Notes under the pieces: model-generated
The model's database searches: none
The model's input: the letters and a program-made list of their open reading frames with translations, nothing else
What the model was told of the DNA's origin: nothing
Assembly: GCA_028702495.1 (NCBI GenBank)
Contig: JAQVOS010000003.1
Coordinates: 1 to 55,847, forward strand
Length of the DNA: 55,847 nucleotides
DNA from: Bacilli bacterium
GTDB lineage: Bacteria; Bacillota_I; Bacilli_A; ML615J-28; CAG-698
Direction: 5' to 3'
Shown: positions 1 through 55,847 of the stretch, piece after piece
How the letters are laid out: every line of letters begins with the position of its first letter
Position numbering within the stretch: the first letter of the stretch is position 1
Position numbers and translations under genes: made by a program

Positions 1-1
1 T

Positions 2-511
2 ATCATCGATACTCCAGGAGCTTATCCGGGGATTGGAGCTGAAGAACGAGGACAAGCATGGGCTATAGCTGAAAACCTTGCTTGTTTAAGTCAATTAAAC
101 GTTCCGACGATTGCCCTCATATTAAGTGAGGGAGGAAGCGGAGGAGCCCTTGCCTTGGCCTTAACCGATGAGGTATGGATGTGTGAAAATGCAACTTATT
201 CCATTCTTTCGCCCGAAGGATTTGCATCGATTCTATATAAAGATGCTTCCCTTGCTCCTGAAGTAGCAAAGGTGATGAAACTGACGAGTTTCGAACTATT
301 AGACTATCATTTAATCGATCGAATCATTCCTGAAACTCCTGATGGACTCCACTCAAACCCAAAAATTACATATACATATCTTCGGAAAGAATTGTATGAT
401 GTTTTTAAAGCATTACAAGGATTGTCAAATGAAGAACGACTTCATAAACGATATCAAAAATATCGTTTGATGGGTGAGTTTAAGGAAGGAGATACTTCAT
501 GTCGAAAGTAG
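2..511 (+). CDS. accA: Acetyl-CoA carboxylase carboxyltransferase alpha subunit, 5'-truncated by the window edge
   Basis: Frame is open from position 2: IDTPGAYPGIGAEERGQ...SEGGSGGALAL...YSILSPEGFASIL; upstream of fabD. Confidence 0.93.
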   Translation: MIDTPGAYPGIGAEERGQAWAIAENLACLSQLNVPTIALILSEGGSGGALALALTDEVWMCENATYSILSPEGFASILYKDASLAPEVAKVMKLTSFELLDYHLIDRIIPETPDGLHSNPKITYTYLRKELYDVFKALQGLSNEERLHKRYQKYRLMGEFKEGDTSCRK

Positions 512-1398
512 CGATTCTATTTGCAGGACAAGGATCACAAACCATAGGAATGGGAAAAGTGTTTTATGATTCCCCTTCCATACAAACACTTTATGAACAA
601 GGAAGTCAAATTTTAGGATATGACTTAGCTTCCCTTTGCTTTGAAGATGAAGGGAAACTACAAGATACACGATATACGCAAAATGCCATTTTAATGACTA
701 GTATTGCGATTTACGAGTCTGTAAAGCATGCATTACCAAGCCCCATTCAAGCCTTTTGTGGCTTTAGTTTAGGAGAGTTTACCGCGCTATATGCCGCTGG
801 TATCATTTCATTTTCTGATATCACATCGCTTGTTGGGATACGTGCCCAATCGATGAGCGAGGTAAGTCATCGTTATCCAGGAAAAATGGTTGCCCTCATT
901 GGTTTACAAGAAGATGTTGTTGCAACGTTTTGCAGTAAGATTTCAAACCTCTGGATTGCAAACTATAATGCTCCTGATCAAATTGTCATTTCTGGTGCAA
1001 AGAGTGCAGTAGATGAAGCGGTTCAAGAACTAAAAAGACTAGGACTGCGACGTGCCATTGAACTCAAAGTGAGCGGAGCTTTTCATACTCCGATGATGGA
1101 GGAAGCAAGTGCTGTCTTAGAAAAATATCTAAATAAGATCACTTTTAGTCGCCCTCATACCCCCATCGTTATGAATCGAACAGGAGCATATCTTGAATTT
1201 TCAAATTTAAAATCATGCATAATCGAGCAAATGAAATCACCAGTTCGGTTTTTTCAATCTATTGATCTATTAATAAAGGATGGATTTGATACATTTATTG
1301 AAATTGGACCAGGATGTGTTTTAGGGAATCTTGTAAAAAAGATGTATCCTGAAGTTTTCGTCGAATCTATTAATCAACCTTTGGAGGTAAAATCATGA
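499..1398 (+). CDS. fabD: Malonyl-CoA:ACP transacylase
   Basis: FAGQGSQ, GFSLGE, NYNAPDQIVISG, SGAFHTPMM and EIGPG motifs. Confidence 0.95.
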   Translation: MSKVAILFAGQGSQTIGMGKVFYDSPSIQTLYEQGSQILGYDLASLCFEDEGKLQDTRYTQNAILMTSIAIYESVKHALPSPIQAFCGFSLGEFTALYAAGIISFSDITSLVGIRAQSMSEVSHRYPGKMVALIGLQEDVVATFCSKISNLWIANYNAPDQIVISGAKSAVDEAVQELKRLGLRRAIELKVSGAFHTPMMEEASAVLEKYLNKITFSRPHTPIVMNRTGAYLEFSNLKSCIIEQMKSPVRFFQSIDLLIKDGFDTFIEIGPGCVLGNLVKKMYPEVFVESINQPLEVKS

Positions 1399-2144
1399 AA
1401 TTTAAAGACAATATCGTTTTAGTGACGGGTGGATCAGGAGGAATTGGCCAAGCAATCGCGATGGCTTTTGCGAGAGAAGGAGCAACCGTTATCGTTCATT
1501 ATCATCACAATCAACAAGAAGCAGAAAGAATAGCGACCCTAATTCAAGAAGAAGGGCATCGAGTAGAAACTATTCAAGCCAATATTGCTTCTTTAGAAGA
1601 AGTAACCAACATGATGGATCATATCCAAAATACTTACGGGAAAATGGATGTTCTTATTAATAATGCTGGATTGACCCGAGATAATCTCATTCTTCGAATG
1701 AGTGAAGAAGAATTTGATACCGTGATTAATACCAATTTAAAAGGAACTTGGAATTGTTGCAAGCAAGCCAGTAAAATGATGGCTAAGCAACGTTATGGAA
1801 AAATCATTAACATTTCCTCAGTCGTTGGTCTTGTAGGAAATGCTGGACAAAGTAATTACAGTGCTTCCAAAGCGGGTATCCTTGGACTTACCAAATCATT
1901 AGCGAAGGAACTTGCAAAAAGAGGCATTTGTGTGAATGCCATTGCTCCCGGTTTTATTGAAACTAAAATGACACAAAAGTTATCTTCGGAATGGGTTGAA
2001 GAAATTAAGAAGAATATTCCTCTAGGACGTTTAGGAAAACCAGAAGATGTTGCAAACGTAGCCCTCTTCCTGGCTTCTCCAGAAGCTGATTATCTTACAG
2101 GTCAAACCATCCAAGTGGATGGTGGGATGGTGATGTCATCATGA
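1395..2144 (+). CDS. fabG: 3-oxoacyl-ACP reductase
   Basis: TGGSGGIG, NNAGLTRDNL, NYSASKAG motifs; ATGA overlap with fabD. Confidence 0.95.
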   Translation: MKFKDNIVLVTGGSGGIGQAIAMAFAREGATVIVHYHHNQQEAERIATLIQEEGHRVETIQANIASLEEVTNMMDHIQNTYGKMDVLINNAGLTRDNLILRMSEEEFDTVINTNLKGTWNCCKQASKMMAKQRYGKIINISSVVGLVGNAGQSNYSASKAGILGLTKSLAKELAKRGICVNAIAPGFIETKMTQKLSSEWVEEIKKNIPLGRLGKPEDVANVALFLASPEADYLTGQTIQVDGGMVMSS

Positions 2145-3376
2145 AACGTCGAGTTGTAATTACAGGGATGGGAGTTCTATCTTCCATTGGGAATACAAAA
2201 GAAGAAATGTGGAAGAACTTGGTAGAGGGTGTGTGTGGGATTGCCCCCATTACTCACTTTGATGCTTCGTCGATGAAAGTAAAAATTGCGGGTGAAGTTA
2301 AAAATCTAGAGCCAGAACGTTATTTTGATTCCACAGTCACCAAAAGATTAGATCGTTCTACCTTATTTGCTCTCATTGCAAGCAAACAAGCCTATCAAGA
2401 AGCTCATCTTCCCAAAACCATCAACCATGATCGTTTTGGAGTTTATGTATCAAGTGGAATTGGCGGACTAGCGACAATTGAGGAAGAAACGCAAAAGATG
2501 ATTGAGCGAGGAAGTGATCGTATTTCGCCTTTCTTTGTTCCCAACAGTATCATTAATCTCATCGGAGGTCAAATAGCGATTCAGTTTCAAGCAAAAGGGC
2601 CTAATATTCCGATTGTAACGGCTTGTGCATCGGGAAACAATGCCATTGGTGAAGCGATGCGAGCCATTCAGACTAATCACATTGATTATGCTTTTTGTGG
2701 AGCAAGTGAAGCTCCCATCACAGCATTAGGTGTGGGAGGTTTTGCAGCAATGCGAGCCCTCAACACATCCAATGATCCACATCAATCGTCCATTCCCTTT
2801 GATAAACGAAGAAGTGGATTTGTTATGGCGGAAGGATCAGGAATCCTTATTATTGAAGAATATAATCATGCAAAACAAAGAGAGGCTCATATTTTAGGTG
2901 AACTTGTTGGGTATGGAACCAATTGTGATGCTTATCATATTACTTCTCCGGATCCCGATGCAGAGGGCATGACCAAATGCATGACGCTTGCTTTAAAGGA
3001 TGCGAAGTTAAAACCTCATCAAATTGATTATATCAATGCTCATGGAACGTCAACTCCACTAAATGACAGGTATGAAACAAGGGCAATCAAATGTGTTTTT
3101 AAGAAAGATGCATATTTAATACCCATCTCTTCCACAAAAGCATCTATAGGGCATTCCTTGGCTGCTGCAGGGGCAATAGAGGCCATTATTACAACCATGG
3201 CTCTTCAAAATGGAGTTGTTCCCCCTACCATTCATTATGAAGAAACTGATCCCGAATGTGACTTAAATTACACTGCGAATCATCCCATTTCCAAAGAATT
3301 AAAATATGCAATGAGTAATAGCTTTGGATTTGGCGGTCAAAATGCGGTTATTATTATCAAGAAATATGAAGAATAA
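2141..3376 (+). CDS. fabF: 3-oxoacyl-ACP synthase II
   Basis: TACASG, NAHGTST, GHSLAAAG and SNSFGFGG motifs. Confidence 0.95.
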   Translation: MKRRVVITGMGVLSSIGNTKEEMWKNLVEGVCGIAPITHFDASSMKVKIAGEVKNLEPERYFDSTVTKRLDRSTLFALIASKQAYQEAHLPKTINHDRFGVYVSSGIGGLATIEEETQKMIERGSDRISPFFVPNSIINLIGGQIAIQFQAKGPNIPIVTACASGNNAIGEAMRAIQTNHIDYAFCGASEAPITALGVGGFAAMRALNTSNDPHQSSIPFDKRRSGFVMAEGSGILIIEEYNHAKQREAHILGELVGYGTNCDAYHITSPDPDAEGMTKCMTLALKDAKLKPHQIDYINAHGTSTPLNDRYETRAIKCVFKKDAYLIPISSTKASIGHSLAAAGAIEAIITTMALQNGVVPPTIHYEETDPECDLNYTANHPISKELKYAMSNSFGFGGQNAVIIIKKYEE

Positions 3377-3380
3377 ATAG

Positions 3381-3412
3381 TTAAAGCGATAGAATCAAAT
3401 CTATCGCTTTAA
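3381..3412. terminator. Intrinsic terminator-like hairpin after fabF
   Basis: Perfect 13-bp inverted repeat ttaaagcgataga / tctatcgctttaa. Confidence 0.7.
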
Positions 3413-3612
3413 ATGTTAATGTCGTGAATTTTTAAGAATCATATACTAAATAACTGAGATCTTAACATTCTACTATTTAATAAATTTTAACAAGAAATCA
3501 GATATACCTATTATTGTATATCCATTTTCAGTATGATTTTATTGTGGTTAATTTGACTCTCTAAATCATTCGTTTATGTGGTATAATGATATCGAAATGG
3601 AGGAATGACACT

Positions 3613-5076
3613 ATGGCAACACATGGCATCTTATTACATGTTTCCTCTCTTCCTAATAATTATGGAGTTGGTTCCTTTGGGCAATGTGCTTATGAGTTTA
3701 TTGACTTCTTAAAGAAATCCAATCAAAAAGTATGGCAATTGCTTCCATTAGGACCCACATCATATGGTGATTCTCCTTATCAAACCTTATCAAGTTTTGC
3801 GGGGAATCCCTATTTTATTGATTTAGAATTTTTAAGTCATGACGGATTATTATCACAAAAAGAATTAAAAGATCAAAAAGTAATAGACACTAAGCGCGTG
3901 AACTATGAGGAATTATACTTAAATCGATTTGAAGTTTTAAAACTTGCTTTTTCACGCTTTGATAGAAAACATCTTCCTTATTTAAAATTCATTGAAGAAG
4001 AGGCAAATTGGATTCATGATTATGCTTTGTTCATGAGCATTAAAAACACCATGAATGGAGCAAGCTGGCAAGAATGGCCGCGTGAATATAAATTTCGAGA
4101 TAAAGGAACGCTTAGAAAATTTACCAAAGAACATCGTGATGAAATTGAATTTTGGTATTTCACTCAATATAAATTTGCATCTCAATGGAAGCAACTTCAT
4201 CAATATGCAAAAAAGAATCATATCAAAATCATGGGAGATGTTCCCATCTATGTTGCGCATGATTCTGTTGATATTTGGATGAATCCCACTCAATATGAAC
4301 TGGATGAAAACTTAAATCCGACTCTTGTTGCTGGAGTTCCACCCGATGCTTTTTCAAGCGATGGACAACGATGGGGAAACCCTCTCTATCGATATGATGT
4401 GATGGAAAAAGACCATTACACTTGGTGGAAGAGGCGCATCTTGCATGCCCTCGAGCTTTTTGATATCATTCGTATTGATCATTTCCGAGGATTTGAAGCC
4501 TATTACGCCATCCCAAGTCATGAGGTTACCGCCAAGAATGGGACCTGGATGAAGGGACCTGGGTCTTCCTTATGGAAAGAAATTTTAAAAGAGAACAAAA
4601 ATGCTCATATCATCGCTGAAAACTTAGGATTTTTAACTCCAGGGGTCGAAAGGTTATTAAAGGATTGCAACTTTCCTGGAATGAAGGTTTTGCAATTCAC
4701 CCTACTTAGCGATAAACTAGAAGACAATATGAAAACTTTTAATAAGAACCAAGTTGTTTATCCTGGAACCCATGATAATCCTCCTCTTAAATCATGGATA
4801 GGTACACTGAAGCGCACACAAAAAGAAATTCTTTTCTTGAAATTAGGCGTCAACAATACCGAAGATGCAATCACTCGTATTATTCGATTAGTACTTGGGC
4901 TTAAAACACATATGGTGATTGTATCATTACAGGATTATCTTCACTTAGGAGAAACGGCTCGGCTTAATACTCCGGGGACAACGCATGGAAACTGGACATG
5001 GAGGGTTCCTAAGCGTTCTTTAACAGACAATCTTGCAAATACGATTGCCAACCTAGGAGAAACTCTAAAATCATAA
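3613..5076 (+). CDS. malQ: 4-alpha-glucanotransferase (GH77)
   Basis: GILLHVSSLP, SPYQ, RIDHFRG, AENLG, YPGTHDN, NTPGT..GNWTWR; start placed at ATG 3613 after GGAGGA. Confidence 0.93.
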   Translation: MATHGILLHVSSLPNNYGVGSFGQCAYEFIDFLKKSNQKVWQLLPLGPTSYGDSPYQTLSSFAGNPYFIDLEFLSHDGLLSQKELKDQKVIDTKRVNYEELYLNRFEVLKLAFSRFDRKHLPYLKFIEEEANWIHDYALFMSIKNTMNGASWQEWPREYKFRDKGTLRKFTKEHRDEIEFWYFTQYKFASQWKQLHQYAKKNHIKIMGDVPIYVAHDSVDIWMNPTQYELDENLNPTLVAGVPPDAFSSDGQRWGNPLYRYDVMEKDHYTWWKRRILHALELFDIIRIDHFRGFEAYYAIPSHEVTAKNGTWMKGPGSSLWKEILKENKNAHIIAENLGFLTPGVERLLKDCNFPGMKVLQFTLLSDKLEDNMKTFNKNQVVYPGTHDNPPLKSWIGTLKRTQKEILFLKLGVNNTEDAITRIIRLVLGLKTHMVIVSLQDYLHLGETARLNTPGTTHGNWTWRVPKRSLTDNLANTIANLGETLKS

Positions 5077-5102
5077 ACGATGTCGATTCGATATCGTTTT
5101 TT
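5075..5102 (+). terminator. Intrinsic terminator after malQ
   Basis: aaacgatgtcg / cgatatcgttt hairpin followed by a T-run. Confidence 0.65.
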
Positions 5103-5124
5103 CATTTCATCCTTTTCGTTTTTG

Positions 5125-5153
5125 TTGAGTAAAAAATTGATTTAGTGTATAAT
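5125..5153 (+). promoter_or_regulatory. Sigma70/SigA-type promoter for the glg operon
   Basis: TTGAGT-17 nt-TATAAT. Confidence 0.55.
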
Positions 5154-5183
5154 GAGAATAGAAATTGGATGTCGGAGGGTAGA

Positions 5184-7016
5184 ATGAAACAATTTATCAA
5201 TGCATTTCACACAACCTATGCGACCGATGCTTATCGTTATTTAGGTTCTCATTATGAGAATCCTCTTCGCTCTAGTTTAGTCACCTTTAGGGTCTATGCT
5301 CCTCATGCAAATGAAGTCCATGTTGTGGGTGATTTCAACAAGTGGAATCCAACCTCTAACCCCATGAAGCAAATTGAAGGGGGACTATGGGAAGCGACGA
5401 TTGATTCCATCCCCCCCTTTGCAAATTATAAATATGCCATCACATCTTTAGGAAAAACATTCCTAAAACAAGATCCTTATGCGAATCACTTCGAAACCAA
5501 TGGGAAGACGAGTTCAAAGGTTTATCCTTTAATGCCTTATCCTTATCAAGATACGATTCGTCCTCATTCACCTCACGATCCCATGAACATCTATGAAGTT
5601 CATTTTTCTTCATGGAGACGTCATGAACATTCCTATTATAGTTATCAAAATTTAGCCGATGAACTCATTCCTTATGCAAAAGAAATGGGTTATACGCACC
5701 TTGAAATCATGCCAATTATGGAGTACCCCTTTGATGGATCATGGGGATATCAAGTAACTGGCTATTTTGGCATTACCTCACGATATGGAACCTTTGATGA
5801 TTTTCGTGCCTTTGTTCATCGTGCTCACGAAGCGGGAATCGGCATTATTTTAGATTGGGTACCCGCTCACTTTGCGAAAGATGCCTTTGGACTCATTGAA
5901 TATGATGGTACTTACCTTTATGAGGATCCCGACCCCAATCGGCGGGAGCATGAAGGATGGGGAACTCGTATTTTTAATTTTGCAGCTCCAGAAGTTAAGT
6001 CCTTCCTCATTTCAAGTGCACTTTTCTTCTTTGAATATTGTCATGTCGATGGGCTTCGTGTTGATGCAGTAGCCTCCATGTTATATCTTGATTATGATCG
6101 TAAAAAATGGAAACCCAATCGATATGGGTCAAATCTTAATTTAGAAGCTATTACCTTTTTAAAAGACTTAAACCAAACCGTTCATCGCCTATTTCCTGAT
6201 CGAATGATGATAGCTGAAGAGTCGACATCATTCCCTAAAATAACAGTTCCTGTTCATGAAGGAGGACTCGGATTTCATTACAAATGGAATATGGGGTGGA
6301 TGAATGATACCTTGGCTTATTTTGTAACCAACCCCCTCTTTAGAAGTCATCAACATGAAAAACTGATGTTCTCAATGATGTATGCATTTAGTGAGCACTA
6401 CGTTCTTCCCTTATCTCATGATGAAGTTGTTCATGGTAAAAAGTCCTTAATTGGGAAAATGCCAGGAGAATATAACGAACAATTCGCCGGACTTCGTCTT
6501 CTAGCTGGCTATCAAATAGTTCATCCGGGTAAAAAACTCACCTTTATGGGAAATGAATTTGCTCAATTTATCGAATGGAATTATAATCAAGGATTGGATT
6601 GGCTTCTGCTTCTCTATCCGACTCATAAAGCACATCAAGATTATATCAAAGCACTCAATCACCTCTATCTGAAGGAAAATGCCCTGTGGGAGCAAGATGA
6701 TTCTTGGAACGGATTTTCATGGGTTTTATCGAAACCCAATGACAATCTTCTCATAACGAAAAGAGTAGGGTCTTATGGAAATGCGCTTCTCATTATCATG
6801 AATTTTTCAGGAAACAATTACAATGATTATCGCTTTGGGTTAGACCAAGGAAAATATAAACTCCTATTAAACAGTGATGACGCCATCTTTGGTGGCCAAG
6901 GAATTCCTCTTCATGATTTTGATACCGAAATGGTTTCTTGTGACGGGGTTTCCTCCTCAGGAGTCCTAAATATTCCCCGTCTATCCATTCTCATCTATTC
7001 AAAAAGAAAGGAATAA
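5184..7016 (+). CDS. glgB: 1,4-alpha-glucan branching enzyme
   Basis: SWGYQVTGY, DWVPAHF, DGLRVDAVASML, AEEST, PLSHDEVVHGK; ATG 5184 follows GGAGG. Confidence 0.95.
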   Translation: MKQFINAFHTTYATDAYRYLGSHYENPLRSSLVTFRVYAPHANEVHVVGDFNKWNPTSNPMKQIEGGLWEATIDSIPPFANYKYAITSLGKTFLKQDPYANHFETNGKTSSKVYPLMPYPYQDTIRPHSPHDPMNIYEVHFSSWRRHEHSYYSYQNLADELIPYAKEMGYTHLEIMPIMEYPFDGSWGYQVTGYFGITSRYGTFDDFRAFVHRAHEAGIGIILDWVPAHFAKDAFGLIEYDGTYLYEDPDPNRREHEGWGTRIFNFAAPEVKSFLISSALFFFEYCHVDGLRVDAVASMLYLDYDRKKWKPNRYGSNLNLEAITFLKDLNQTVHRLFPDRMMIAEESTSFPKITVPVHEGGLGFHYKWNMGWMNDTLAYFVTNPLFRSHQHEKLMFSMMYAFSEHYVLPLSHDEVVHGKKSLIGKMPGEYNEQFAGLRLLAGYQIVHPGKKLTFMGNEFAQFIEWNYNQGLDWLLLLYPTHKAHQDYIKALNHLYLKENALWEQDDSWNGFSWVLSKPNDNLLITKRVGSYGNALLIIMNFSGNNYNDYRFGLDQGKYKLLLNSDDAIFGGQGIPLHDFDTEMVSCDGVSSSGVLNIPRLSILIYSKRKE

Positions 7017-7019
7017 ATT

Positions 7020-8198
7020 ATGTTCAACAAAAAAGAATGTGTTGCCATGTTATTAGCGGGTGGTCAAGGGAGTCGTTTGTATGCTCTTACCAACAAAATT
7101 GCAAAACCTGCCGTGACCTATGGTGCGAAGTATCGCATTATTGATTTTCCTCTTTCCAATTGTGTTAATTCAGGAATTGATACCGTTGGGGTTCTCACCC
7201 AATATGAACCCCTTTTACTAAACCGATATATTGGAGCAGGACAACCATGGGATCTTGACCGAAACTTTGGAGGAGTACATATCCTTCCCCCCTATCAAGG
7301 AAAAAAGAAAGGGGAATGGTATAAAGGAACCGCCAATGCGATTTACCAAAACATCGATTTTATTAAACGTTATCGTCCCGAATATGTGCTCATTTTATCA
7401 GGCGACCACATTTATAAAATGGATTATAGCAAAATGGTCGCTCATCATAAAGAGCATGACGCTGAGCTTACGATAGCCGTTTTAGAAGTTCCATGGGAAG
7501 AAGCCAGCCGTTTTGGAATCATGACCACAAACGAAAAAGCACAAATTACTGAGTTCAATGAAAAACCAGCAAAACCTACCTCCAATCTTGCATCAATGGG
7601 AATCTATATCTTTAATACAGATGTCCTATTTTCATATCTTGAAGCTGATGAAAAAAATCCTGCCTCTTCTAATGACTTTGGGAAAAACATTATTCCAACG
7701 ATGTTAAAAGATGGAAGAGTCTTGAGCGCCTATCCTTTTAGTGGTTACTGGAAAGATGTGGGTACCATTCAAAGTTTGTGGGATGCCAATATGGACCTCC
7801 TTTCCACGCTTCCTCAATTTGATTTATTCGAATCCAATTGGAAAATCTATTCACGTAATGAAGCTCGTCCCCCACAGTTTATTGCAAAGGGCGCTGTGAC
7901 TAAAAATTCTCTCATTTCGGATGGCTCATTTATTGAAGGCACCGTGATGAATTCTCTTCTTTCCAGCAATGTTCATGTTGGGAAAGGAACGGTTATTCGC
8001 GACTCCATTATCTTTGCGGATACAGTAATCGGTGAAGGATGCACCATCGACTGTGCAATTATAGATGAACACGTAACGATTTCACCCCATGTGACCATTG
8101 GTGGTAGTGATAAAATCACGGTCATTGGATCTGATGCCACGATTGGTGAAGGCATTCAAATTGCCTGTGGTGAAATGGTTGAAACGGATCGGAGGTAA
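7020..8198 (+). CDS. glgC: Glucose-1-phosphate adenylyltransferase
   Basis: [47 protein letters not shown]. Confidence 0.95.
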
Positions 8199-8203
8199 AA
8201 TAA

Positions 8204-9316
8204 ATGGCTACACTAGGTTTAATTTTTTCAAATATTCATGATCAAGAAAACTTTGACGTCACCAAAAACCGTACCATTGCATCAACTCCGGTGGGTGGAC
8301 GATATCGTCTCATTGACTTTTCATTATCTAGTATGGTGAATAATAACATCTCTCATATCGGTGTTGTCACAAAAAACAATTATCAATCCCTCATGGACCA
8401 TGTTGGTTCAGGAAAAGATTGGGACTTGGCTCGTAAAAGAGGGGGCCTTACCATCCTTCCTCCCTATGGCACAACCTGTGACTTTTATAATTCAAGACTT
8501 GAAGCCCTTAAAACGATTGTTCGTTTTATTGATATGTCACCAGAAGAATATGTCGTTTTAACCGATTGCTATCATGTATGTAATATTGATTATCGACCTG
8601 TCTTTAGAAAACATTTTGATAGTGGTGCCGATATTACTTGCATGTATCGCAATCACATCGTCAAAGAAGATGAATATAAACCCGTCACGGTCTTCACCTT
8701 AGATGAAGAAGATCGGATTGTTGGAATGAATTCTTATCAAAGTTTTGTTGGAATGGCATCCACATCCATCGACACCTGGGTCATGAAAAAAGAACTCCTG
8801 TCGCGATTAGTTCATGATGCAATTGATCGTGGACTCAAGAGCTTTAATCGTGAAATCATCAAAGAGAATCTAGACCATTTACGGATTGTAGGGTATAACT
8901 TCACTGGATACTTTGGTTCATTAAGTTCGATGAAAACTTATTATGAAGTAAATATGGATCTTTTGAATCCTACCATTCGTGATGAACTGTTTAATCAAGA
9001 AGGCCGAAGCATCTATACCAAAGTAAGAGACTCCGCTCCTACCAAATATGAAGATCATGCCCATGTGGAAGATTCCATGATTGCTGATGGTTGCATGATT
9101 GATGGTGAAGTCACTTCAAGTGTCTTATTCCGAGGTACCGTGATTGAGAAAAATGTGAAGGTAAATCACTCCATCTTAATGCAGGGAACAATCGTTGGAG
9201 GAGACTCACAAATATCGTATGTAATTACTGATAAAGAGGTAACCATTCGCCCGAAAACCATTCTTCATGGATCCCCCATGCATCCTATTTACCTTAAAAA
9301 AGGAGAAATTGTATGA
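8204..9316 (+). CDS. glgD: Glucose-1-phosphate adenylyltransferase subunit GlgD
   Basis: GlgC paralog (GGRYRLIDF.LS, GSGKDWDL) directly after glgC, as in Firmicutes. Confidence 0.9.
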   Translation: MATLGLIFSNIHDQENFDVTKNRTIASTPVGGRYRLIDFSLSSMVNNNISHIGVVTKNNYQSLMDHVGSGKDWDLARKRGGLTILPPYGTTCDFYNSRLEALKTIVRFIDMSPEEYVVLTDCYHVCNIDYRPVFRKHFDSGADITCMYRNHIVKEDEYKPVTVFTLDEEDRIVGMNSYQSFVGMASTSIDTWVMKKELLSRLVHDAIDRGLKSFNREIIKENLDHLRIVGYNFTGYFGSLSSMKTYYEVNMDLLNPTIRDELFNQEGRSIYTKVRDSAPTKYEDHAHVEDSMIADGCMIDGEVTSSVLFRGTVIEKNVKVNHSILMQGTIVGGDSQISYVITDKEVTIRPKTILHGSPMHPIYLKKGEIV

Positions 9317-10749
9317 AACAAGTCGTTTTTGTAGCGGCTGAGGTTCATCCTTTTGCTCAAACGGGGGGCTTAGCTGAGGTCATTGGGTCTCTTCCACAAG
9401 CCATCAAAGAAACCTCGCGTGATTATCAGGTCTCGGTCGTAATGCCGTATTACCGAGTTGTTCAAAAGAAAATTCGCGATCAAGTGAAATTAATTGCCAC
9501 TGCGGAAGTGATGCTAGCATGGCGAAGATTATATTGTGGATTTTTACATCTCAATGAAGGTGGAATTGATTACTATTTTATTGATAATCAGTATTATTAT
9601 GATCGTGATGAACTTTATGGTCATTATGATGATGGTGAACGATTTGCTTTCTTTGGAAAAGCGGTTTTTCACTTATTAGATGCCATCCATCTCACCCCAG
9701 ACATCCTTCATACCCATGACTGGCATAGTGCGATGGTGAATGTATATCTCGATATTTTGTATAAGAAAGAAGGACATCTTTTAAATACAAAATCGATCTT
9801 TACGATTCACAATATCCAGTATCAAGGAATATTTCCTCCCGAAATACTTGAAGATGTTTTAGGAATTTCTTCACAATACCGACATATTATGGAGTATAAT
9901 GGATTGGTGAACTTCATGAAGGGTGCGATTACCACAGCGGATCTTGTTACTACCGTGTCTCCTCGTTATGCAAAAGAAATTCGCACCGCTCAATTTGCCT
10001 GTGGACTTGAATACATTACTCGTCTTCATCCTGAAAAAATTGAAGGAATCTTAAACGGGATCAATACTGTCTTTTATGATCCAAATCATGACCCCATTCT
10101 TTCTTCCCTCTATACTCCTAAGACTTTTCACCAAAAAGCCATCAATAAAGAGTATCTTCAAAAAAGCTTGGGCTTAGTTCAGGATACCACGATTCCAATG
10201 ATCGCCATCATCTCAAGGCTTGTTACCCAAAAAGGACTCAATCTTGTCGTTGATGTCTTTCGTGATATGATGGAACTTCCTTGTCAAATCATCATCCTTG
10301 GAAAAGGTGATGATTATTATCAAGAGAAGTTTGTTGAACTGGCGAAAGAATATCCAGGGAGAGTGGCTTCCATCATTGCTTTTGATATCAATTTATCAAA
10401 GAAGATTTATGCTGGATCGGATATTTTCTTAATGCCTTCGAAAATGGAACCATGTGGACTATCCCAAATGATTGCTTGCCGATATGGAACAGTTCCCATC
10501 GTTAGAGCAACAGGTGGTCTCTTTGATTCCATTAAAGATGTATCCGATACCGAAGAAAAAGGTAATGGATTTGTTTTCAAAGATTTTGATGCTGGACAAA
10601 TGCTAGAAAAAGTGAAGGAAGCCATCGCCCTTTATCAAGAGCCACCCCAATTTAAAAAACTTGCAAAACATATCATGAGTGTTGATTTCTCATGGAATGT
10701 TTCAGCAAAACGATACATCGAAAAATACAATCAGTTATTAAACCACTAA
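9313..10749 (+). CDS. glgA: Glycogen synthase
   Basis: TGGLAEV, HTHDWH, MPSKMEPCGLSQM, GTVPIVRATGGL. Confidence 0.95.
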   Translation: MKQVVFVAAEVHPFAQTGGLAEVIGSLPQAIKETSRDYQVSVVMPYYRVVQKKIRDQVKLIATAEVMLAWRRLYCGFLHLNEGGIDYYFIDNQYYYDRDELYGHYDDGERFAFFGKAVFHLLDAIHLTPDILHTHDWHSAMVNVYLDILYKKEGHLLNTKSIFTIHNIQYQGIFPPEILEDVLGISSQYRHIMEYNGLVNFMKGAITTADLVTTVSPRYAKEIRTAQFACGLEYITRLHPEKIEGILNGINTVFYDPNHDPILSSLYTPKTFHQKAINKEYLQKSLGLVQDTTIPMIAIISRLVTQKGLNLVVDVFRDMMELPCQIIILGKGDDYYQEKFVELAKEYPGRVASIIAFDINLSKKIYAGSDIFLMPSKMEPCGLSQMIACRYGTVPIVRATGGLFDSIKDVSDTEEKGNGFVFKDFDAGQMLEKVKEAIALYQEPPQFKKLAKHIMSVDFSWNVSAKRYIEKYNQLLNH

Positions 10750-10761
10750 AGGAGTGCACCT

Positions 10762-13188
10762 ATGAATGACTACATCAGAGAATTAGTTGAAACCAATCTT
10801 GCTAAAAGTTTTGGGGTTCAATTATCAGAAGCCAATTTAGACCAACTATATCGTGCTTGTGCGACAACAATCAATGACATTCTTCGTCAAAAACGGAAAA
10901 ACTTTAATCATCGCGTAAAACAAACCAAAAGTCGACGCGTCTATTATTTGTCTATGGAATTTTTAATGGGAAGATCCTTCAAGAATAATATTTATAACCT
11001 TGATCTCGTGAATGAATTTTCATCCGTACTCGAATCAATCGGTTATTCACTCGAAGATCTATACCAATATGAACCCGATGCTGGACTGGGTAATGGCGGC
11101 CTCGGACGCTTAGGCGCTTGTTATATGGACGCTCTTGCAACAGGAGATTATCCTGCTATGGGGTATTCTTTACGCTATGAATATGGTCTATTCAAACAAA
11201 AAATCATCAATAATTGGCAAACTGAACTTCCTGATGTGTGGTTACCTGGAGGCGAAGTGTGGTTGACAGTTCGTTCTGATAAGAACTATACCGTTTCTTT
11301 TGGTGGACGTATTGAAACTCAAGTAATCGATGGAAAAACCCTTTATCGTCATGTGGATGCTCAAACAATTGAAGCTGTTCCCTATGATATGATGGTTTCT
11401 GGAGCTGAAAGTGAAGCTGTTTCCGTATTAAGGTTATGGAAAAGTAACAACATTCATCGCTTTGATTTGAATTCATTCTCTCAAGGAGATTATATCAAAG
11501 CCATGAAGGATTCCACCGAAGCTGAACTGATTACTAAAATCCTTTATCCCACTGATGATCATCCAGGGGGAAAAGAACTGCGCTTAAAACAACAATACTT
11601 CCTCGTCAGTGCTTCCATTCAAAACATTATTGCCGATCATATTCGTTATTATGGGGATATTCATTTATTTCCTAAATACGTTGCAATCCACATTAATGAT
11701 ACGCATCCAGCCCTATGTATTCCGGAGCTTATGCGAATTTTTATGGATGAATATCACATTCCTTTTGAAACGGCTTGGGACTATGTCACAAAATCAGTTT
11801 CTTATACCAACCATACAGTCATGGCAGAAGCCCTTGAACGTTGGGACGAAGGACTCCTTCGGACCATGCTTCCCCGCATTTATATGATCCTTGAACAAAT
11901 CAATGAGCATTTTCTTGCGGAAGCGAAATGTTTGGGGAAAAATAAAGACGAATGCCGTGGTATATCCATTTTTGAAGAGCATCAAGTCCGCATGGCCAAC
12001 TTATGTATCATTGGCTCCCATATGGTCAACGGTGTTTCTAAACTTCACAGTGATATTATTAAGAAAAGCGTCTTTGGAAACTTCTATCAACTAAGTCCCC
12101 AAAAATTCACCAATGTGACCAATGGGATTGCTTATCGTAGATGGTTGTATCAATCGAACCCTCTCCTCGCTCGCTTTATTGAAGAGAAGATTGGGCATAC
12201 GGTTTATAAAGACGCTTCCCAATTAAAAGAGTTACTAGCGTATGTTGAAGATGATGAGACCTTAAAGAAAATTGAAGAAATAAAGTTCAGAAATAAAGTC
12301 CAGTTTTCTAAATATTTTTATCAAAAAACAGGAATTGTGATTAACCCGAAAACGCGTTTTGATGTTCAAATCAAACGATTCCATGAATATAAACGCCAAC
12401 TCTTAAATGCCTTAAGAATTGTTGCGCTATATCTTCAATTAGAAGAAAATCCTCAAATTTTAGTGACCCCACAAACCTTCATCTTTGGGGGTAAAGCGGC
12501 TCCCGGATATTATCAAGCCAAAGAAGTGATTGAACTCATCAATGCCATATCTCTTGATTTATCGAAGCGCCCCGACATCAAAGAAAAACTGAACGTGGTG
12601 TTTGTGGAAGACTATAATGTATCGGTTGCAGAAATGTTGATTCCAGCATCTGAAGTGAGTGAACAAATCTCACTTGCGGGAAAAGAAGCCAGTGGTACTT
12701 CCAATATGAAATTCATGATGAATGGTGCCCTTACTTTTGGAACCTTGGATGGAGCGAATGTTGAAATTTGCGAACTCGTTGGTGAAGACAACATTTTCAT
12801 TTTCGGTATGAAAACCGAAGAAGTCGAAGCTTTATGGGCGAAAGGATATCGTTCTATGGATTATTATGAACAAGACCCCTTGATTCATAAAGTCATTGAT
12901 CGCTTAAATCGTGGATTCTCAGGAAAATCCTTTGAAAATATTTCGAACTATTTATTGGGCAAATACCCTGTTGCCGATCCTTTTATGTGTCTTGCTGATT
13001 TTAATTCGTTCATGGCAACCTATGAAACCATGGATAAACGATATCAAAACAAACGTGAATGGAACAAAATGGCCCTCATCAACATTGCTTCCTCAGGAAC
13101 GTTCTCAGCCGATCGTAGCATCAAAGAATATGCAAAAAAGATATGGCATTTGAAAGCTGTAAAAAACGATGAAACCCATTCAGTTTAA
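10762..13188 (+). CDS. glgP: Glycogen/starch phosphorylase
   Basis: DAGLGNGGLGRL, NDTHP, KRFHEYKRQ, EASGTSNMKF. Confidence 0.95.
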   Translation: MNDYIRELVETNLAKSFGVQLSEANLDQLYRACATTINDILRQKRKNFNHRVKQTKSRRVYYLSMEFLMGRSFKNNIYNLDLVNEFSSVLESIGYSLEDLYQYEPDAGLGNGGLGRLGACYMDALATGDYPAMGYSLRYEYGLFKQKIINNWQTELPDVWLPGGEVWLTVRSDKNYTVSFGGRIETQVIDGKTLYRHVDAQTIEAVPYDMMVSGAESEAVSVLRLWKSNNIHRFDLNSFSQGDYIKAMKDSTEAELITKILYPTDDHPGGKELRLKQQYFLVSASIQNIIADHIRYYGDIHLFPKYVAIHINDTHPALCIPELMRIFMDEYHIPFETAWDYVTKSVSYTNHTVMAEALERWDEGLLRTMLPRIYMILEQINEHFLAEAKCLGKNKDECRGISIFEEHQVRMANLCIIGSHMVNGVSKLHSDIIKKSVFGNFYQLSPQKFTNVTNGIAYRRWLYQSNPLLARFIEEKIGHTVYKDASQLKELLAYVEDDETLKKIEEIKFRNKVQFSKYFYQKTGIVINPKTRFDVQIKRFHEYKRQLLNALRIVALYLQLEENPQILVTPQTFIFGGKAAPGYYQAKEVIELINAISLDLSKRPDIKEKLNVVFVEDYNVSVAEMLIPASEVSEQISLAGKEASGTSNMKFMMNGALTFGTLDGANVEICELVGEDNIFIFGMKTEEVEALWAKGYRSMDYYEQDPLIHKVIDRLNRGFSGKSFENISNYLLGKYPVADPFMCLADFNSFMATYETMDKRYQNKREWNKMALINIASSGTFSADRSIKEYAKKIWHLKAVKNDETHSV

Positions 13189-14956
13189 TCCCTCATATTC
13201 CTTCCATAAGAGCCCTTTAGGGGCTCTTAAAATAAAGGAAGAAGCAAACTTAACTTTTAAGATTTCAAGAGAATATCGTTTTGATTGGATTAATTTCATC
13301 ATAACTCACGATGATCATTTGCATCTTCAACGGATTGATGTAAAAAAAGTACATGAAGATGTGAACTTTCTTCATTATCAGTGTGGATTTTCGATATCAA
13401 AAGTGGGTCATTATTGGTATTATTTTGAAGTTCACGATGTTTATGGAACCCATTACCTCATTCCTAATCCTGATTATGATGCCGTGTTAAGTGATGAGAT
13501 TCAAAGTCGCTGGTTTATAGGAATCTATGATGCCGCTTCTCTTCCCCCACAGTGGCCCTTAGGAAAAATTATCTATCAAATCATGATTGATCGCTTTTTC
13601 AAAGGAAGAGTCATATCTCTGAAAGCAGGAGCCATCGTTCATGAAGACTGGAATGAGACTCCTTTATCCAACAAAAAAATCGGACGTGATTTTTTTGGTG
13701 GAAATATCGATGGAATCATTCAAAAATTGGATTATCTAAAATCATTATCCATTGGGGCTCTTTATTTAAACCCTTTCTTTGAAGCCGCTAGTAATCATAA
13801 ATATGATACAGGTGATTTCATGAAGGTGGATTCCATGTTTGGAACCGAAGAGGAATTACGTCATCTTGTGAAAGAGGCAAATAATCGCGGAATATCAATT
13901 ATTTGGGATGGTGTCTTTAACCATACGGGAGATGATTCCCTCTATTTTAATCGTTATCATCACTATCCGACTCTCGGGGCTTATGAATCAAAGGATTCCC
14001 CCTATTATTCCTGGTATTACTTTAAAGATTATCCAACAGTTTATGAGTCATGGTGGGGTTTTCAGAATCTTCCTCGACTTCGTCAAAATCATCCCGAATA
14101 TCGAAAACTCATTACGGGTGATGCGGGGGTTTTATCTAAATGGACATCCTTTGGGCTCAAGGGAATACGTCTTGATGTCGTCGATGAACTAGAGGATGAA
14201 TTTGTTGAAGCGATTCAAAGAAAACTGAAGTCAATGGATTCTGAGCAATTCATTATTGGTGAAGTATGGGAAGATGCTTCTACCAAATGTGCTTATGGAA
14301 AAAGACGTTCCTATTTTAATGGATATGAACTTGATTCGGTGATGAACTATCCCTTACGAGATGCTATTTTTAATTTACTTCAAACAAAAGATACAGCCCT
14401 CTTGCGAAATACAATGAGACTTCTCATTACCCAATATCCCAAAAGGGTTCTTGATCGCTTGATGAATATTCTTGGAACCCATGATACTGAGCGACTTTAT
14501 ACGATGGTATCCCTGATTGATGAAGAAAAAGCTCTTTCACTCCTTAAGATAGCATCCCTTTTACAATACACTCTTCCCGGAATTCCATGCGTCTATTATG
14601 GAGATGAAATCGGCCTCGAAGGCATGAAAGATCCATTTTGTCGAGGCACTTTCAAGTGGGAGCGTGTCGGGAATGCCATCAACGAATGGTATCAAACCTT
14701 AGGCGAGTTGCGAAAAGATCCCATCTTTCAAGAAGGTATCTATCAAGAAAAAGTATTTAGTAAAGGTGCTTTAGGATATTCTAGAACATGGAATCATGAA
14801 ACCATCCTCGTTCTCATTAATATGGGCGATACACCTTTGGAGTACCCTATCGTAACTTCTCATCCACCTATTGTTGAGTGGTTCACTAAAAGAGAAATTC
14901 ATGAAAAAATTATTTTAAGCAAATATGAATTTGCTGTAGTAAGATATTATAACTAA
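13169..14956 (+). CDS. GH13 neopullulanase/amylopullulanase-like enzyme
   Basis: SNHKYDTGD, DGVFNHTG, GIRLDVVDE, GEVWED, GTHDTER, YYGDEIG. Confidence 0.88.
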   Translation: MKPIQFNPSYSFHKSPLGALKIKEEANLTFKISREYRFDWINFIITHDDHLHLQRIDVKKVHEDVNFLHYQCGFSISKVGHYWYYFEVHDVYGTHYLIPNPDYDAVLSDEIQSRWFIGIYDAASLPPQWPLGKIIYQIMIDRFFKGRVISLKAGAIVHEDWNETPLSNKKIGRDFFGGNIDGIIQKLDYLKSLSIGALYLNPFFEAASNHKYDTGDFMKVDSMFGTEEELRHLVKEANNRGISIIWDGVFNHTGDDSLYFNRYHHYPTLGAYESKDSPYYSWYYFKDYPTVYESWWGFQNLPRLRQNHPEYRKLITGDAGVLSKWTSFGLKGIRLDVVDELEDEFVEAIQRKLKSMDSEQFIIGEVWEDASTKCAYGKRRSYFNGYELDSVMNYPLRDAIFNLLQTKDTALLRNTMRLLITQYPKRVLDRLMNILGTHDTERLYTMVSLIDEEKALSLLKIASLLQYTLPGIPCVYYGDEIGLEGMKDPFCRGTFKWERVGNAINEWYQTLGELRKDPIFQEGIYQEKVFSKGALGYSRTWNHETILVLINMGDTPLEYPIVTSHPPIVEWFTKREIHEKIILSKYEFAVVRYYN

Positions 14957-14960
14957 ATCG

Positions 14961-14992
14961 ATAACCCTTTTCAATCAATTGAGAAGGGTTAT
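14961..14992. terminator. Terminator-like hairpin after the glycogen operon
   Basis: ataacccttttcaat / attgagaagggttat inverted repeat. Confidence 0.65.
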
Positions 14993-15108
14993 TACTATAT
15001 TTATGACAAAAACTCTATCAATCATAAAGACTATTTCGAAGAAAGAGGGATTAGGTCTTTTCTTTTCATTTGATTTTCAGTATAATGTATGTATTAAGAG
15101 GAATTCAC

Positions 15109-15939
15109 ATGGAACCTATCACTGCCATCCTTCCAATTGAATATCAAGAAACACTTCTCACTGCAACTGATTTAACCTTTCAAAATTATCGTTTAAATTT
15201 TGAAATTGGTTCTCATTCTAAAGTGGGTGTTTTTGCACGAAATGAAGAAACCATCCACGAATTCTTATTAGTAATGAGTGGAATCCTTCGTTCAAAAGGA
15301 TTGCTCTATCAAGGTGCTAGTTGTTATGACAACGCGCGTTATTTCGCCAAGCGCATTTATGCCGATACCCATATTGACTATTTTTCAACCCTATCAGCAA
15401 AAGTGATTGCTTCAACAATCCTCAAAGAATTTCATAAAGAAGTGGATGAGGAAACATTAAATCGTTATATTCGTGCGCTTTCCTTGCGACGAGAATGTGT
15501 GGTTCGTGATGCGGTTGAGTATACTTTAATGGGGAAAACAATGATTTTGTTATCAACGCTTTTATCTACTTCATGCCCCCTCATCATTCGTCATCCCCTG
15601 CAAAATTTAAATCATGAAATGAGCCAGTATTTTGTGAATGAGATGACAAAAAAAGAGGAAGCCCTTATTTTTGGGGGAGGCCCCTTAAAACCATGGGAAG
15701 GAAAACTAGATGCCCTTATTCTTTTGGGGGATAATGGGAAAGCATGTGTAATGGATCCTTCCATTCAAGCACTCTATTATATTGTAGGAACCGCACCAGA
15801 AAATGCCCTATTTATTGATGTGGCAAAAAAGGGATATATCATTTTAGATCAAGATAAAGGAGCTAAGGTTGCTCAAGGCCGCAAACAACCCAAAGCCATG
15901 AAAATTAATCCATATGAACTTGAAAAAATCTTTGCGTAG
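15109..15939 (+). CDS. Degenerate ABC-ATPase-like protein lacking Walker A
   Basis: KVGVFARNEETIHEFLLVMSGI lies where GLLGRNGAGKTTLL..IAG occurs in ABC ATPases; followed by a permease-like gene. Confidence 0.45.
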   Translation: MEPITAILPIEYQETLLTATDLTFQNYRLNFEIGSHSKVGVFARNEETIHEFLLVMSGILRSKGLLYQGASCYDNARYFAKRIYADTHIDYFSTLSAKVIASTILKEFHKEVDEETLNRYIRALSLRRECVVRDAVEYTLMGKTMILLSTLLSTSCPLIIRHPLQNLNHEMSQYFVNEMTKKEEALIFGGGPLKPWEGKLDALILLGDNGKACVMDPSIQALYYIVGTAPENALFIDVAKKGYIILDQDKGAKVAQGRKQPKAMKINPYELEKIFA

Positions 15940-16507
15940 TTTCTATCAAAAAGAAACTCTTCTGGTAGTGGGGTTACTCCTTGTTGCTTTATTGATTGTG
16001 GTCGTTTTAGGCAATAAAGAACAAGTGATGATGACTTTCTTACAAATACAGTGGGTTCTAGCAACAGGCATGTACTTATTCGGTCTCCAAGAAATCACCA
16101 ATGTCACAAGACTTGGGTGGGGAACCCCTCGCGCCCGTATTCATGCCAAATTTTTACAAGGACTGATCCTGATGATTCTCATCATGTCAATGATATGGAT
16201 TCTTGTCCTCGGGTTATTTGCTTTACGTGAAGAAACTTTAAAGGTTCAACAAACTTTAATACATCAAATTTTATGGTCGCTTTCATCACTTTTCTTCCTC
16301 TCACAAATGGGACTCCTTTTTGGCAATTGTCAAATGAAAGAGTGGCTTCCTTTTGTCATTTTAACAATTCTTTTGACAGGACTTCTATGGGGGAGTGTTT
16401 TATCCTCGTGGATTACAACGCTTGCGCTTTTGGCCTTAGGATTCATTGTGAATGGAATTAATCATCGATTGGTTCGGAACATGAAAGTCATGAGGTTTGT
16501 ATCATGA
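15914..16507 (+). CDS. Multi-pass membrane protein (ABC-2 permease-like)
   Basis: Five to six hydrophobic segments; overlaps both neighbouring genes. Confidence 0.6.
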   Translation: MNLKKSLRSFYQKETLLVVGLLLVALLIVVVLGNKEQVMMTFLQIQWVLATGMYLFGLQEITNVTRLGWGTPRARIHAKFLQGLILMILIMSMIWILVLGLFALREETLKVQQTLIHQILWSLSSLFFLSQMGLLFGNCQMKEWLPFVILTILLTGLLWGSVLSSWITTLALLALGFIVNGINHRLVRNMKVMRFVS

Positions 16508-18519
16508 GTCATAATTTCACGAAACAATATATCGGGATGCATCTTATCTATACAACGCTTTTTCTGTTTCTCAATATTGCCAATGGCTTTTTAGTGAATT
16601 CGACCATATTCAATGAATATTTAAGCACTTATAATCGCGATTTATTTATGATCATTAACTACATGTTTGGTGATTTTGGATTTATGACAATACTCTTTGC
16701 TTTTGGAATTCTTTTCTTTAAAAAAGACATTTCTCGAATGCGATATATGATGATTGTAACCCTTGTCGTGTCCATGCTATGTATCATGAGCTCGATGTAT
16801 ATTTATAACTATGGAACGGTGTTTGCTTTCAGCAATCTCACCGCGCTCAACAATCCGGCTGGAGGCATGGCCTTAGAGTTTATGTTATCCATGGCAACAG
16901 TTCTATTTAGGCATGCCCAGTATTTAACGCTTATCCCTGTCATTGTTATGGTGTCTTTATACATCATCTATCGTAAAAAATTTAAAAGTGAGTTAGAAGG
17001 AACTCCAGTCTTGGGGTATCTTCGTTCACGTCTTTATATGGGATTTAGTTTTATTTTCATTGGAATTCTTTTAATGGTGAATGCACTTGCTTCTTATCAA
17101 AGTGATATCGAAGAAACATGGTTTGAAGAAAACGGATCGGTTTTATATGGCATCCAAACCATTGGAATGTTTAATTACTATGTCTATGATTTTTATGCCA
17201 CCTATCTATCTGATATCACCGATGTGAAGGAAGAAAAAATTCAAGCTCTCAAAGATTACTTAAATGATGCAACGAATCCAAATCAGGAAAGTCCATTGAA
17301 TGGTGTCTTATATGGAAACAACACCGACACAGCACACCTTTTTGAAGGGAAGAATTTAATCCTCATTCAAGTAGAATCTTTAAGTAATTTTGTGATTGGT
17401 CTAGAAATCAATGGTGTTGAAGTGACCCCTAATTTAAATATGATGGCACTCTCTGGCTCTTATTTCAACAAGTTCTACTCAACGGTTGGGATTGGAAATA
17501 CCTCCGATGCTGAGTTTAGTGTCATGACAGGACTTTATCCTGATGGGAATCGTGTATCCATCTATGAATATGAGCGCTCGCAATATGATACCCTTGCCAA
17601 AGCATTTTCTCAAGCTGGATATCACACATTCTCCATCCATGGAAATGTTTCAACATTTTACTCTAGAGGAACTAATCATCTCGCAATGTTTGGCTTTGAT
17701 ACTCATATTGGGATGGAAAACCTTGAAAACAAGACAGGACTTGTCCATCAATGGATCAATGATTATGACCTTCTCATGGCAACACTTGCCGATATGGAAG
17801 CGACAACAGAAGTTGATTTTGCCTATCCAATCACGATATCCTGTCACACCCCCTATTTAGAAGATCCAGTCGTGAAGGCGAAATGTGAGGAATTCGGTTT
17901 CTCAGCAAGTCAAATTAAGGATCCCATGCTAAAAGGTTATTTAGAACATATGTTCTATACGGACTGGGCTATCGGAGAATTTTTAAAAGCTTTAGAAGAA
18001 GCTGCTCTTCCTGAAGAAACAGTCGTTGCACTATATGGAGATCATGGGGCGGGTATCGATCCCAGTGCTTTAGCTGAGGCCTATTCAATCCTTGAAAACG
18101 AAATCAATCCCATTCTTCCTTTGATTGGCGAAACCGAGGATGAAAATCACATTTTTTATGCTCGAGAGCTTAGTCGAGAAGTTCCATTCATCATTTATGA
18201 GGCCACGACAAATCCCCTCATAACTCCCAGTATTTATTCAAAGGTTAGATGTTCTATCGATATTTTTCGGACTCTTGCTAATTTATACGACTTAATTCCA
18301 ACCCATTATTTTGGAAATGATTGCTTTAGTGATGCTCCGGGGATTGCTTATAATCCTCGAAACATGGATTGCTTCACTGATGAAGGGATGATTATTCTTC
18401 CTTCAGAGCAAGTCTATGGGAACGAAATATCACAAGAGCGTCTTCAAGAACTCATAGAGATTATCAAAGAGCTCAAAGGAATGAATGATAAAGTCCTACG
18501 ATGGGGCGATATCAGTTAA
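16504..18519 (+). CDS. LTA synthase family (sulfatase-fold phosphoglycerol transferase)
   Basis: N-terminal TM helices, then NLILIQVES, GIGNTSDAEF, YGDHG motifs. Confidence 0.88.
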   Translation: MSHNFTKQYIGMHLIYTTLFLFLNIANGFLVNSTIFNEYLSTYNRDLFMIINYMFGDFGFMTILFAFGILFFKKDISRMRYMMIVTLVVSMLCIMSSMYIYNYGTVFAFSNLTALNNPAGGMALEFMLSMATVLFRHAQYLTLIPVIVMVSLYIIYRKKFKSELEGTPVLGYLRSRLYMGFSFIFIGILLMVNALASYQSDIEETWFEENGSVLYGIQTIGMFNYYVYDFYATYLSDITDVKEEKIQALKDYLNDATNPNQESPLNGVLYGNNTDTAHLFEGKNLILIQVESLSNFVIGLEINGVEVTPNLNMMALSGSYFNKFYSTVGIGNTSDAEFSVMTGLYPDGNRVSIYEYERSQYDTLAKAFSQAGYHTFSIHGNVSTFYSRGTNHLAMFGFDTHIGMENLENKTGLVHQWINDYDLLMATLADMEATTEVDFAYPITISCHTPYLEDPVVKAKCEEFGFSASQIKDPMLKGYLEHMFYTDWAIGEFLKALEEAALPEETVVALYGDHGAGIDPSALAEAYSILENEINPILPLIGETEDENHIFYARELSREVPFIIYEATTNPLITPSIYSKVRCSIDIFRTLANLYDLIPTHYFGNDCFSDAPGIAYNPRNMDCFTDEGMIILPSEQVYGNEISQERLQELIEIIKELKGMNDKVLRWGDIS

Positions 18520-18590
18520 GCCAAGTCTAAGGTACTGATATCATAATATTAGTATCATAGTATTACTATTATAGAAAGGAGGTCATCTTG

Positions 18591-19919
18591 ATGAAACAAA
18601 TTTTAAAAACTTTCTTTGAGAAGTACGATCTACATCCAAATTGTGTTGTAGTCGGAGTCTCTACAGGTGTAGATTCCATGGTACTTCTCACTCTTCTTCA
18701 AGAAATCCTCCCTTCTAATGCTATTGTTGTAGGTCATATCAATCATGGCAAGCGAGAGGCTTCCGTTATGGAAGAAGCCTTTATTCGTCGCTATTGTGAA
18801 GAGGGCCATCTTCGATGTTATGTTGATTATTTTCAAGAAAATGAGGGTAATTTTCAAGAAGAAGCTCGTCTTTTTCGCTTACAATTCTTTAAACGAATCA
18901 TGCATGAAGTGAAGGCCTCCCACTTGTTTTTGGCTCATCATCTCAATGACGATATGGAAACGGTCTTCATGCAGATGATGCGCGGAGGATCACTGGCTAG
19001 ACTTGCCGGAATACAGGAGTATTATCTCGAAGATGGGATTGCACTATGCCGCCCGCTTCTAGAGACTCCGAAGCAATTGATTCTTGAATATGCCACTCAA
19101 GAGAAGATCGTCTATTATGAAGATGCATCTAATGCGACCGATGACTATACACGCAATTGGGTTCGTCATCATATTGTTGGAAAGATCGAAAAAGAGTTTC
19201 CTGATTTTAGAACCTCTTTTCTCGAGTATAAAACCAATCTATCTGAAACGGCCGACCTCATTCGTCAGGCAAGAGATTGCTATATCCAAGAATTTGTTCA
19301 TTCGATTAACCGAGGAAATGAGTGGAGTCGCTCCTCCTTCCTTGTACTTCCTCCCCTTCTCCAACGTGAAGTCTTGTTTGAACTTACAAAAAAGAATCGA
19401 TTGTCGCGTGCTTTTATCGATGAAATTCGTCATCTAATTGAAAATAACAAACCCAATCATACCCTTGCAATGAAGGATTCATGGTTTGAAAAGGAATATG
19501 ATGTGATTCGTATCGTTGAACAATCAACACAACAAGTTCCTAAAAGCATCCTTTTGGAAGAACTAAAAGACTATCCGATTGATGATCAGTGGACCATTTC
19601 CCTCACAAAAAAAAGGTGCAATTGTGAGTGCAATTCAAGTATTATATGGTATAATAGTAGCATGTTGCCACTAGTTGCAAGATGTAGACAAGATGGCGAT
19701 GAGATAGAATTTGACTACGGCACTAAGAAAGTGAAGAAGTGTTTTATCGACCAGAAAGTAGGAAAGTCATTTCGTGACCTTCCAATTCTCTTGGAAAAAG
19801 ATGATATCATCCTTGCCATTCTTGGGGTTGCTCGAAGCAAACATCTAAGCTCACTCAAAGATTGTGATATCACAGTCGAATTAAAGGAGACTAAGAATGA
19901 AAGTAAATCCCTGCATTGA
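18591..19919 (+). CDS. tilS: tRNA(Ile)-lysidine synthetase
   Basis: GVSTGVDSMVL, LAHHLNDD.ET, RPLL, DASN..DDYTRN.VRH; upstream of hpt-ftsH. Confidence 0.93.
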   Translation: MKQILKTFFEKYDLHPNCVVVGVSTGVDSMVLLTLLQEILPSNAIVVGHINHGKREASVMEEAFIRRYCEEGHLRCYVDYFQENEGNFQEEARLFRLQFFKRIMHEVKASHLFLAHHLNDDMETVFMQMMRGGSLARLAGIQEYYLEDGIALCRPLLETPKQLILEYATQEKIVYYEDASNATDDYTRNWVRHHIVGKIEKEFPDFRTSFLEYKTNLSETADLIRQARDCYIQEFVHSINRGNEWSRSSFLVLPPLLQREVLFELTKKNRLSRAFIDEIRHLIENNKPNHTLAMKDSWFEKEYDVIRIVEQSTQQVPKSILLEELKDYPIDDQWTISLTKKRCNCECNSSIIWYNSSMLPLVARCRQDGDEIEFDYGTKKVKKCFIDQKVGKSFRDLPILLEKDDIILAILGVARSKHLSSLKDCDITVELKETKNESKSLH

Positions 19920-20442
19920 AGAAGTATTGATTTCTCATGAAATGATTCAAGCGAAATGTGCAGAACTTGGTAAAAGAATTACTGAGGACTATGATGGAAA
20001 AACCCCCATTCTCATCTGCTTATTAAAAGGTGGCGTTCCCTTTATGGGTGAACTCATTAAGCACATTGAATGTGATATGGAAATGGATTTTATCGATGTA
20101 TCTAGTTATGATGGTGTTACTTCTACGGGTAAGGTAAGACTTGTGCGAGACATCAATTCTGATGTATCCAATCGTCATATCCTTTTAATCGATGACATCA
20201 TTGATACAGGCAACACCCTCACAGAAGTTGTGAAAATATTTAAAGAAAGAAAAGCTAGCACTGTGGAAACAGTCACTTTGATTGATAAACCAGAAGGACG
20301 TAAGGTCGCAAACATGGAGCCCAAATATGTTGGATACTCCATACCCAATCGTTTTGTTGTAGGATTTGGTCTTGATTACAACGAATTGTACCGCAACCTT
20401 CCTTACATTGGAATTCTAAAACGAAGTGTATATGAGCATTAA
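19897..20442 (+). CDS. hpt: Hypoxanthine phosphoribosyltransferase
   Basis: [32 protein letters not shown]. Confidence 0.95.
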
Positions 20443-20453
20443 GGAGGAAAACA

Positions 20454-22450
20454 ATGGCCCAAGCCCCACAAAAGAAACCTAAAATTTTTACGAGACGTGA
20501 TTTAGGAGTCGTTATTTTAATTGCTGTTATTATCATTGGTCTTGTGGTTTTAGTCACCCAAAACGCAAATAAACCGGACGAACTAACTCTCAACGATTTC
20601 TATACATATGTTGAAGAGGGTGCTGTCACTGAAGTCTATGTGACGCCTGCCGGTTCAGGTGCAAACCTACAACTATATGATATCAACGGAAAATACTCTG
20701 TTGGCGGTGTGCAAAAAACCTTTACCATTACCGTGGATGAGGCAACCCTCGATTGGGTTCGAGAGCAAGCACTAAGTAGCACCACATTGAAGATTGAAAT
20801 CTATAAACTCAGCGAATTTGATTGGCTCAGTTTGATTTACATCTTAGGCACTGTTGTATTTGTCATCATCATTCTCTTCATGTTTTTCCGAGGAGCCAAT
20901 AATTCTAATAAGCAAGCATTTGACTTTGCAAAAAGTAGAGCTCGCCTCAATCGTCAAAAAACAACCACTTTCAAAGATGTGGCTGGTGCGGATGAGGAAA
21001 AAGAAGAAATGCAAGAAGTGATTGACTTCTTAAAGACTCCGCGCAAGTATTATGAAATGGGAGCCCGTGTTCCCAAAGGAATATACTTGTTGGTTCTCCT
21101 GGTACTGGTAAAACTTTAATCGCACGAGCTGTTGCTGGTGAAGCTAATGTTCCATTCTATTCGATCTCAGGATCTGATTTTGTGGAAATGTTTGTGGGTG
21201 TCGGTGCTAGTCGTGTTCGTGATATGTTTAAAACAGCAAAACAAAATGCGCCTTGCATTATTTTCATCGATGAAATTGATGCTGTAGGGCGTCAAAGAGG
21301 AGCAGGATTAGGGGGAGGTCACGATGAACGTGAACAAACTTTAAACCAATTACTCGTTGAAATGGATGGATTTGGAGACAATTCAGGTGTAATCGTTATG
21401 GCTGCAACCAATAGACCTGACGTATTAGACCCAGCCCTACTTCGTCCAGGGCGTTTTGACCGTCAAATCACCATGACCGTACCCGATGTAAAAGCAAGAA
21501 CTGAAATCTTAAAAGTTCATGCTCGAAATAAGAAAATTTCTCCCAAAGTTAATTTAGAGGATATTTCCAAACGAACACCAGGCTTTACTGGTGCTGATCT
21601 TGAAAACTTACTCAATGAAGCAGCGCTTCTTGCTGCTCGTGAAAATCGTAAAGAAGTCAAAATTTATGATATCGATGAAGCCATTGACCGTGTCTTAATG
21701 GGCCCTGCAAAACGGAGTCGTAAATATACACCTAAAGAAAAACGAATGATTTCATTCCATGAAGCAGGTCATGCGATTCTCGGAATGAAACTTGAAAGTG
21801 CTGAAATCGTTCAAAAAGTGACCATTGTCCCTCGTGGACAAGCAGGTGGCTACTCCATGATGACTCCTGAAGAAGAACACTTTACTCGTTCTCGTCGCGA
21901 ATTACTCGATCAAATCGCAGGACTTCTCGGTGGACGGGTGAGTGAAGAACTCTTTATTGGTGAAATCTCAACGGGTGCTTATGAAGATATTCAACGAGCA
22001 ACAGTCATTGCAAGAGCCATGGTAGCTGAATATGGGATGAGTAAGCTCGGGCCTATTCAATATGAAAAGAAACAAGGATCGATTTTCTTAGGTCGTGACT
22101 ATATGACCGATAAAAACTTCTCTGATCAAGTTGCATTAGAAATTGACCACGAAGTTCGTGCCATCATTAACGAATGCTACGAAAAAGCAAAAGAAGTTTT
22201 AACGATTCATACCGATATCGTGACCAAAGTTGCTGAACATCTTCTTGAAATTGAAACATTGACACGTGAAGATATTTATGAACTTGTTAATACTGGCAAA
22301 CTTGACTGGTGGGAACGCAAGAAAGTAAAATTAGAAGCTGAACGCGTCGCTCAAGAAAAAGAAGCTGAGTTGCAAGAAATCTATAAAAAGCAACTTGAAG
22401 CCATGGAACAAGCAAAGAAAACCGACGACGATTCTCATGAGACTCGATAA
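20454..22450 (+). pseudogene. ftsH: ATP-dependent zinc metalloprotease FtsH with a -1 frameshift near 21083 (probably a sequence error)
   Basis: Two TM helices and MGARVPKGI in the first frame; [27 protein letters not shown] and HEAGH continue in the -1 frame. Confidence 0.9.
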
Positions 22451-22703
22451 GTTTTTAAAAGTTTCAAGACTCATAAAACGTCGTAGCGTTGCGAAAGAAG
22501 CCGCTGATCATGCAAAAATCACCGTTAATAATCGTTCTGCAAAACCATCAACCGATATCAAAGAAAACGACATCGTTAGCATTCACTATTATGAACGTGA
22601 TGTGATTATTCGTGTGAAACACTTGCTTCTCTCTCCTCGTAAAGAGGATGCAGAATCAATGTATGAGGTTATTCAGATACAAGAAAAGAAGGCAGTTGAG
22701 TAA
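22437..22703 (+). CDS. S4-domain RNA-binding protein (YabO/Hsp15-like)
   Basis: [21 protein letters not shown]. Confidence 0.9.
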
Positions 22704-22749
22704 TTTCAACTGCCTTATCCAAATTGGATATTATATGAGGAGAAGATTC

Positions 22750-24039
22750 ATGAAAAAAGGATTAAAAATCACGATTATTGGTGCAGGTAGTACGTATACT
22801 CCTGAACTAATTGAAGGTTTTATTCAAAAGCGAGATGTCCTTCCAGTGGAAGAATTGGTGCTGATGGATATTGAAGATCGAAAACTAAACATTGTAGGTG
22901 GATTATGTCAACGCATGGTTGCCTTTGAAAAACTCGCAACAAAAGTGATTCTTACCAAAGATTTAGATATCGCTTTAAAAGATGCTGATTTTGTATTAGC
23001 ACAAATTCGGGTTGGAAAATTACCTGCCCGCATTTTAGATGAAAAGATTCCCCTAAAGTATGATTTAATTGGTCAAGAAACCAATGGGATTGGTGGTTTT
23101 TTCAAGGGAATGAGAACCATTCCTGCAATGATGAATATCGTTCATAAGATGGAAGAATTGTGTCCTAATGCTTGGCTCATTAATTTCTCTAATCCTTCAG
23201 GAATGATTGCAGAAGCTGTACTGAATCATACTTCCATTAAAGCACTGGGACTTTGTAATGTTCCCATCAATATGATTGATAGTCTTAAAAAACGTTTAGG
23301 CCTTCCTGAAGCCAACGTAGAGTATGTTGGACTCAATCATCTAAGCTGGATTACGAAGATTGAGTATCAAGGAAAAGATTATCTTAAAACTGCCATTGAT
23401 GAAGGGATTAATTCTGAAGCCATGAAGAACATTCCGTCTTCAGGTTTTAGTGCTGAACTGATTAAAACTGTGGGAGCCATTCCTTCAAGTTACCTTGAAT
23501 ATTATTATTACAAAGATAAAAAATTAGAACTAGCAAAAGCTGCCGAAAAATCTCGTGGTGAAGTATGTTTGGAAATTGAAGAACAATTACTATCGATTTA
23601 TTCTGAAAGTGCCCAACATACAAAACCAGAATTACTCAGTAAACGTGGTGGAAGCCGTTATTCAGAAGTCGCCATTAATCTTGTGAACTCCATCTATAAC
23701 AACATTGGAGACATTCAAGTTGTCAATACCAAAAATAATGGTGCCATTCCGTTTATGGATGATCATGATGTTGTTGAAGTGGCAGCGATTATTGATCGTG
23801 AGGGGGCTCATCCTCTTCCAACCACTTTCCAAAATGATCACATCAAAGCCTATATGCTCATGATGAAAGCTTATGAAAAACACTCTGTGAAAGCAGCTTT
23901 AGAGGGATCAATCGATGAAGCGATGCGAGCTTTACTCATTAATCCTCTTGTTTTTGATTATAAAAAAGCCTATCCTTGCTTCCAAGAACTCCTTGCTGTT
24001 CATTCTCAATATCTTCCTCAATTCACGAAAGGACAGTAA
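22750..24039 (+). CDS. GH4 6-phospho-beta-glucosidase
   Basis: IIGAGSTYTPEL, GQETNGIGG, NFSNP, GLCNVP, GLNHLSW. Confidence 0.9.
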   Translation: MKKGLKITIIGAGSTYTPELIEGFIQKRDVLPVEELVLMDIEDRKLNIVGGLCQRMVAFEKLATKVILTKDLDIALKDADFVLAQIRVGKLPARILDEKIPLKYDLIGQETNGIGGFFKGMRTIPAMMNIVHKMEELCPNAWLINFSNPSGMIAEAVLNHTSIKALGLCNVPINMIDSLKKRLGLPEANVEYVGLNHLSWITKIEYQGKDYLKTAIDEGINSEAMKNIPSSGFSAELIKTVGAIPSSYLEYYYYKDKKLELAKAAEKSRGEVCLEIEEQLLSIYSESAQHTKPELLSKRGGSRYSEVAINLVNSIYNNIGDIQVVNTKNNGAIPFMDDHDVVEVAAIIDREGAHPLPTTFQNDHIKAYMLMMKAYEKHSVKAALEGSIDEAMRALLINPLVFDYKKAYPCFQELLAVHSQYLPQFTKGQ

Positions 24040-24041
24040 TC

Positions 24042-25052
24042 ATGGATTATATCTTAGGCGTGGATGGTGGAAACACCAAAACGGACTATTTTCTTTTCAA
24101 TACAAATGGTGAATTCATTGATTTCTATCGTGGAGGAACGTGTAGTCACGAAGGACTTCCTGATCATTTCGAAGGCAGTTACCGGGTGATGAAATCGATT
24201 CTTCATCCTTTTCTAGAAAAACACAATCTCACTCCTCAAGATATCAAAGCAAGTGTCTTTGGACTTGCTGGAGTCGATACTCCTAGTCAAAAAGCACGTC
24301 TTGAAGAAGTGATGTCGCGATTGGGATTTACAAACTTTCGCGTTGTGAATGACTCTTTCTTAGGCATCAAAGCCGGTGCTCCCAATGGGATTGGAGTATG
24401 TTCCATCAATGGAACAGGAACTTCTAGTAGTGGGATTGATGATGAGGGTCATACACTTCAAGTGGGTGGAATTGGTGCCATTGTTGGTGATGAAGCGGGT
24501 GGTCATTATATTGCTCGTCAAGTCATTCGGGCTGTCTTTGATGAAGCCTATCGTTTTGGAGTAAAAACTTCATTAACTCCCATTGTATTTAATTACTTAG
24601 GTGTTGATGATAAGTGCTATCTCATGGAAAAAATCAGCGAGGTCCTTACCACTCGACGCTTAGATTTGACCAAACTTACCATTGCTTGTTTTGAAGAAGC
24701 TTCAAAAAACGATGAAGGAGCACTTCAAATTCTCAAAAAAATGGCTGATAATCTTGCTCGCAGTGCGGGGGGTGTTGTTGCCAATATGAAATTTTCGAAT
24801 CCTGTGAATATTATTATGGCTGGAAGTGTTTGGGTAAAAGGCAGTTGTCCTGTTATGAGAGAAGAGTTTCAAAGACTCATGGAATTCTATACACAGAAGA
24901 AATGCCATTTTATTGTCTTAAATACACCTCCTGCTACAGGAGCCATTATTTGGGCATTAGAACTCGTCATGGGAAAGCTCCCACCACAGCATCTACGTGA
25001 CCAAATAACAAGTGCTGTGTTAAGAGAACAAGATTGCATTCAAGCTTCGTAA
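24042..25052 (+). CDS. BadF/BadG/BcrA/BcrD-family sugar kinase (GlcNAc/MurNAc kinase-like)
   Basis: LGVDGGNTKT, GLAGVD, VNDS, NGTG, GDEAGG. Confidence 0.8.
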   Translation: MDYILGVDGGNTKTDYFLFNTNGEFIDFYRGGTCSHEGLPDHFEGSYRVMKSILHPFLEKHNLTPQDIKASVFGLAGVDTPSQKARLEEVMSRLGFTNFRVVNDSFLGIKAGAPNGIGVCSINGTGTSSSGIDDEGHTLQVGGIGAIVGDEAGGHYIARQVIRAVFDEAYRFGVKTSLTPIVFNYLGVDDKCYLMEKISEVLTTRRLDLTKLTIACFEEASKNDEGALQILKKMADNLARSAGGVVANMKFSNPVNIIMAGSVWVKGSCPVMREEFQRLMEFYTQKKCHFIVLNTPPATGAIIWALELVMGKLPPQHLRDQITSAVLREQDCIQAS

Positions 25053-25059
25053 ATAATAC

Positions 25060-25087
25060 TTGAATAAGTAAAATAAATGGGTATAAT
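25060..25087 (+). promoter_or_regulatory. Promoter directly upstream of the fluoride riboswitch
   Basis: TTGAAT-16 nt-TATAAT; predicted start site coincides with the aptamer 5' end. Confidence 0.55.
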
Positions 25088-25093
25088 ATATGA

Positions 25094-25154
25094 ATGGAAA
25101 TGATGTTCTTCCATAAGATTTCTTAGAACCGCACTTAAAGCTAATGACATCTAC
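25094..25154 (+). ncRNA. Fluoride (crcB) riboswitch aptamer
   Basis: ATGGAA-ATGATGTTC-TTCCAT P1; AACCGC...GCTAATGAC; pseudoknot GATGT/ACATC ending in CTAC. Confidence 0.85.
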
Positions 25155-25201
25155 AATCACTGGACATTTTTAACCAGCATTTGTAGTTGCATTGGCTTTT
25201 T
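25140..25201 (+). terminator. Riboswitch expression-platform terminator overlapping the aptamer 3' end
   Basis: gctaatg..ctacaa pairs with ttgtag..cattggc, followed by TTTTT. Confidence 0.7.
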
Positions 25202-25216
25202 ATATAAGGAGAGAGT

Positions 25217-26437
25217 ATGTTATTTAGCTTAGCACTGATTTTCATTTTAGGATTAGGACTTGGAGGGTTATTTAAAAGAATACACTTACCCTCATTACTG
25301 GCATTTTTGCTGATTGGCATTGGGTTAGGTCCTTATGGGTTCAATTTGATTGATGAAAGAATATTGGGTATCTCCAGTGAACTTCGTCAAATTGCCCTCA
25401 TTATCATATTAACTCGTGGAGCCCTTGCTCTCAATTTAAAAGAGCTAAAAGCGATTGGAAAATCTGCGATTTTCATGTGTTTTCTTCCTGCTGTTTTTGA
25501 AATCATTGCCGTTACCCTTTTAGGAGTATTACTCTTTAAAATGCCGGTTTTTGAAGCCATCCTCTTAGGAAGCATATTAGGAGCGGTATCACCAGCGGTA
25601 ATTATTCCTAAAATGCTTCATATGATGGAAAATCATCATGGGACTCAAAAATCGATTCCTCAACTCATCATTGCTGGAGCGAGTGCCGATGATATTTTCG
25701 TTGTCCTAATTTTTACGGCTACTTTAGGAATTCTTCAAACAGGAACAGTGGAAATGGCAAGCATTCTTCAAGTACCCACTGGAATGATTTTAGGAGCGAT
25801 CGTTGGACTCATCCTAGGGTTATCACTCGTTGCTTTCTTTAAAAATGTCCACATGCGGGATAGTGTTAAAATAATACTGTTATTAGCTCTTTCGTTCTTA
25901 CTAGTAGCAGTGGAAGAAGGATTAAAAGGAACCTTTGGTTTTTCAGGACTCATTGGTCTTATTACTATGAATTTAACCATTGGTCAACAATATGCGATAT
26001 TATCAACACGTCTATCACAAAAGTATACCAAGCTATGGATTGTTGCTGAAATGTTTCTCTTTGTTTTAGTAGGAGCAATTGTCAATTTTAAATTATTTAT
26101 TCCCCACTTATTGAAAGGATTCCTCCTCATCATGGGTGCCTTAGTCGTTCGTTTCTTGGGGGTCATGTTCTCAATTCAATCTATGAAATTAAATTGGAAG
26201 GAACGCTTTTTTTGTGGGATTAGTTATTTACCGAAAGCAACTGTTCAAGCAGCCATCGGCGCCATTCCTCTTACCCTTGGACTTCCGAATGGTGAACTCA
26301 TTTTAGCCATTGCGGTAGTAAGTATTTTACTAACCGCCCCCATTGGCGCTATTCTAATGGACATCACCGCTAAAACTTTAGTTCCTTTTGATGCCATTAC
26401 AAAAAAGAAACATGCTCCCGATTTAGCGAAAAATTAG
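25217..26437 (+). CDS. Cation:proton antiporter (CPA/Na+/H+ exchanger family)
   Basis: About 12 TM segments; LGAVSPAVIIP, GASADDIF, YLPKATVQAAIG. Confidence 0.85.
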   Translation: MLFSLALIFILGLGLGGLFKRIHLPSLLAFLLIGIGLGPYGFNLIDERILGISSELRQIALIIILTRGALALNLKELKAIGKSAIFMCFLPAVFEIIAVTLLGVLLFKMPVFEAILLGSILGAVSPAVIIPKMLHMMENHHGTQKSIPQLIIAGASADDIFVVLIFTATLGILQTGTVEMASILQVPTGMILGAIVGLILGLSLVAFFKNVHMRDSVKIILLLALSFLLVAVEEGLKGTFGFSGLIGLITMNLTIGQQYAILSTRLSQKYTKLWIVAEMFLFVLVGAIVNFKLFIPHLLKGFLLIMGALVVRFLGVMFSIQSMKLNWKERFFCGISYLPKATVQAAIGAIPLTLGLPNGELILAIAVVSILLTAPIGAILMDITAKTLVPFDAITKKKHAPDLAKN

Positions 26438-26510
26438 GAATAAAAGTGGTAAACGATTGTAATTTTATAACTTTATGATATAATAAACATAAATGATTAA
26501 GGAGGATATT

Positions 26511-27080
26511 ATGAAGATTATTCTTGGTTCAAGGTCACCTCGTCGACGTGAATTACTCTCACAATTAGGATATGATTTTAAAGTTATTGTCAGTAATGTT
26601 CCCGAAATCGATATCGAAACTTCGCCTGAAGAAACAGTTACAAGAAATGCTTTAAGAAAAGCTGAACAAATCGCTGAGAACAATCCCGACTATTTGGTTA
26701 TTTGTGCCGATACGATTGTAGTGGCAAATGAGATTATATTAGGAAAGCCTCAGAATATTGAACATGCGAAAGCGATGATTCAAATGTTGCAAAACAATGT
26801 CCATCGTGTTTTAACAAGTGTTGCTTGCGTTTATAAAGATATCAAAAAAACGCTTGTTGAAGAGACAAAGGTATTTGTTATTCCGATGACCAATGCAGAA
26901 ATTGATGAATACATAAATACCAATGAACCCTATGATAAAGCGGGGGCTTATGCAATTCAAGGAATATTTGCTAAATATGTGAGTCGCATTGAGGGTGATT
27001 ATTACAATGTGATGGGTCTTCCAATTTGTCGTTTGCATCAGTTAATTGAAGAAATTAAGAAAACCTCACTAGTGGAGTAA
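26511..27080 (+). CDS. maf: Maf-family nucleotide pyrophosphatase
   Basis: ILGSRSPRRRELL, ICADTIV, LGKP, DKAGAYAIQG, YNVMGLP. Confidence 0.93.
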   Translation: MKIILGSRSPRRRELLSQLGYDFKVIVSNVPEIDIETSPEETVTRNALRKAEQIAENNPDYLVICADTIVVANEIILGKPQNIEHAKAMIQMLQNNVHRVLTSVACVYKDIKKTLVEETKVFVIPMTNAEIDEYINTNEPYDKAGAYAIQGIFAKYVSRIEGDYYNVMGLPICRLHQLIEEIKKTSLVE

Positions 27081-27111
27081 TGGATCATTTTACAAATAAA
27101 ATAACGAATTA

Positions 27112-27183
27112 AAAAAGTTTTATGAATTGAACTGGTATCTATCTACTTGACAGATACCAGTTCAATTATTCATAAAACTTTTT
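27112..27183. repeat. Long inverted repeat between convergent genes (bidirectional terminator-like)
   Basis: 29-nt left arm aaaaagttttatgaattgaactggtatct, 11-nt loop, right arm complementary apart from a 3-nt bulge. Confidence 0.75.
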
Positions 27184-27213
27184 ACTTTCAACGTATGTGA
27201 TGAAGGATTTTGT

Positions 27214-28236
27214 TTATTCTGTTAAATAAGCAATAAGTAATTCAAGTGTATTGTGAACAGCTTGATAATGAGTTCGCTCCATTCCATGAGAAGCCCCAAC
27301 ACCAGGACCAATCAGTCCCCCACGAATGTTGTTTCCACCATGAAGTGCTGCTGAAACATCGGATGAATAGAATGGATAAATATCAACTGCATAGTTTAAC
27401 TTCTTGTTTTTTGCAAGTTCAATTAAACGAGAAGTGATGTCATAATCATAAGGACCTGATCCATCTTTTGCGCAAATCGAAACATCATATTCAGTGCAAT
27501 TTAAATCTAGTCCAATACACCCCATGTCAACAGAGATCATTTCATCAAGATCAGGAACATGAGAAGCTCCGTGACCCACTTCTTCATAAGTAGAAATGAT
27601 GAGAACAAGTTCATATTTGGAGGTCATTTTATTGGCTTGTAAATAATCGATGAGACCAAATAAAATCGCAACACTAATTTTATCATCGAGAAAACGGGAT
27701 TTGATAAAACCATTTTCGGTGATGGTGGTTTTCGGATCCAAAGCAATGAAATCTCCACTTGTAATTCCTATTTTTTTAACATCCTCTTTTGATTTCACAA
27801 TCTCATCTAGACGTATATGCATGTTAGAGGCATCTCGGGGAAGAGTTCTCGCATTTTCAAAGACATGAACAGCAGGGGCATTGGATAAAAATGTTCCTTT
27901 ATAAGTTTTATTGTCTCTCGTATAAATAGTACAATATTCTCCATCATAAGTGGGTAGAATGGGTCCCCCAATGGGCGTAAAGGTCAGCGTTCCATCACTA
28001 TTAACACTCCGTACCATGGCTCCAAGAGTATCAACATGGGCAGATAGACCAACGCGATAAGCGCTTGCTCCTGGGATCGTAATGATTAAGTTTCCTTTGT
28101 TGTTTTTGGTGTAAGCCAGATGACGCGCATCACATTCTTCCTCGAGCATGTGAATGATGTTGTGAGTAAAGCCACTAGGGCTATCAATTGATAAAATCTT
28201 TTTCGCAAATTCTAAAATGTTATTTTGCTTTTCCAT
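27214..28236 (-). CDS. M42 family metallopeptidase
   Basis: DSPSG, SAHVDTLG, SRFLDDK, YEEVGHG, VDMG, SHGMERTH. Confidence 0.9.
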   Translation of the reverse strand: MEKQNNILEFAKKILSIDSPSGFTHNIIHMLEEECDARHLAYTKNNKGNLIITIPGASAYRVGLSAHVDTLGAMVRSVNSDGTLTFTPIGGPILPTYDGEYCTIYTRDNKTYKGTFLSNAPAVHVFENARTLPRDASNMHIRLDEIVKSKEDVKKIGITSGDFIALDPKTTITENGFIKSRFLDDKISVAILFGLIDYLQANKMTSKYELVLIISTYEEVGHGASHVPDLDEMISVDMGCIGLDLNCTEYDVSICAKDGSGPYDYDITSRLIELAKNKKLNYAVDIYPFYSSDVSAALHGGNNIRGGLIGPGVGASHGMERTHYQAVHNTLELLIAYLTE

Positions 28237-29098
28237 CGTTTATCTCCTTTATTAATGTATCGATATCGTCTTCAGTAAAATGATAATGTTCGTTGCAATA
28301 ATGACAAGTTATGTCAATTTTATGATCTTCTTGTTTCATGGCTAATAATTCATCTACACCTAGTGTGATAAGGCTTCGCGCAAACTGGTCTTTAGAACAG
28401 TGACATGCAAATTGAATCGGTTGTGTTTCAATTATCTCATAAGAAGAAGCAAAGAGGGTTTGCAAAACCTCTTCATTGGTTTTCATAAATAAAGTGGAGG
28501 GATTGGGTAAGTTTGTGAGGGCTTTTTCAAGAAATCGAATCGTGTCTTCTGTTGCATTGGGTAGGAGCTGGATGAGAAGACCTCCACTTACAAGACAAGT
28601 ATTATCAACATCCACTTGAATGGCTAGGATGATTGCAGTGTGAGTTTGTTCACTTTCCATAAAATAGTAGGTAAAATCACGAGCAATATCTCCGGTAATC
28701 GCAATCGAGGATGTAAACAAATCTTTCATTTTAAGATCTTTGATGACATCTAAGAAGCCATCCTGACCGATGCCCATGGCATCTAATAGCCCCCCGTTTC
28801 CAACAAAGTTGATATGGGGAAAGTCAACATAACCCCTTGCATCACCACTCGCATTTGCATCAACAATGATATTGCCTAAAGGACCATTCCCATTCAGTTT
28901 CAAAGTAAGAGCCTGATTGTTTTTTAACATCGCTCCCATGATTTGTCCCATTGTGAGGACTTTTCCTAAAACGGAGGTGGCAGTTGGCCATGTGTCATGG
29001 CGACGAATTGCTTCATTCACCGACTCTGTATTATGACAAACAATGACTCGCACTTCACTATTATAAGCGAGAGCTTTCACTAAAGTATCTTTTTCCAT
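28220..29098 (-). CDS. hslO: Hsp33 redox-regulated chaperone
   Basis: GNGPLG.IIVDA, SGGLLIQLLP, C-terminal CHC...CHYC zinc motif. Confidence 0.92.
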   Translation of the reverse strand: MEKDTLVKALAYNSEVRVIVCHNTESVNEAIRRHDTWPTATSVLGKVLTMGQIMGAMLKNNQALTLKLNGNGPLGNIIVDANASGDARGYVDFPHINFVGNGGLLDAMGIGQDGFLDVIKDLKMKDLFTSSIAITGDIARDFTYYFMESEQTHTAIILAIQVDVDNTCLVSGGLLIQLLPNATEDTIRFLEKALTNLPNPSTLFMKTNEEVLQTLFASSYEIIETQPIQFACHCSKDQFARSLITLGVDELLAMKQEDHKIDITCHYCNEHYHFTEDDIDTLIKEINDGKAK

Positions 29099-29246
29099 TT
29101 ATTTCAATCTTCCTTTTAAAAAACTACGCTTCATTATAGCACAAAAAACTAGTAATTGGAAATGAAAAGTAGGAAGAAAGTGCTCAATATTTCCTTTTCA
29201 AAAGTTTCGTCTTGTGGTATAATACAAAAGATGGAGGGTACCCCCT

Positions 29247-29801
29247 ATGGATAAAATTGTTTCTCGCACTAAATATGATCGTCGTCAACACAAAGCTTTT
29301 TACCTGTTTCATATGTTTCATCGCAACTATTCTACTTATTTTGTCATTGCTTTAGCCATATTCGTTTTGGTATGGGCTATTATTAATGCATCTCAACTCA
29401 CTGATCCCAATCAAATTATGATTTCATGGACCATGGCCGCATTCACCATTATGATCGTACCCGTGATGATTCTCACAAAGATCAATGGGGTTGTTAAACA
29501 AGAAACAACGAAACGCAAAGATTCTACCGATACGATTGAAGTCACAAAAGCAAAACTTCAACGAAGCACAGACATTTCCGAAGGAAAGCTTGTTTTTGGA
29601 TGGCATCAAATTGAAGTTATTTGTGAAACGAAAGAATATATCTACATCTACACAGGCCAAAATCAAGGTATTTTTATCGTAAAAAAAGATATCATCGAAG
29701 GTGGTGTAGAACTTTTCCGGAAGTTAGCAAAAAATAATATGAAGCCCAATCGTAAAGGAAAAGTCAAATACAAAACCTATTTCAAGGAAGCAAAAGTATG
29801 A
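29247..29801 (+). CDS. YcxB-like membrane protein
   Basis: Two TM helices and a C-terminal W..I..I.ETKEYIYIY segment. Confidence 0.6.
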   Translation: MDKIVSRTKYDRRQHKAFYLFHMFHRNYSTYFVIALAIFVLVWAIINASQLTDPNQIMISWTMAAFTIMIVPVMILTKINGVVKQETTKRKDSTDTIEVTKAKLQRSTDISEGKLVFGWHQIEVICETKEYIYIYTGQNQGIFIVKKDIIEGGVELFRKLAKNNMKPNRKGKVKYKTYFKEAKV

Positions 29802-30343
29802 CCAATGACTATCAATCCTGGCTTATTCAAAATGAGGATATAATTGAACATCTCCGCCATCACGAAACAATCTTATATGATCGAATCAGTGATGTCTTCC
29901 TAGTCATGCAATATATCATCCAATTACCAAAGGAAGAAGTCAATTCCGACTTAGAAGTGATGTATGATATTGGATTTAGTTATTTGTTTTCTCGGATTGG
30001 GGAAATAAAAATTTACTTAGACATGTATTTTAATGGGGATTTTCATCATATGTTACACTTTGATGAACTGATTAATTATCAATTATATTTAGATGATTTA
30101 AAAGAAGTCCTTGTGGATCAAGAAACGTGGAATGATGATATCAAACACGGATTTGATCAAATAGGAAATCAAATTGAAGCCATTCTTCGTGAAGAAACCA
30201 AACCAACAGAGGACGGCATTGATGACTTCAATATTATTCTTTTAAGTATTATCCCTGCACATCACGAATATCTGACTGTTCCCGAAATCTTTGCGCGGGT
30301 ATCAGAAGTTTTAAACGTTGAAGAAAAATTGGCAGAAGAATAA
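29798..30343 (+). CDS. Hypothetical acidic protein
   Basis: 181-aa ORF, ATGA-coupled to the upstream gene, followed by a terminator. Confidence 0.65.
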   Translation: MTNDYQSWLIQNEDIIEHLRHHETILYDRISDVFLVMQYIIQLPKEEVNSDLEVMYDIGFSYLFSRIGEIKIYLDMYFNGDFHHMLHFDELINYQLYLDDLKEVLVDQETWNDDIKHGFDQIGNQIEAILREETKPTEDGIDDFNIILLSIIPAHHEYLTVPEIFARVSEVLNVEEKLAEE

Positions 30344-30356
30344 CATACATTTTATT

Positions 30357-30390
30357 AAAAAACACTAGGATTTTTCCTAGTGTTTTTTTT
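30357..30390. terminator. Bidirectional terminator
   Basis: aaaaaacactagga-tttt-tcctagtgtttttt between convergent genes. Confidence 0.8.
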
Positions 30391-30934
30391 AGATGACACC
30401 AACAAAGGTAAGAAAAGATAATAGAGTAAAGACAATTCCTGCAATAAAATTGAGTTCAATTGATATTTTTTGGGTGAGGGTTCGTCCTAAACGAATGGAT
30501 AAAGCCGTGAGAGATCCACTCACAACACCAAAAACGAAAGCAGGAATAATGATATTATCTAGCGAAAAGGATAAAGAGATTCCCACTAAGAAACTATCAA
30601 TACTGACACCAATGGCTAAGAGAAGGACACTAAGAAGCGTTAAAAGTGGACTACATTTTTCATCTTTCTTTTTTGTGAAAGCAAGAATGGCAAGAACAAG
30701 GAAGATGACTCCACCAATGATATGACCCCATGATTCAAATGATTTTGATATCAAATTAAACAAATAAAATGAAATAATCGGAAAGACAATATGAAACACT
30801 CCTATCGTGATAGGAGTGTAGAATAGCATTCTCTTCGATTTCCCAGAATCCGTTCCAAAGGCAAAGCATGCAACAAAGGTATCCACACTGAGTGCAATAG
30901 CAATGGAAAAAGAAAGGGCTAAGAGTTCAAACAT
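30389..30934 (-). CDS. MntP/YtaF-family membrane protein (Mn efflux-like)
   Basis: ALSVDTFVA and GVSIDSFLVG duplicated motifs; six TM segments. Confidence 0.75.
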   Translation of the reverse strand: MFELLALSFSIAIALSVDTFVACFAFGTDSGKSKRMLFYTPITIGVFHIVFPIISFYLFNLISKSFESWGHIIGGVIFLVLAILAFTKKKDEKCSPLLTLLSVLLLAIGVSIDSFLVGISLSFSLDNIIIPAFVFGVVSGSLTALSIRLGRTLTQKISIELNFIAGIVFTLLSFLTFVGVI

Positions 30935-32427
30935 TATTTACTCCGCATATGAGGAAACAGAAGAATATCCCGGATAGAATCTGTTCCTGTTAATAACATC
31001 ACTGTTCGATCAATCCCGATTCCGAGACCTCCTGTGGGTGGCATTCCATATTCGAGAGCTTCCACAAAGTCAACATCCATTTCGGTTGCTTCGTCGTTTC
31101 CTAAGTCTTTTTCTTTGAGTTGGTTCACGAAACGTTCTCTTTGATCAATGGGGTCATTCAGTTCACTGAATGCATTCGCAAATTCCTTGCGATTGATGAA
31201 GAGTTCAAAGCGATCAGTGAAACGAGGATCTTCGGTATTCTTTTTGGCAAGGGGACTGATTTCTAGAGGATGTCCATAGACAAAAGTTGGTTGAATCAAG
31301 GTTTCTTCAACATATTTTTCAAAGAATAGATTGATGATATGACCATAGAAAGCTTGATGTTTTTGAATCGGAATATTATGAGCTTTTGCAAGATCAAGAG
31401 CTTCTTCAAGAGTTTCGACTTTGAAGAAATCAACACCAGAAATTTCACGAATTGCATCCACCATATGAACGCGACGGAAAGGTTCCCCTAAATGAATGGT
31501 ATTGCCTTGATATTCGATATCAGTTTTATTTAAAACTTCGATTGCCACACTGCGGAAACAATCCTCAATGAGGTCCATCATGCCTTCCATATCGGAATAA
31601 GCAAGATACGCTTCAATCGTTGTGAATTCAGGATTATGAGTAGCATCCATGCCTTCATTTCGGAAGAGACGTCCAATTTCATAGACGGCTTCCATACCCC
31701 CCACGATGAGACGCTTGAGTGGAAGTTCAGTGGCAATGCGTAAATAGAATTCCATATCGAGGGCATTGTGATGGGTTTTGAAAGGACGAGCATTGGCTCC
31801 TCCTAAAATGGGTTGGAGAATTGGAGTTTCCACTTCAACAAACCCTCTTCCATCAAAGAAATGTTGGAAAGCACGAATAATCTTCGGGCGTTGAAAAGCA
31901 ATGCGTTTTGATTCTTCATTGACAATAAGGTCGACATAACGATGACGTCTTGCCTCTTCCTTGTCTTGAAGTCCATGATATTTTTCAGGAAGGGGACGAA
32001 GTGCTTTCGTTAGGTGGGTATATTGTGTAGCCCTTACAGTGATTTCCCCCGTATTCGTACGAATGACAGATCCCGTGATCCCAACGATATCGCCTAGGTC
32101 TCCTTTCGTAAAGAGTTCAAATTCTTCTTCAGTTAAAGCATCACTTCTAACATAGATTTGTAACAAGCCATATCGGTCTTGAATGTGCATAAAGCCAGCT
32201 TTGCCTTTACTGCGAATCGACATAATTCGTCCAGCAACACTCACTAGGGTATTCATTTCATGGAGTTCTTCTTTAGAATATGCTTCATATTGTTCTTTGA
32301 TTGCTTGTGAATTCGATGTTCTTTCAAACTTTTGCCCAAAAGGATCGATTCCCCTTTCCCGAAGGTCGGTCATCTTTTTCCGACGAACGAGTTCTTGATC
32401 ATTTAATTGTTCAAATTCTTGTGCCAT
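30934..32427 (-). CDS. lysS: Lysine--tRNA ligase
   Basis: [47 protein letters not shown]. Confidence 0.97.
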
Positions 32428-32485
32428 AGTATTACCTCATTAATTTTCTAATTATTATACCACAATATTCTATAAAAATAAACTG

Positions 32486-33196
32486 TTAATTCACGTAAGG
32501 TTTTAAAACTTCTGTGATGGCTGAGTAGCCTAAAAAGCTAATATGAAGTCCTTCAATGGTGTATTCTTTTTTCAAAAGACCATTCTCATCTGTAATCGCG
32601 GAAGCGACATCAAGATAGGGAATTTGATGGGTTTTACAGTAATCATTCAACCAGCAATTAATGGCGCGAATATCAGTATTCTTTCGCCCCAACATCATGG
32701 ATTTGCTATAAGGGGTCGCCTTGGGATTGACGGGATATAGTGAAATGACATAGAGTTCTGTTTCGGGAAGACGGCTTTGAATGGTTTCGATAATCTTCTT
32801 AATGTTTTCAAAAGTGTCTTCAGGGCTTTTCTTCTTACCCAAATCATTCGTTCCAATTTGTAAGAATAATTTCTTGGGTTCTAAGACGAGGACATTGCTT
32901 TCAAGTCTTGCGAGGACGCCATCCGTGGTATCTCCAGCAATTCCCCGATTGTACACATCGCATCCATAGAAGAATTCATCAGCAGGATAAAACTCAGTCA
33001 ATGAATCTCCTAAAAAGACGATGCCTTGGCGATGAGCATTTTGATTTAATTCATTGAAGATTTTTACTTTATCTTCTCCAGACTTATTGACATAACGAAC
33101 GACATAGATGACGAGTCCAACCAAAGAAAAGACGGTTAGTCCAAACCCCACCATCAGTAATATAAAAAATAGTGTATTGATTTGCATTAAGAACAT
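32486..33196 (-). CDS. GDSL/SGNH lipase-esterase with an N-terminal TM helix
   Basis: FLGDSLT, NRGIAGD, IGTND, EGLH; ATG 33196 follows GGAGG. Confidence 0.85.
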   Translation of the reverse strand: MFLMQINTLFFILLMVGFGLTVFSLVGLVIYVVRYVNKSGEDKVKIFNELNQNAHRQGIVFLGDSLTEFYPADEFFYGCDVYNRGIAGDTTDGVLARLESNVLVLEPKKLFLQIGTNDLGKKKSPEDTFENIKKIIETIQSRLPETELYVISLYPVNPKATPYSKSMMLGRKNTDIRAINCWLNDYCKTHQIPYLDVASAITDENGLLKKEYTIEGLHISFLGYSAITEVLKPYVN

Positions 33197-33260
33197 GTTT
33201 TGCGACCTCCATGTACATATCATAACATAATTAGACATATTTTACCAATATAAAAGAAAA

Positions 33261-33292
33261 TCTTTCAAAAGCGAGAGATTGCTTTTGAAAGA
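33261..33292. terminator. Terminator-like hairpin
   Basis: tctttcaaaagc / gcttttgaaaga 12-bp inverted repeat. Confidence 0.6.
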
Positions 33293-33305
33293 GGTGAAAA
33301 ATCAT

Positions 33306-34094
33306 TTATGAGGAAAGTTGATTGATATCGATTACAATCGTGATTGTCATGGCGATCATCACAAAAGAGAGTAAATTTATCGCAATTTCAAGTCCCGAGG
33401 AATAAGGAATATAATCCATATGAAAATGTTGTGCTGCTTTGAGGAGTGCTTCGTGATCTATTGTGACAAAGATTTCCTTAAAGGATTGAACCAACGACAT
33501 CACTAAGAAGACAACAAGAAAGATGCCCTCTTTTTTCTTCATCATCTTTCCACTTTCAATCGTTTCAACAATGCTTTTTTTCCAGCGATAAATGAGAAAT
33601 AAAAAAAGACTTAAAATCAAAAAGGCAAAGAAGAAAATGGAACTTATCACAGATTTTACTTCTTGGGGGAGATTAAATGAATCAACTCCATGATTAAAAA
33701 GAATAACAAATATGAACATAGATAGAATAGTAGAGAGAGCATACATCCAATAAAGGCGATGGACCCCTTTGATGCTTTGTTTTTCAGCGCTGCTACTTTC
33801 TAAGGCCTTCCGGGCTCCCTTACGAATGGCAATAAACTGAAATAACATGATGGAATTGATAATGAGTGCGGGCCAAGTGATGGCAATGTAAAACAAGGAA
33901 AAGGAAGCAGTAAGTTGTAAACCTATAAGCGCAAAAGATAGAATAATGGTTACTAAAATTTTATCACCAAGAAGGTATTCCCACATCTCTTTTCGAGGCC
34001 TTTTGACTTCTAATATGATTTTATCTTCTTCTATAGACTTTTTTACTTCAATTTTGTCGAGATTAATGGGGGGTAATTCATCATTGTAGAGCAT
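33306..34094 (-). CDS. Hypothetical multi-pass membrane protein
   Basis: 262-aa ORF with about six hydrophobic segments and an AGGAGAG RBS. Confidence 0.65.
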   Translation of the reverse strand: MLYNDELPPINLDKIEVKKSIEEDKIILEVKRPRKEMWEYLLGDKILVTIILSFALIGLQLTASFSLFYIAITWPALIINSIMLFQFIAIRKGARKALESSSAEKQSIKGVHRLYWMYALSTILSMFIFVILFNHGVDSFNLPQEVKSVISSIFFFAFLILSLFLFLIYRWKKSIVETIESGKMMKKKEGIFLVVFLVMSLVQSFKEIFVTIDHEALLKAAQHFHMDYIPYSSGLEIAINLLSFVMIAMTITIVIDINQLSS

Positions 34095-34106
34095 CGTTCT
34101 CTCCTA

Positions 34107-34134
34107 AATAATTCTTTTATAATAATTCTTTTAT
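34107..34134. repeat. Perfect 14-nt tandem duplication
   Basis: aataattcttttat repeated twice. Confidence 0.85.
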
Positions 34135-34266
34135 ATTGTAGCATACAAGTATTATCAATGCAACCATTTATTTTGTAAATGGTTCCTCAAATAAAAATAT
34201 CATTTGAGGGATGATTGCTAAAAAAAGGAAAATATGCTATAATACGTAAGGAAATAGCCCCCATAA

Positions 34267-34809
34267 ATGGAGATAACCATGGAAATATTATACATTGCTT
34301 TAGGAACTATGTTGGTTTTTCTTTTATACTATCGCATCATTGTTCCTGTTCAAACCCATAAAAAGATGATAAAACTGTTATCCCCACTTGAAGAGTTGGG
34401 ATACATCCTAACGGTTGAAAAAAACAAACCATATCAGTATGCCCTAGAGAGTCAAAATAGTTTATTTTTGATTGCAGTGTGTAAGATTCCTTCAAATTCT
34501 ACGGTCACCATCAACTCGAAAGATACATGGAGTTTGACATGGGGTGGAAATCCGCGAAACAAAGGGCGGGCCTATCACAATCAAAGATATCTAACTGAAC
34601 TCACACCCTTCTTACGAAGTGAATTTAAGTTTGATAAGCCCACAGAAAAATTAATTATTTTATATCCTTCAACAGAAAATATTTTACGATATCTCAATGA
34701 ATCAGAACTTGAGCTCGTTTTACCAAACGCCAAACCTTATGGGTATCGCGTTTTAAGAGCTTCAACCCTTTTTGAAAATTTCAAAGAAATCGAAGGAGGC
34801 CTTCAATGA
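34267..34809 (+). CDS. Hypothetical protein with an N-terminal TM anchor
   Basis: 180-aa ORF, ATGA-coupled to the next gene. Confidence 0.65.
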   Translation: MEITMEILYIALGTMLVFLLYYRIIVPVQTHKKMIKLLSPLEELGYILTVEKNKPYQYALESQNSLFLIAVCKIPSNSTVTINSKDTWSLTWGGNPRNKGRAYHNQRYLTELTPFLRSEFKFDKPTEKLIILYPSTENILRYLNESELELVLPNAKPYGYRVLRASTLFENFKEIEGGLQ

Positions 34810-35735
34810 AAAAAATAATTGGACTAGTGTTATTACTTGTGACTTTAGCTATCCTTCCTGGATGCGAGCTTTCCTCTAGCTCTTATGATGTTTATGCTTC
34901 GATATATCCGATTGAATTTATGGTGAAACGCATCGTTGGAGACCACTTGACAGTTGGCTCTTCCTATCCACGGGGAGCAGATGTCCATGAATATGAACCT
35001 CCTGCAAACCAAATTGTAAAGATGTCCCGAAGCAAAATTCTCTTTTTCATAGGAGCAGGACTAGAAGGCTTCTTAGTGAACGCTGAAAACTCTGTTTTTG
35101 TGAACAGTGGATGTGAACTGGTTGAACTTAGCACTTATGTCACTTTAGTAAACTTTGGTGATGCGGAGGCCCATGAAGACCATAATCATATTTGGGATCC
35201 TCATATTTGGCTCGACCCCATACGAATGATCACCCTTGCGGGTGTTATTCGGGACAAAGTTGTGACGATTGATCCTGATCATACAGCGGATTATGAGGCT
35301 AATACGGAAGTGCTTATTACCGATTTACAAACACTTCATAATACCTATCAAAGTCTACTAAATGTTTCCACTTATTCCACAAAAACAATCGTTGTCGATC
35401 ATGACGCTTATGTTTATTGGGAAGATCGCTATGGAATCGAGCGCATTCATACTCGCATTGAAAACCATAGTTGTGAAATTATCCCCAGTGAATTTACAAA
35501 AAACATCGATTTAATTAATTCTCTAGGCATCAAATACATCGCTGTTACTAAGAATGTATCTTCTTGTCCTGTCGTTAATCAGTATATTCAACAAGCAGGG
35601 ATGACGATTGAGTATCTTCATAGTCTTTCAACCATTACCAAGGCAGAAGAAGATAGCGGACTTGATTATTTCGAAATCATGTACACCAATCTGTCCATTC
35701 TTACTAAAATATTACCAAAAGTACAATCACAATAA
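34806..35735 (+). CDS. Zn/Mn ABC substrate-binding lipoprotein (ZnuA/AdcA-like)
   Basis: Lipobox LPGC, DVHEYEP, His-rich loop, DPHIWLDP, HDAY. Confidence 0.85.
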   Translation: MKKIIGLVLLLVTLAILPGCELSSSSYDVYASIYPIEFMVKRIVGDHLTVGSSYPRGADVHEYEPPANQIVKMSRSKILFFIGAGLEGFLVNAENSVFVNSGCELVELSTYVTLVNFGDAEAHEDHNHIWDPHIWLDPIRMITLAGVIRDKVVTIDPDHTADYEANTEVLITDLQTLHNTYQSLLNVSTYSTKTIVVDHDAYVYWEDRYGIERIHTRIENHSCEIIPSEFTKNIDLINSLGIKYIAVTKNVSSCPVVNQYIQQAGMTIEYLHSLSTITKAEEDSGLDYFEIMYTNLSILTKILPKVQSQ

Positions 35736-35746
35736 AGGAGTAAACC

Positions 35747-37003
35747 ATGAATATTCATTATGAACTCAGAGGAGGACATTGGAATTTCAAAGATGAAGTC
35801 AAGATGTCATTCTATTATGATTTATATGAGTTTGTGAAAAGAGAACATCCCGAAGCTGTGAGTGGTATCACTTTCGATGAACTCGTTATTTCTGAACCTT
35901 ACATTATTGGCAATACTTTGGGTAAATTTTACCTAAAAGAAGTAGTGGGTGGAACGATTGAAGCTCAACCTACGACTCATTTCATTGGCTATTGCCATCA
36001 TGAAAAGAAGTATCTTGAACTCATTCCTCATCTTATCACTTTCTTTGCCTTATGGCGCGAGATTGAAGGATGTAGTGAAGCTAATGCAACGGATTTTTTT
36101 GCTTCCTCATGGGCGTCTCTTGTCGATACCGCTAAGTTTTTTAAATATACAACCGTAGAAGAACTAAAAGTTAGCCCTGAAGCGCCTTCTGTCCAAGACG
36201 CTCGGATTCTAGAAAGCATTCAAAATTGTCCAGAACAATACCCTGCTCCAACTAGTATCGCACTTCATCAAGAAGTGAAGATTCCAAGTCCCAGAAAAAC
36301 AGGATTTAAATTTTTGGGATGGTATAAAGAACCCCAGTGTCAACAAGAAAAAGTGACCTCATTAGTGGGAACATCGGTAGACGCAACTCTATATGCAAAA
36401 TGGGGGAGTTATACTTTATTCCATGCCAATGATGGGTATCTTACATTTGAAGACATTTATGATGATTTTATCAAAGACTTCAATACTCTTCTTCCAAATC
36501 AAATCTCAAAGAATAAAGAACGTATGGGAGAACATGGTTGGGTAAGTGATTTCTGTAAAGCCTCAAGTGGGGTTCTCAACCGTTTCTTTCACAACCCCGT
36601 TTTTTACAAGAAGTGGCAATGGCTCATTACTTATGTTTCATCCCTCTATCAGAGTACTCCTGAGCTTGCTCACGACTTTGATTTTATTGACGGAGCGTTT
36701 GTGAATGAAGAACATGTTAGGTGGGAACTAAACTCTCTCTTTGTTAGTCGCTATCATCTTGTTTATCCAAAAACCAAAGATTATAGCGGTGCTGGAATCA
36801 AAGAACGTCTTGCTGATTCAACAAACTCATTTCTCATTCGAGTGGATTATGTCATCGGTGAAGCAGTTCAGTTTCCTAAAGTATCAAAACCAGGGGAAAA
36901 ATTTATGGGTTGGTATTCTCATCCAGTGGATGGAACAAAAATAAAAACCATCCATGATGATACTTACGCTGCAAAAACCATCTACGCAAGATGGCAATCA
37001 TAA
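35747..37003 (+). CDS. Protein with two InlB B-repeat (Flg_new)-like modules and no evident signal peptide
   Basis: IPSPRKTGFKFLGWY..ATLYAKW and FPKVSKPGEKFMGWY..TIYARW. Confidence 0.65.
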   Translation: MNIHYELRGGHWNFKDEVKMSFYYDLYEFVKREHPEAVSGITFDELVISEPYIIGNTLGKFYLKEVVGGTIEAQPTTHFIGYCHHEKKYLELIPHLITFFALWREIEGCSEANATDFFASSWASLVDTAKFFKYTTVEELKVSPEAPSVQDARILESIQNCPEQYPAPTSIALHQEVKIPSPRKTGFKFLGWYKEPQCQQEKVTSLVGTSVDATLYAKWGSYTLFHANDGYLTFEDIYDDFIKDFNTLLPNQISKNKERMGEHGWVSDFCKASSGVLNRFFHNPVFYKKWQWLITYVSSLYQSTPELAHDFDFIDGAFVNEEHVRWELNSLFVSRYHLVYPKTKDYSGAGIKERLADSTNSFLIRVDYVIGEAVQFPKVSKPGEKFMGWYSHPVDGTKIKTIHDDTYAAKTIYARWQS

Positions 37004-37009
37004 AAAAAC

Positions 37010-37051
37010 AGTCGCATCAAAGGGATAACTCCCCAAGATGTGACTTTTTTT
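37010..37051 (+). terminator. Intrinsic terminator
   Basis: agtcgcatc...gatgtgact followed by a T-run. Confidence 0.6.
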
Positions 37052-37075
37052 CTTTGGGATAAGTTCAAAAAATAC

Positions 37076-37104
37076 TTGCATTTTTCATTGCTTTGTAGTA
37101 AAAT
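37076..37104 (+). promoter_or_regulatory. Promoter of the tRNA pair
   Basis: TTGCAT-17 nt-TAAAAT. Confidence 0.6.
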
Positions 37105-37124
37105 GATAAGGCAATTAAGAGTAT

Positions 37125-37209
37125 GGTGGGGTAGCGAAGTGGCTAAACGCGGTGGACTGTAAATCCACTCACTCAGTGTTCGGTGGTTCGAATCCACTCC
37201 CCACCACCA
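37125..37209 (+). tRNA. tRNA-Tyr (GTA)
   Basis: GGTGGGG/CCCCACC acceptor stem, anticodon arm gtgga-ctGTAaa-tccac, long variable arm, GGTTCGAATCC, encoded CCA. Confidence 0.95.
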
Positions 37210-37215
37210 TTTTCT

Positions 37216-37289
37216 AGGGCCATAGCCAAGCGGTAAGGCAAAGGACTTTGACTCCTTCATCTCTGGTTCAAATCCAGATGGCCCTGCCA
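37216..37289 (+). tRNA. tRNA-Gln (TTG)
   Basis: AGGGCCA/TGGCCCT acceptor stem, aagga-ctTTGac-tcctt anticodon arm, encoded CCA. Confidence 0.95.
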
Positions 37290-37376
37290 TTTTTAAAAAA
37301 ACTTGATAATGATACAAACATTAGTTTGTGCTATTATCAAGCTTTTTATTTGTATTCGTTTTAGAGATATTATTAT

Positions 37377-37423
37377 TTGACAAAAAAGTGTGGAACGCTT
37401 ATAATATAGATAAACATCTATAT
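37377..37423 (+). promoter_or_regulatory. Consensus promoter with an overlapping palindromic ArsR-type operator
   Basis: TTGACA-17 nt-TATAAT (37377-37405); palindrome ATATAGAT-aaac-ATCTATAT (37404-37423). Confidence 0.75.
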
Positions 37424-37435
37424 AGAGGAGGAATT

Positions 37436-37729
37436 ATGAAAAAAGAGATATCTCTTATGTTTTTTGCATTATCCGATGAGAATCGGTTGACGTTACTTGA
37501 ACTCTTAATGAAGGGAGAAACATGTGGTTGTACACTCATTAATAAATTATCGATTACACAACCGACCATGTCCTATCACTTAAAAACACTTGCAAAAGCG
37601 GGTCTTATCACCTCTGAAAAATCAGGAATATGGAATCATCATCATCTCAATCCTGAAAAGCTAGATATCCTTATCCATTATTTAATGACTCTTAAGTCCA
37701 TGAAGAAAGAATGTACCTCTCATGAGTAA
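37436..37729 (+). CDS. ArsR/SmtB-family metalloregulator
   Basis: FFALSDENRL, ETCGC, SITQPTMSYHLKTL; ATG 37436 follows GAGGAGG. Confidence 0.9.
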   Translation: MKKEISLMFFALSDENRLTLLELLMKGETCGCTLINKLSITQPTMSYHLKTLAKAGLITSEKSGIWNHHHLNPEKLDILIHYLMTLKSMKKECTSHE

Positions 37730-38744
37730 TGTACTTCAATGGTTCAATGATGTCTTCTTAAAGATGACATGGTTAGAAGACCTCGTGGAGGTTTTATTTA
37801 GAGATTTATTAAAACTAGATGTCACTTCGTTATGGTATAAAGGGCTAACCTTTTTCTTTTATGATGTTATCAAGATTTTCATTCTATTATCCGTCTTAAT
37901 CTTCATCGCATCCTATATTCAATCCTATTTTACGCCCGAAAAAACAAGAAGAATTTTAAGTAAGGTGAAAGGCATCTGGGCCAATATCATTGGTGCTCTT
38001 TTAGGAACCCTCACTCCTTTTTGTTCCTGTAGTTCCATTCCTATTTTTATTGGATTTACCAAAGCAGGACTTCCCGTAGGTGTCACTTTTTCGTTTTTAA
38101 TCTCTTCTCCGATGGTGGATCTTGCTTCCCTAGTTCTTCTTGCAAGCGTCTTTGGATGGAAAATCGCCTTTGTGTATGTTTTGGTTGGGCTCGTGATTGC
38201 GGTAGTGGGCGGGAGTCTTATCTCTTTATTTAAAATGGGACGATACGTGGAAGATTTTGTCATGCCCAAGGAAGATGAAGAAACAATGACAGATACCCTT
38301 GAAGAACCAAAACCATCATTTAAAGAACGGATTCACTACTCATGGGAACAAGTAAAAGAAATCATTAAAAGAGTATGGTATTATATTTTGATTGGAGTAG
38401 CCATTGGTTCAATTATTCATGGCTTTATTCCCCACGAATGGATTGAATCCATTTTAGGGAGTCGTAATCCTTTCTCAGTTATTCTTGCAACCATCGTTGG
38501 GGTTCCCATGTATGCCGATATTTTTGGGACTCTTCCCATCGCGGAAGCACTTCTTTTAAAGGGAGTTGGAATTGGAACCATTCTTTCCTTTATGATGGCG
38601 GTCACTGCGCTTTCTCTTCCCTCCATTATTATGATTAAAAGGGTTGTGAAAACAAAACTACTAGTTCTGTTTGTTGGAATTTTAACTAGCGGAATTATCA
38701 TTATGGGCTATTTATTTAATGCATTTGGTTATTTATTTATATAA
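37722..38744 (+). CDS. ArsP/DUF318-type permease
   Basis: PFCSCSSIP, FLISSP, GVPMYAD, ALSLP motifs; multi-TM. Confidence 0.85.
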   Translation: MSNVLQWFNDVFLKMTWLEDLVEVLFRDLLKLDVTSLWYKGLTFFFYDVIKIFILLSVLIFIASYIQSYFTPEKTRRILSKVKGIWANIIGALLGTLTPFCSCSSIPIFIGFTKAGLPVGVTFSFLISSPMVDLASLVLLASVFGWKIAFVYVLVGLVIAVVGGSLISLFKMGRYVEDFVMPKEDEETMTDTLEEPKPSFKERIHYSWEQVKEIIKRVWYYILIGVAIGSIIHGFIPHEWIESILGSRNPFSVILATIVGVPMYADIFGTLPIAEALLLKGVGIGTILSFMMAVTALSLPSIIMIKRVVKTKLLVLFVGILTSGIIIMGYLFNAFGYLFI

Positions 38745-38759
38745 TATAAGGAGAAAAAA

Positions 38760-38999
38760 ATGGAAATTAAAGTATTTGGATCAGGTTGTAAAAATTGTAA
38801 GAAAATGTATGAGAACGTGAAAGAGGCATGTAAAGAACTTGAAGTATCTGCTGACATTATTTATGTGACAGATATTGTTGAAATTGCTAAAACAGGGCTG
38901 ATGAGAACACCAGGACTGATGATTAATCAAAAAATGGTATTATATGGAAGAGTTCCAAGTGTTGATGAAGTAAGGGCGATTATAAAAAAAGCAATGTAA
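38760..38999 (+). CDS. Small redox-active disulfide (thioredoxin-like) protein
   Basis: IKVFGSGCKNC..., TPGLMIN. Confidence 0.85.
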   Translation: MEIKVFGSGCKNCKKMYENVKEACKELEVSADIIYVTDIVEIAKTGLMRTPGLMINQKMVLYGRVPSVDEVRAIIKKAM

Positions 39000-39104
39000 A
39001 AAAGTTTCTCACAACTATCGTTTTATCCATTGACTTTCTACAAGAACCTACGAAGTACCTAAAAATGTTTAATCGAAGAATAATGATAAATTATAAACAA
39101 AGAG

Positions 39105-39136
39105 AACCACTTTCGTATTAATGTGAGTGGTTTTTT
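39105..39136 (+). terminator. Terminator after the ArsR module
   Basis: aaccact...agtggtt followed by a T-run. Confidence 0.6.
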
Positions 39137-39232
39137 GCATTACAAAGCATAATTTCAATAAATTTTCTATCTTAATTAATGAATAAATAAAATATATTAA
39201 TGAATTTTAATAATAAATTTTGCTATTTCATA

Positions 39233-39261
39233 TTTACAAACGTTTTCAATTGTGATATAAT
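39233..39261 (+). promoter_or_regulatory. Promoter of precursor-1 operon
   Basis: TTTACA-17 nt-TATAAT with extended -10 (TGa); spacer contains cre-like AAACGTTTTCA. Confidence 0.65.
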
Positions 39262-39299
39262 TATTATAGCACATTTTTTTATTCAAAGGAGGTATAAAT

Positions 39300-39419
39300 A
39301 TGAATGAAAAAAAAGTTTACGAAATTCCAAAGGTTGAAATTGTAATGTTTAAAAATGATGAAATCATTACATCTAGTGGTGAAATGGATTTTAGCGAATT
39401 TGATGAAGAAGGAGAATGA
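39300..39419 (+). CDS. Unannotated 39-aa RiPP-precursor-like peptide P1: MNEKKVYEIPKVEIVMFKNDEIITSSGEMDFSEFDEEGE
   Basis: Translated by hand; strong RBS AAAGGAGGT, own promoter, YxxP leader motif, near a PqqD/rSAM cassette. Confidence 0.8.
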   Translation: MNEKKVYEIPKVEIVMFKNDEIITSSGEMDFSEFDEEGE

Positions 39420-39424
39420 AAAAC

Positions 39425-41902
39425 ATGAAAATGAGCAAAATCGTATTAAAAGCAACATTTTTATTAGTATCCATTGTTGCATTATTTTGCGTAGGCACTC
39501 GAATCTTTGTTAATGCTGCCCAAACCATTAATATGACCAATGGTGCACAAATTCGAACAACAGGGGAACGGCAAGGACTACGCTTTACAACGACAGTAGG
39601 GGAAGCTTTCGCTGAAGGATCAGAACATGGTTATTACCTTGCAAAAGGTGAACATGACATTGCTGACATGATAGACGCTATAGAGGCCTCAGCATCAACA
39701 ATTGATGGTAATAAATTAGTTAAGAAAGTGTTTGAAGATAGTGACCTTACTTTTAGTTTGGTTATTTATAATATTCCACAAAGTGCCTATAAACAAGACA
39801 TTACTGCTCTTGCTTACATCAAAGAGGGAGAAGTCTTTACATTTCCAGAAATTGCTGTAACAAGAAATATTGCTGAAGTAGCAGTAGCAGCATATTCATC
39901 TTATGAGGACGATGTTCCTGCCATTATTGCAAGTGCTGCAACTCAACAAGTAAATTATAATTTTAATGGTGGTGCATTTGTTGCTGAAAAAGAATTTACT
40001 ATTACAAGATATAATGCTGATACGACAGGTGCACATGTCAAAATTAGTAATGCAGCATCGGGTCAATACAGTATGTATTATCGTGTTTTGTATTTAGAAG
40101 AAACAAGTAATCCAAATGTTTTTGAAATCGTAAAATATACTAATGCTACTACTGTTGATACTTCTGGAGCATATGACTTATATATTGGAGCACATGATAC
40201 AGCCGTTGACCATACTGGTTACTTGACGGTTTTGTCATTAATGGCACCATCATCAATAGGTAAATATATTAGTCTAAGTTCAATTCCTACCGTAGCTGGA
40301 ACTGTTTCAGTAAAAGCAAAAGTATTCTCATCAAGTGAATTTACATATGCTTGCGAAAATGCAGTTCAAAATTATATCGGAGCAACCACTCCTAAAAACG
40401 TCCAAAAAGATTATTATGATTTTGTTGGATGGTATGATAACGCAGAATTCACGGGAGACGCTGTTACAGCCATTGCAGCTGGTAATAAAGGCTCTGCAAT
40501 GAATCTTTATGCTAAATTTACGCCTACTATCTACACAATTAATTATGAACTGGACAGTGGTAGTTGCTCTGATGAGGCGCGTGCAACAAGTTATACCTAT
40601 GTAAGTTCTGCTATTGCACTTCCATTGAGTGGAACCATGAGTAGGGATGGTTATGATTTTGTTGAATGGAATACAAAAGCAGATGGAACTGGGGAAACTA
40701 TAACCAGTATTCCAACTGGATCTCATGCTAATATCACAGTATATGCTATTTGGGCGAGCCAAGTTCCTACGGTAGTTGATTTGTCAAGTGAAGATGCTGC
40801 GATCATTAATGCTATCAATCCAACAAAATTTGTTAATACTTTATTTACAGCAGGTCGTTTCACAATTGGTGAAAATACTTATAAAGTAGGTGAAGGAGAA
40901 TTATTTGCAACGATAGCTTCAGCATTATCTGCAGCATCTACTAATGATGTTATTTATGTATTTGCTGGAACTTATTCGGATGTCGCCAATATTGCTGTTA
41001 ATAATCTGACATTAGTAGGGCCTGGTGCAAATAAAACTTTAGTTCATACTGATACTTATTCTGTAAATGTTGTTACTGAAGCATTGATTACTAAAGAGCT
41101 AATTATTGATAGTGGTGTATCTAATACTACTATTAAAGGCTTTTCAATGACAAATCAAATTACCATTTCTGGAAATGCGACTGTCAATATTTCTAATATC
41201 ATTTTTGGTGATATGACGGGTTTTGATACAGGATTTGATGGATCAATTAGAATTAAAGCAGCATCAAGCAATATTACGATTGATAGGGTATATTTCACTA
41301 GTAAATGTGCAAATCGTGGTGTTCATGTTAATGCTTTAACAACAAACTTCACATTAACAAATTGTGTTGTTTTAGATTCTGTAAGTGATCTTGTCGATTT
41401 CTGTAGATTTGGTCAAAGCAATACTTTATGTGCTAAAGGGACAATTATTTTTTCTAATAACTACATCCAAAAATGTAGTCAATCTGGCTTTATGGATAGA
41501 GTACCTAGTACTGCAAGTTATATATTTATCCACAATACATTTGATACTGTTCCAGCAGCTATATATATGAGAGCAAATGATAGTATAGGAGCTGCATCAT
41601 ATGAAGTTAAATATAATACATTTAATAAATGCGGAACTACTACACTTGATTGGGATGATGTTGCATTAACCACGGGTGCAAGTACAATTGTTAACTTTAA
41701 CTATAATATAATTACAAATAGTTATGATATGAGTGGTTGTTACAATATTAAAGTTAGAAATGACAGTGGAACAATCAATTGTGCAAATAACTATGTTGAT
41801 ACTGCATCACAACCTACTGACAATTTAAATGCTACTGGATTTACATTATTAGATAATGCTGAAGCAGTTGCTACTGCTTATGCTGCATATTTAGCTGGTT
41901 GA
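39425..41902 (+). CDS. Secreted surface protein, N-terminal part (GAQIR..GLRF domain, InlB B-repeats, right-handed beta-helix); ends at an in-frame TGA
   Basis: Signal peptide; YDFVGWYDN/DGYDFVEWN repeats; ATIASALSAAS.NDVIYVFAGTY. Confidence 0.75.
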   Translation: MKMSKIVLKATFLLVSIVALFCVGTRIFVNAAQTINMTNGAQIRTTGERQGLRFTTTVGEAFAEGSEHGYYLAKGEHDIADMIDAIEASASTIDGNKLVKKVFEDSDLTFSLVIYNIPQSAYKQDITALAYIKEGEVFTFPEIAVTRNIAEVAVAAYSSYEDDVPAIIASAATQQVNYNFNGGAFVAEKEFTITRYNADTTGAHVKISNAASGQYSMYYRVLYLEETSNPNVFEIVKYTNATTVDTSGAYDLYIGAHDTAVDHTGYLTVLSLMAPSSIGKYISLSSIPTVAGTVSVKAKVFSSSEFTYACENAVQNYIGATTPKNVQKDYYDFVGWYDNAEFTGDAVTAIAAGNKGSAMNLYAKFTPTIYTINYELDSGSCSDEARATSYTYVSSAIALPLSGTMSRDGYDFVEWNTKADGTGETITSIPTGSHANITVYAIWASQVPTVVDLSSEDAAIINAINPTKFVNTLFTAGRFTIGENTYKVGEGELFATIASALSAASTNDVIYVFAGTYSDVANIAVNNLTLVGPGANKTLVHTDTYSVNVVTEALITKELIIDSGVSNTTIKGFSMTNQITISGNATVNISNIIFGDMTGFDTGFDGSIRIKAASSNITIDRVYFTSKCANRGVHVNALTTNFTLTNCVVLDSVSDLVDFCRFGQSNTLCAKGTIIFSNNYIQKCSQSGFMDRVPSTASYIFIHNTFDTVPAAIYMRANDSIGAASYEVKYNTFNKCGTTTLDWDDVALTTGASTIVNFNYNIITNSYDMSGCYNIKVRNDSGTINCANNYVDTASQPTDNLNATGFTLLDNAEAVATAYAAYLAG

Positions 41903-44230
41903 ACTACCAGTGATAGAATTAATCATTCTATTGATGAATTAGATGATGATTTTAGTTCTATCACGGTAATCTCAAGTGATTTATCATTACCCACTGAAAA
42001 TACAACGTATCAAACAAGCATTTCATGGAATTCAAGTCATACACATATTGTGAGTAATACAGGGGTTTTTACAAAACCTTATCACGATACAGCCATTACA
42101 TTAACAGCGACCATATCATATGGGGAAGATAGCACGACCAAAGATTATACTTTTAATGTTGAAAGTGATTTTAAAGATTTGTCACAAGGAATCATTGCTG
42201 AATACTTGTATACTAGCATATCCAGTACAAGTGACTACACGTTTGAACAAGCCAACATATTGTTTGTTGCTTTTGGAGCCGCTAGTGCTACAGGAACGAT
42301 TAGCAATGCTTCCTCCATCGGATCAACCATTACTACGGATGTTGTGACTAAAGCCCATAACAATGGAACTCGTGTATTATTGTCTATTAATGGTGCTTCT
42401 AATTTAAGTGCGATTGCAGCTGATGCCACTTTAAGAACAACATTTGCTAACAACATTGTAAGTTTTATCAATACATATGGTATTGATGGAATCGATATTG
42501 ATTGGGAATTCCCTTCTAGTGCAGAAGCCACCAATTTCACATTGTTGATGAAAGAAATCTACGAAAAAGTAAAAGCAAATAATCCCTATCATTTAGTTAC
42601 AGCTGCTACTGGCATTGATACATATGTTCGATATGATTTAGAAAATTCAGTACAGTACTTAGATTATGTCAATATTATGACCTATGATATGCAAAGTTCT
42701 ACAACAGCAACGAATCATTCAGCACTTTATTATAAGAGTGGACATTGCTATAAAGCTATCAGTAATGCTTACACCTATTATGTAACCAATTTAGGATTAA
42801 ACGCCAACAAATTAATATTAGGAATTCCTTTCTATGGTAAAACATTTACGAATACGAATGGATTAGGAACAAGTGCTACATATTCAGGTTCAATAACATA
42901 TTCTTTAATTGTCTCTACTTATTTATCTAATGCAAATTATACCGAATATTGGGATAGTGATTGTCAAGTGCCTTATTTATATAGTGCTGTAGATAGAACT
43001 TTTATAACTTTTGATAATCCCACATCGATTTCATTAAAGATTCAGTATGCAGCTAGCAAAGGATTTGCAGGAATCATGTCTTGGCAAGATGGTCAAGATA
43101 GTAATGATATCTTATTTAGTGCTATGGTTGAGGGTATGAATGATAAAAGGATATCATTTAGTGCCAATATTGGCTTGTTAGGCCTACTTATTCAAGGAAA
43201 CAAATCGACCGTTTTACACAAAGATGTGAATTTTGGTGGATCAATAACCAATGAAGTATATGGTTCAGTAAATCTATATTCAACAAATAGTATCAGTATC
43301 AATACAAGTAAAAAGATGGCTGATGGCGATTTAGGCAGCGATAAAACTTATGGACTCATGGATTCATTAGAGTTTATTACAATTCATGATACTGGTAATA
43401 CATCCACAACTTCTAGCGCTTTAGCAAATACGAATTATATGCTTGATACTCCTAATGTGTCATGGCATTATACAGTAGGTGATAGTTCAATCTATCAAAA
43501 CATGAGTGAGGCATATACTGCTTACCATGCTGGTAGTGGGGCAAGAGTCTTTGCTTTACAAGATACAGGCATTGATGCTTCATACTATGGGAATAACACA
43601 CCGATCATAACATTTGATAATAATGGATATTATGCCATTAATGGTATTTCTACAACTCTTCGTCCTTATAGTGATGTGAGTGGAACAACTAAAGATAGTA
43701 CTAAATATACCACTTCACAAATAACCGAGTTTGGTATTTACTGGGCAATTGGTGCAAATGGTCACTATTATTTAAATAAAACATACTATAATAGCACTTA
43801 TGCTAAAGTGTGTAATTTTGGTGGAAATACAAACTCTATTGGGATTGAAACAACTGTCAATAACGGATCTGATATTTATCAAACATGGCAAAATACCGCC
43901 AAATTAGTAGCAGATATTCTAGTGAGAAATAATCTAACCCCAAATGAAGTTTTATCTCATAATGCATTTAGTGGTAAAGACTGTCCTCATACATTGTTGA
44001 ATGCGAATCTATTTGATGAATTCATAAATATGGTTATTATGGAGTACAATATTAGAAAGTACTATTCGGACTATACCATCGTTTTTGAAAGTATGTCTCC
44101 TGATGTTATTGATAATGATGGAAGAGTAATTGTTCCAATTACTAATGACACGACTGTATATTATAAAATTACCATTAGTAAAGAGGACATTAGTGAAAGT
44201 GTAATCCTTTCTTCCATAATTCCAGCATAA
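41903..44230 (+). CDS. Ig-like, GH18 chitinase-like, Amidase_2 and Ig-like region; same frame as the upstream ORF, with no signal peptide or evident RBS
   Basis: SDLSLPT..SISWNSS..TLTATI; DGIDIDWEFP; IHDT, SWHYTV, AYHAG, SIGIE, SH...KDCP; frame open from 41903. Confidence 0.8.
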   Translation, partial: TTSDRINHSIDELDDDFSSITVISSDLSLPTENTTYQTSISWNSSHTHIVSNTGVFTKPYHDTAITLTATISYGEDSTTKDYTFNVESDFKDLSQGIIAEYLYTSISSTSDYTFEQANILFVAFGAASATGTISNASSIGSTITTDVVTKAHNNGTRVLLSINGASNLSAIAADATLRTTFANNIVSFINTYGIDGIDIDWEFPSSAEATNFTLLMKEIYEKVKANNPYHLVTAATGIDTYVRYDLENSVQYLDYVNIMTYDMQSSTTATNHSALYYKSGHCYKAISNAYTYYVTNLGLNANKLILGIPFYGKTFTNTNGLGTSATYSGSITYSLIVSTYLSNANYTEYWDSDCQVPYLYSAVDRTFITFDNPTSISLKIQYAASKGFAGIMSWQDGQDSNDILFSAMVEGMNDKRISFSANIGLLGLLIQGNKSTVLHKDVNFGGSITNEVYGSVNLYSTNSISINTSKKMADGDLGSDKTYGLMDSLEFITIHDTGNTSTTSSALANTNYMLDTPNVSWHYTVGDSSIYQNMSEAYTAYHAGSGARVFALQDTGIDASYYGNNTPIITFDNNGYYAINGISTTLRPYSDVSGTTKDSTKYTTSQITEFGIYWAIGANGHYYLNKTYYNSTYAKVCNFGGNTNSIGIETTVNNGSDIYQTWQNTAKLVADILVRNNLTPNEVLSHNAFSGKDCPHTLLNANLFDEFINMVIMEYNIRKYYSDYTIVFESMSPDVIDNDGRVIVPITNDTTVYYKITISKEDISESVILSSIIPA

Positions 44231-44278
44231 GACATGCTAAAAAATAATATTTAATCTATTAAGATTATATTTCTTTTT

Positions 44279-44308
44279 AAGGAGGGACTTAAAGTTCCTC
44301 CTCTTTTT
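44279..44308 (+). terminator. Intrinsic terminator
   Basis: aggagggact-taa-agttcctcct followed by a T-run. Confidence 0.7.
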
Positions 44309-44389
44309 CGTTGTGATAGCTATAATAGACACATTTCTTCTTTTCTTTTGAAGAAATATTTGCTAAAATAGGATAAGGAGGACATTCTC

Positions 44390-45094
44390 ATGTATTATAA
44401 GATTGCTGATCTCATTGTGGATATGAATCCTCAATATGCCCCCTTAATCAATCAAATTGCCCCTTATAAAATAGATGATGTTCCCGAAGTTGTTCATTGC
44501 GTGATTTCTCAAGGCAATAAAACCATTACGGAACAAAACAAAAAATATCCCCGATTATCTAGGGGTGAAGTTGAGTACTTATTATATGGAGCTTATTTTT
44601 ATGATGCTTTATTGAAATATCAAGGAATCCTTCTTCATTCATCTTGCGTTATCTATCAAGGAGTAGCTTACCTCTTTTCTGCGAATTCAGGTGTGGGTAA
44701 GTCAACTCATACAAGTATTTGGTGCCGCATTTTTCCAGAAGCTTTTATTCTAAATGATGATAAACCTGCCCTCAGATTTGATGAGGATCGATTATATGCT
44801 TATGGAACTCCTTTTTCCGGGAAAACCAACCAAAATGTGAATGCGCGATATCCTGTTGCTGGAATTGCATTTATTCATCGGAGTGACATCAATAAAAGTG
44901 AACCTATTTCCACTAAGCAAGCTCTCGTTCGCTTTATGCAGCAAACATTAAAGCCCCATGATGAAAGTCGTTTTGATCTCATCGTTCAAACACTCGAATG
45001 TATCTTAAAAACTACAAGGTTTTATTCACTCGGCGTCAATATGTCAGATGAAGCCGCACTCATGGCCTATGATACGATGAGGCAAGATCGCTAA
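44390..45094 (+). CDS. HprK-related P-loop kinase-like protein A
   Basis: LLHSS, FSANSGVGKST, ILNDDKP, YGTPFSGK. Confidence 0.75.
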   Translation: MYYKIADLIVDMNPQYAPLINQIAPYKIDDVPEVVHCVISQGNKTITEQNKKYPRLSRGEVEYLLYGAYFYDALLKYQGILLHSSCVIYQGVAYLFSANSGVGKSTHTSIWCRIFPEAFILNDDKPALRFDEDRLYAYGTPFSGKTNQNVNARYPVAGIAFIHRSDINKSEPISTKQALVRFMQQTLKPHDESRFDLIVQTLECILKTTRFYSLGVNMSDEAALMAYDTMRQDR

Positions 45095-45134
45095 ATTGTT
45101 CATCACATAGTCAAAAGAGCAAATAAGTAAGGTA

Positions 45135-45163
45135 TTGCGAAAGAACGATTGTTGTGATAAAAT
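45135..45163 (+). promoter_or_regulatory. Internal promoter of the modification cassette
   Basis: TTGCGA-17 nt-TAAAAT with extended -10 (TGa). Confidence 0.55.
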
Positions 45164-45189
45164 ATTAGTAATATTTCTGAGGATATACT

Positions 45190-45615
45190 ATGAAAGAATT
45201 AACCTATCAAGAGATTATTGATCAATATGGTGGCTTTATTTATTATCCTGTTGGAACGAGCATGCTTCCTCTCATTGTGGAGGGAGTTCACTCCGTCAAA
45301 CTTGAAAAAATTAATCGCCCCATTCGTAAGTATGATATCGTCTTATATCATCGAGACAATGACCAATATGTTCTTCATCGTGTGGTTCGAGTTCATGAAG
45401 ATTTTTATGATATGAAGGGTGACAATCAATTTATGATTGAAAAGAATATTCGCAAAGATCAAGTGATTGCGATTATGAGTGGCTTATATTGTCAAGAACA
45501 AATCGTACCCCTCCAAGGTTTTCGATATCAAATTTCCATACGAATGAATCTTTGGTTTCGCCATTTTCGTCGACTCTTTCAAAAAATTAAGCATTTACTT
45601 AAACGCAAAAAATAA
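45190..45615 (+). CDS. S24/S26-family peptidase A
   Basis: GTSMLP, DIVLY, YVLHRV, KGDN; basic amphipathic C-terminus. Confidence 0.85.
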   Translation: MKELTYQEIIDQYGGFIYYPVGTSMLPLIVEGVHSVKLEKINRPIRKYDIVLYHRDNDQYVLHRVVRVHEDFYDMKGDNQFMIEKNIRKDQVIAIMSGLYCQEQIVPLQGFRYQISIRMNLWFRHFRRLFQKIKHLLKRKK

Positions 45616-45624
45616 GAGGGCTTT

Positions 45625-46347
45625 ATGAAAAAAGTATCAATTCTTTTACTTCTAATCACAATGTTTTTATTTAGTGGCTGTAAAGGTACGCCTCTAACAT
45701 CGCTCGAAGTTTCTTTTGAGTCCATTCGGTTGATAAATGAAGGATTAGAGGTTACTTTAAAACCTAATAGCGAGATACTTAAACAAGATAAACTCCATAA
45801 AATTGGGATAGCGATTGGTTGTTCTAAAGACTCCTCTTTATCAATCGAAGAAGCAATCAATGTGATTACGATTGATTTTGAAAAAGAGACTGATCAAGAA
45901 GATTATATTTTTCTTTTTGAAAACATTGATGAGAGTTTTTATAACGTAAGTCTTACAATTCAACCTTATCTCGTACTTAATAATGAAGAAATAGAATATC
46001 TAGCCAATCATTCAACGTGTATATTGTATCAACTAGCAAAACAAGAAGAACATACATATTCAGAGTGGGTTGTAAGTGTTGTAGAGGAGAAAGTGATTAG
46101 TGAGATTCGCTTAACTGCTGATTATCAAAATTATACAGTTCAGTCCCTCAGTGAAGGGTATCAAGCCATCCTTGAAACCGATTATAACTACATCACTATT
46201 ACCATCACCATTCTAGATGATTATTTACTTCGCACCACCTTTCAGTTAATTATCAATGATACAGTTTTAGTCCCCAAGAACATTCAACCCGATTATCGAA
46301 CCATTACTTATATGATTGATGATCCGAATTGGACACAACCTTACTAA
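45625..46347 (+). CDS. Lipoprotein of unknown function
   Basis: Lipobox FSGC; C-terminus IDDPNWTQPY. Confidence 0.7.
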   Translation: MKKVSILLLLITMFLFSGCKGTPLTSLEVSFESIRLINEGLEVTLKPNSEILKQDKLHKIGIAIGCSKDSSLSIEEAINVITIDFEKETDQEDYIFLFENIDESFYNVSLTIQPYLVLNNEEIEYLANHSTCILYQLAKQEEHTYSEWVVSVVEEKVISEIRLTADYQNYTVQSLSEGYQAILETDYNYITITITILDDYLLRTTFQLIINDTVLVPKNIQPDYRTITYMIDDPNWTQPY

Positions 46348-46377
46348 AAAACTGCAAAACTTTTTACATTGTAAAAT

Positions 46378-47550
46378 ATGAATGAAACGAGGAATTACTT
46401 GATGAAAAATAAAGACATAATTACCATTCTATATCATATTATTCACCCGGAAGTTTCTTGTTCGAACCCATTTACTTATAAAGAGGTTGAGGGCTTATTC
46501 AAGTTTCACAGTTTAGAGCCTTTCCTTTTTCTTGCTTACAAACAAGGACTGCTTGTAACTTCTCCTGAAGAAGAAACAAAAATTACAAAACAATATCAAA
46601 TCGCGATTTACAAAATGTCAGCTCAAGAAGAGGAATTAAAACTGATTAAAGAAACGCTTACCTCAAATCAAATTCTCTTTTTACCGATTAAAGGTTCTTG
46701 GGTTCGTGCTTGTTACCCTTCGCCTGAACTTAGAACCATGGCTGATCTCGACATTTTAGTTCCAAAAAATAAACTAAAAGTGGTCAAAGCTTGCATGCTA
46801 TCTTTAGGGTATACCAGTGAGCATGAAGGTGGAAACCATGATGTGTATCACAAACGTCCCTTTATGAATGTTGAAATGCATCGCAATATGGTCGATGAAT
46901 CCTATACTTTATCGAAATATTATCGTAACATTTGGGATCGACTGAATCCCAATGAAGGCGCCTACGAGTGTGCCCTTACGCCCGAAGATCATTACTTATT
47001 CCTCATTGCTCATAGTGCAAAGCACTATGGAAATGGAGGAACTGGGGTTCGCTCCGTTCTTGATATCTATTTTTATTGGAAAAAATTTCCTACCATGAAT
47101 AAAGAATATATTCTTGAAGAACTCCATAAACTTGAACTCGTTCAATATGAGGCAAGTCTATACGCTCTCTCTCAAAGCTGGTTTGAGGGTGTAATAGAAT
47201 CTGAAGAAATCACCATGATGGGAGAATATCTCCTTTCAAGTGGTGTTTACGGAACGACAACACATGCCGTTGCATCCGCGCTTAGTTCTATGGATGAAGC
47301 AACATCTCTTTCTTCGCGTAAATGGAAATATCTATGGCATCGGGCTTTTCCTCCCTTTAAAACGATGAAGCAACTCTATCCATCCTTGAAGGTATTCTTT
47401 GTATTTCTTCCTTTTTATTACCTCCATCGACTACTCAAGGGATTATTCACAGGAAAAGTGGCTCAACAAACCCAACAACTAAAACACATCAATGAACAAC
47501 AAGTACAAAAGAATCAACAAATAAAAGACAAAACAGGAGTACAAAAATGA
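46378..47550 (+). CDS. Nucleotidyltransferase family protein (NTP_transf_5-like)
   Basis: LPIKG..YPSPELRTMADLDILV, VEMH, H.AKH...G.GVRSVLD. Confidence 0.85.
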   Translation: MNETRNYLMKNKDIITILYHIIHPEVSCSNPFTYKEVEGLFKFHSLEPFLFLAYKQGLLVTSPEEETKITKQYQIAIYKMSAQEEELKLIKETLTSNQILFLPIKGSWVRACYPSPELRTMADLDILVPKNKLKVVKACMLSLGYTSEHEGGNHDVYHKRPFMNVEMHRNMVDESYTLSKYYRNIWDRLNPNEGAYECALTPEDHYLFLIAHSAKHYGNGGTGVRSVLDIYFYWKKFPTMNKEYILEELHKLELVQYEASLYALSQSWFEGVIESEEITMMGEYLLSSGVYGTTTHAVASALSSMDEATSLSSRKWKYLWHRAFPPFKTMKQLYPSLKVFFVFLPFYYLHRLLKGLFTGKVAQQTQQLKHINEQQVQKNQQIKDKTGVQK

Positions 47551-47810
47551 AAGTAAAAAAAGGGTTCATGCTACGTGAAGTAGCTCAAAATTTTGTTGTG
47601 GTTCCCGTAGGAAAAGCAGCGATTGATTTTAATGGAATTATCACTCTAAATGACACTGGCGCTTTCTTATGGAGTCAGTTGCTAGATGACATTGAATTTG
47701 CTGAATTGAAAGCAAGACTCAAGAAGGAATATCAAGTGGATGATAAAACTGCAAGCATTGATATCAAAAATTTTCTTGCTGAACTAGATCAAGCTAAATT
47801 AATAGAGTAA
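47547..47810 (+). CDS. PqqD-family RiPP recognition element
   Basis: 87 aa; FMLREVA..VVVP..FNGIITLNDTGAFLW..L..EY.VD. Confidence 0.9.
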   Translation: MKVKKGFMLREVAQNFVVVPVGKAAIDFNGIITLNDTGAFLWSQLLDDIEFAELKARLKKEYQVDDKTASIDIKNFLAELDQAKLIE

Positions 47811-47836
47811 AATCCATTATTACAATGGGAGGCCCC

Positions 47837-48844
47837 ATGAACTATATTACGCTTCGAAATCAAATGATTCAACAAGCAGCCAAAACCAAAACCCCGATTA
47901 TGGGTGAGTTTGAACTGACTCCCTCATGTAACCTAGCTTGTAAAATGTGCTATGTTCGTGAGACACAATCCCAAAAAGAATTAACAACGAGTCAGTGGAA
48001 AGAACTTTTTCTAGAGGCAAAGAAAGAAGGCCTCCTTTTTTGCTTGCTTACAGGGGGGGAAATCTTTCTTCGTAAAGATTTCCAAGAGCTTTATGAATAT
48101 ATATATGATTTAGGTATTCGTGTATCTTTATACACCAATGGAACATTAATTACGGATGAAGTGGTTTCGTTTTTATCTTTAAGAAAACCCGACTTTATTG
48201 GAATCACTTTGTATGGCGCGAATCCCGAGCAATATAAAGAAATCACAGGTTCATCCCTCGCGTTTCATCAAGTAGAAGCAGGAATTAAGCGACTTCAAGA
48301 GGCAAATATTCCTCTATTGGTTCGAACCATAGCCATCCAATCAATTTATCAAAATCTTGATGAAGTCATTCAATATTTTAAAGATCATCATTTTTCGGTA
48401 TCCTATAGTTTATATGTCGGACCTCGGCGTAGTTGCCCTGGAAGTGAAAGTGTTGATCGCCTTACTCCCTCTGAACTTGTTGATTATAAGAATCAATTTC
48501 TAGAAGCTTTTGGAGTATCAAAATCGATTGAAGTGAATGATTGCTTTAGTAGCTTTCGATGCGTTGCGGGAAAAAGTTCTTACTTTGTTCGTTGGGATGG
48601 AACAATCATGCCTTGTGCCATGCTCGAAGTACCTCGATTTGATGCTCTTCTTTCCTTTAAAAAAGCATGGGGCGATTTGGGTGAAGCGATTCAGAAAGTC
48701 CCGCTGTGTGATGAGTACGCCACTTGTTCGCTTCGATCTACCTGCATTCAATGCCCAGCAAGTCGGTATCTTGAAGGTGGATTCTCAAAATGTAGTTCTT
48801 ATTTAAAAGAAATAGCACGGGAACTTAAGGAGAAAGAGTCATGA
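47837..48844 (+). CDS. Radical SAM/SPASM-domain protein
   Basis: ELTPSCNLACKMCY, LTGGE, YTNGT; C-terminal C-x17-C and C-x5-C-x5-C-x2-C-x12-C; ATG 47837 follows GGAGG. Confidence 0.9.
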   Translation: MNYITLRNQMIQQAAKTKTPIMGEFELTPSCNLACKMCYVRETQSQKELTTSQWKELFLEAKKEGLLFCLLTGGEIFLRKDFQELYEYIYDLGIRVSLYTNGTLITDEVVSFLSLRKPDFIGITLYGANPEQYKEITGSSLAFHQVEAGIKRLQEANIPLLVRTIAIQSIYQNLDEVIQYFKDHHFSVSYSLYVGPRRSCPGSESVDRLTPSELVDYKNQFLEAFGVSKSIEVNDCFSSFRCVAGKSSYFVRWDGTIMPCAMLEVPRFDALLSFKKAWGDLGEAIQKVPLCDEYATCSLRSTCIQCPASRYLEGGFSKCSSYLKEIARELKEKES

Positions 48845-49686
48845 AAGCCTATAAAATTGCCTCCATTCTTCTAGGCTTTTCTCATCCCGATAACCCTTTG
48901 ATTGATGATCGATTGGTGCATTATGAAACACAAGAATCTCCTCAGTATGAAATGAGTGTGCTATATCACCCTTGTATTACGATACAAGAAGAAGTGACAA
49001 TGACTCATGAACAAGTTTGTACATATGAGGATTCAGATAAAACCATTACTTATACATACAATAAAAGTCATCAATTACTCTCGAAAGTAACCATTGCAAA
49101 AGATATGAAGCGAATTGTGATTGAATTATCAGAAGTATTGGGATCGAAACTTCCAATGATGGAATATGTTACAACGGGGCTTTATTTCTTTGAGATTGCC
49201 CTTCATGCGGGATATTTACCACTTCATGCATCCGCCATTATTCACGAAAGCAAAGCGGTTCTATTCTCTGCTCCATCAGGAGTAGGTAAATCTACTCAAG
49301 CAAATTTATGGAAAACGATGAATCCCAAAATTGAAATCTTAAATGATGATAAACCATTAATCTTATGTAAAGATGAAATACGCGTATTTGGAACCCCATG
49401 GTGTGGAAAAACATTTCAGAATAAGAATACCTCCGTTCCTCTAAAAGCCATTACTTTCATTGAACAAGGATTAGAAAATGTGATTACACCTCTCTCAAAT
49501 GAAGAAAAAATGATTCATTTATTTAAGAATACACATCGTAGCCAAATCTCAACTAATCTTGAAACGACCATAACCAGTATGCAAACCCTTATTGAAAAAG
49601 GAAATCTTTTCTTCTTTACTTGTACAAAAACACAAGAAGCATATGACACTTTATATCAATACTTATACGGTGAAGTCTATGATTGA
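48841..49686 (+). CDS. HprK-related P-loop kinase-like protein B
   Basis: LHASA, FSAPSGVGKST, ILNDDKP, FGTPWCGK. Confidence 0.75.
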   Translation: MKAYKIASILLGFSHPDNPLIDDRLVHYETQESPQYEMSVLYHPCITIQEEVTMTHEQVCTYEDSDKTITYTYNKSHQLLSKVTIAKDMKRIVIELSEVLGSKLPMMEYVTTGLYFFEIALHAGYLPLHASAIIHESKAVLFSAPSGVGKSTQANLWKTMNPKIEILNDDKPLILCKDEIRVFGTPWCGKTFQNKNTSVPLKAITFIEQGLENVITPLSNEEKMIHLFKNTHRSQISTNLETTITSMQTLIEKGNLFFFTCTKTQEAYDTLYQYLYGEVYD

Positions 49687-50119
49687 TAAGAAAATATCAA
49701 TTGAAGTAATGGGACCAATTATTGAAGAAACGATAAAACAAGATGGAACCGTTAAACTTCAAATATCTGGAAATAGCATGCGTCCCTTTTATATTCACCA
49801 AGAAACAATTGTTTGTTTGGAAAAGGTTCATTCGCCTCTTAAACAATTCGATGTTGTCTTTTATCGCAATGAAAACGAGCAGTATCTTCTTCATCGCATC
49901 ATCAATATTAAAGGAAGTACTCTTGTGATTTGTGGAGATGCTTTATCGCAAAAAGAATATATCGATGAATCTTTAATCATAGCTCGTGTACAGTATCATG
50001 AGCGAAATGGAAAAGTCACACCCTCTTCATCAAAGCGATATCAAATGAAAGTGAAATGGTGGAATAAACTCAGTCCACTACGAAAATACCTCATTCGGTT
50101 CTTTCCTTATAAAAAATAA
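49679..50119 (+). CDS. S24/S26-family peptidase B
   Basis: GNSMRP, DVVFY, YLLHRI, CGDA; basic amphipathic C-terminus. Confidence 0.85.
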   Translation: MIDKKISIEVMGPIIEETIKQDGTVKLQISGNSMRPFYIHQETIVCLEKVHSPLKQFDVVFYRNENEQYLLHRIINIKGSTLVICGDALSQKEYIDESLIIARVQYHERNGKVTPSSSKRYQMKVKWWNKLSPLRKYLIRFFPYKK

Positions 50120-50122
50120 CAT

Positions 50123-50157
50123 AAGAAGCCATTGCTTGATTCAATGTGCTTCTTTTT
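50123..50157 (+). terminator. Terminator closing the cassette
   Basis: aagaagc-cattg...caatg-t-gcttctt followed by a T-run. Confidence 0.7.
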
Positions 50158-50194
50158 GTATAAAAATGTAATGTTAAAAAAATATAAAAAGTTC

Positions 50195-50224
50195 TTGATT
50201 TTATGATATCGTTCGTGATAAAAT
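50195..50224 (+). promoter_or_regulatory. Promoter of precursor-2 operon
   Basis: TTGATT-18 nt-TAAAAT with extended -10 (TGa). Confidence 0.6.
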
Positions 50225-50272
50225 GATGTTAATGTTGCAAGATGCGACAAATAAAAAAGAAAGGTATTTTTT

Positions 50273-50401
50273 ATGATTCAAGAAGAAAAAAAAGAGTATC
50301 AAAAACCGGTCATTCAAGTGGTGAAATTTACCCTTGAAGAAGGGATTGCGGAAAGCACGATGAGTGGAGAAGGGCCAAATTTAATTTGTTTGGATGCATA
50401 G
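50273..50401 (+). CDS. Unannotated 42-aa RiPP-precursor-like peptide P2: MIQEEKKEYQKPVIQVVKFTLEEGIAESTMSGEGPNLICLDA
   Basis: Translated by hand; RBS AGAAAGGT; aligns to P1; stop codon overlaps the RBS of the next gene. Confidence 0.8.
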   Translation: MIQEEKKEYQKPVIQVVKFTLEEGIAESTMSGEGPNLICLDA

Positions 50402-50411
50402 GAGGATGAAT

Positions 50412-53003
50412 ATGAAAAAATTAAAAAGTATTTTATTCGTCTTTATCGCTTTAATGCCTTTTATCATGGTTGGAACCATTGTAAAAGGAGCACCGACTAC
50501 AGTAAATGTTAGTGTCACTAGTTACTTTGGTGAAGATAACGAAGTCACAAATAATGCCAATGGTAAAGCATATGGCACAAAATTTTCCTTTAATGCAAAT
50601 CTGCAAGCCAATGATCATTCATTTGCATTTTGGATTGTTAATGGAGTCGTTCGTAAAGATATTACTACCGTTGACCACCCATTCTTTGCCACTGAAAATT
50701 TAAATCTAAAAGCTATTTTTGCACCAACAGATAAATATGCTGTTGTTTTCATGGACTCTAACGGGAAACTTTTAAAAGTTGAGTACGTCAGTCCTAATGG
50801 AGATGCAACAGACATCACAGAAGGATTACCATCAAAACCAGGATATCAAGTTTCAACAACTGCTAAATGGAGTGGTTCACTCACTGGAATTACTGGTAAT
50901 ACGGTACTAGTATTACAATATGAAAAAATAAATGACGCTACTTATGCTGTCACTGTTAACAATGGTACAGGAAGTGACACATATGATTATAATGAACTTA
51001 TCACGGTGGTTGCGAATGCTCCCACTGAAGGACAATATTTTAGTCATTGGGAATCTAGTGGAAAAGTTGTGAGTCGTCAAGCTACTTATCAATTAACAGT
51101 TTTAAAAGCAATGACTTTAACAGCTGTTTATACTAGTGAACAACCAACAACTGTTGCTTCAATATTCTTAGAAAATAAGTTGGATTTGAAAGAAGGATAT
51201 TTTAGTTATCAAGGACACTTTGAATTACCAGAAGGATATGTAGTCGTTGAAGTGGGAGTTCTTTATTCAAGCACCCTAGACACTTTCGATGTTGACACAA
51301 CTTCAGTATCTAGAAAAGTCATTGGCAAATACAATGCTGAAAATGGAGAATTCTTAGTTAGTGTAGAAAAAAACAACACTGGACATCTTCGTTCTTATTT
51401 AATTTACTCAAATGTATCAACCGGACAAATAAGCACAGTCTATAGTGATATTGTTACTACGAACCCGAATGACTTATTCATTAGTGAATATGGAGAAGGT
51501 GGAAGTAATAATAAGTGGATTGAGATATATAATCCAACAAATGGAACCATTGATTTATCAAATTATTCATTAAAGCTTTATACAAATGGTTCAGGAACAG
51601 CCTCTAATCCTTTAAGTTTATCTGGTACACTTGCATCTAAATCGACTTATGTGGTTTACAACAGCGCAGCCGTTACCGACATCTCAAGTAAAGGTCAAAT
51701 TGCTGCTTCAGTAACGTATTTCAATGGTGACGATGCAGTGACATTAGAGAAAAATGGTGAAATTGTTGATATTATTGGGATGGTTGGAACCGACCCAGGC
51801 ACTGCCTGGACATGGGATGATGGATCAACATTGGATATGACTTTAGTGAGGAAATTTGGTATTTATTATCCAAATAGTACATGGACAACCTCTGAATGGG
51901 ATGCATATCCTCAAGACACATTTGCTTACATTGGAAGTCATCAAACGACAGAAATCATGCCGATCACTATTACAGTTTCTGGCGATACACGTGTTTTGGA
52001 AACTAAAACAATTCAGCTATCTTCATCTGTGTCGCCTTCTGGTGCAGTACCTACCGTTGATTGGTCATCAAGTAATGAATCAATCGCTACTGTAAGCTCA
52101 ACAGGTGAAGTGACTGGGGTTGCTGCAGGAACTGTCACAATTACTGCCACCTCAGTTAAAGATTCAAATGTATATGATGAACACATTATTATAGTCACTG
52201 AGCCCAATTATTTTGATATTAATGTAGGTTCAAATGATGATAGTTATGGAACCGTCTCAACAAATAATCCAAGCGTAATCGAAGGTGGTAGTGTTAACAT
52301 TACTCTTACACCTGCAACTGGGTATCGTTTAGTTTCACACACAATAAACAGTGAAACCACAACATATGAAAATCAAACATCTACATTAACAATAACAATA
52401 AATGATATTACATCTAACCAAACAGTGAGTGGTCTATTTGAAGAAATACCCACAGGAACCATGACGGAGCAATACGTTTTCAATTTTGGAACAGACAATA
52501 AAACAGGATATGCTCTCGGTACTGTTACTTTCGACAATAATGATGGCATATCATATACTCTTAATAAAAATAGAGCTCAAATTAATACCTTAAGTGGATA
52601 TACTCCAGCACTAATATTAGCGCCGATTAAAGGGTACTTAGTCGCATATGTGGAAATTGACCTGACAAGTGTTTCATATAATGTTGAAGAAATTAGTTTT
52701 AAATATACGGCATGGTCCTCAAGTGCAATTACAAATATAAAAGACACAACAAAAGCAACAAACCCGGTCTTCGTATTGCAATACTATAATACAAATACTA
52801 GCGTATGGGAAACATTGACTAGCAAAACATTAATATCAAATCTTGTTAATACCGTTACAACATCATATCAAGAAATCGTATATACTGTTTCAGGAAAAGG
52901 AAAATATAGACTTTTGGTACAAATGGATAGTGCTACTAGTGCAACCAATACAAATTATGCAATGGTTGTTGATGACTTCTCGATCCGTGCAATGTCGGAA
53001 TAA
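50412..53003 (+). CDS. Secreted multidomain protein, N-terminal part (divergent InlB B-repeats, lamin-tail domain, Big_2 Ig domain)
   Basis: Signal peptide; DLFISEYGEGGSNNKWIEIYNPT (LTD); VDWSSSNESIATVSSTGEVTGVAAGTVTITATS (Big_2). Confidence 0.8.
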   Translation: MKKLKSILFVFIALMPFIMVGTIVKGAPTTVNVSVTSYFGEDNEVTNNANGKAYGTKFSFNANLQANDHSFAFWIVNGVVRKDITTVDHPFFATENLNLKAIFAPTDKYAVVFMDSNGKLLKVEYVSPNGDATDITEGLPSKPGYQVSTTAKWSGSLTGITGNTVLVLQYEKINDATYAVTVNNGTGSDTYDYNELITVVANAPTEGQYFSHWESSGKVVSRQATYQLTVLKAMTLTAVYTSEQPTTVASIFLENKLDLKEGYFSYQGHFELPEGYVVVEVGVLYSSTLDTFDVDTTSVSRKVIGKYNAENGEFLVSVEKNNTGHLRSYLIYSNVSTGQISTVYSDIVTTNPNDLFISEYGEGGSNNKWIEIYNPTNGTIDLSNYSLKLYTNGSGTASNPLSLSGTLASKSTYVVYNSAAVTDISSKGQIAASVTYFNGDDAVTLEKNGEIVDIIGMVGTDPGTAWTWDDGSTLDMTLVRKFGIYYPNSTWTTSEWDAYPQDTFAYIGSHQTTEIMPITITVSGDTRVLETKTIQLSSSVSPSGAVPTVDWSSSNESIATVSSTGEVTGVAAGTVTITATSVKDSNVYDEHIIIVTEPNYFDINVGSNDDSYGTVSTNNPSVIEGGSVNITLTPATGYRLVSHTINSETTTYENQTSTLTITINDITSNQTVSGLFEEIPTGTMTEQYVFNFGTDNKTGYALGTVTFDNNDGISYTLNKNRAQINTLSGYTPALILAPIKGYLVAYVEIDLTSVSYNVEEISFKYTAWSSSAITNIKDTTKATNPVFVLQYYNTNTSVWETLTSKTLISNLVNTVTTSYQEIVYTVSGKGKYRLLVQMDSATSATNTNYAMVVDDFSIRAMSE

Positions 53004-54127
53004 CTGACCCTATAGATGAAACACAGCCCAATATAACATCTGAACCATCCTATGAAAGTGGGGTGGTTCAGTTATCTGTAGGGGATAATTGGACATTACC
53101 TTCTATTTTCGCAATCGATGATACAGATGGTAATATCTCCAATCGGGTTGAATCAAACTTATTAGCTATAGATGATTTCCATGTGAGTGGTAATGAATAT
53201 CATTTCACTACTTCTGGTTCTTATGTCATCTCATTCTCTGCAAGAGATAATGCAGACAATGTCGGAACTCTCACACTCACCATTGAGGTAGTAGCACCTA
53301 CTTATAATTGGTCCAGTATTTCATATTATTCCTCATTATCATCAAGTGATGATGTTTTAACTGATCTTGCGTTGTTACTACGAAGCACGGTCGATTATGT
53401 ATCTTATGGGGATGCAAGATACGTCTATACAACCTATGAGAACGGCAAACAAGTTATCTTATATGATGTTCCAACATCTCCTAGTTATGGAAAAGTAACA
53501 GCTGAAGGACTTGCTGGATGGGGAGATGGTGGCAATATTACTGGAGATGGGTTCTCTATTTCTATCAATCGTGAACATGTATGGGCTTGTAACGATATGA
53601 GAATTATGCCAAGTAATCAAGATCGCACTTTAACAACCGGATACGTTAATTATGTTTTAAATGATGGGTCATTTGACTATCGTCCTGATAATGAAAACCT
53701 AGGTCATTTTAGTGATCTACATAATCTATGGAATGCTTTAGCGAGTCCTAATAGTACCCACTCCGATCATTTCTATGGAGAAGAGAACGGCTCCTCTGTA
53801 GGACCCTATTTAACCAATGAAATCTTTTATCCAGGGGATGAATATATTGGCGATATCGCAAGAATCCTTTTCTATATGACGCTTATGTATCCTCATTTGA
53901 CTCTTGTTGAAGAGGGAGATACGAATGCCGTCGAAGGAACCATTTATTATGGCTATTTAGACATGTTATTACAATGGAATGAAGAAGATCCTGTGAGTTA
54001 TTATGAAATCACACGCAATCAAACGATTTATGAAACTCAAGGAAATCGTAATCCCTTTATTGATTATTATAGTCAAGATATCGCTGCTTTTGTTTTCGCA
54101 AATGGCGATCCAAACATTTCTGATTAA
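52976..54127 (+). CDS. Ig-like domain plus endonuclease I domain; probably the frameshifted C-terminus of the upstream gene
   Basis: Frame open from 52976; NREHVW, DLHNL, GDIARILFYM, LLQWNEEDPV, RNQ.IY..QGNRNPFID. Confidence 0.82.
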   Translation, partial: LLDPCNVGITDPIDETQPNITSEPSYESGVVQLSVGDNWTLPSIFAIDDTDGNISNRVESNLLAIDDFHVSGNEYHFTTSGSYVISFSARDNADNVGTLTLTIEVVAPTYNWSSISYYSSLSSSDDVLTDLALLLRSTVDYVSYGDARYVYTTYENGKQVILYDVPTSPSYGKVTAEGLAGWGDGGNITGDGFSISINREHVWACNDMRIMPSNQDRTLTTGYVNYVLNDGSFDYRPDNENLGHFSDLHNLWNALASPNSTHSDHFYGEENGSSVGPYLTNEIFYPGDEYIGDIARILFYMTLMYPHLTLVEEGDTNAVEGTIYYGYLDMLLQWNEEDPVSYYEITRNQTIYETQGNRNPFIDYYSQDIAAFVFANGDPNISD

Positions 54128-54136
54128 TGAATAGGT

Positions 54137-54180
54137 AACTCTTGTAGTGTGATTGATACGAGTCGCACTACAAGAGTTTT
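54137..54180 (+). terminator. Intrinsic terminator
   Basis: 17-bp stem aactcttgtagtgtgat / gtcgcactacaagagtt followed by T's. Confidence 0.75.
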
Positions 54181-54238
54181 ATTTTTGTTCTTGAAGAATT
54201 ATGAAAAGATAGTATAATAATAACTAATGGAGGTTAAC

Positions 54239-55306
54239 ATGAAAAAAAGTTTATTGATTCTTTTATGTATCCTTTTTTTAGTATCTTGCACCAAAAAGGT
54301 GGACCCAATTGAACCTCCGAGTAACATTTACTATCACGAAGAAAGCTTAACATGGAGTGCTATCTATGGAGCAACGGGATATCAGTGTCTCATTGGGCGC
54401 TTTGTTTATGAAGTGAGTAGTTCTGAATTCGATACGAGTAACCTCGATTCCGGAACCTACGAAGTGAAAATCATTACCCTTCAAGGGAAAGCATACTCTA
54501 AACCCTCAGAGGCGTATACTTTCACCATTATTCGGGATACCACTTTTCCTGTGAATATCCGCATTGAAGAAGATGTCCTATTGTGGGATGTAGTAGACCA
54601 AGCACTAGGGTATATTGTTGATATCAATGGTGAACAAATCATTGTGAATACGAACGATTATGCTTTATCCTCCCTTCCAATCAACACTTTTTATGGCATC
54701 TGTCTCTCCACATTATATCCTCATGATCAGCGCTCAAGCTTCAGTTTACCGCTGGCTTATCACACTTTTGTTGATGCAAGTGATGTTTGGGAAGTCACCT
54801 ATCTCAAAGGGCAAGAAGAGCATGTAATCATTGATTTAACCCCTCTAAATCACCCTGTAATCGCATTACACGATGAAGACGATAACTTATTAATCTCAAG
54901 TGATATTTTGATTGAAGAGGATACCCTCACAATGGCAAAGTATTACCTTGATGAGTATTCCTATGGAAAATATATCTTTTTCCTCTATACAAGTGATGAA
55001 AAAATTGTGATACACCTAACAGTCGGTGATACTCGCGAGCCGCATGTTGTTGGAACTGGATCCTATCAATATCAAAGTGGCTCTTCCATTGAAATGGTTT
55101 TTGAACTCTATGATGGTGTGATTTCCAGTATCAGTGGCGGAACCATTACCCCAGAGGATTACACCATTGAAGGAAATACCCTCATTTTATCATCTACTTA
55201 TCTTGATCGCGAATTTGGATCTTCAGGTCGTGAACTTTTAGTCCTAGGAGTGGTCCTAGAATCCAATGCCCATTTCGTCATTTCTTATCAGTTCATTAAT
55301 AGGTAA
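54239..55306 (+). CDS. Lipoprotein with Fn3-like repeats and X2-like Ig modules
   Basis: Lipobox LVSC; LTWSAIYGATGY / LLWDVVDQALGY; DYTIEGNTLILSSTYL. Confidence 0.65.
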   Translation: MKKSLLILLCILFLVSCTKKVDPIEPPSNIYYHEESLTWSAIYGATGYQCLIGRFVYEVSSSEFDTSNLDSGTYEVKIITLQGKAYSKPSEAYTFTIIRDTTFPVNIRIEEDVLLWDVVDQALGYIVDINGEQIIVNTNDYALSSLPINTFYGICLSTLYPHDQRSSFSLPLAYHTFVDASDVWEVTYLKGQEEHVIIDLTPLNHPVIALHDEDDNLLISSDILIEEDTLTMAKYYLDEYSYGKYIFFLYTSDEKIVIHLTVGDTREPHVVGTGSYQYQSGSSIEMVFELYDGVISSISGGTITPEDYTIEGNTLILSSTYLDREFGSSGRELLVLGVVLESNAHFVISYQFINR

Positions 55307-55344
55307 AAACACTTAGTATCATGAAATTATGCTAAGTGTTTTTT
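55305..55344 (+). terminator. Intrinsic terminator
   Basis: aaaaacacttagtat / atgctaagtgttttt. Confidence 0.7.
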
Positions 55345-55403
55345 AAAAAGGCTATGAAAATAAATCCATTTTTGTTATAATGAATGAAAGGAAGTGTTAT
55401 CAA

Positions 55404-55847
55404 ATGATTGACCTCATTCGCAATAATACCAAAGAAATGTTGGATGAACTCATTCAAATTCGTCGTCATTTACATATGAACCCTGAGTTATCACATAAGG
55501 AAGTCCAAACGGCTCAATACATTGAAAAATTCCTCAATACTATAGGTGGGTTTACCATTAAAAGAGTGGGTCAAACAGGACTCATTGCCACCATTCAAGG
55601 CGAAAAGCCAGGACCTTGTGTGGCGTTAAGAGCAGACATGGATGCCCTTCCCATCATAGAAGCAACCGGACACGCTTTCATGTCACGTAATAAAGGTGTG
55701 ATGCATGCTTGTGGACATGATGTTCACATGAGCATTCTATTAGGGGTTGCAAAAAACTTAGTCAAATTTAAGAAAGAAATCAAAGGAACCATCGTTCTTG
55801 TCTTCCAACCAGCTGAAGAATCAGGTGGCGGAGGGTGCGAGAGCATT
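55404..55847 (+). CDS. M20D amidohydrolase, 3'-truncated by the window edge
   Basis: RRHLHMNPELS, ALRADMDALP, MHACGHD, FQPAEE. Confidence 0.9.
   Translation, partial: MIDLIRNNTKEMLDELIQIRRHLHMNPELSHKEVQTAQYIEKFLNTIGGFTIKRVGQTGLIATIQGEKPGPCVALRADMDALPIIEATGHAFMSRNKGVMHACGHDVHMSILLGVAKNLVKFKKEIKGTIVLVFQPAEESGGGGCESI

What the first reader, a model, noticed from the sequence alone, without database searches (positions are those of the whole stretch)
25060..26437. Fluoride riboswitch controlling a cation:proton antiporter instead of Fluc or CLC-F
Seen: promoter, complete crcB-motif aptamer starting at the predicted transcription start, overlapping terminator with U-tract, then a CPA-family gene. 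Established: fluoride riboswitches are ON switches for fluoride-defence genes; the proven exporters are Fluc/CrcB and CLC-F, and Na+/H+ antiporter-like genes are recurring associates with less clear function. Inference: this antiporter is a candidate fluoride exporter or a fluoride-stress pH/ion homeostasis protein.
Basis: partly seen in the sequence, partly recalled or inferred. Interest (0 to 1): 0.62.

Follow-up and report, generated by a model that had tools for sequence, protein, structure and literature searches.

The report
Fluoride riboswitch driving NHA2-like antiporter
A genuine fluoride-sensing RNA switch turns on a sodium/proton-exchanger-type membrane protein in a small-genome bacterium that has neither known fluoride exporter; the pairing is already known, but here it is almost the only fluoride-switch output across the whole lineage.

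Summary
Window 25087-25160 (+) matches the Rfam Fluoride model above its gathering score. Its pseudoknot carries two compensatory changes relative to the consensus. A strong terminator (25137-25201) overlaps the 3' half of the aptamer. The gene at 25217-26437 encodes a 406-aa CPA protein.

The protein is closest to mammalian NHA2/SLC9B2 (30% identity). It keeps every NHA2 cation-site residue (E95, D158, D159, R312, K340, T342). It is therefore most likely a cation/proton exchanger and not a fluoride carrier.

The genome has no CrcB and no CLC. So do nearly all its relatives: 341 of 401 genomes sampled from the phylum have neither. The absence is a lineage trait and is not specific to carriers of this gene.

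In that sample, 61 of 74 fluoride riboswitches sit directly upstream of an ortholog of this antiporter, and about 65-67 if divergent copies are counted. Only 3 precede CrcB or CLC-F.

The riboswitch-antiporter association has been in print since 2010-2012, and the antiporter's role is untested. Verdict: a new member of a known kind. It raises one testable question: how do exporter-less bacteria use this antiporter against fluoride?

The parts
25060..25087 (+). Sigma-70-like promoter: -35 TTGAAT (25060-25065), 16-nt spacer, -10 TATAAT (25082-25087)
   Evidence: Consensus scan, 10 of 12 matches. Well placed relative to the aptamer, but such sites are no more frequent here than in shuffled sequence.
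25087..25160 (+). Fluoride riboswitch aptamer (crcB motif). P1 is 25096-25099 with 25109-25112. The pseudoknot is 25102-25106 (GAUGU) with 25147-25151 (ACAUC). An optional linker hairpin lies at about 25114-25125. The short second helix pairs G25131-C25141 and C25132-G25140.
   Evidence: RF01734 at 37.8 bits against a gathering score of 34. All 16 invariant columns of a 36-sequence alignment are present. Pseudoknot covariation is shown.
25137..25201 (+). Intrinsic terminator (expression platform). The stem spans 25137-25199 (G+C-rich core 25140-25196) and the U-tract is 25197-25201. Its 5' arm overlaps the aptamer's 3' strands.
   Evidence: RNA fold: dG -24 kcal/mol, z -6.5, 0 of 200 shuffles as stable. 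The same hairpin appears in the fold of the whole leader.
25206..25215 (+). Ribosome-binding site AAGGAGAGAG, 5 nt from GGAG to the ATG
   Evidence: Read directly from the sequence.
25217..26437 (+). Gene for a 406-aa NHA2/SLC9B-like cation:proton antiporter (P0001). Key residues: E95, S125-P126 (unwound TM), D158-D159, R312, K340, T342.
   Evidence: Pfam PF00999 at 136 bits. PDB NHA2 entries 7p1i/7b4l at E 1e-37. AF2 model with pLDDT 83, best Foldseek match NHA2. Residue conservation in 145 homologs.

Best explanation
This is a transcription-termination ON switch of the known fluoride riboswitch class.

Without fluoride, the leader RNA folds into the terminator (25137-25201) and transcription stops before the gene. 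With the Mg2+-fluoride complex bound, the pseudoknot (25102-06 with 25147-51) and the short second helix hold the terminator's 5' arm. The polymerase then reads through into the gene at 25217-26437.

The gene encodes a 13-helix antiporter with the NhaA fold. It belongs to a bacterial clade related to animal NHA2/SLC9B2. All cation-site residues are retained, so it most likely exchanges Na+ (or Li+) for H+ and does not carry F-.

Its job under fluoride stress is to correct the proton/cation imbalance that HF entry causes. The most likely direction is expelling H+ in exchange for Na+. The less likely direction is letting H+ in, which would shrink the pH gradient that traps F-.

Shown here: aptamer, terminator overlap, protein family, conserved residues, strict genomic linkage. 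Inferred: ligand response, substrate, direction of transport, benefit to the cell.
For: The aptamer scores above the Rfam cut-off. The pseudoknot strands GAUGU/ACAUC differ from the consensus GGAGU/ACUCC by two compensatory changes. The terminator overlaps the aptamer.

P0001 matches NHA2 structures at E 1.7e-37 and 30% identity. The residues defined for NHA2 in PMC8850199 are E214, D277, D278, R431, K459 and T461. Their counterparts E95, D158, D159, R312, K340 and T342 are invariant or nearly so in 145 homologs.

All nine riboswitch-positive relatives in the same order have the switch 30-60 nt upstream of their ortholog. So do 11 of 14 distant orthologs in Clostridia. In 401 genomes of the phylum, 61 of 74 riboswitches precede an ortholog (odds ratio 50, p 8e-37). 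Three more precede a divergent copy.

On the protein tree, the 11 members without a switch need 11 separate changes. The link is therefore ancestral and the losses are sporadic.

The 2024 review PMC11139923 reads these antiporters as pH-homeostasis genes.
Against: The Rfam score is only 3.8 bits above the cut-off, and the second helix has just two canonical pairs.

In a cell without any fluoride exporter, HF entry reaches equilibrium and gives no sustained acid load. The plain pH-homeostasis reading therefore explains the benefit less well here than in bacteria that also have Fluc or CLC-F.

About 30% of orthologs in the phylum have no riboswitch. Seven of these were checked at E<=1 and none was found. 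The family is therefore not exclusively fluoride-linked.

In the sister species (75% identical ortholog), the aptamer has mutations at otherwise invariant positions.
Confidence: 0.78

Rival explanations
1. The antiporter works as a pH-gradient clamp. It lets H+ in while Na+ or K+ leaves, which lowers cytoplasmic pH slightly. Trapped F- then re-protonates and leaves as HF. This would be an exporter-independent way to lower internal fluoride.
For: The genome, and 77 of 95 antiporter-bearing genomes in the phylum sample, have no CrcB and no CLC at all. Without an exporter, internal F- is set by the pH gradient (established weak-acid physics, also in PMC11139923). The riboswitch-antiporter cassette occurs as a stand-alone unit and appears to have moved between lineages. 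This suggests it is useful by itself.
Against: This is pure inference and no data give the direction of transport. In C. difficile, an NhaP-type antiporter shares a riboswitch operon with CLC-F (PMC11477304). That fits H+ removal better. Whether that gene belongs to this clade was not tested. Lowering cytoplasmic pH has costs of its own.
Confidence: 0.15
2. The protein is itself a fluoride exporter, a third bacterial class beside Fluc and CLC-F. It would move F- coupled to H+ or Na+.
For: It is the dominant riboswitch output in a phylum where known exporters are nearly absent. CrcB and this antiporter never co-occur in the sample (0 of 9 CrcB genomes). The NHA2 structure paper notes an earlier, disputed proposal that the related insect NHA1 co-transports H+ and Cl- (PMC8850199).
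Against: Every residue of the NHA2 cation site and its salt bridge is conserved. This includes both acidic residues of the DD motif, which would repel an anion. NHA2 itself showed no Cl- transport (PMC8850199). The CrcB exclusion is not significant (expected 2.1, p about 0.1). Some genomes carry both this antiporter and a CLC-F-like gene (G390, G314).
Confidence: 0.05
3. The RNA match is a decayed or chance look-alike, and the gene is simply an ordinary housekeeping antiporter behind a leader terminator.
For: The score is only 3.8 bits above the gathering cut-off. The sister species has lost invariant aptamer positions while keeping the terminator.
Against: E is 5.8e-07 for the window. All 16 invariant columns are present, and the pseudoknot, which the model does not score, is intact with compensatory changes. 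The same arrangement is found in dozens of genomes. A second, unregulated CPA paralog exists for housekeeping.
Confidence: 0.02

Closest known systems
Fluoride-riboswitch-associated Na+/H+ (K+) antiporter genes. Sources: Weinberg 2010 (PMC2864571); Baker 2012 as cited in Stockbridge & Wackett 2024 (PMC11139923); the C. difficile CD0656-0657 operon (PMC11477304).
   Same: Same riboswitch class, same ON logic, and the same broad protein superfamily downstream. The review calls these antiporters the next most common riboswitch-associated class after the exporters.
   Different: Here the antiporter is the only transporter under fluoride control, in a genome without Fluc or CLC-F. In C. difficile it shares an operon with CLC-F. 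I found no paper that tests the function of any such antiporter.
Mammalian NHA2 / SLC9B2 (PDB 7B4L, 7P1I; PMC8850199)
   Same: 30% identity over about 390 residues. Shared features: the DD motif, the Arg-Glu salt bridge that replaces the lysine of electrogenic NapA/NhaA, the LPKATVQ and AVSPAV unwound segments, and the NhaA fold (TM-score 0.70-0.76).
   Different: The bacterial protein lacks the 80-residue cytoplasmic N-terminus and the extra domain-swapped helix TM-1. It therefore has 13 helices where NHA2 has 14. Its substrate and stoichiometry are untested.
Terminator-type fluoride riboswitches in front of crcB or eriC-F (Rfam RF01734)
   Same: P1, pseudoknot, conserved core nucleotides, and a terminator whose 5' arm overlaps the 3' end of the aptamer.
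   Different: In this lineage the aptamer carries an extra hairpin in the linker after P1, and its second helix has only two base pairs. This lowers its Rfam score.
Li+- and Na+-sensing riboswitches controlling nhaA-type antiporters (PMC9646797)
   Same: An ion-sensing riboswitch switches on a cation/proton antiporter.
   Different: Those switches sense the transported cation itself. Here the sensed ion (F-) is probably not the transported one.

Membership tests
Fluoride riboswitch (crcB motif, RF01734) | Covariance-model score at or above the curated gathering score | tested here: met
   37.8 bits against 34, E 5.8e-07, full model 1-64. Same result in the whole-genome search.
Fluoride riboswitch (crcB motif, RF01734) | P1 helix closing the loop AUGxxGUU | tested here: met
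   GGAA 25096-99 pairs with UUCC 25109-12. Columns 10-13 with 23-26 of alignment A2.
Fluoride riboswitch (crcB motif, RF01734) | Pseudoknot between the P1 loop and the 3' tail | tested here: met
   GAUGU 25102-06 pairs with ACAUC 25147-51. Across 36 sequences it is 98.3% paired, and 3 of 5 pairs change on both sides.
Fluoride riboswitch (crcB motif, RF01734) | Second helix (4 pairs in the Rfam consensus) | tested here: inconclusive
   Only G25131-C25141 and C25132-G25140 pair, followed by an A.A mismatch that cmscan flags. The same two-pair form is seen in many relatives, where it is 95.8% paired.
Fluoride riboswitch (crcB motif, RF01734) | Expression platform mutually exclusive with the folded aptamer | tested here: met
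   The terminator's 5' arm (25137-25156) contains the second helix's 3' strand and the pseudoknot's 3' strand.
Fluoride riboswitch (crcB motif, RF01734) | Binds fluoride (with Mg2+) and raises expression | not testable with these tools
   Needs in-line probing, a termination assay or a reporter.
CPA superfamily (Pfam Na_H_Exchanger PF00999) | Profile score above the curated cut-off over the whole transmembrane domain | tested here: met
   136.2 bits against 26.2, residues 9-379 of 406.
NHA2 / SLC9B-type exchangers | DD motif (NHA2 D277, D278) | tested here: met
   D158 and D159. D159 is invariant and D158 is present in 144 of 145 homologs.
NHA2 / SLC9B-type exchangers | Arg-Glu salt bridge (R431-E214) in place of the lysine of electrogenic NapA/NhaA, plus K459 and T461 in the broken helix | tested here: met
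   R312 (143 of 145). E95, K340 and T342 (145 of 145).
NHA2 / SLC9B-type exchangers | 14-helix architecture with the N-terminal domain-swapped helix TM-1 | tested here: not met
   P0001 residue 3 aligns to NHA2 position 115. The AF2 model has 13 membrane helices. About 30 NHA2 residues stay unaligned in Foldseek.
NHA2 / SLC9B-type exchangers | Electroneutral Na+/Li+ : H+ exchange | not testable with these tools
   Needs liposome or solid-supported-membrane assays.
K+/H+ antiporter equivalogs of NCBIfam (NF003716 and relatives) | Score above the equivalog cut-off | tested here: not met
   79.4 bits against a cut-off of 355.
Fluc / CrcB fluoride channels | CRCB domain (PF02537) in this protein or anywhere in the genome | tested here: not met
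   No hit in the genome. tblastn with CrcB proteins from the same phylum gave nothing better than E 2.
CLC-F fluoride/proton antiporters | CLC domain with the GNNLI/GMGLI and GREGT/V signatures | tested here: not met
   No CLC domain in the genome. tblastn with three CLC-F-like proteins gave a best E of 0.36.

The most novel reading that the evidence does not exclude
This NHA2-like antiporter clade is a stand-alone fluoride-resistance determinant that does not depend on an exporter. It would be the principal one in a whole phylum-level lineage of small-genome, Mollicutes/Acholeplasma-like bacteria that lack Fluc and CLC-F. It would protect either by clamping the pH gradient so that trapped fluoride leaves as HF, or by carrying fluoride itself.
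Probability: 0.3. Interest if true: 0.7.

Novelty: new member of a known kind. Interest (0 to 1): 0.38.

Why it matters
Current reviews say that bacteria typically carry Fluc or CLC-F and treat the riboswitch-linked Na+/H+ antiporters as helpers for pH homeostasis.

This lineage differs. About 85% of the sampled genomes have neither exporter, and close to nine in ten fluoride riboswitches drive this one antiporter clade. If the antiporter protects on its own, it would be a third route to fluoride tolerance. It would also explain how many gut and digester bacteria with reduced genomes cope with fluoride.

The protein is a compact bacterial relative of human NHA2, a medically studied exchanger. 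It may therefore be a convenient model for that family.

If it is only a pH helper, the finding is routine.

Tried and rejected
- A third Rfam hit in the genome (contig 68, 22 bits) lies inside a coding region on the other strand and is below the cut-off. I treated it as chance.
- I looked for anticorrelation between the antiporter and the exporters. CrcB: 0 of 95 antiporter genomes against 9 of 306 others (p 0.12). Any CLC: 18 of 95 against 38 of 306 (p 0.13). Neither is significant, because exporters are rare everywhere in the phylum. The idea that the antiporter replaces the exporter therefore gets no statistical support from this sample.
- The three CLCs in the same order are chloride-type (GSGIP-like and GxEGP motifs), not CLC-F.
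- The riboswitch model finds nothing upstream of the 75%-identical ortholog in the sister species, even at E<=1. By eye, that leader keeps the pseudoknot and terminator but has changes at otherwise invariant positions.
- Seven other orthologs without a switch were rechecked at E<=1, and none was found.
- Literature searches for any functional test of a fluoride-riboswitch-linked antiporter found none. Baker 2012 (PMC4140402) is not held, so its gene list is cited second-hand.

Full report
OBSERVATION. The Rfam scan of the whole window gives three hits above gathering score: two tRNAs, and the Fluoride riboswitch (RF01734) at 25087-25160 on the + strand. The riboswitch hit scores 37.8 bits against a cut-off of 34 (E 5.8e-07) and covers the full model. 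A promoter-like site lies just upstream: TTGAAT at 25060, a 16-nt spacer, then TATAAT ending at 25087. The scan finds no more such sites than in shuffled sequence, so the promoter is plausible but not shown. The ORF at 25217-26437 (406 aa) follows a good Shine-Dalgarno sequence.

ANATOMY OF THE SWITCH. P1 is GGAA 25096-99 paired with UUCC 25109-12. The P1 loop strand GAUGU (25102-06) can pair with ACAUC (25147-51). The Rfam consensus has GGAGU and ACUCC at these positions, so this copy differs by two compensatory changes in a pseudoknot that the covariance model does not score.

I aligned 36 aptamers: this one, the genome's second copy, 8 from the same order, 20 from the phylum and 6 from Clostridia. 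I then counted pairs for P1, the pseudoknot and the second helix.
- 91.8% of cells pair, against 44-65% when partners are slid by 1-3 columns.
- The pseudoknot is 98.3% paired, and three of its five pairs change on both sides.
- The second helix has only two canonical pairs here (G25131-C25141, C25132-G25140). Many relatives share this form.
- Most copies in this lineage also carry an extra small hairpin in the linker after P1 (here about 25114-25125).

These two peculiarities explain the modest Rfam score.

Downstream, 25137-25199 folds into a long hairpin (dG -24 kcal/mol, z -6.5, 0 of 200 shuffles as stable), followed by UUUUU at 25197-25201. The same hairpin appears in the fold of the whole leader. 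Its 5' arm contains the 3' strand of the second helix and the 3' strand of the pseudoknot, so the terminator and the folded aptamer exclude each other. This is the classical ON-switch design described for crcB RNAs (PMC2864571).

THE PROTEIN.
- Pfam: Na_H_Exchanger at 136 bits.
- NCBIfam: only weak similarity to K+/H+ antiporter equivalogs, 79 bits against a cut-off of 355.
- Solved structures: the best sequence matches are mammalian NHA2/SLC9B2 (7p1i and 7b4l, E 1.7e-37). MjNhaP1 follows far behind at E 2e-08.
- Model: AlphaFold from 35 homologs, pLDDT 83 and pTM 0.81. It matches NHA2 best in Foldseek (E 5e-15, 30% identity, TM-score 0.70-0.76), then NhaP and NapA.

The NHA2 structure paper defines the ion site as D277 and D278, an R431-E214 salt bridge that replaces the lysine of electrogenic NapA/NhaA, and K459 and T461 in the broken helix. 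It shows electroneutral Na+/Li+: H+ exchange with no K+ or Cl- transport (PMC8850199). The counterparts in P0001 are D158, D159, R312, E95, K340 and T342. Each is invariant or nearly so in 145 homologs. The protein lacks NHA2's cytoplasmic N-terminus and extra helix TM-1, so it has 13 helices where NHA2 has 14. It works like an NHA2-type exchanger but is not a full architectural member of SLC9B.

THE GENOME. The assembly is 1.51 Mb in 83 contigs, 37% G+C and 93.7% complete. It has no CRCB domain and no CLC domain. tblastn with CrcB and CLC-F-like proteins taken from the same phylum gives only noise. A second, stronger fluoride riboswitch lies on contig 37 (41 bits). It heads an operon of a NifU_N-like protein and a GGGtGRT protein (PF14057). 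A second CPA paralog, with no riboswitch hit nearby, lies on the same contig. The sister species keeps the local gene order GH4 - BadF-type kinase - antiporter - Maf - M42 peptidase - Hsp33.

RELATIVES. I searched 61 genomes of the same order.
- None has CrcB.
- Three have a CLC, and all three are chloride-type by their signature motifs.
- Nine genomes, this one included, have a riboswitch above the cut-off. In all nine, a riboswitch sits 30-60 nt upstream of a P0001 ortholog on the same strand.

Among 14 distant orthologs, mostly Clostridia, 11 have the riboswitch directly upstream at 44-60 bits.

I then sampled 401 genomes across the phylum. These are small genomes of 0.6-3.4 Mb, all of one class, and include families that read TGA as sense.
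- 95 carry an ortholog at E<1e-60.
- 9 carry CrcB.
- 56 carry some CLC.
- 73 carry a riboswitch above the cut-off.

Cross-tabulation gives:
- Of 74 riboswitches, 61 lie directly upstream of an ortholog, 2 upstream of CrcB and 1 upstream of a CLC-F-like gene.
- Of the 10 left over, three precede a more divergent NHA2-like gene with the same motifs. One lies 419 nt from an ortholog. One or two precede antiporter fragments. About 65-67 of 74 switches therefore serve this clade.
- The association of riboswitch and antiporter has odds ratio 50 and p 8e-37.
- 77 of 95 antiporter genomes have neither CrcB nor any CLC.
- So do 264 of 306 genomes without the antiporter, and the tests for anticorrelation are not significant (p 0.12-0.13).
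- By signature motifs, only two or three antiporter genomes carry a CLC-F-like gene (G390, G314, perhaps G233).

The correct statement is therefore that this whole lineage largely lacks the known exporters, and that where it has a fluoride switch, the output is nearly always this antiporter. The data do not show that the antiporter replaces an exporter.

EVOLUTION. I built a tree of 52 orthologs rooted with the genome's own paralog. The 11 members without a switch are scattered singly and need 11 changes, so the link is ancestral and the losses are sporadic. The tree also mixes families and even phyla. Members of this genome's family fall in five separate places, which suggests the riboswitch-gene cassette moves horizontally. 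Seven switch-less orthologs were rechecked at E<=1 and remain negative.

MECHANISM AND RIVALS. The RNA part is well supported. For the protein, the conserved acidic cation site argues strongly for cation/proton exchange and against anion transport.

The usual reading is pH homeostasis after HF entry (PMC11139923). That fits best in cells that also export F-, because HF entry followed by F- export leaves protons behind continuously. In a cell with no exporter, HF entry reaches equilibrium, and the toxic species is the trapped F- itself. A plausible alternative is therefore that the exchanger shrinks the pH gradient so that F- leaves as HF. Both directions are possible for an electroneutral exchanger, and sequence cannot distinguish them.

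I rate the readings as follows:
- Generic cation/proton reading: about 0.78. H+ extrusion is the likelier direction.
- pH-clamp variant, as a distinct mechanism: about 0.15.
- Direct fluoride export: about 0.05.
- Non-functional or chance RNA: about 0.02.

WHAT IS KNOWN. The crcB motif was reported in 2010 upstream of K+ and Cl- transport genes, with overlapping terminators (PMC2864571). A 2024 review, citing Baker 2012, states that after the exporters the next most common riboswitch-associated class is Na+/H+ antiporters (PMC11139923). C. difficile has riboswitch - CLC-F - NhaP-type antiporter (PMC11477304). I found no paper that tests such an antiporter.

Earlier notes from this scan describe the same pairing in other genomes. 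I treated them as leads and re-tested their main claims here. Other notes on this genome call it Acholeplasma-like or wall-less. I did not test that.

VERDICT. This is a real and well-formed example of a known association: a new member of a known kind. The added value is comparative. The antiporter is NHA2-like with an intact cation site, and its clade is ancestrally wired to the fluoride switch. In this exporter-poor lineage it is almost the only fluoride-switch output. That turns the question of what riboswitch-linked antiporters do into a clean test in a crcB-deleted laboratory strain.

LIMITS. The genome is a draft. CLC-F was called by motifs only. The large riboswitch scan used stricter filters that can lose weak matches. 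The phylum is known to me only by the tool's unnamed groups.

Noticed in passing
G000 contig 37: 15612-15681 (+), which is L004 3613-3682; genes at L004 3803-4522 and 4473-5540: A second, stronger fluoride riboswitch (41 bits) in the same genome heads an operon of a NifU_N-like 239-aa protein and a GGGtGRT protein (PF14057, 643 bits). Both have unknown function, and I found no paper linking them to fluoride.
   Followed up: partly
L013 1501-1570 and 1728-1797 (G013 contig 6: 22553-22622 and 22780-22849): Two fluoride aptamers in tandem, 227 nt apart and with identical scores (36.9 bits), sit upstream of the antiporter ortholog in a genome of the same family.
   Followed up: no
L024 2005-2140, minus strand (G001, same genus): The 75%-identical ortholog in the sister species keeps the terminator and the pseudoknot strands. 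It has changes at otherwise invariant aptamer positions (GG to AG, AUG to AAG, CCGC lost), and no Rfam hit even at E<=1. The switch may be decaying there.
   Followed up: partly
Phylum sample of 401 genomes: 341 of 401 genomes have neither a CRCB domain nor any CLC domain. This lineage is an exception to the statement that bacteria typically carry one of the two fluoride exporters.
   Followed up: partly
L094, L097, L099, L100, L101, L106, L107, L145: A CLC subgroup of about 420-450 aa carries GTNxII and GREGA in place of the published CLC-F signatures (GNNLI/GMGLI, GREGT/V) or the chloride-type ones (GSGIP, GxEGP). Its anion specificity is unclear.
   Followed up: no
L111-L113 (G179, G440, G333): The highest-scoring riboswitches of the phylum sample (58-60 bits) precede a divergent, long-branched NHA2-like antiporter. 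It fell below my ortholog cut-off but keeps the AVSPAV, SADD and LPKATVQ motifs.
   Followed up: partly
Tree of 52 orthologs: The antiporter tree disagrees with genome taxonomy. Members of this genome's family fall in five places, and a Ruminococcus and a Cloacimonadales copy nest among them. This suggests horizontal spread of the riboswitch-gene cassette.
   Followed up: partly
L033 (G014), L032 (G029) and several f6 genomes: Some orthologs carry in-frame stops. TAA or TAG stops suggest pseudogenes. The 2-5 in-frame TGA codons in 0.7-1.0 Mb genomes fit TGA read as tryptophan.
   Followed up: no
window 37125-37286: Two adjacent tRNA genes on the + strand (Rfam 61.6 and 66.5 bits).
   Followed up: no

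Follow-up and report, generated by a model that had tools for sequence, protein, structure and literature searches.

Among the described systems, the SynChlorMet (SCM) cassettes of NCBIfam/TIGRFAMs, which encode ScmC (TIGR04249), ScmE (TIGR04250), ScmF (TIGR04251) and a PqqD homologue, share with the locus analyzed here the combination of a ScmC-type P-loop protein, PqqD and a PqqE-like radical-SAM/SPASM enzyme. The best NCBIfam matches include ScmC and ScmE, and one protein of the window, that is, of the whole 55,847 nt stretch of DNA that was analyzed, carries the Pfam ScmC domain PF27840 as an assigned domain. However, SCM has two radical-SAM enzymes, whereas the window cassette has one, the scores of the window's ScmC and radical-SAM proteins are far below the NCBIfam equivalog cut-offs (45 vs. 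125 bits; 91 vs. 400 bits), and the window cassette additionally encodes S26-type peptidases and an NTP_transf_5 protein. Moreover, candidate precursors are evident in the window, whereas, to our knowledge, the description of SCM names no identified precursor.

The paeninodin/pseudomycoidin lasso clusters of Firmicutes (PsmA, B1, B2, C, K, N, D) resemble the window in the YxxP-type leader, in the discrete PqqD-like RRE (the best matches of the window PqqD are lasso chaperones), and in the pairing of an HprK-family kinase with a nucleotidyltransferase-fold enzyme. The pseudomycoidin-type pair phosphorylates and then glycosylates the peptide (PMC6993621). In contrast, the window has no lasso cyclase, transglutaminase-like B2 protease or ABC exporter, its cores are not Ser-terminated, and it encodes a radical-SAM/SPASM enzyme and S26-type peptidases instead. 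The sactipeptide/ranthipeptide maturases (SkfB, AlbA, PapB/CteB) share the RRE requirement and include the nearest solved relative of the window radical-SAM enzyme, the thioether-forming SkfB (E 6.8e-20); furthermore, Cys followed by acidic residues occurs in most cores. The differences are that the RRE is a separate protein in the window, not an N-terminal domain, that the highly conserved cores contain a single Cys, or none in the case of P1 (see below), and that the precursor genes form part of operons for secreted enzymes. Finally, QhpC/QhpD, PQQ and mycofactocin are known examples of a small peptide processed by a radical-SAM/SPASM enzyme, with a PqqD-type chaperone in PQQ and mycofactocin, and, as may also hold for the window peptides, have a conserved core with an enzyme-related rather than antibiotic role. 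However, these peptides are unrelated in sequence to those described here, and the downstream tailoring enzymes of these pathways are absent.

The central cassette

A preliminary description, made from the sequence alone, had claimed a same-strand cassette of eight genes (44390–50119), flanked by two operons that are each headed by an unannotated YxxP-leader peptide. Both claims held (Table 1). The eight genes are all located on the + strand and are tightly packed, with ATGA-type overlaps; the supposed HprK-like kinases are now described as ScmC-like P-loop proteins, and the S24/S26 peptidases as S26 homologues, with A of the SipW/Sec11 type. The absence of a lasso cyclase, a B2 protease and an exporter from the cassette was also confirmed, and none of these was found elsewhere in the window.

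Table 1. Features of the cassette and its flanking operons
Feature	Position	Strand	Evidence and remarks
Promoter-like site ahead of P1, TTTACA-17-TATAAT with TG	39233–39261	+	11/12 matches, best in 38700–55847; consensus match only
P1	39300–39419	+	39-aa precursor-like peptide, MNEKKVYEIPKVEIVMFKNDEIITSSGEMDFSEFDEEGE
Secreted 828-aa protein, signal peptide, Flg_new repeats	39416–41902	+	Ends at in-frame TGA
In-frame continuation of left gene: aBig_2, GH18, Amidase_2	41903–44230	+	First possible start codon not before 42050
Terminator-like hairpin after left operon	44280–44302	+	Hairpin
ScmC-like P-loop (PEPCK/HprK-type) protein A	44390–45094	+	NCBIfam ScmC E 1.6e-5, below cut-off; 65% identical to L001 ScmC
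S26 peptidase homologue A (SipW/Sec11 type)	45190–45615	+	TIGR02228 signal-peptidase-I-like, E 1.2e-5
Lipoprotein, lipobox LFSGC	45625–46347	+	Matches no known family; homologue absent from related loci
NTP_transf_5 nucleotidyltransferase-fold protein, D-L-D motif	46378–47550	+	E 1.1e-44
PqqD-family peptide-binding protein (RRE)	47547–47810	+	E 5.2e-14; best NCBIfam matches are lasso-type PqqD chaperones
Radical-SAM/SPASM enzyme	47825–48844	+	Radical_SAM E 1.8e-23
ScmC-like P-loop protein B, Walker A GVGKST	48841–49686	+	ScmC E 6.8e-12; PF27840 in precomputed annotation
S26 peptidase homologue B	49679–50119	+	ATG overlaps ScmC_B stop codon
Promoter-like site ahead of P2, TTGATT-18-TAAAAT with TG	50195–50224	+	9/12; weak consensus match
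P2	50273–50401	+	42-aa precursor-like peptide, MIQEEKKEYQKPVIQVVKFTLEEGIAESTMSGEGPNLICLDA
Secreted LTD/Big_2/Flg_new_2 protein, 869 aa	50394–53003	+	Peptide-following orthologues in most related loci
Ig-like + Endonuclease_1 reading frame	52976–54127	+	Overlaps preceding gene's end in another frame; own signal peptide absent
Terminator-like hairpin after right operon	54137–54178	+	18-bp stem
CBM_X2 lipoprotein	54227–55306	+	Conserved system neighbour in L003, L005, L008, L010, L016

The structure model of ScmC (pLDDT 96) has a PEPCK-like P-loop fold, the Walker A motif is invariant, and natural ScmC-PqqD fusions exist; a kinase activity of ScmC is inferred from fold and motifs only. The radical-SAM enzyme matches Pfam SPASM weakly, but it has the CX3CX2C motif (Cys35/39/42) and, towards its C-terminus, seven conserved Cys. 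Peptidase A contains the motifs G-x-S-M-x-P, H-R and G-D. The catalytic motifs of both S26 homologues are invariant, and both lack a membrane segment and therefore have no access to Sec substrates on the outer membrane face. The start of peptidase B is probably at 49679 rather than at 49592.

Two small genes and the operons that they head

A profile was built from the peptides of other organisms, with P1 and P2 left out, and searched against 1570 six-frame segments of the window. The only matches were P1 (E 7.6e-9) and P2 (E 1.3e-14), and the next best had an E of 3. P1 and P2 are genuine small ORFs, far beyond chance, and members of a conserved, selected peptide family; they are missing from the ORF track because both are shorter than 60 aa. 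P1 has the leader YEIPKVEIVMF, the junction I-T-S/S and a predicted core of 14 aa, SGEMDFSEFDEEGE, without Cys and with a net charge of −7. P2 has the leader YQKPVIQVVKF, which faintly matches the paeninodin leader model (E 0.13), the junction I-A-E-S/T and the predicted core TMSGEGPNLICLDA. P1 is preceded by a strong ribosome-binding site, AAAGGAGG, and P2 by a weaker one, GAAAGG; both stop codons are at most 10 nt from the start of the next gene or overlap it.

The flanking operons had been described as having their own promoters and terminators and as encoding giant secreted hydrolases. Promoter-like sites and terminator-like hairpins are indeed present, but promoter-like matches as a class are not enriched (80 found vs. 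78 expected from shuffles). The hydrolase claim was overstated. The left gene is a frame of 1604 codons that is broken by an in-frame TGA at 41900–41902, with an aBig_2 domain spanning the gap, and the right large gene is interrupted by a frameshift. The proteins directly 3′ of P1 and P2 have no recognized catalytic domain of their own; in the 869-aa right protein, only LTD, Big_2 and Flg_new_2 were recognized. This latter gene probably starts at 50412, after a GGAGG ribosome-binding site.

The peptide family in other genomes

Relatives of P1 and P2 occur in Izemoplasmatales/Acholeplasmatales-type MAGs (wall-less Bacilli). The family comprises 38 database proteins, all named hypothetical, and about 40 copies in the loci (not de-duplicated), with the consensus K-x-Y-E-x-P-x-I-E-I-V-E-F-x-L-E-E-S-I-A-T-S-G-D-F-G-S-x-T-L-C-G-E-E-I-Y. 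No curated family or paper covering these peptides was found in the databases and literature searched. At the proposed junction, I, A and S show at least 90% conservation or do not vary at all, and the core is better conserved than the leader. Such a conserved core is unusual among RiPP natural products, which speaks against a RiPP reading. The C-termini are under strong purifying selection, with synonymous codon differences far exceeding non-synonymous ones within the core; between the C-termini of the two L008 paralogues, 11 of 19 codons differ, all 11 synonymously and none non-synonymously.

Peptide genes of this family are physically linked to the cassette as well as to the gene immediately downstream, which encodes a signal peptide. 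The cassette (rSAM-ScmC-PqqD-S26-NTP_transf_5), whole or in part, adjoins the peptide in most loci (L001/L002, L003/L022, L005, L006, L008, L010, L012–L014, L016, L017, L023, L028, L031, L033, L036). The peptide gene is followed by a large, abutting gene with a signal peptide, without exception in the sample examined, at gaps of −22 to +21 nt. The core subtype tracks the downstream protein: "CYS(V/T)(D/E)" cores precede GHL10 proteins (L001, L006), and "LCGEE"/"LICL" cores precede LTD proteins with a VTSYF N-terminal domain. In Dehalobacter, the order is PqqD-rSAM, two peptides, ScmC and S26; these peptides have a similar leader (Y-x-K-P...L-T-A-E-E-x-F-A-x-x-S) and are located inside the cassette, not ahead of a secreted protein. 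Homologous cassettes without such peptides would have refuted the preliminary description. This is not the case for close relatives; near the distant ScmC modules L007, L020 and L021, no recognizable peptide was found, and L021 also lacks a radical-SAM gene. No conserved exporter, immunity gene or receptor was found nearby in the loci examined.

A proposed maturation pathway and its rivals

The comparative data support the central proposal of an undescribed RRE-dependent peptide modification with precursors heading secreted-enzyme operons. Because conserved peptides head such operons and the cassette adjoins them, a new ribosomal-peptide maturation pathway is likely. P1 and P2 are probably translated and serve as precursors in a RiPP-type pathway whose enzymes the central cassette encodes; the chemistry of this pathway and the role of its product are inferred. 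The discrete PqqD would bind the N-terminal leader (K-x-Y-E-x-P-x-I-E-I-V-x-F, a lasso-like YxxP beta-strand motif) and present the peptide to the radical-SAM/SPASM enzyme, which would introduce a crosslink in the acidic C-terminal core of about 14 residues. Most probably, a thioether would link the nearly invariant Cys with a neighbour, e.g., the nearly invariant Glu two positions on. However, P1, P0158 and the L019/L035 peptide contain no Cys, so that a Cys thioether is not the universal modification. The ScmC proteins would then phosphorylate the peptide, and NTP_transf_5 would attach a sugar or nucleotide, in the way that PsmK and PsmN modify a lasso peptide; there is a precedent for an RRE-dependent peptide being tailored by a kinase together with a nucleotidyltransferase-fold enzyme (PMC6993621). 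Lastly, the cytoplasmic SipW/Sec11-type peptidase may remove the leader after the I-A-x-S motif, which agrees with the preference of signal peptidases for small residues at −3 and −1. This sequence of phosphorylation, nucleotidylation, radical crosslinking and S26-type leader removal, envisaged from the start, is plausible and remains an inference. The window contains two peptide subtypes and two ScmC-peptidase pairs, each adjoining one peptide operon, which suggests subtype-specific kinase/peptidase pairs that share one PqqD/rSAM/NTase core. Further points against the pathway are the peptide copies far from any cassette, the ScmC modules without a peptide, the low ScmC and radical-SAM scores and the lack of a conserved exporter, immunity gene or receptor nearby.

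Alternatively, the cassette-matured peptide, instead of being a free natural product, could serve the secreted proteins whose genes are co-transcribed with its own as their dedicated partner, whether as a small crosslinked subunit, a maturation factor or an inhibitor/immunity factor. This is supported by the abutting signal-peptide gene, the tracking of downstream protein type by peptide subtype, the stronger conservation of the core and the absence of an exporter; in addition, a phosphorylated or nucleotidylated acidic core would resemble nucleic acid, and the canonical locus encodes nucleases. By analogy, QhpC, a subunit of a secreted enzyme that is crosslinked by the radical-SAM enzyme QhpD, may serve as a precedent. 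However, this is an analogy only, the peptides lack a signal peptide, the downstream proteins are exported via Sec in an unfolded state, each operon rather than each protein has one peptide, and the downstream proteins are diverse (GHL10, GH18/amidase, LTD). We consider this reading unlikely. Somewhat less likely is a secreted autoinducer controlling the public-goods enzyme operon headed by its gene. The precursor is the first cistron of extracellular nuclease/glycosidase operons, a conserved core is expected of a ligand with a fixed receptor, and a separate promoter-like site precedes each of the peptide operons, but the loci examined share no conserved sensor kinase, receptor of the RRNPP type or exporter.

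Still less probable are cis-regulatory uORFs (translational coupling or arrest peptides) of the secreted-protein genes, with the cassette acting elsewhere, possibly on the secreted proteins, and the S26 homologues being SipW-like dedicated signal peptidases. In favour, peptide copies with no cassette closer than 10 kb (L009, L019/L035, L027) still adjoin their downstream gene without exception, and the distant ScmC-PqqD-S26 modules L020 and L021 adjoin large secreted proteins without a recognizable peptide. Against it, the leader contains YxxP, a motif that typically marks ligands of RREs, PqqD domains bind peptides, most loci have the cassette and the peptide side by side, the S26 homologues cannot reach Sec substrates, the peptides lack the hydrophobic segment of known secretion-monitoring arrest peptides, and in Dehalobacter they lie within the cassette. 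That P1 and P2 are open reading frames by chance, as their absence from the ORF track might suggest, is all but ruled out: the comparative data, with profile E-values as low as 1e-14, dozens of homologues and signs of purifying selection, refute it.

Returning to the RiPP-type pathway, the conservation of the core and the constant place of the precursor as first cistron of an operon for secreted enzymes argue for a function as a dedicated partner, signal or cofactor-like molecule, not as a hypervariable antibiotic. A specific role in signalling or protein maturation, as initially suggested, is still speculation; by inference, the product of the pathway may somehow be linked to secreted nucleases and glycosidases.

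A small-peptide family at the head of secreted-protein operons

The two small unannotated peptides P1 (39 aa) and P2 (42 aa) are each encoded by the first gene of a secreted-protein operon flanking the cassette. Their ORF ends coincide with the ribosome-binding site and the start of the next gene, and the peptides themselves are preceded by a strong (P1, AAAGGAGG) or a weaker (P2, GAAAGG) ribosome-binding site. Searching the protein database with a profile of 7 peptides retrieved 38 small proteins of 39-63 aa, all unnamed or annotated as 'hypothetical' and none with a Pfam domain; likewise, no curated family in Pfam or NCBIfam matched the peptides. The family consensus is K-x-Y-E-x-P-x-I-E-I-V-E-F-x-L-E-E-S-I-A-T-S-G-D-F-G-S-x-T-L-C-G-E-E-I-Y. 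Across 35 peptides, Y, P and one S are invariant, and conservation reaches 90% or more for F, I, A, C and E. P2 represents a subtype with the motif ...G-I-A-E-S-x-x-S-G-E-N-L-I-C-L-E-E. P2 and at least 90% of the family have the core Cys, which is missing in P1, in the protein P0158 and in the peptide shared by the related loci L019 and L035 (10001-10111 in both). In the latter, Gly replaces the conserved Cys (...ADFGGGAIGTEGLFE) and a gene for a secreted LTD-type protein still follows, with no cassette within 10 kb on contigs of 0.6-2 Mb; this peptide could be a cassette-independent relic or have an altered function.

Could P1 and P2 be chance ORFs? When a profile built without the window peptides was compared with 1570 six-frame segments of the window, P2 scored E 1.3e-14 and P1 E 7.6e-9, and the next best segment E = 3, which rejects this possibility. 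In the final 19 codons, the differences between copies are almost exclusively synonymous (11 synonymous and 0 non-synonymous for the two paralogues of locus L008), indicating that the peptides are translated and selected. The leader part is more variable; thus, contrary to usual RiPPs, the most conserved part of the peptide is the core. Conservation of the core through use of its GEE codons as the Shine-Dalgarno sequence of the next gene was rejected because these codons vary synonymously.

Peptide and cassette genes of the window, with the sequence or family match recorded for each
Feature	Position	Strand	Sequence or match
P1	39300-39419	+	MNEKKVYEIPKVEIVMFKNDEIITSSGEMDFSEFDEEGE
ScmC-like A	44390-45094	+	NCBIfam ScmC, E 1.6e-5
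Signal-peptidase-I-like A	45190-45615	+	TIGR02228, E 1.2e-5
Lipoprotein	45625-46347	+	no family
NTP_transf_5	46378-47550	+	E 1.1e-44
PqqD	47547-47810	+	E 5.2e-14; top NCBIfam matches are lasso-type PqqD chaperones
Radical SAM	47825-48844	+	E 1.8e-23
ScmC-like B	48841-49686	+	E 6.8e-12
S24/S26-like B	49679-50119	+	signal peptidase I model TIGR02227, E 2.7e-7; Pfam Peptidase_S24, E 0.0015
P2	50273-50401	+	MIQEEKKEYQKPVIQVVKFTLEEGIAESTMSGEGPNLICLDA

Cassette enzymes and comparison with known systems

The cassette (44390-50119) is a single compact block on the + strand, in which genes overlap by ATGA at 47547 and 48841 and by 8 nt at 49679. The preliminary description had stated that it contains no lasso cyclase, B2 protease or exporter, which held and can be extended to the whole window. 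Neither an asparagine-synthetase-like lasso cyclase (C protein) nor a transglutaminase-like B2 leader protease was found in the cassette, the rest of the window or the related loci checked, and no exporter was found in the cassette or the window. Where the B2 protease is missing, S26-type peptidases fill the peptidase role.

In the radical SAM protein, Cys35, 39 and 42 (CX3CX2C) and the C-terminal Cys246, 264, 301, 307 and 310 are invariant across 59 homologues, with 295/298 and 323/328 as alternates. The Pfam SPASM match is weak (E 0.0057); the seven conserved C-terminal Cys positions nevertheless correspond to the SPASM signature, and membership of the radical SAM/SPASM peptide maturases is inferred here from sequence alone. 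Among solved structures, the thioether-forming SkfB (6efn) is the closest in sequence (E 6.8e-20).

The two ScmC-like proteins had been labeled HprK-like kinases in the preliminary description. HprK_rel_A and HprK_rel_B match at just E 1e-4 and 4e-3. An AlphaFold (AF2) model of ScmC-like B, computed with 35 homologues as input, was of high confidence (pLDDT 96, pTM 0.92), and its top Foldseek matches in the PDB were ATP- and GTP-dependent PEP carboxykinases (E down to 6e-7, TM 0.4-0.5). The Walker A motif G-V-G-K-S-T (G-x-G-K-S-T) and several further residues are invariant across the aligned homologues. The HprK/P kinase domain has the same PEPCK-like P-loop fold, so that the label is reasonable at the level of the fold; kinase activity is inferred and untested. 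The window protein P0159 and its homologues are assigned to the ScmC domain PF27840 in the precomputed Pfam annotation, the model being missing from the Pfam release used for our domain scan. The family is very large, with thousands of representative clusters in a profile search (4,314 at E <= 1e-30 and 10,185 at E <= 1e-10), and no characterized member was found among the families and literature searched. Natural ScmC-PqqD fusions of about 363 aa are known. ScmC proteins of 614-623 aa carry an unidentified N-terminal extension of about 330 aa, possibly a radical SAM domain (the fused or extended set comprises P0298, P0348, P0171, P0173 and P0175).

Both window peptidases and five from related loci share the invariant boxes G-x-S-M-x-P, H-R and G-D, which form the Ser-His pattern of SipW/Sec11-type signal peptidases; the matches to the NCBIfam models sigpep_I_arch, SipW and sigpep_I_bact are all sub-threshold. 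Unlike SipW/Sec11, in which a membrane anchor holds the active site on the outer side, none of these 7 homologues has such an anchor (maximum 19-residue Kyte-Doolittle hydropathy <=1.32, compared to about 2.5 for signal peptides in the window). Without a membrane segment, these enzymes should act in the cytoplasm.

The system resembles lasso peptide clusters in its PqqD-like RRE (B1) and in the YxxP leader with its invariant Y and P, but differs from them in lacking the cyclase and the B2 protease. The PqqD matches to lasso_PqqD_Strm (E 8e-9) and lasso_PqqD_Bac (E 5.7e-7) are sub-threshold, and the P2 leader matches the leader part of the paeninodin model only faintly (E 0.13). Equivalog-level membership of SynChlorMet, which requires ScmC, ScmE and ScmF above their cut-offs and two radical SAM proteins, is not met: the window ScmC proteins reach 24 and 45 bits where 125 are required, the ScmE match 91 bits where 400 are required, and there is a single radical SAM protein. 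With respect to sactipeptides and ranthipeptides, a core Cys is available in P2 and absent in P1. Most probably, the system belongs with the RRE-dependent radical-SAM RiPPs, as a variant not described before in the families and literature searched, an earlier description not being excluded.

Gene order in related loci and interrupted genes of the window

The window is chromosomal and of low GC content (~37%), with fatty-acid synthesis genes, a glycogen cluster, tilS, hpt, ftsH, lysS and tRNAs. The nearest relatives of the cassette proteins and peptides are from MAGs named Bacilli bacterium, Candidatus Izemoplasmatales, Acholeplasmatales, Tenericutes and Mollicutes. Gene contexts were gathered in two ways, through homologues of the radical SAM and ScmC proteins and by peptide-based scans of genomes and metagenomes. 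Since the 35-peptide alignment was too divergent, the locus scan used a subset of 13 peptides, and the loci it found are therefore biased toward the 'LCGEEIY' subtype.

The next gene starts −22 to +21 nt from the peptide ORF in all 23 cases of a first set and all 16 of a second (the two share some sequences), and the genes following the peptides encode signal-peptide proteins of 437-2294 aa where complete. In Izemoplasmatales, the recurrent order is [peptide - LTD-type secreted protein] - CBM_X2 lipoprotein - radical SAM - ScmC - PqqD - S26 - NTP_transf_5 - [peptide - LTD protein - LTD/Lactamase_B/Endonuclease_1 nuclease], found in L003/L022, L008, L010, L014, L016, L031 and L036. Variants comprise a peptide-GHL10 pair followed by A-type ScmC, NTP_transf_5, PqqD and radical SAM (L001/L002); PqqD, radical SAM, ScmC and S26 followed by peptide and LTD protein (L005); and peptide, GHL10 and radical SAM only (L006). 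The window is a superset of these arrangements, combining an L001-like side with ScmC-like A and an L005-like side with ScmC-like B and S26, and thus has two peptide subtypes and two ScmC-peptidase pairs, each adjoining 'its' operon.

No cassette was found within 10 kb of the peptide in L009, L019/L035 and L027; L009 and L008, which does carry a cassette, come from one MAG. The Dehalobacter locus L004 has two Cys-rich peptides between the radical SAM and ScmC genes, with a related leader and junction (Y-x-K-P-x-[LF]... L-T-A-E-E-x-F-A-x-x-S). The similarity is weak (one E 8e-3); the pattern fits a leader and junction that are conserved, with a free core, over this larger evolutionary distance. 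Scanning for the YxxP motif revealed no peptide in L007, L020 or L021.

Several side observations concern these loci. The minimal L006 system (6562-10984) is inserted between nusG and rplK, and no PqqD, ScmC, S26 or NTP_transf_5 was detected within 10 kb. After the radical SAM gene, L001 (9755-9916) and L002 (9677-9838) have a 53-aa ORF (MSNYKIASLV...) resembling the N-terminus of ScmC-like B (MKAYKIASIL...), which looks like a truncated remnant of the second ScmC in a lineage that retains only the A type. Just upstream of the window system (37328-38999), an ArsR-family regulator gene is followed by genes for an ArsP-type permease and Thioredoxin_3; the latter pair also occurs within 8 kb of the system in L007 (1864-3136), suggesting shared synteny. 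A fluoride riboswitch (Rfam RF01734, 37.8 bits) at 25087-25160 lies immediately 5' of a Na_H_Exchanger-family gene (25217-26437). The region of the cassette and its flanking operons, peptide leader regions included, gave no Rfam match.

The preliminary description of both flanking genes as 'giant hydrolase' genes held only in part. On the left, a secreted multidomain frame of 1604 codons (39416-44230; Flg_new, then aBig_2, GH18 and Amidase_2) is split by one in-frame TGA at 41900-41902. The stretch from 41903 to 42049 has no start codon and encodes half an aBig_2 domain; translation continued from 41903 recovers most of that domain (profile positions 19-87/89, E 5.8e-19, compared to 1.5e-8 for the ORF from 42050). 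Use of TGA as a sense codon was rejected, as TGA terminates 11 of the 39 long + strand frames, including the ATGA overlaps of the cassette; a nonsense mutation, readthrough or a sequencing error may be responsible. In the right operon, the 869-aa LTD gene (50394-53003) is overlapped at its end by the Endonuclease_1 frame, which is read in another frame, is open from 52976 (28 nt ahead of the LTD stop codon) and lacks its own signal peptide. Relatives have a separate LTD/Lactamase_B/Endonuclease_1 gene of 1155-1462 aa at the corresponding position, and a frameshift within 52976-53063, real or an assembly artefact, is the probable explanation. The ftsH gene is also split in different frames, into an FtsH_ext piece (20454-21119) and a piece with an N-terminally truncated AAA domain and M41 (21182-22450). 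This gene is normally essential, yet split, which hints at indel errors in the assembly and makes these a plausible cause of both interruptions.

Proposed maturation and role of the peptide

The leader resembles the YxxP beta-strand ligand of lasso-type RREs, and PqqD would bind it. ScmC would act on the RRE-bound peptide, as the natural ScmC-PqqD fusions suggest. The S26 homologue would cut in the cytoplasm at the conserved I-A-T-S|G junction, whose small residues at -3/-1 follow the signal-peptidase rule and fit such an enzyme. The cleavage predicts 14-residue cores, namely GDFGSATLCGEEIY for the family consensus, TMSGEGPNLICLDA for P2 and SGEMDFSEFDEEGE for P1. At the nearly invariant C-x-E, the SkfB-like radical SAM/SPASM protein would form a thioether ring, which cannot be universal given the Cys-less family members. 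In pseudomycoidin, the HprK-family kinase PsmK phosphorylates the peptide and PsmN, of nucleotidyltransferase fold, adds hexoses (PMC6993621); by analogy, ScmC, with its inferred kinase activity, and NTP_transf_5 might modify the peptide. A lasso-like reading of the P1 core (N-terminal residue to Asp/Glu at 7-9) was dropped because no cyclase exists, and PQQ- or mycofactocin-like chemistry on the C-terminal aromatic is unlikely because this position is variable (Y, F, W, H, absent) and in many cases does not lie at the C-terminus.

In the loci examined, the precursor gene always heads a secreted-enzyme operon, the subtype of the peptide varies with the type of protein encoded downstream, and the neighborhood contains no conserved exporter, immunity gene or receptor. 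Together with the conserved core, these observations argue against a classical bacteriocin and favor a role as partner, signal or cofactor-like molecule; this is an inference, and the function is not established. The cassette might instead relate to the secreted proteins in some way other than via the peptide. This possibility is kept open, as distant ScmC-PqqD-S26 modules adjoin large secreted proteins without a recognizable peptide: in the Clostridia-type contigs L021 (3363-7830) and L020 (3976-8726), the gene directly 5' of ScmC encodes a large secreted protein (981-aa GH25 or 1303-aa LTD/CotH); in L021, ScmC is accompanied by PqqD and S26, without radical SAM, and polysaccharide-synthesis genes follow. 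A bolder version of the partner reading is improbable, albeit not excluded: wall-less Bacilli, namely relatives of Izemoplasmatales and Acholeplasmatales, would pair their large secreted nucleases and glycosidases obligately with a 14-residue peptide that is crosslinked by radical SAM, phosphorylated, and either nucleotidylated or glycosylated. In this reading, the companion, made from the first cistron of each operon, could serve as an inhibitor, escort, anchor or operon-specific signal. If true, this would be a RiPP serving protein secretion or exo-enzyme control, not an antibiotic, and the very large ScmC family, an orphan so far, would have its first substrates.

Neither the peptides nor the gene set were found described in the curated family libraries and the literature searched; most subscription journals were outside the search, so that a prior description cannot be excluded. 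Izemoplasmatales have been proposed as specialized degraders of extracellular DNA in sediments (PMC8289736), and a paper on their DNA-degradation loci mentions neither the peptides nor the gene set. For a RiPP system, the precursor as first cistron of secreted-enzyme operons, a core more conserved than the leader, a putative leader peptidase that is a signal-peptidase homologue without membrane anchor, and the absence of an exporter are all unusual. The findings provide the ScmC family with clear candidate substrates, predict a leader motif and a cleavage site, and define a minimal set of genes for expression. Because the canonical locus is the LTD/nuclease locus of Izemoplasmatales, the proposed DNA degraders, the peptide may bear on the production or control of their nucleases.

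Follow-up and report, generated by a model that had tools for sequence, protein, structure and literature searches.

A 39-codon gene that lies below the usual ORF cut-off, which we call P1 (39300..39419, +), is a real and conserved gene in the 55,847-nt stretch of Bacilli bacterium DNA analysed here (contig JAQVOS010000003.1 of assembly GCA_028702495.1; hereafter the window). It encodes a leader-plus-core type peptide, with an inferred boundary, of a large family that is not curated in Pfam or NCBIfam and that is found next to kinase-like, peptidase-like and radical SAM (rSAM) maturation-type genes. Four orthologues from other assemblies keep the frame, and each lies 5-17 nt upstream of an orthologue of the 828-aa secreted Flg_new protein encoded directly behind P1. 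The closest described system is that of the linear polyphosphorylated peptides (LPP; Popov et al., Nat Commun 2026, PMC13381572). The P1 locus differs from it in that an rSAM enzyme is present, no exporter is present, the core is Cys-free and acidic, and the peptide is conserved in a pair with a giant secreted protein. The chemistry of P1 is inferred by analogy throughout.

The features of the locus are as follows:
39101..39136 (+), terminator-like hairpin (-15.5 kcal/mol, z -4.7) followed by a U run, ending the upstream Thioredoxin_3 gene and marking the 5' boundary of the P1 transcription unit
39233..39261 (+), sigma-70-type promoter TTTACA-17-TGaTATAAT, whose -35 block TTTACAAACGTTTTCA (39233-39248) is conserved in orthologous loci and is cre-like (one mismatch to WTGNAANCGNWNNCW)
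39285..39293 (+), Shine-Dalgarno AAAGGAGGT of P1, conserved in orthologues
39300..39419 (+), P1, a 39-aa precursor-type peptide with an inferred leader of about residues 1-22/23 (K4K5-x-Y7-x-x-P10-x-V12-E13...E21) and an inferred core of about T24-E39 with conserved T-x-S-G-E-(M/I/V)-(D/S)-(F/Y)-x-(D/E)-(L/F)
39409..39414 (+), AAGGAG RBS of the downstream gene, inside the last codons of P1; the same arrangement occurs in Acholeplasma laidlawii
39425..41902 (+), secreted 825/828-aa protein with a signal peptide and Listeria-Bacteroides (Flg_new) repeats, the conserved partner gene of P1-type peptides
41903..44230 (+), GH18 plus N-acetylmuramoyl-L-alanine amidase ORF, in frame with the previous ORF and separated from it by one conserved TGA
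44280..44302 (+), terminator (-14.6 kcal/mol) ending the P1 transcription unit
44390..45094 (+), ScmC1, a P-loop protein (SGVGKST) with a predicted HprK/P fold; this paralogue type travels with P1-type peptides
45190..45615 (+), SpI-1, signal-peptidase-I-like (SpI-like; S26, archaeal/SipW-type Ser-His) protein with no N-terminal TM segment, candidate leader peptidase
45625..46347 (+), lipoprotein (lipobox LFSGC) with no family; homologues lie next to the P0123 peptide (locus L008) and in the A. laidlawii locus
46378..47550 (+), NTP_transf_5 (PF14907) nucleotidyltransferase-like protein (NTase)
47547..47810 (+), discrete PqqD-family RRE
47825..48844 (+), rSAM/SPASM enzyme (CxxxCxxC plus seven C-terminal Cys)
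48841..49686 (+), ScmC2, the second HprK-like paralogue; this type travels with P2-type peptides
49679..50119 (+), SpI-2, the second SpI-like protein, likely start ATG 49679
50122..50154 (+), terminator-like hairpin (-13.8 kcal/mol, z -4.2) ending the enzyme operon
50273..50401 (+), P2, a second hidden precursor-type peptide (42 aa, MIQEEKKEYQKPVIQVVKFTLEEGIAESTMSGEGPNLICLDA) with one Cys, directly upstream of the 863-aa secreted protein
50412..53003 (+), secreted LTD/Big_2/Flg_new_2 protein, conserved partner of P2-type peptides, followed by an Endonuclease_1 protein (53063-54127) and a CBM_X2 protein (54227-55306)

The P1 gene and its signals

P1 runs from ATG 39300 to TGA 39417-39419 and translates to MNEKKVYEIPKVEIVMFKNDEIITSSGEMDFSEFDEEGE. 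Its Shine-Dalgarno AAAGGAGGT ends 6 nt before the ATG. The promoter matches 11 of 12 positions with an extended -10 (-35 at 39233-39238, a 17-nt spacer, -10 at 39256-39261) and is the best + strand hit in 38.7-45.3 kb. However, promoter-like hits in that region do not exceed those in shuffled sequence (42 against 38.6), so the promoter is credible only because its -35 block, TTTACAAACG(T/C)TTTCA, is conserved in three orthologous loci. We read the cre-like element, which is unique in the window, as a possible CcpA site.

The hairpins followed by U runs at 39101-39136, 44280-44302 and 50122-50154 divide the region into three transcription units: P1, the 828-aa protein and GH18/amidase; eight maturation-type genes; and P2, the 863-aa protein and a nuclease. 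The AAGGAG in the last codons of P1 is 1 nt from ATG 39416, which is too close, and 10 nt from ATG 39425, which is the start a gene caller chose on an identical contig. Close coupling of the two genes is therefore plausible, but the ATGA overlap is probably not the real start.

A sequence-only reading of this DNA had described the 39-aa ORF with a consensus RBS, a near-consensus promoter, the RBS of the downstream giant gene in its last codons, and a Ser-containing, acidic, Cys-free core after T-S, and this observation holds in our analysis. The core after T-S has 7 acidic residues of 14 and no Cys or basic residue. Of 742 small ORFs (20 aa or more) in the window, P1 is one of only three with a full AAGGAGG Shine-Dalgarno, and it is one of the two hits to an independent family profile, so chance is excluded.

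Conservation of P1

A word-indexed protein search with P1 (padded to 40 aa) found only P1 itself. In contrast, an exhaustive HMMER search of 1.8 billion representatives returned two relatives, which we call P0122 and P0123. A metagenome scan with the three-peptide alignment found no confirmed locus, but repeating the scan with the N-terminus of the 828-aa protein gave two genome loci, L089 and L090 (L numbers denote the fetched loci), the first of which holds a third relative at L089:4633-4734. The sequences are:
P1, MNEKKVYEIPKVEIVMFKNDEIITSSGEMDFSEFDEEGE
P0123, MNEKKQSYQKPIIEVVIFKNEEIITASGEIDYGDLE
P0122, MDEKKVYEIPQVEIILFESAEIMTASGEVSYDDLLG
L089, MKKDYQKPTIEVILFNDHEIMTVSGEVDFNDLE

These three, and the peptide of A. 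laidlawii (L091:7759-7890; MIKTAETKKRTYECPVIEVVKFEENVRTGSEGSANVSDWWFEG), are all intact, so the condition set beforehand for rejecting the gene, that orthologous loci lack an intact ORF, is not fulfilled. Pairwise dN/dS is 0.20-0.35 with dS 0.8-1.6. This rests on about 35 codons, but the direction is consistent. P0122, P0123 and the L089 peptide gene sit 11-17 nt upstream of an orthologue of the 828-aa protein. The last four residues of P1 (EEGE) correspond to the intergenic and RBS sequence of the orthologues, so this tail is lineage-specific read-through over the downstream RBS and is probably incidental.

The peptide family

Homologues of the window's rSAM protein were used to fetch 79 genome loci, in addition to contigs from the protein index. 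A small-ORF profile iterated over these loci gave 100 hits across 88 loci plus the window (79 of the loci from the rSAM scan), all on the rSAM strand and mostly within 1-2 kb of the rSAM gene. They comprise 96 distinct peptides in which Y and P of the Y-x-x-P leader are invariant (96/96). Counting from the Tyr, other frequent positions are K at -2, a hydrophobic residue at +5, L or F at +10, E at +13 and +14, I/L/M at +16, A at +17, and S or C at +19 (65/96).

As an independent test, we built a profile from the 81 Clostridia-type peptides outside the window's clade. Among the 742 small ORFs of the window it ranked P2 first (E 1e-8) and P1 second (E 1.6e-4), while the third best ORF had E 2.8. 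The first 28 residues of P1 are homologous to the leaders of this family. Pfam and NCBIfam scans of P1, P2 and five other family members found no family, and the only hits were sub-threshold matches to leader models: residues 6-16 of P2 to the paeninodin model (E 0.13) and one family leader to the StsA sactipeptide model (E 0.029). A profile of the family gave no hit against PDB sequences, and a search for fusions of the leader to large proteins found none. Loci from Clostridia MAGs with a ScmC1-type gene (L094-L098) held no recognisable precursor.

Among 84 sources with an rSAM match (83 fetched loci plus the window), the co-occurring genes are HprK-like ScmC in 78, PqqD in 72, S26/SpI-like in 46 and PF14907 in 38.

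Maturation-type genes of the window

The two ScmC paralogues have an invariant P-loop. ScmC2 alone gave no hit against PDB sequences and the ScmC profile gave only weak HprK and PEPCK hits, so the fold was examined by structure prediction. The AF2 model of ScmC1 (pLDDT 94.1) finds HprK/P 1jb1 (E 1.8e-5, probability 1.0) and PEP carboxykinases as its best PDB matches. The HprK-like label given in the sequence-only reading therefore holds, although kinase activity remains an inference.

The 87-aa PqqD protein (PF05402, E 5e-14) is a discrete RRE. Its best PDB sequence matches are PbaB1 (9x90) and LppB (9x8z), with weak E values of 0.03-0.06. It keeps the equivalents of LppB N33, Y60, D70 and F74 (N35, Y62, D72 and F76), the residues that hold the YxxP kink and the Tyr hydroxyl, so binding of a Tyr-type leader is inferred from sequence alone.

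The two SpI-like proteins (141-146 aa) have hits to sigpep_I_arch, SipW and sigpep_I_bact with E 1e-5 to 3e-7, all below the curated cut-offs, and SpI-2 has a weak Peptidase_S24 hit. Both have GxSM and HR motifs 39 residues apart (Ser in GTSMLP and His in LHRVV of SpI-1), the spacing of S29 and H68 in LppS, and neither protein has an N-terminal membrane anchor. The 390-aa transferase is PF14907 (E 1.1e-44).

The rSAM protein (PF04055, E 2e-23) has CxxxCxxC at C35/C39/C42. Its C-terminal C246, C264, C301, C307, C310 and C323 are invariant in 15 homologues, and the window protein has a seventh. It falls below the cut-off of every curated maturase family, its best hits, AhbD and ScmE, scoring about 91 bits against cut-offs of 400-500.

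Comparison with known systems

In the LPP clusters (lppA-K-B-S-D-N of Paenibacillus alginolyticus), the SpI-like peptidase LppS, the RRE LppB, the HprK-like kinase LppK, the NTP transferase LppN and an MsbA-like pump are encoded with precursors of 35-200 aa that carry the leader YxxPxVLxHQxIxFETxxS. That study showed experimentally that LppK polyphosphorylates Ser3 of the core, the S of the motif, which lies 18 residues after the leader Tyr, that LppS cleaves after T-1 and needs LppB to do so, and that Y-16 and P-13 are essential for binding (PMC13381572). The P1 locus shares with LPP a short precursor with an N-terminal YxxPxV leader and a conserved Glu and Ser at Tyr+14 and Tyr+18, a discrete PqqD-type RRE that keeps the Tyr-binding Asp and the Asn and Phe of the pocket, an HprK-like protein, a TM-less protein that resembles archaeal-type SpI by sub-threshold matches only, a PF14907-type NTP transferase, and the association with cell-surface or exopolymer loci. 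However, P1 matches only Y, P, V, E(+14) and S(+18), which is 5 of the 11 specified positions of the leader consensus; the RRE-binding part YxxPxV is present, whereas the middle block LxHQxIxF and T(-1) are absent. In addition, the paper and its supplements never mention an rSAM enzyme, the kinase-like proteins of the window are of the ScmC type and do not reach PF07475, the peptide heads an operon for a giant secreted hydrolase, and the host is a Mycoplasmatota-like lineage rather than a Bacillus or Paenibacillus. All window ORFs of 500 aa or more were identified and none is an ABC exporter.

Phosphorylated lasso peptides of the paeninodin/pseudomycoidin type also have a Y/WxxP leader read by a discrete B1 RRE, with an HprK-like kinase and a PF14907 transferase as tailoring enzymes acting on a Ser. 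In the window, no Asn-synthetase-like cyclase or transglutaminase-like B2 protease domain appears among the ORFs scanned, there is no C-terminal Ser, and the candidate leader peptidase is of the S26 type.

Sactipeptide, ranthipeptide and streptide/triceptide-type systems share with the window an rSAM with a full SPASM Cys set next to an RRE and short precursors, and the relatives in Clostridia have Cys-rich cores. P1 and its three closest orthologues have no Cys, while P2 has one, and the added kinase-like, NTase and S26 proteins are not typical of these classes.

The SynChlorMet cassette of TIGRFAMs/NCBIfam (ScmC, ScmE/F), which has no described product, also combines an HprK-like ScmC-type protein with rSAM/SPASM and PqqD-like genes, but the window proteins score far below the equivalog cut-offs (ScmC 24.4 and 45.3 bits against 125; ScmE 90.8 against 400). 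Literature searches on SynChlorMet, ScmC, and HPr kinase with SPASM or radical SAM found nothing relevant beyond the LPP paper.

QhpC/QhpD of quinohemoprotein amine dehydrogenase and the PqqA/MftA cofactor precursors involve an rSAM/SPASM-modified small peptide that ends up as a subunit or cofactor of a larger extracytoplasmic enzyme, which is a precedent for a functional link between a peptide and a neighbouring big protein. P1-type cores have Glu and Tyr/Phe three residues apart, but there is no sequence similarity, P1 has Phe where Tyr would be needed for quinone chemistry, and there is no dehydrogenase in the locus.

Pairing of peptides with secreted proteins

In the window's clade (Izemoplasmatales, Acholeplasmatales and 'Tenericutes' MAGs), every one of 13 peptide genes is followed by a gene for a 730-1273-aa protein with a signal peptide, with a gap of -25 to +17 nt. 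Peptide type and protein type co-vary: Cys-free P1-type peptides precede proteins that start ...MTDGAQIRTTGERQGLRF, while single-Cys P2-type peptides (SGDFGSxTxCGEEIY) precede LTD/Big_2/Flg_new_2 proteins, which are followed by Endonuclease_1. The ScmC paralogue type tracks the same split in every locus examined.

Acholeplasma laidlawii (CP126461.2) has a 43-aa family member 3 nt upstream of a 674-aa Flg_new protein. A ScmC1-type gene and GHL10 proteins follow, and an SpI-like gene lies 3 kb upstream, but there is no PqqD, NTase or rSAM within 10 kb. L089 has the P1/big-protein pair with no enzyme gene within 4.5 kb upstream and 4.4 kb downstream. Taken together, the peptide, giant protein and ScmC1 appear to form the conserved core for P1-type peptides, and the rSAM step may belong only to P2-type peptides.

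Strict adjacency of each peptide type to its own type of giant secreted hydrolase is unusual for RiPPs, and it suggests a biological role for this enzyme set, which the LPP authors state is unknown; the presence of the same module in A. laidlawii makes that role directly testable. The data also indicate that a gene invisible to ORF-length filters is the probable substrate of an eight-gene maturation cluster, define from 96 distinct sequences a precursor family that Pfam and NCBIfam do not model, and link the LPP chemistry to rSAM/SPASM enzymes and to a much wider taxonomic range (Clostridia, Izemoplasmatales and Acholeplasmatales). We consider the locus an LPP-like cassette that contains an rSAM enzyme and has a new genomic logic.

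Proposed maturation and alternative explanations

We believe, with somewhat better than even confidence, that P1 is a translated precursor peptide of the RiPP type. In this view its leader would be bound as an added beta strand by the discrete RRE, or in minimal systems perhaps be read directly by the enzymes, and the RRE would present it to the neighbouring enzymes. ScmC1 would phosphorylate the conserved Ser at Tyr+18/+19 (S25/S26), the PF14907 transferase may extend that phosphate, and SpI-1 would remove the leader around E21-I23, releasing a short acidic, aromatic-containing core (T-x-S-G-E-phi-D-F/Y-x-D/E-L/F). The rSAM/SPASM enzyme may add a cross-link, although this step is the least certain because P1 has no Cys, the usual donor for SPASM thioether enzymes. 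P1 would be co-transcribed and probably translationally coupled with the giant secreted Flg_new/GH18 enzyme, and most likely acts together with it. Our analysis establishes the ORF and its signals, its conservation under purifying selection, the leader homology, the gene co-occurrence and synteny, the HprK fold of the ScmC1 model and the retention of the YxxP-binding residues in the RRE, whereas every chemical step, including phosphorylation and leader cleavage, the cleavage site, leader binding, the export route and the functional link to the secreted enzyme are inferred, with no expression, peptide or mass-spectrometry evidence behind them. Several findings weigh against the model. P1 lies 5 kb from the enzymes in a separate transcription unit, the conserved Ser is one residue out of register in the orthologues (+19 rather than +18), no exporter gene is in the window, the sequence matches of SpI, ScmC and the RRE to curated models are all below family cut-offs, L089 has the pair without nearby enzyme genes, and the A. 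laidlawii locus suggests that the RRE and rSAM steps may not apply to P1-type peptides.

The interpretation offered in the sequence-only reading, that the Ser residues of P1 are candidate sites for the HprK-like kinases and the nucleotidyltransferase, is partly supported. P1 is a genuine precursor-like peptide, the transferase is PF14907, and by analogy with LPP the Ser pair at the proposed T-S boundary (S25/S26) is the likely phospho-site. However, Ser32 is not conserved in the orthologues, P1 heads its own transcription unit with the secreted protein rather than lying in the enzyme operon, and that reading considered neither the rSAM enzyme nor the conserved pairing of peptide and giant protein.

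A possible alternative, which we hold only tentatively and which refines rather than negates our model, is that P1 belongs to a linear, LPP-like sub-pathway in which ScmC1 and SpI-1, with or without the NTase, process it without rSAM chemistry, while the rSAM, ScmC2 and SpI-2 serve the Cys-containing P2, so that the window holds two fused modules. The A. laidlawii locus, the two ScmC and two SpI paralogues beside two peptide types, with paralogue type tracking peptide type, and the lack of Cys in P1-type cores agree with this. In Izemoplasmatales-type loci the order rSAM-ScmC2-PqqD-SpI-NTase-P2-big protein is self-contained, and in L098 a ScmC1-type gene sits in a K-N-B-S-ABC cassette without rSAM. 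On the other hand, L003 joins a ScmC1-type gene directly to NTase-PqqD-rSAM with a single peptide, L010 and L090 keep ScmC1-NTase-PqqD-rSAM contiguous, and Cys-free family members also sit next to rSAM genes in Clostridia, so a lack of Cys does not exclude rSAM action. A further reading that we consider doubtful, but that is not excluded, is that the matured P1-type and P2-type peptides are dedicated partners of the giant secreted hydrolases encoded immediately behind them, as a modified small subunit, a membrane or surface tether, or an activity switch. If so, a RiPP-type machinery (HprK-like kinase, SpI-like peptidase, with or without RRE, NTase and rSAM) has been recruited for the biogenesis of surface enzymes in wall-less Bacilli, the cultivable A. 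laidlawii among them.

It is unlikely that P1 works unmodified, as a small partner, chaperone or inhibitor of the secreted protein, with its leader-like N-terminus an evolutionary remnant. The tight conservation of the gene pair in 13 of 13 clade instances, the co-variation of the two types and the pair without nearby enzymes in L089 fit such a role, but the most conserved part of P1 is exactly the YxxP leader that maturation systems use, the ScmC1 type co-occurs in five of the six P1-type loci where flanks are available, and P1 has no signal peptide to follow a secreted partner. More improbable still is a regulatory upstream ORF whose translation, not its product, controls the giant gene. The downstream RBS does lie inside or just after the P1 stop codon in all orthologues, and the promoter carries a conserved cre-like element typical of sugar-regulated operons, yet dN/dS of 0.2-0.35 with saturated synonymous sites indicates selection on the amino-acid sequence, P1 is homologous to peptides that are not followed by large genes, and no attenuator-like alternative structures were seen. 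An untranslated chance ORF, suggested by the short length, the absence of a curated family and the word-indexed search that found only P1 itself, is effectively refuted by the four intact orthologues, the family profile, the conserved SD and promoter, and dN/dS below 1.

An in-frame TGA downstream of P1

The 828-aa ORF and the GH18/amidase ORF are in one frame, separated by a single TGA. The 49 codons after the TGA have no start codon and are conserved in four genomes, and a conserved hairpin starts 6 nt after the TGA. We considered a genetic code in which TGA is read as Trp and rejected it, because 12 of 50 genes end in TGA, housekeeping ORFs are intact, and TGG accounts for 1.1% of residues. 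The arrangement looks like programmed read-through, which remains a possibility on sequence evidence, and it may be why the sequence-only reading called the downstream gene giant. It does not affect the end of P1, because the orthologues stop with TAA at the equivalent place.

Additional features of the peptide loci

Window 50273-50401 (+): P2, a second hidden small gene (42 aa, one Cys)
Window 50195-50224: promoter-like site of P2
Window 41900-41964 (+): in-frame TGA between the 828-aa Flg_new ORF and the GH18/amidase ORF, with the sequence that follows it
Window 39233-39248 (+): -35 region of the P1 promoter
Window 45625-46347 (+): lipoprotein of no known family

We noted that P2 has its own promoter-like site and sits directly upstream of the 863-aa LTD/Big_2 secreted protein. 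P2 is the stronger member of the peptide family (E 1e-8), and it has orthologues in at least eight loci.

The in-frame TGA between the Flg_new and GH18/amidase ORFs is conserved in the window and in three of the loci fetched from other genomes (L009, L010, and L090). The 49 codons after it are also conserved and have no start codon, and a conserved hairpin of about 13 bp starts 6 nt after the TGA (-24 kcal/mol). We consider this to be a candidate for programmed read-through, which would give a protein of about 1600 aa. A general code in which TGA is read as Trp is excluded.

The -35 region of the P1 promoter, TTTACAAACG(T/C)TTTCA, is conserved in four genomes (the window and loci L009, L007, and L089) and is unique in the window. 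It differs at one position from the CcpA cre consensus WTGNAANCGNWNNCW, suggesting that the operon of P1 and the hydrolase may be under catabolite control. The lipoprotein lies inside the enzyme operon, and its homologues are found just upstream of the P0123 peptide, a P1 orthologue (locus L008, 1-504), and in the Acholeplasma laidlawii locus (L091, 13525-14748).

Related loci in other genomes

Acholeplasma laidlawii (CP126461.2; locus L091, 4318-14748) is a cultivable organism that carries a minimal module, made up of an SpI-like gene next to a GGDEF protein, the 43-aa peptide MIKTAETKKRTYECPVIEVVKFEENVRTGSEGSANVSDWWFEG, a 674-aa Flg_new protein, a ScmC1-type gene, and two GHL10 proteins. No rSAM, PqqD, or NTase gene lies within 10 kb. 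An Izimaplasma locus (L019) has rSAM-ScmC-PqqD-SpI-NTase followed by a Big869-type protein, but there is no peptide ORF in the 130-nt gap (13727-13858), and this is the one exception to the pairing of peptide and large protein genes.

In the Clostridia and other loci (L022-L088), we observed that many carry two or three precursors of distinct core types beside one or two rSAM genes. The types seen are Cys-rich cores of about 25 aa (GSICTGAC...), 80-aa peptides ending CYxxG...FNS, and Gly/His-rich peptides ending in Trp-rich motifs such as GWGWFFPW, none of which is in Pfam or NCBIfam. ScmC1-type genes, for which there are 1802 homologues at E<=1e-5, also occur in a ScmC-NTP_transf_5-PqqD-S24-like-ABC cassette without rSAM, which is LPP-like (locus L098, 10001-14064), and as ScmC-PqqD pairs next to DHFR or SLH proteins. 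No precursor was recognizable in these loci (L094-L098).

Genomic context of the window

Window 25087-25160 (+): fluoride riboswitch (37.8 bits, above the gathering score)
Window 25217-26437: Na_H_Exchanger-family gene downstream of the riboswitch
Window 37125-37289 (+): tRNA-Tyr(GTA) and tRNA-Gln(TTG)
Window 36982-37317, strand opposite to the tRNAs: 111-aa ORF, which is spurious

The context in positions 1-33000 of the window is chromosomal housekeeping. The domains found there fit fabD/G/F-like genes, a glycogen operon (GH77, GlgB, GlgC/D, GlgA, GlgP, and amylase), an LtaS-like sulfatase-family protein, and PP-loop (TilS-like), FtsH-like, class II tRNA synthetase, and Hsp33 proteins. The GC content is 37%, and the nearest genome by rSAM identity (65%) is 'Tenericutes bacterium ADurb.BinA124'.

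Follow-up and report, generated by a model that had tools for sequence, protein, structure and literature searches.

Two small genes flanking a radical SAM/PqqD/ScmC-like cassette belong to a family of leader-bearing precursor peptides

P1 and P2 are two small genes in a 55,847-nucleotide stretch of DNA from a Bacilli bacterium (contig JAQVOS010000003.1; the whole stretch is referred to here as the window), and both are real members of a large, uncurated family of leader-bearing precursor peptides. The best explanation, to which we assign a probability of roughly three in four, is that both are translated and serve as precursors (substrates) of the modification cassette encoded between them. 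This cassette comprises a PqqD-like RRE protein, a radical SAM (rSAM)/SPASM enzyme, two each of ScmC/HprK-like P-loop proteins and soluble S26-like Ser/His peptidases, and an NTP_transf_5 protein; the reactions and the site of leader removal proposed below are predictions from sequence.

Results

P1 and P2 are paralogous genes with a common leader

P2 corresponds to the ORF MIQEEKKEYQKPVIQVVKFTLEEGIAESTMSGEGPNLICLDA (42 codons), found where an earlier note on this DNA had placed it, and P1, MNEKKVYEIPKVEIVMFKNDEIITSSGEMDFSEFDEEGE, is encoded on the same strand 11 kb 5′ of P2 (Table 1). A strong Shine-Dalgarno sequence (AAAGGAGG) precedes P1, and a weak one (AAAGG) precedes P2. The two peptides share a leader of fixed register, Y-x-x-P-x-h-E-h-h-x-F-x-x-E-[ED]-x-I-[AT]-x-S (in P2, key residues Y9, P12, F19, E22, E23, I25, A26 and S28). 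Counted from the proline, this register reads Y(P-3), P, E(P+3), F(P+7), E(P+10)-[ED]-x-I-[AT]-x-S(P+16), and is common to more than 100 peptides adjoining homologous cassettes. Among 50 family members, the proline is present in all and the tyrosine at P-3 in 46; [AT] at P+14 and S at P+16 occur in 46 and 47, respectively, and sequences diverge beyond this point.

Table 1. Features of the window discussed in the text (promoter-like and terminator-like sites are predictions).
Feature	Positions	Strand	Remarks
Terminator-like hairpin and U-run 5′ of the P1 unit	39098..39140	+	-15.5 kcal/mol, z = -5.3
Promoter-like site ahead of P1	39233..39261	+	TTTACA-17-TATAAT, 11/12 matches, TG extension
P1, 39-aa paralogous precursor peptide	39300..39419	+	leader, residues 1-25; predicted core GEMDFSEFDEEGE, without Cys
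Follower of P1 (big1), 828-aa secreted protein	39416..41902	+	Sec signal peptide, Flg_new (InlB B-repeat) domains
GH18 (EndoS-like) and Amidase_2 protein	42050..44230	+	conserved third gene of the P1-type unit
ScmC_a, ScmC/HprK-like P-loop protein	44390..45094	+	SGVGKST
S26_a, soluble S26-like peptidase	45190..45615	+	GTSMLP ... LHR ... GD
Predicted lipoprotein, 240 aa, no assigned function	45625..46347	+	
NTP_transf_5 nucleotidyltransferase-family protein	46378..47550	+	E 1.1e-44
PqqD-like RRE protein, 87 aa	47547..47810	+	PqqD E 5e-14; sole copy in window
Radical SAM/SPASM enzyme	47825..48844	+	CX3CX2C (C35, C39, C42) and six more Cys
ScmC_b, ScmC/HprK-like P-loop protein	48841..49686	+	33% identical to ScmC_a
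S26_b, soluble S26-like peptidase	49679..50119	+	SGNSMRP ... LHR ... GD; start uncertain, ORF opens at 49592
Terminator-like hairpin and U-run after the S26_b gene	50118..50160	+	-13.8 kcal/mol, z = -4.2
Promoter-like site ahead of P2	50195..50224	+	TTGATT-18-TAAAAT with TG extension; consensus match only
P2, 42-aa precursor peptide	50273..50401	+	leader, residues 1-28; predicted core TMSGEGPNLICLDA
Follower of P2 (big2), 863-aa secreted protein	50412..53003	+	LTD, Big_2, Flg_new_2 domains, Sec signal peptide
Endonuclease_1-family protein	53063..54127	+	conserved member of the P2-type unit
CBM_X2-containing lipoprotein-like protein	54227..55306	+	conserved member of the P2-type unit

An HMM trained on seven peptides, all from other genomes, was run against 1570 six-frame segments of the window and picked out P1 (E 6.5e-8) and P2 (E 2.5e-7) alone, with E = 1 for the match ranked after them; a second HMM, built from 49 Clostridial leaders, recovered P2 at 6.8e-8 and P1 at 1.9e-4. 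The likeness of the two peptides is thus not a product of chance, as the earlier note had argued, and its view of them as paralogous hidden genes is borne out, as is a YxxP-type leader such as PqqD-like RRE proteins bind. An alignment of P2, P0002 and P1, searched against 1.84 billion proteins, returned 35 relatives at E ≤ 1e-3. When P2 and P1 served as queries in word-indexed protein searches, a single homologue came back besides the query, Pfam and NCBIfam scans matched no model to the peptides, and a full-text literature search found no paper on the family or on its rSAM/PqqD/ScmC/S26/NTP_transf_5 combination.

P2 is under purifying selection, as judged from its orthologue at locus L001: 15 codons are the same in both, 14 carry synonymous differences only and 11 are non-synonymous, and the spacer 5′ of P2, unlike the P2 codons, is not conserved. 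Their small size and the weak Shine-Dalgarno sequence of P2 are what might be expected of chance ORFs in AT-rich intergenic DNA, but the probability of this is negligible given this selection pattern, the conserved synteny, the database relatives, and HMM E-values of 1e-7 to 1e-8 against the six-frame background.

The leader recurs beside homologous cassettes

The leader recurs beside cassettes encoding an rSAM/SPASM enzyme, PqqD, a ScmC-like (HprK-like) protein, a soluble S26-like peptidase and an NTP_transf_5 protein, in Clostridia, Izemoplasmatales and other groups. At 79 genome loci picked by rSAM homology alone, at least one family peptide was found at about 41; all but one of the matches share the strand of the rSAM gene, and most are no more than about 1.5 kb away from it. 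In a peptide-centred metagenome scan, for which a seven-sequence P2-type alignment served as query, rSAM-ScmC-PqqD-S26-NTP_transf_5 genes were located directly 5′ of the peptide wherever the contig was long enough. The family displays the generic features of RRE-dependent RiPP precursors (short ORF, conserved leader, hypervariable core, and linkage across taxa to genes for an RRE protein and for modifying enzymes). The earlier assignment of P1 and P2 to the genes between them, which include the rSAM gene and those of kinase-like, nucleotidyltransferase and peptidase type, holds. Some family members (at loci L093 and L111) have no cassette within the approximately 10 kb of flank available per side, which counts against the substrate explanation, as does the absence of an exporter gene from the cassette itself.

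In the window, where the cassette spans 44390-50119, two syntenic modules, P1-big1-GH18-ScmC_a and rSAM-ScmC_b-S26_b-P2-big2, are combined around one PqqD gene and one rSAM gene. The PqqD-like protein is presumed to be a leader-binding chaperone. The rSAM enzyme matches Radical_SAM at 1.8e-23, its SPASM matches are weak, and its six additional cysteines are invariant across homologues; its nearest solved structure is SkfB (6.8e-20), with PqqE second-best, and ScmE is among its top NCBIfam matches. For both ScmC_a and ScmC_b, the best NCBIfam match is ScmC TIGR04249 (6.8e-12), the P-loop is invariant, and homologues are labelled PF27840 ScmC in a later Pfam version. The S26-like peptidases retain invariant G-x-S-M-x-P, H-R and G-D motifs, and their profile matches signal peptidase I and SEC11. 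A homologue of the 240-aa lipoprotein is encoded just 5′ of a P1-type peptide at locus L087.

Sequence searches with ScmC_b, S26_b and the NTP_transf_5 protein against the PDB gave nothing significant, a ScmC profile searched against solved structures matched only HprK and PEPCK, non-significantly (E ~0.8), and single-sequence AlphaFold2 models were unusable (pLDDT 30.6 for ScmC_b, 45.3 for S26_b).

The conserved junction and the lasso analogy

The earlier note had aligned P1 and P2 on a T-x-S-G-E string and proposed a common cleavage site before SGE. When register is set by the invariant proline, TSSGE of P1 falls at P+14..P+18 and TMSGE of P2 at P+17..P+21, so that the SGE strings are offset by three residues; the closest P2 homologue reads L-L-S-G-E. 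Homologues do not conserve T-x-SGE, an outcome that the earlier note had itself named as refuting its reading, and neither the shared motif nor its threonine nor the common cut can be upheld; the conserved element is instead [AT]-x-S at P+14..P+16. Its first and last positions (46/50 and 47/50, as above) would fit the small or neutral residues that the S26 rule calls for at -3 and -1. Because the conserved [AT]-x-S agrees with this rule, cleavage is predicted after Ser(P+16), which would release the predicted cores TMSGEGPNLICLDA (P2) and GEMDFSEFDEEGE (P1). To our knowledge, an S26-type leader peptidase would be unusual among RiPPs.

The same note had read the peptides as lasso-type precursors, with a YxxPxL leader, Thr at -2 and tailoring after the cut. 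The leader and the stand-alone PqqD-like protein do resemble the YxxP motif and B1 RRE of lasso systems, and one family member (P0127) weakly resembles the NCBIfam model lasso_cyano, in the leader only (E 0.12). HPr-kinase-like and nucleotidyltransferase genes also accompany some Firmicutes lasso clusters, where they form a known tailoring pair: the HPr-kinase homologue phosphorylates a precursor Ser, and the nucleotidyltransferase decorates that phosphate (paeninodin, pseudomycoidin; PMC8498205). However, lasso leaders carry a conserved Thr at the penultimate position (PMC10368454), and here the closest P2 homologue has Leu, with no conserved Thr column after P+14. Scanned with Pfam, neither the cassette nor the other large window ORFs that were covered showed an Asn-synthetase-like cyclase (C protein), nor was one present in related loci mapped against the window proteins; no transglutaminase-like B2 protease was found in the window or related loci, the cassette peptidases being S26-like only. 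An rSAM gene is present, leader removal would fall to an S26-like Ser/His peptidase, and cores of 13-14 aa are judged too short for a ring and threaded tail. The lasso reading as a whole is therefore extremely unlikely, and identity as a lasso peptide is contradicted by the missing cyclase, the missing B2 protease and the unconserved Thr(-2). An AgrD-like pheromone was also considered and rejected, since the peptides show no resemblance to one.

Core residues and proposed modification

Under the substrate explanation, PqqD would bind the beta-strand-like PxIEVVxF segment of the leader and present it to the enzymes, and the rSAM enzyme would introduce a cross-link into the short acidic core. 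A Cys thioether, suggested earlier, is plausible for P2: its core contains a single Cys (C40), within Cys-x-Asp, 60 of 67 peptides adjoining rSAM genes contain Cys, and the nearest solved enzyme, SkfB, is thioether-forming. In P2, Cys40 would most likely form the thioether, perhaps with the acidic residue at +2. Cys is lacking, however, from P1 and the entire P1 type, and several P2-type homologues have W or F in its place, so a thioether cannot be the general reaction. A broader motif, [CFWY]-x-[DE], occurs in 34 of 48 cores vs. 19.9 ± 3.2 in shuffled sequences, in a test that ignores sequence relatedness. The kinase-like and nucleotidyltransferase proteins may attach phosphate-based groups to a Ser, and an S26-like peptidase would then cut off the leader at the A/T-x-S junction. 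Products shifted by -2 Da or +80 Da, or carrying a nucleotidyl- or glycosyl-phosphate adduct, would be a reasonable expectation.

Each peptide gene is paired with a gene for a large secreted protein

The P1 stop codon is overlapped by the start of its follower (ATGA). The P2 stop (TAG, 50399-50401) overlaps the ribosome-binding site of the next gene (AGGAGG, 50400-50405, 6 nt before the ATG at 50412), as noted earlier; that gene was then taken for a nuclease but encodes the LTD/Big_2/Flg_new_2 protein, the Endonuclease_1 gene lying one further. Of 26 peptide genes in the Bacilli/Izemoplasmatales clade, 22 have behind them, at -8 to +29 nt, the gene of a large protein with a signal peptide (InlB-B-repeat/LTD), a pairing that is a new observation here. 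The kind of follower goes with the type of peptide (big1/Flg_new for the P1 type, big2/LTD for the P2 type). Fusion of a peptide to its follower was considered and rejected, since no locus showed one in frame.

Promoter-like and terminator-like sites precede both peptide genes (Table 1), and the terminator-like hairpin after the S26_b gene would set the enzyme genes apart from the P2 transcription unit; a strict terminator scan gave none, and these hairpins, which have longer loops, came from folding the spacers. Each peptide would be transcribed together with the large secreted protein encoded 3′ of it and coupled to it in translation, and for this reason its product probably acts together with that protein.

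The short ORFs could alternatively be regulatory, with their translation controlling follower expression and the peptide itself functionless. Each is first in its transcription unit and its stop codon overlaps the start or ribosome-binding site of the follower, but the amino-acid sequence is kept over large distances despite many synonymous changes, the leader also occurs beside rSAM genes without followers, and Rfam identified no known RNA element near P1 or P2. Arrest peptides are conserved at their C-terminal end, unlike the peptides described here, whose conserved part is N-terminal. A regulatory role of this kind is very unlikely, and a Sec-monitoring arrest peptide is rejected on the same N-terminal conservation and on the lack of a hydrophobic segment.

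The follower association could also mean that the peptides are mainly small partners of the secreted proteins (for example as subunit, chaperone, inhibitor or anchor) and are modified by the cassette only in some cases or not at all, with the leader serving another interaction. The close spacing, the co-variation of types and the separate transcription unit of peptide and follower would all fit, as would loci L093 and L111, where the pairing is kept in flanks without a cassette. Against this, the leader is found in identical register at Clostridial loci that have the cassette and no follower, a fixed-length YxxP leader is a signature of RRE-dependent substrates, and the cassette adjoins the peptide in the window and most long contigs. 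We regard a partner role in place of modification as unlikely; a partner role as such is compatible with the substrate explanation, as the QhpC model below illustrates.

Discussion

The preferred explanation, that P1 and P2 are substrates of the cassette between them, has a close parallel in the SynChlorMet (SCM, Haft) system, which likewise contains an HprK-like ScmC (TIGR04249), a discrete PqqD and PqqE-like rSAM/SPASM enzymes (ScmE/ScmF, TIGR04250/04251). SCM equivalog cut-offs are not reached, as ScmC_b scores 45.3 and ScmC_a 24.4 vs. 125 bits, and the rSAM enzyme 90.8 vs. 400 bits (ScmE); ScmC_a and ScmC_b are related to SCM ScmC but are not equivalogs. Scores this far under the curated NCBIfam values also count against the substrate explanation. 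In contrast to SCM, which has two rSAMs, the window encodes one (alongside PqqD) and adds S26-like peptidases and NTP_transf_5, and the hosts are Bacillota and Izemoplasmatales. According to the TIGRFAM description, the SCM precursor was not identified; a precursor family for an SCM-related cassette is identified here.

Sactipeptides and ranthipeptides (SkfA/SkfB; QhpD-type Cys-to-Asp/Glu thioethers) are comparable in having an rSAM enzyme with a SPASM or twitch domain beside a leader-bearing peptide, which is found here too, with an enzyme near SkfB, mostly Cys-bearing cores, and Cys-x-Asp in P2. They differ in that the RRE here stands alone rather than forming part of the enzyme, that many cores contain no more than one Cys, that there are extra genes of kinase-like, nucleotidyltransferase and S26-like type, and that neither an ABC transporter nor a C39 peptidase is present. 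PqqA/PqqD/PqqE and mycofactocin MftA/B/C share the short peptide, PqqD-type chaperone and rSAM/SPASM enzyme, and the acidic/aromatic-rich cores recall the Glu-Tyr cross-link of PqqA; but the cores here are highly variable, with no conserved Glu/Tyr pair or C-terminal Val-Tyr, and downstream cofactor-tailoring genes are absent.

The best precedent for a conserved pairing of peptide and secreted protein is QhpC/QhpD of quinohemoprotein amine dehydrogenase, a likeness that carries no claim of sequence homology. QhpC is a small leader-bearing polypeptide that acquires Cys-to-Asp/Glu cross-links in the cytoplasm from an rSAM/SPASM enzyme (QhpD), loses its leader to a dedicated serine protease, and becomes a subunit of a secreted enzyme; the large subunits of that enzyme, which have signal peptides, are products of the same operon (PMC7876137). 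QhpC itself is larger (~80-110 aa), with four Cys, a Trp-derived quinone and a dedicated ABC transporter for export; its system includes no PqqD, kinase-like or nucleotidyltransferase protein, and it serves dehydrogenases, whereas the followers here are associated with B-repeats, LTD and hydrolases.

These findings assign a precursor family to a widespread, uncharacterised rSAM/PqqD/ScmC/S26/NTP_transf_5 cassette. They also suggest a leader logic in which an RRE-binding YxxP strand lies a fixed 16 residues from an A/T-x-S junction that would suit the cassette's own S26-like peptidase. Cultured Ruminiclostridium strains (L024, L044 and L047; R. sufflavum DSM 19573 and R. cellobioparum) carry the cassette, making its chemistry experimentally accessible.

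The pairing of a RiPP-like peptide with a large B-repeat/LTD protein suggests that peptide modification may serve the biology of surface or extracellular enzymes, and not antibiotic production. Very tentatively, we propose that wall-less and thin-walled Bacilli (Izemoplasmatales, Acholeplasmatales and relatives) make a RiPP-type peptide for a specific large secreted protein rather than as a free natural product. Cross-linking by the rSAM enzyme, phospho- or nucleotidyl-type decoration and leader removal would yield a 13-18-residue acidic/aromatic core, which may be the dedicated partner of the InlB-B-repeat/LTD protein encoded directly 3′, acting, in the manner of QhpC, as a subunit, prosthetic group, anchor, or licence for secretion or activity. 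Lineages with the gene pair are associated with extracellular DNA degradation; if the proposal is true, RiPP chemistry would be tied to the extracellular DNA- and glycan-degrading machinery of these organisms.

Results

Coding status and setting of the two peptide genes

P1 and P2, the paired small peptide genes on either side of the rSAM/SPASM cassette (see table), appear to be precursors of an RRE-dependent rSAM RiPP-like system with a putative modification chemistry; their precursor role is well supported by comparative genomics. No Pfam or NCBIfam model matches the peptides. In a six-frame motif scan of the window, the Y..P.h.h pattern in short ORFs was convincing only at P1 and P2. An HMM built from seven peptides of other genomes, with P1 and P2 left out, was run against every stop-to-stop segment of 20 aa or more in the whole window (1570 in all) and recovered P1 (E = 6.5e-8) and P2 (E = 2.5e-7), the next best segment scoring E = 1; a second HMM, built from residues 1-30 alone of 49 Clostridial peptides, scored P2 at 6.8e-8 and P1 at 1.9e-4. 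The paralogous similarity reported in the earlier note is thus real and highly significant. Among 5.8 billion proteins P2 has one close homologue, its orthologue P0002 (MTENQVKKEYQKPSVQVVEFTLEEGIAESLLSGENLICLEEME), from which it differs by codon as follows: 15 identical, 14 synonymous-only and 11 residue-changing. The spacer upstream of P2 is unconserved relative to the P0002 locus. The HMM scores and this codon comparison show P1 and P2 to be real protein-coding genes under purifying selection.

The P2 ORF is present as first described, its TAG stop overlapping an AGGAGG located 6 nt ahead of the ATG at 50412; the P1 stop shares ATGA with the start of its downstream gene. The gene directly after P2, previously taken for a nuclease, encodes an 863-aa LTD/Big_2/Flg_new_2 signal-peptide protein, and the Endonuclease_1 protein comes next, followed by a CBM_X2 protein. 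A hairpin with a U-run (z = -4.2 and -5.3) and a promoter-like site lie ahead of each peptide gene, which suggests that each opens a transcription unit shared with its downstream gene.

The remaining window is ordinary chromosome (glycogen operon, tilS, ftsH, lysS, hsp33, fabF), the complete glycogen operon marking it as that of a Bacilli-type organism. ftsH is split by an apparent single-base frameshift near 21085-21095, in the Walker A region, which is either an assembly artefact or a real disruption of the gene.

Features of the peptide cassette and its surroundings in the window
Feature	Position	Strand	Remarks
Glycogen operon	3586-14956	+	malQ-like GH77, glgB, glgC, glgD-like, glgA, glgP, alpha-amylase
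ftsH	20454-22450	+	two ORFs
Fluoride riboswitch	25087-25160	+	Rfam RF01734, 37.8 bits
Na_H_Exchanger-family gene	25217-26437		directly downstream of riboswitch
tRNA-Tyr (GTA), tRNA-Gln (TTG)	37125-37289	+	~2 kb upstream of P1; then ArsP-type permease, small thioredoxin-fold protein
P1	39300-39419	+	encodes MNEKKVYEIPKVEIVMFKNDEIITSSGEMDFSEFDEEGE; AAAGGAGG precedes
Signal-peptide protein (big1)	39416-41902		828 aa, Flg_new repeats
GH18 + Amidase_2 protein	42050-44230
ScmC/HprK-like protein a (ScmC_a)	44390-45094
S26-like peptidase a (S26_a)	45190-45615
Lipoprotein	45625-46347		240 aa; homologue at 1-504 of locus L087, just upstream of a P1-type peptide
NTP_transf_5	46378-47550
PqqD	47547-47810		87 aa
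rSAM/SPASM enzyme	47825-48844
ScmC-like protein b (ScmC_b)	48841-49686
S26-like peptidase b (S26_b)	about 49679-50119
P2	50273-50401	+	encodes MIQEEKKEYQKPVIQVVKFTLEEGIAESTMSGEGPNLICLDA

Distribution and organization of related loci

Homologues of the rSAM enzyme occur in uncultured Bacilli, Izemoplasmatales, Dehalobacter, Clostridia and others. An enzyme-centred set was assembled from the contigs of two rSAM homologues plus 79 genome loci (alignment of 27 homologues), and every small ORF in these loci was scanned for the leader. About 41 of these 79 loci chosen by rSAM contain same-leader peptides, which lie on the same strand as the enzyme in all but one case and mostly within ~1.5 kb of it. 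Across 86 loci the co-occurring genes were PqqD (67), ScmC-like (72), S26-like (42) and NTP_transf_5 (34). Hosts of the cassette include the cultured Ruminiclostridium sufflavum and R. cellobioparum, many Clostridial MAGs, and Izemoplasmatales/Acholeplasmatales MAGs. A profile of P2, P0002 and P1 yielded 35 matches of 32-87 aa at E <= 1e-3 among 1.84 billion representative proteins, and a P2-type alignment run against metagenomes added 12 further loci.

Every metagenome locus with downstream sequence has a homologue of the 863-aa LTD protein after the peptide; where the contig reaches upstream, the order is rSAM-ScmC_b-PqqD-S26_b-NTP_transf_5-peptide-follower, the follower being the large signal-peptide protein gene. 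Directly downstream of the P1-type peptides P0124, P0149, P0141 and P0155 lie homologues of the 828-aa Flg_new protein and then, where visible, GH18/amidase and ScmC_a. Since P1-type and P2-type loci each keep their own order, the window is a merger of two conserved modules, P1-big1-GH18-ScmC_a... and rSAM-ScmC_b-S26_b-P2-big2 (big2 being the P2 follower), around one PqqD and one rSAM. Loci L010 and L101 likewise have one cassette flanked by two peptide-follower pairs.

Other arrangements were also observed. An Oscillospiraceae MAG (L075) carries four tandem same-leader peptide genes (247-1002, +) directly before rSAM (1212-2276), two with a Cys near the C-terminus and two without a core Cys. 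Two rSAM genes with two or three peptide types occur in Clostridial loci L021-L024, L026, L027, L030, L031, L033, L044 and L047, which include both cultured Ruminiclostridium species; there a Gly/His/Trp-rich type (…EEGIA[CH]FGS…WGWFFPW) precedes PqqD and two-Cys types (…EERMAGSICxGAC…) follow rSAM. In L015 (Mycoplasmatota), a second cassette consists of a 627-aa ORF (4952-6835, +) that best matches rSAM and is possibly a fusion with a ScmC-like protein, followed by PqqD, S26-like and NTP_transf_5 genes.

Leader anatomy and predicted processing

Fifty non-identical Bacilli/Izemoplasmatales-type peptides were anchored on the invariant Pro of the leader (P), revealing Y at P-3 (46/50), E at P+3 (43/50), F at P+7 (47/50), E at P+10 (43/50), E or D at P+11 (46/50), I at P+13 (44/50), A or T at P+14 (46/50) and S at P+16 (47/50). 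Conservation drops away beyond P+16, except for G at P+20 (27/50), so the leader comprises residues 1-28 in P2 and 1-25 in P1. In identical register, 59 Clostridia-type peptides have L at P+7, E-E at P+10/11 and, in 48, A at P+14.

This register does not bear out the T-x-S-G-E motif proposed as common to both peptides: T-S-S-G-E occupies P+14 to P+18 in P1 vs P+17 to P+21 for T-M-S-G-E in P2, so that the original alignment is three residues out, cleavage before SGE in both peptides loses its basis, and the supposedly conserved Thr is L in P0002. An ancient 3-residue indel may separate the two SGE strings, since S-G is found in either place depending on the subfamily (S|G[DE] or S|xxSG).

Across 12 homologues of the small cassette peptidases, the motifs G-x-S-M-x-P, L-H-R and G-D are invariant. 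A profile of these enzymes matches structures of signal peptidase I and SEC11 (E 0.0014-0.03), and the Ser motif lines up. In NCBIfam, both S26_a and S26_b match archaeal-type signal peptidase I models below threshold; S26_a also has sub-threshold matches to SipW models, and S26_b to bacterial-type signal peptidase I models. Neither has an N-terminal membrane anchor. For cleavage by S26 peptidases, the residues at -1 and -3 have to be small or neutral. Because the conserved [AT]-x-S at P+14 to P+16 agrees with this rule, the cassette S26-like peptidase is predicted to cut after Ser P+16, which would release the cores TMSGEGPNLICLDA (P2) and GEMDFSEFDEEGE (P1). Alternatively, the kinase-like protein may modify this invariant Ser itself.

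A lasso precursor was considered and rejected on three points: cyclase, B2 protease and Thr(-2). The window encodes no Asn-synthetase-like cyclase and no transglutaminase-like protease, the only similarity to a lasso model is at leader level (E 0.12), and neither of the lasso-style details, Thr -2 or cleavage before SGE, is supported. The cassette resembles the SCM cassette (Haft), below equivalog level.

Candidate modifications

The CX3CX2C motif and six additional invariant Cys of the rSAM enzyme fit a SPASM domain. Among solved structures, the enzyme is closest to SkfB (6.8e-20), which forms thioethers, and to PqqE. Cys occurs from P+15 onward in 60 of 67 peptides adjoining rSAM genes, which supports a thioether at Cys40, the sole Cys of P2. 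The proposed Cys thioether is thus plausible for P2 but cannot be the universal reaction of the family, judging from the P1 type, which entirely lacks Cys, from several P2-type homologues with W or F in place of the P2 Cys, and from Cys-less peptides directly beside rSAM genes in L075, L026 and L033. The cores abound in G, E, D and aromatic residues, and 34 of 48 contain [C/F/W/Y]-x-[D/E], compared with 19.9 +/- 3.2 in shuffled cores, the sequences being related to one another. This pattern hints at a cross-link between Cys/aromatic and acidic residues; a QhpD-type Cys-to-Asp/Glu thioether (PMC7876137, PMC10114670) or a PqqE-type Glu-Tyr link would fit.

The ScmC-like proteins share an invariant P-loop (S-x-x-G-K-S-T) and score below cut-off against TIGR04249 and HprK-related models. 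Firmicutes lasso peptides offer a parallel: a precursor Ser is phosphorylated by an HPr-kinase homologue, and a nucleotidyltransferase then decorates the phosphate (PMC8498205). By analogy, a kinase and nucleotidyltransferase pair is a reasonable inference for the cassette: the ScmC-like and NTP_transf_5 proteins would phosphorylate a peptide Ser, then decorate the phosphate.

Pairing with large secreted proteins

In the Bacilli/Izemoplasmatales clade, downstream sequence is available for 26 peptide genes. In 22 of these cases, as scored with a crude detector, the next gene begins at -8 to +29 nt with an ATG and encodes a Sec-type signal peptide. The pair, whose second member carries InlB-B-repeat, LTD or Big_2 domains, was recorded in the window (39300-41902 and 50273-53003), L010, L101, L016, L025, L105-L109, L111, L088 and L112. 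One of the four misses (L109) is a detector failure. Another, L093 (8251-10129), has the P1-like P0156 13 nt behind, not ahead of, a 578-aa Flg_new protein, and the 10 kb flanking P0156 on each side contain no cassette. Complete followers encode 700-1273 aa in varying architectures (Flg_new; LTD + Big_2 + Flg_new_2; GHL10 + Big_2 + Flg_new), all with B-repeat-type modules. big1 and big2 have no mutual homology detectable by BLAST, and follower subtype tracks peptide subtype. Clostridial loci contain cassette and peptides with no such follower, so the pairing is a lineage-specific elaboration. The cassette encodes no exporter.

The best precedent for a peptide paired with signal-peptide proteins comes from quinohemoprotein amine dehydrogenase: its gamma subunit, QhpC, is small, rSAM-modified, leader-cleaved and encoded with large signal-peptide proteins (PMC7876137). 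By this analogy we speculate that P1 and P2 might mature into partners of their followers. What is new here is the precursor family, its predicted S26-type junction and its pairing with secreted proteins.
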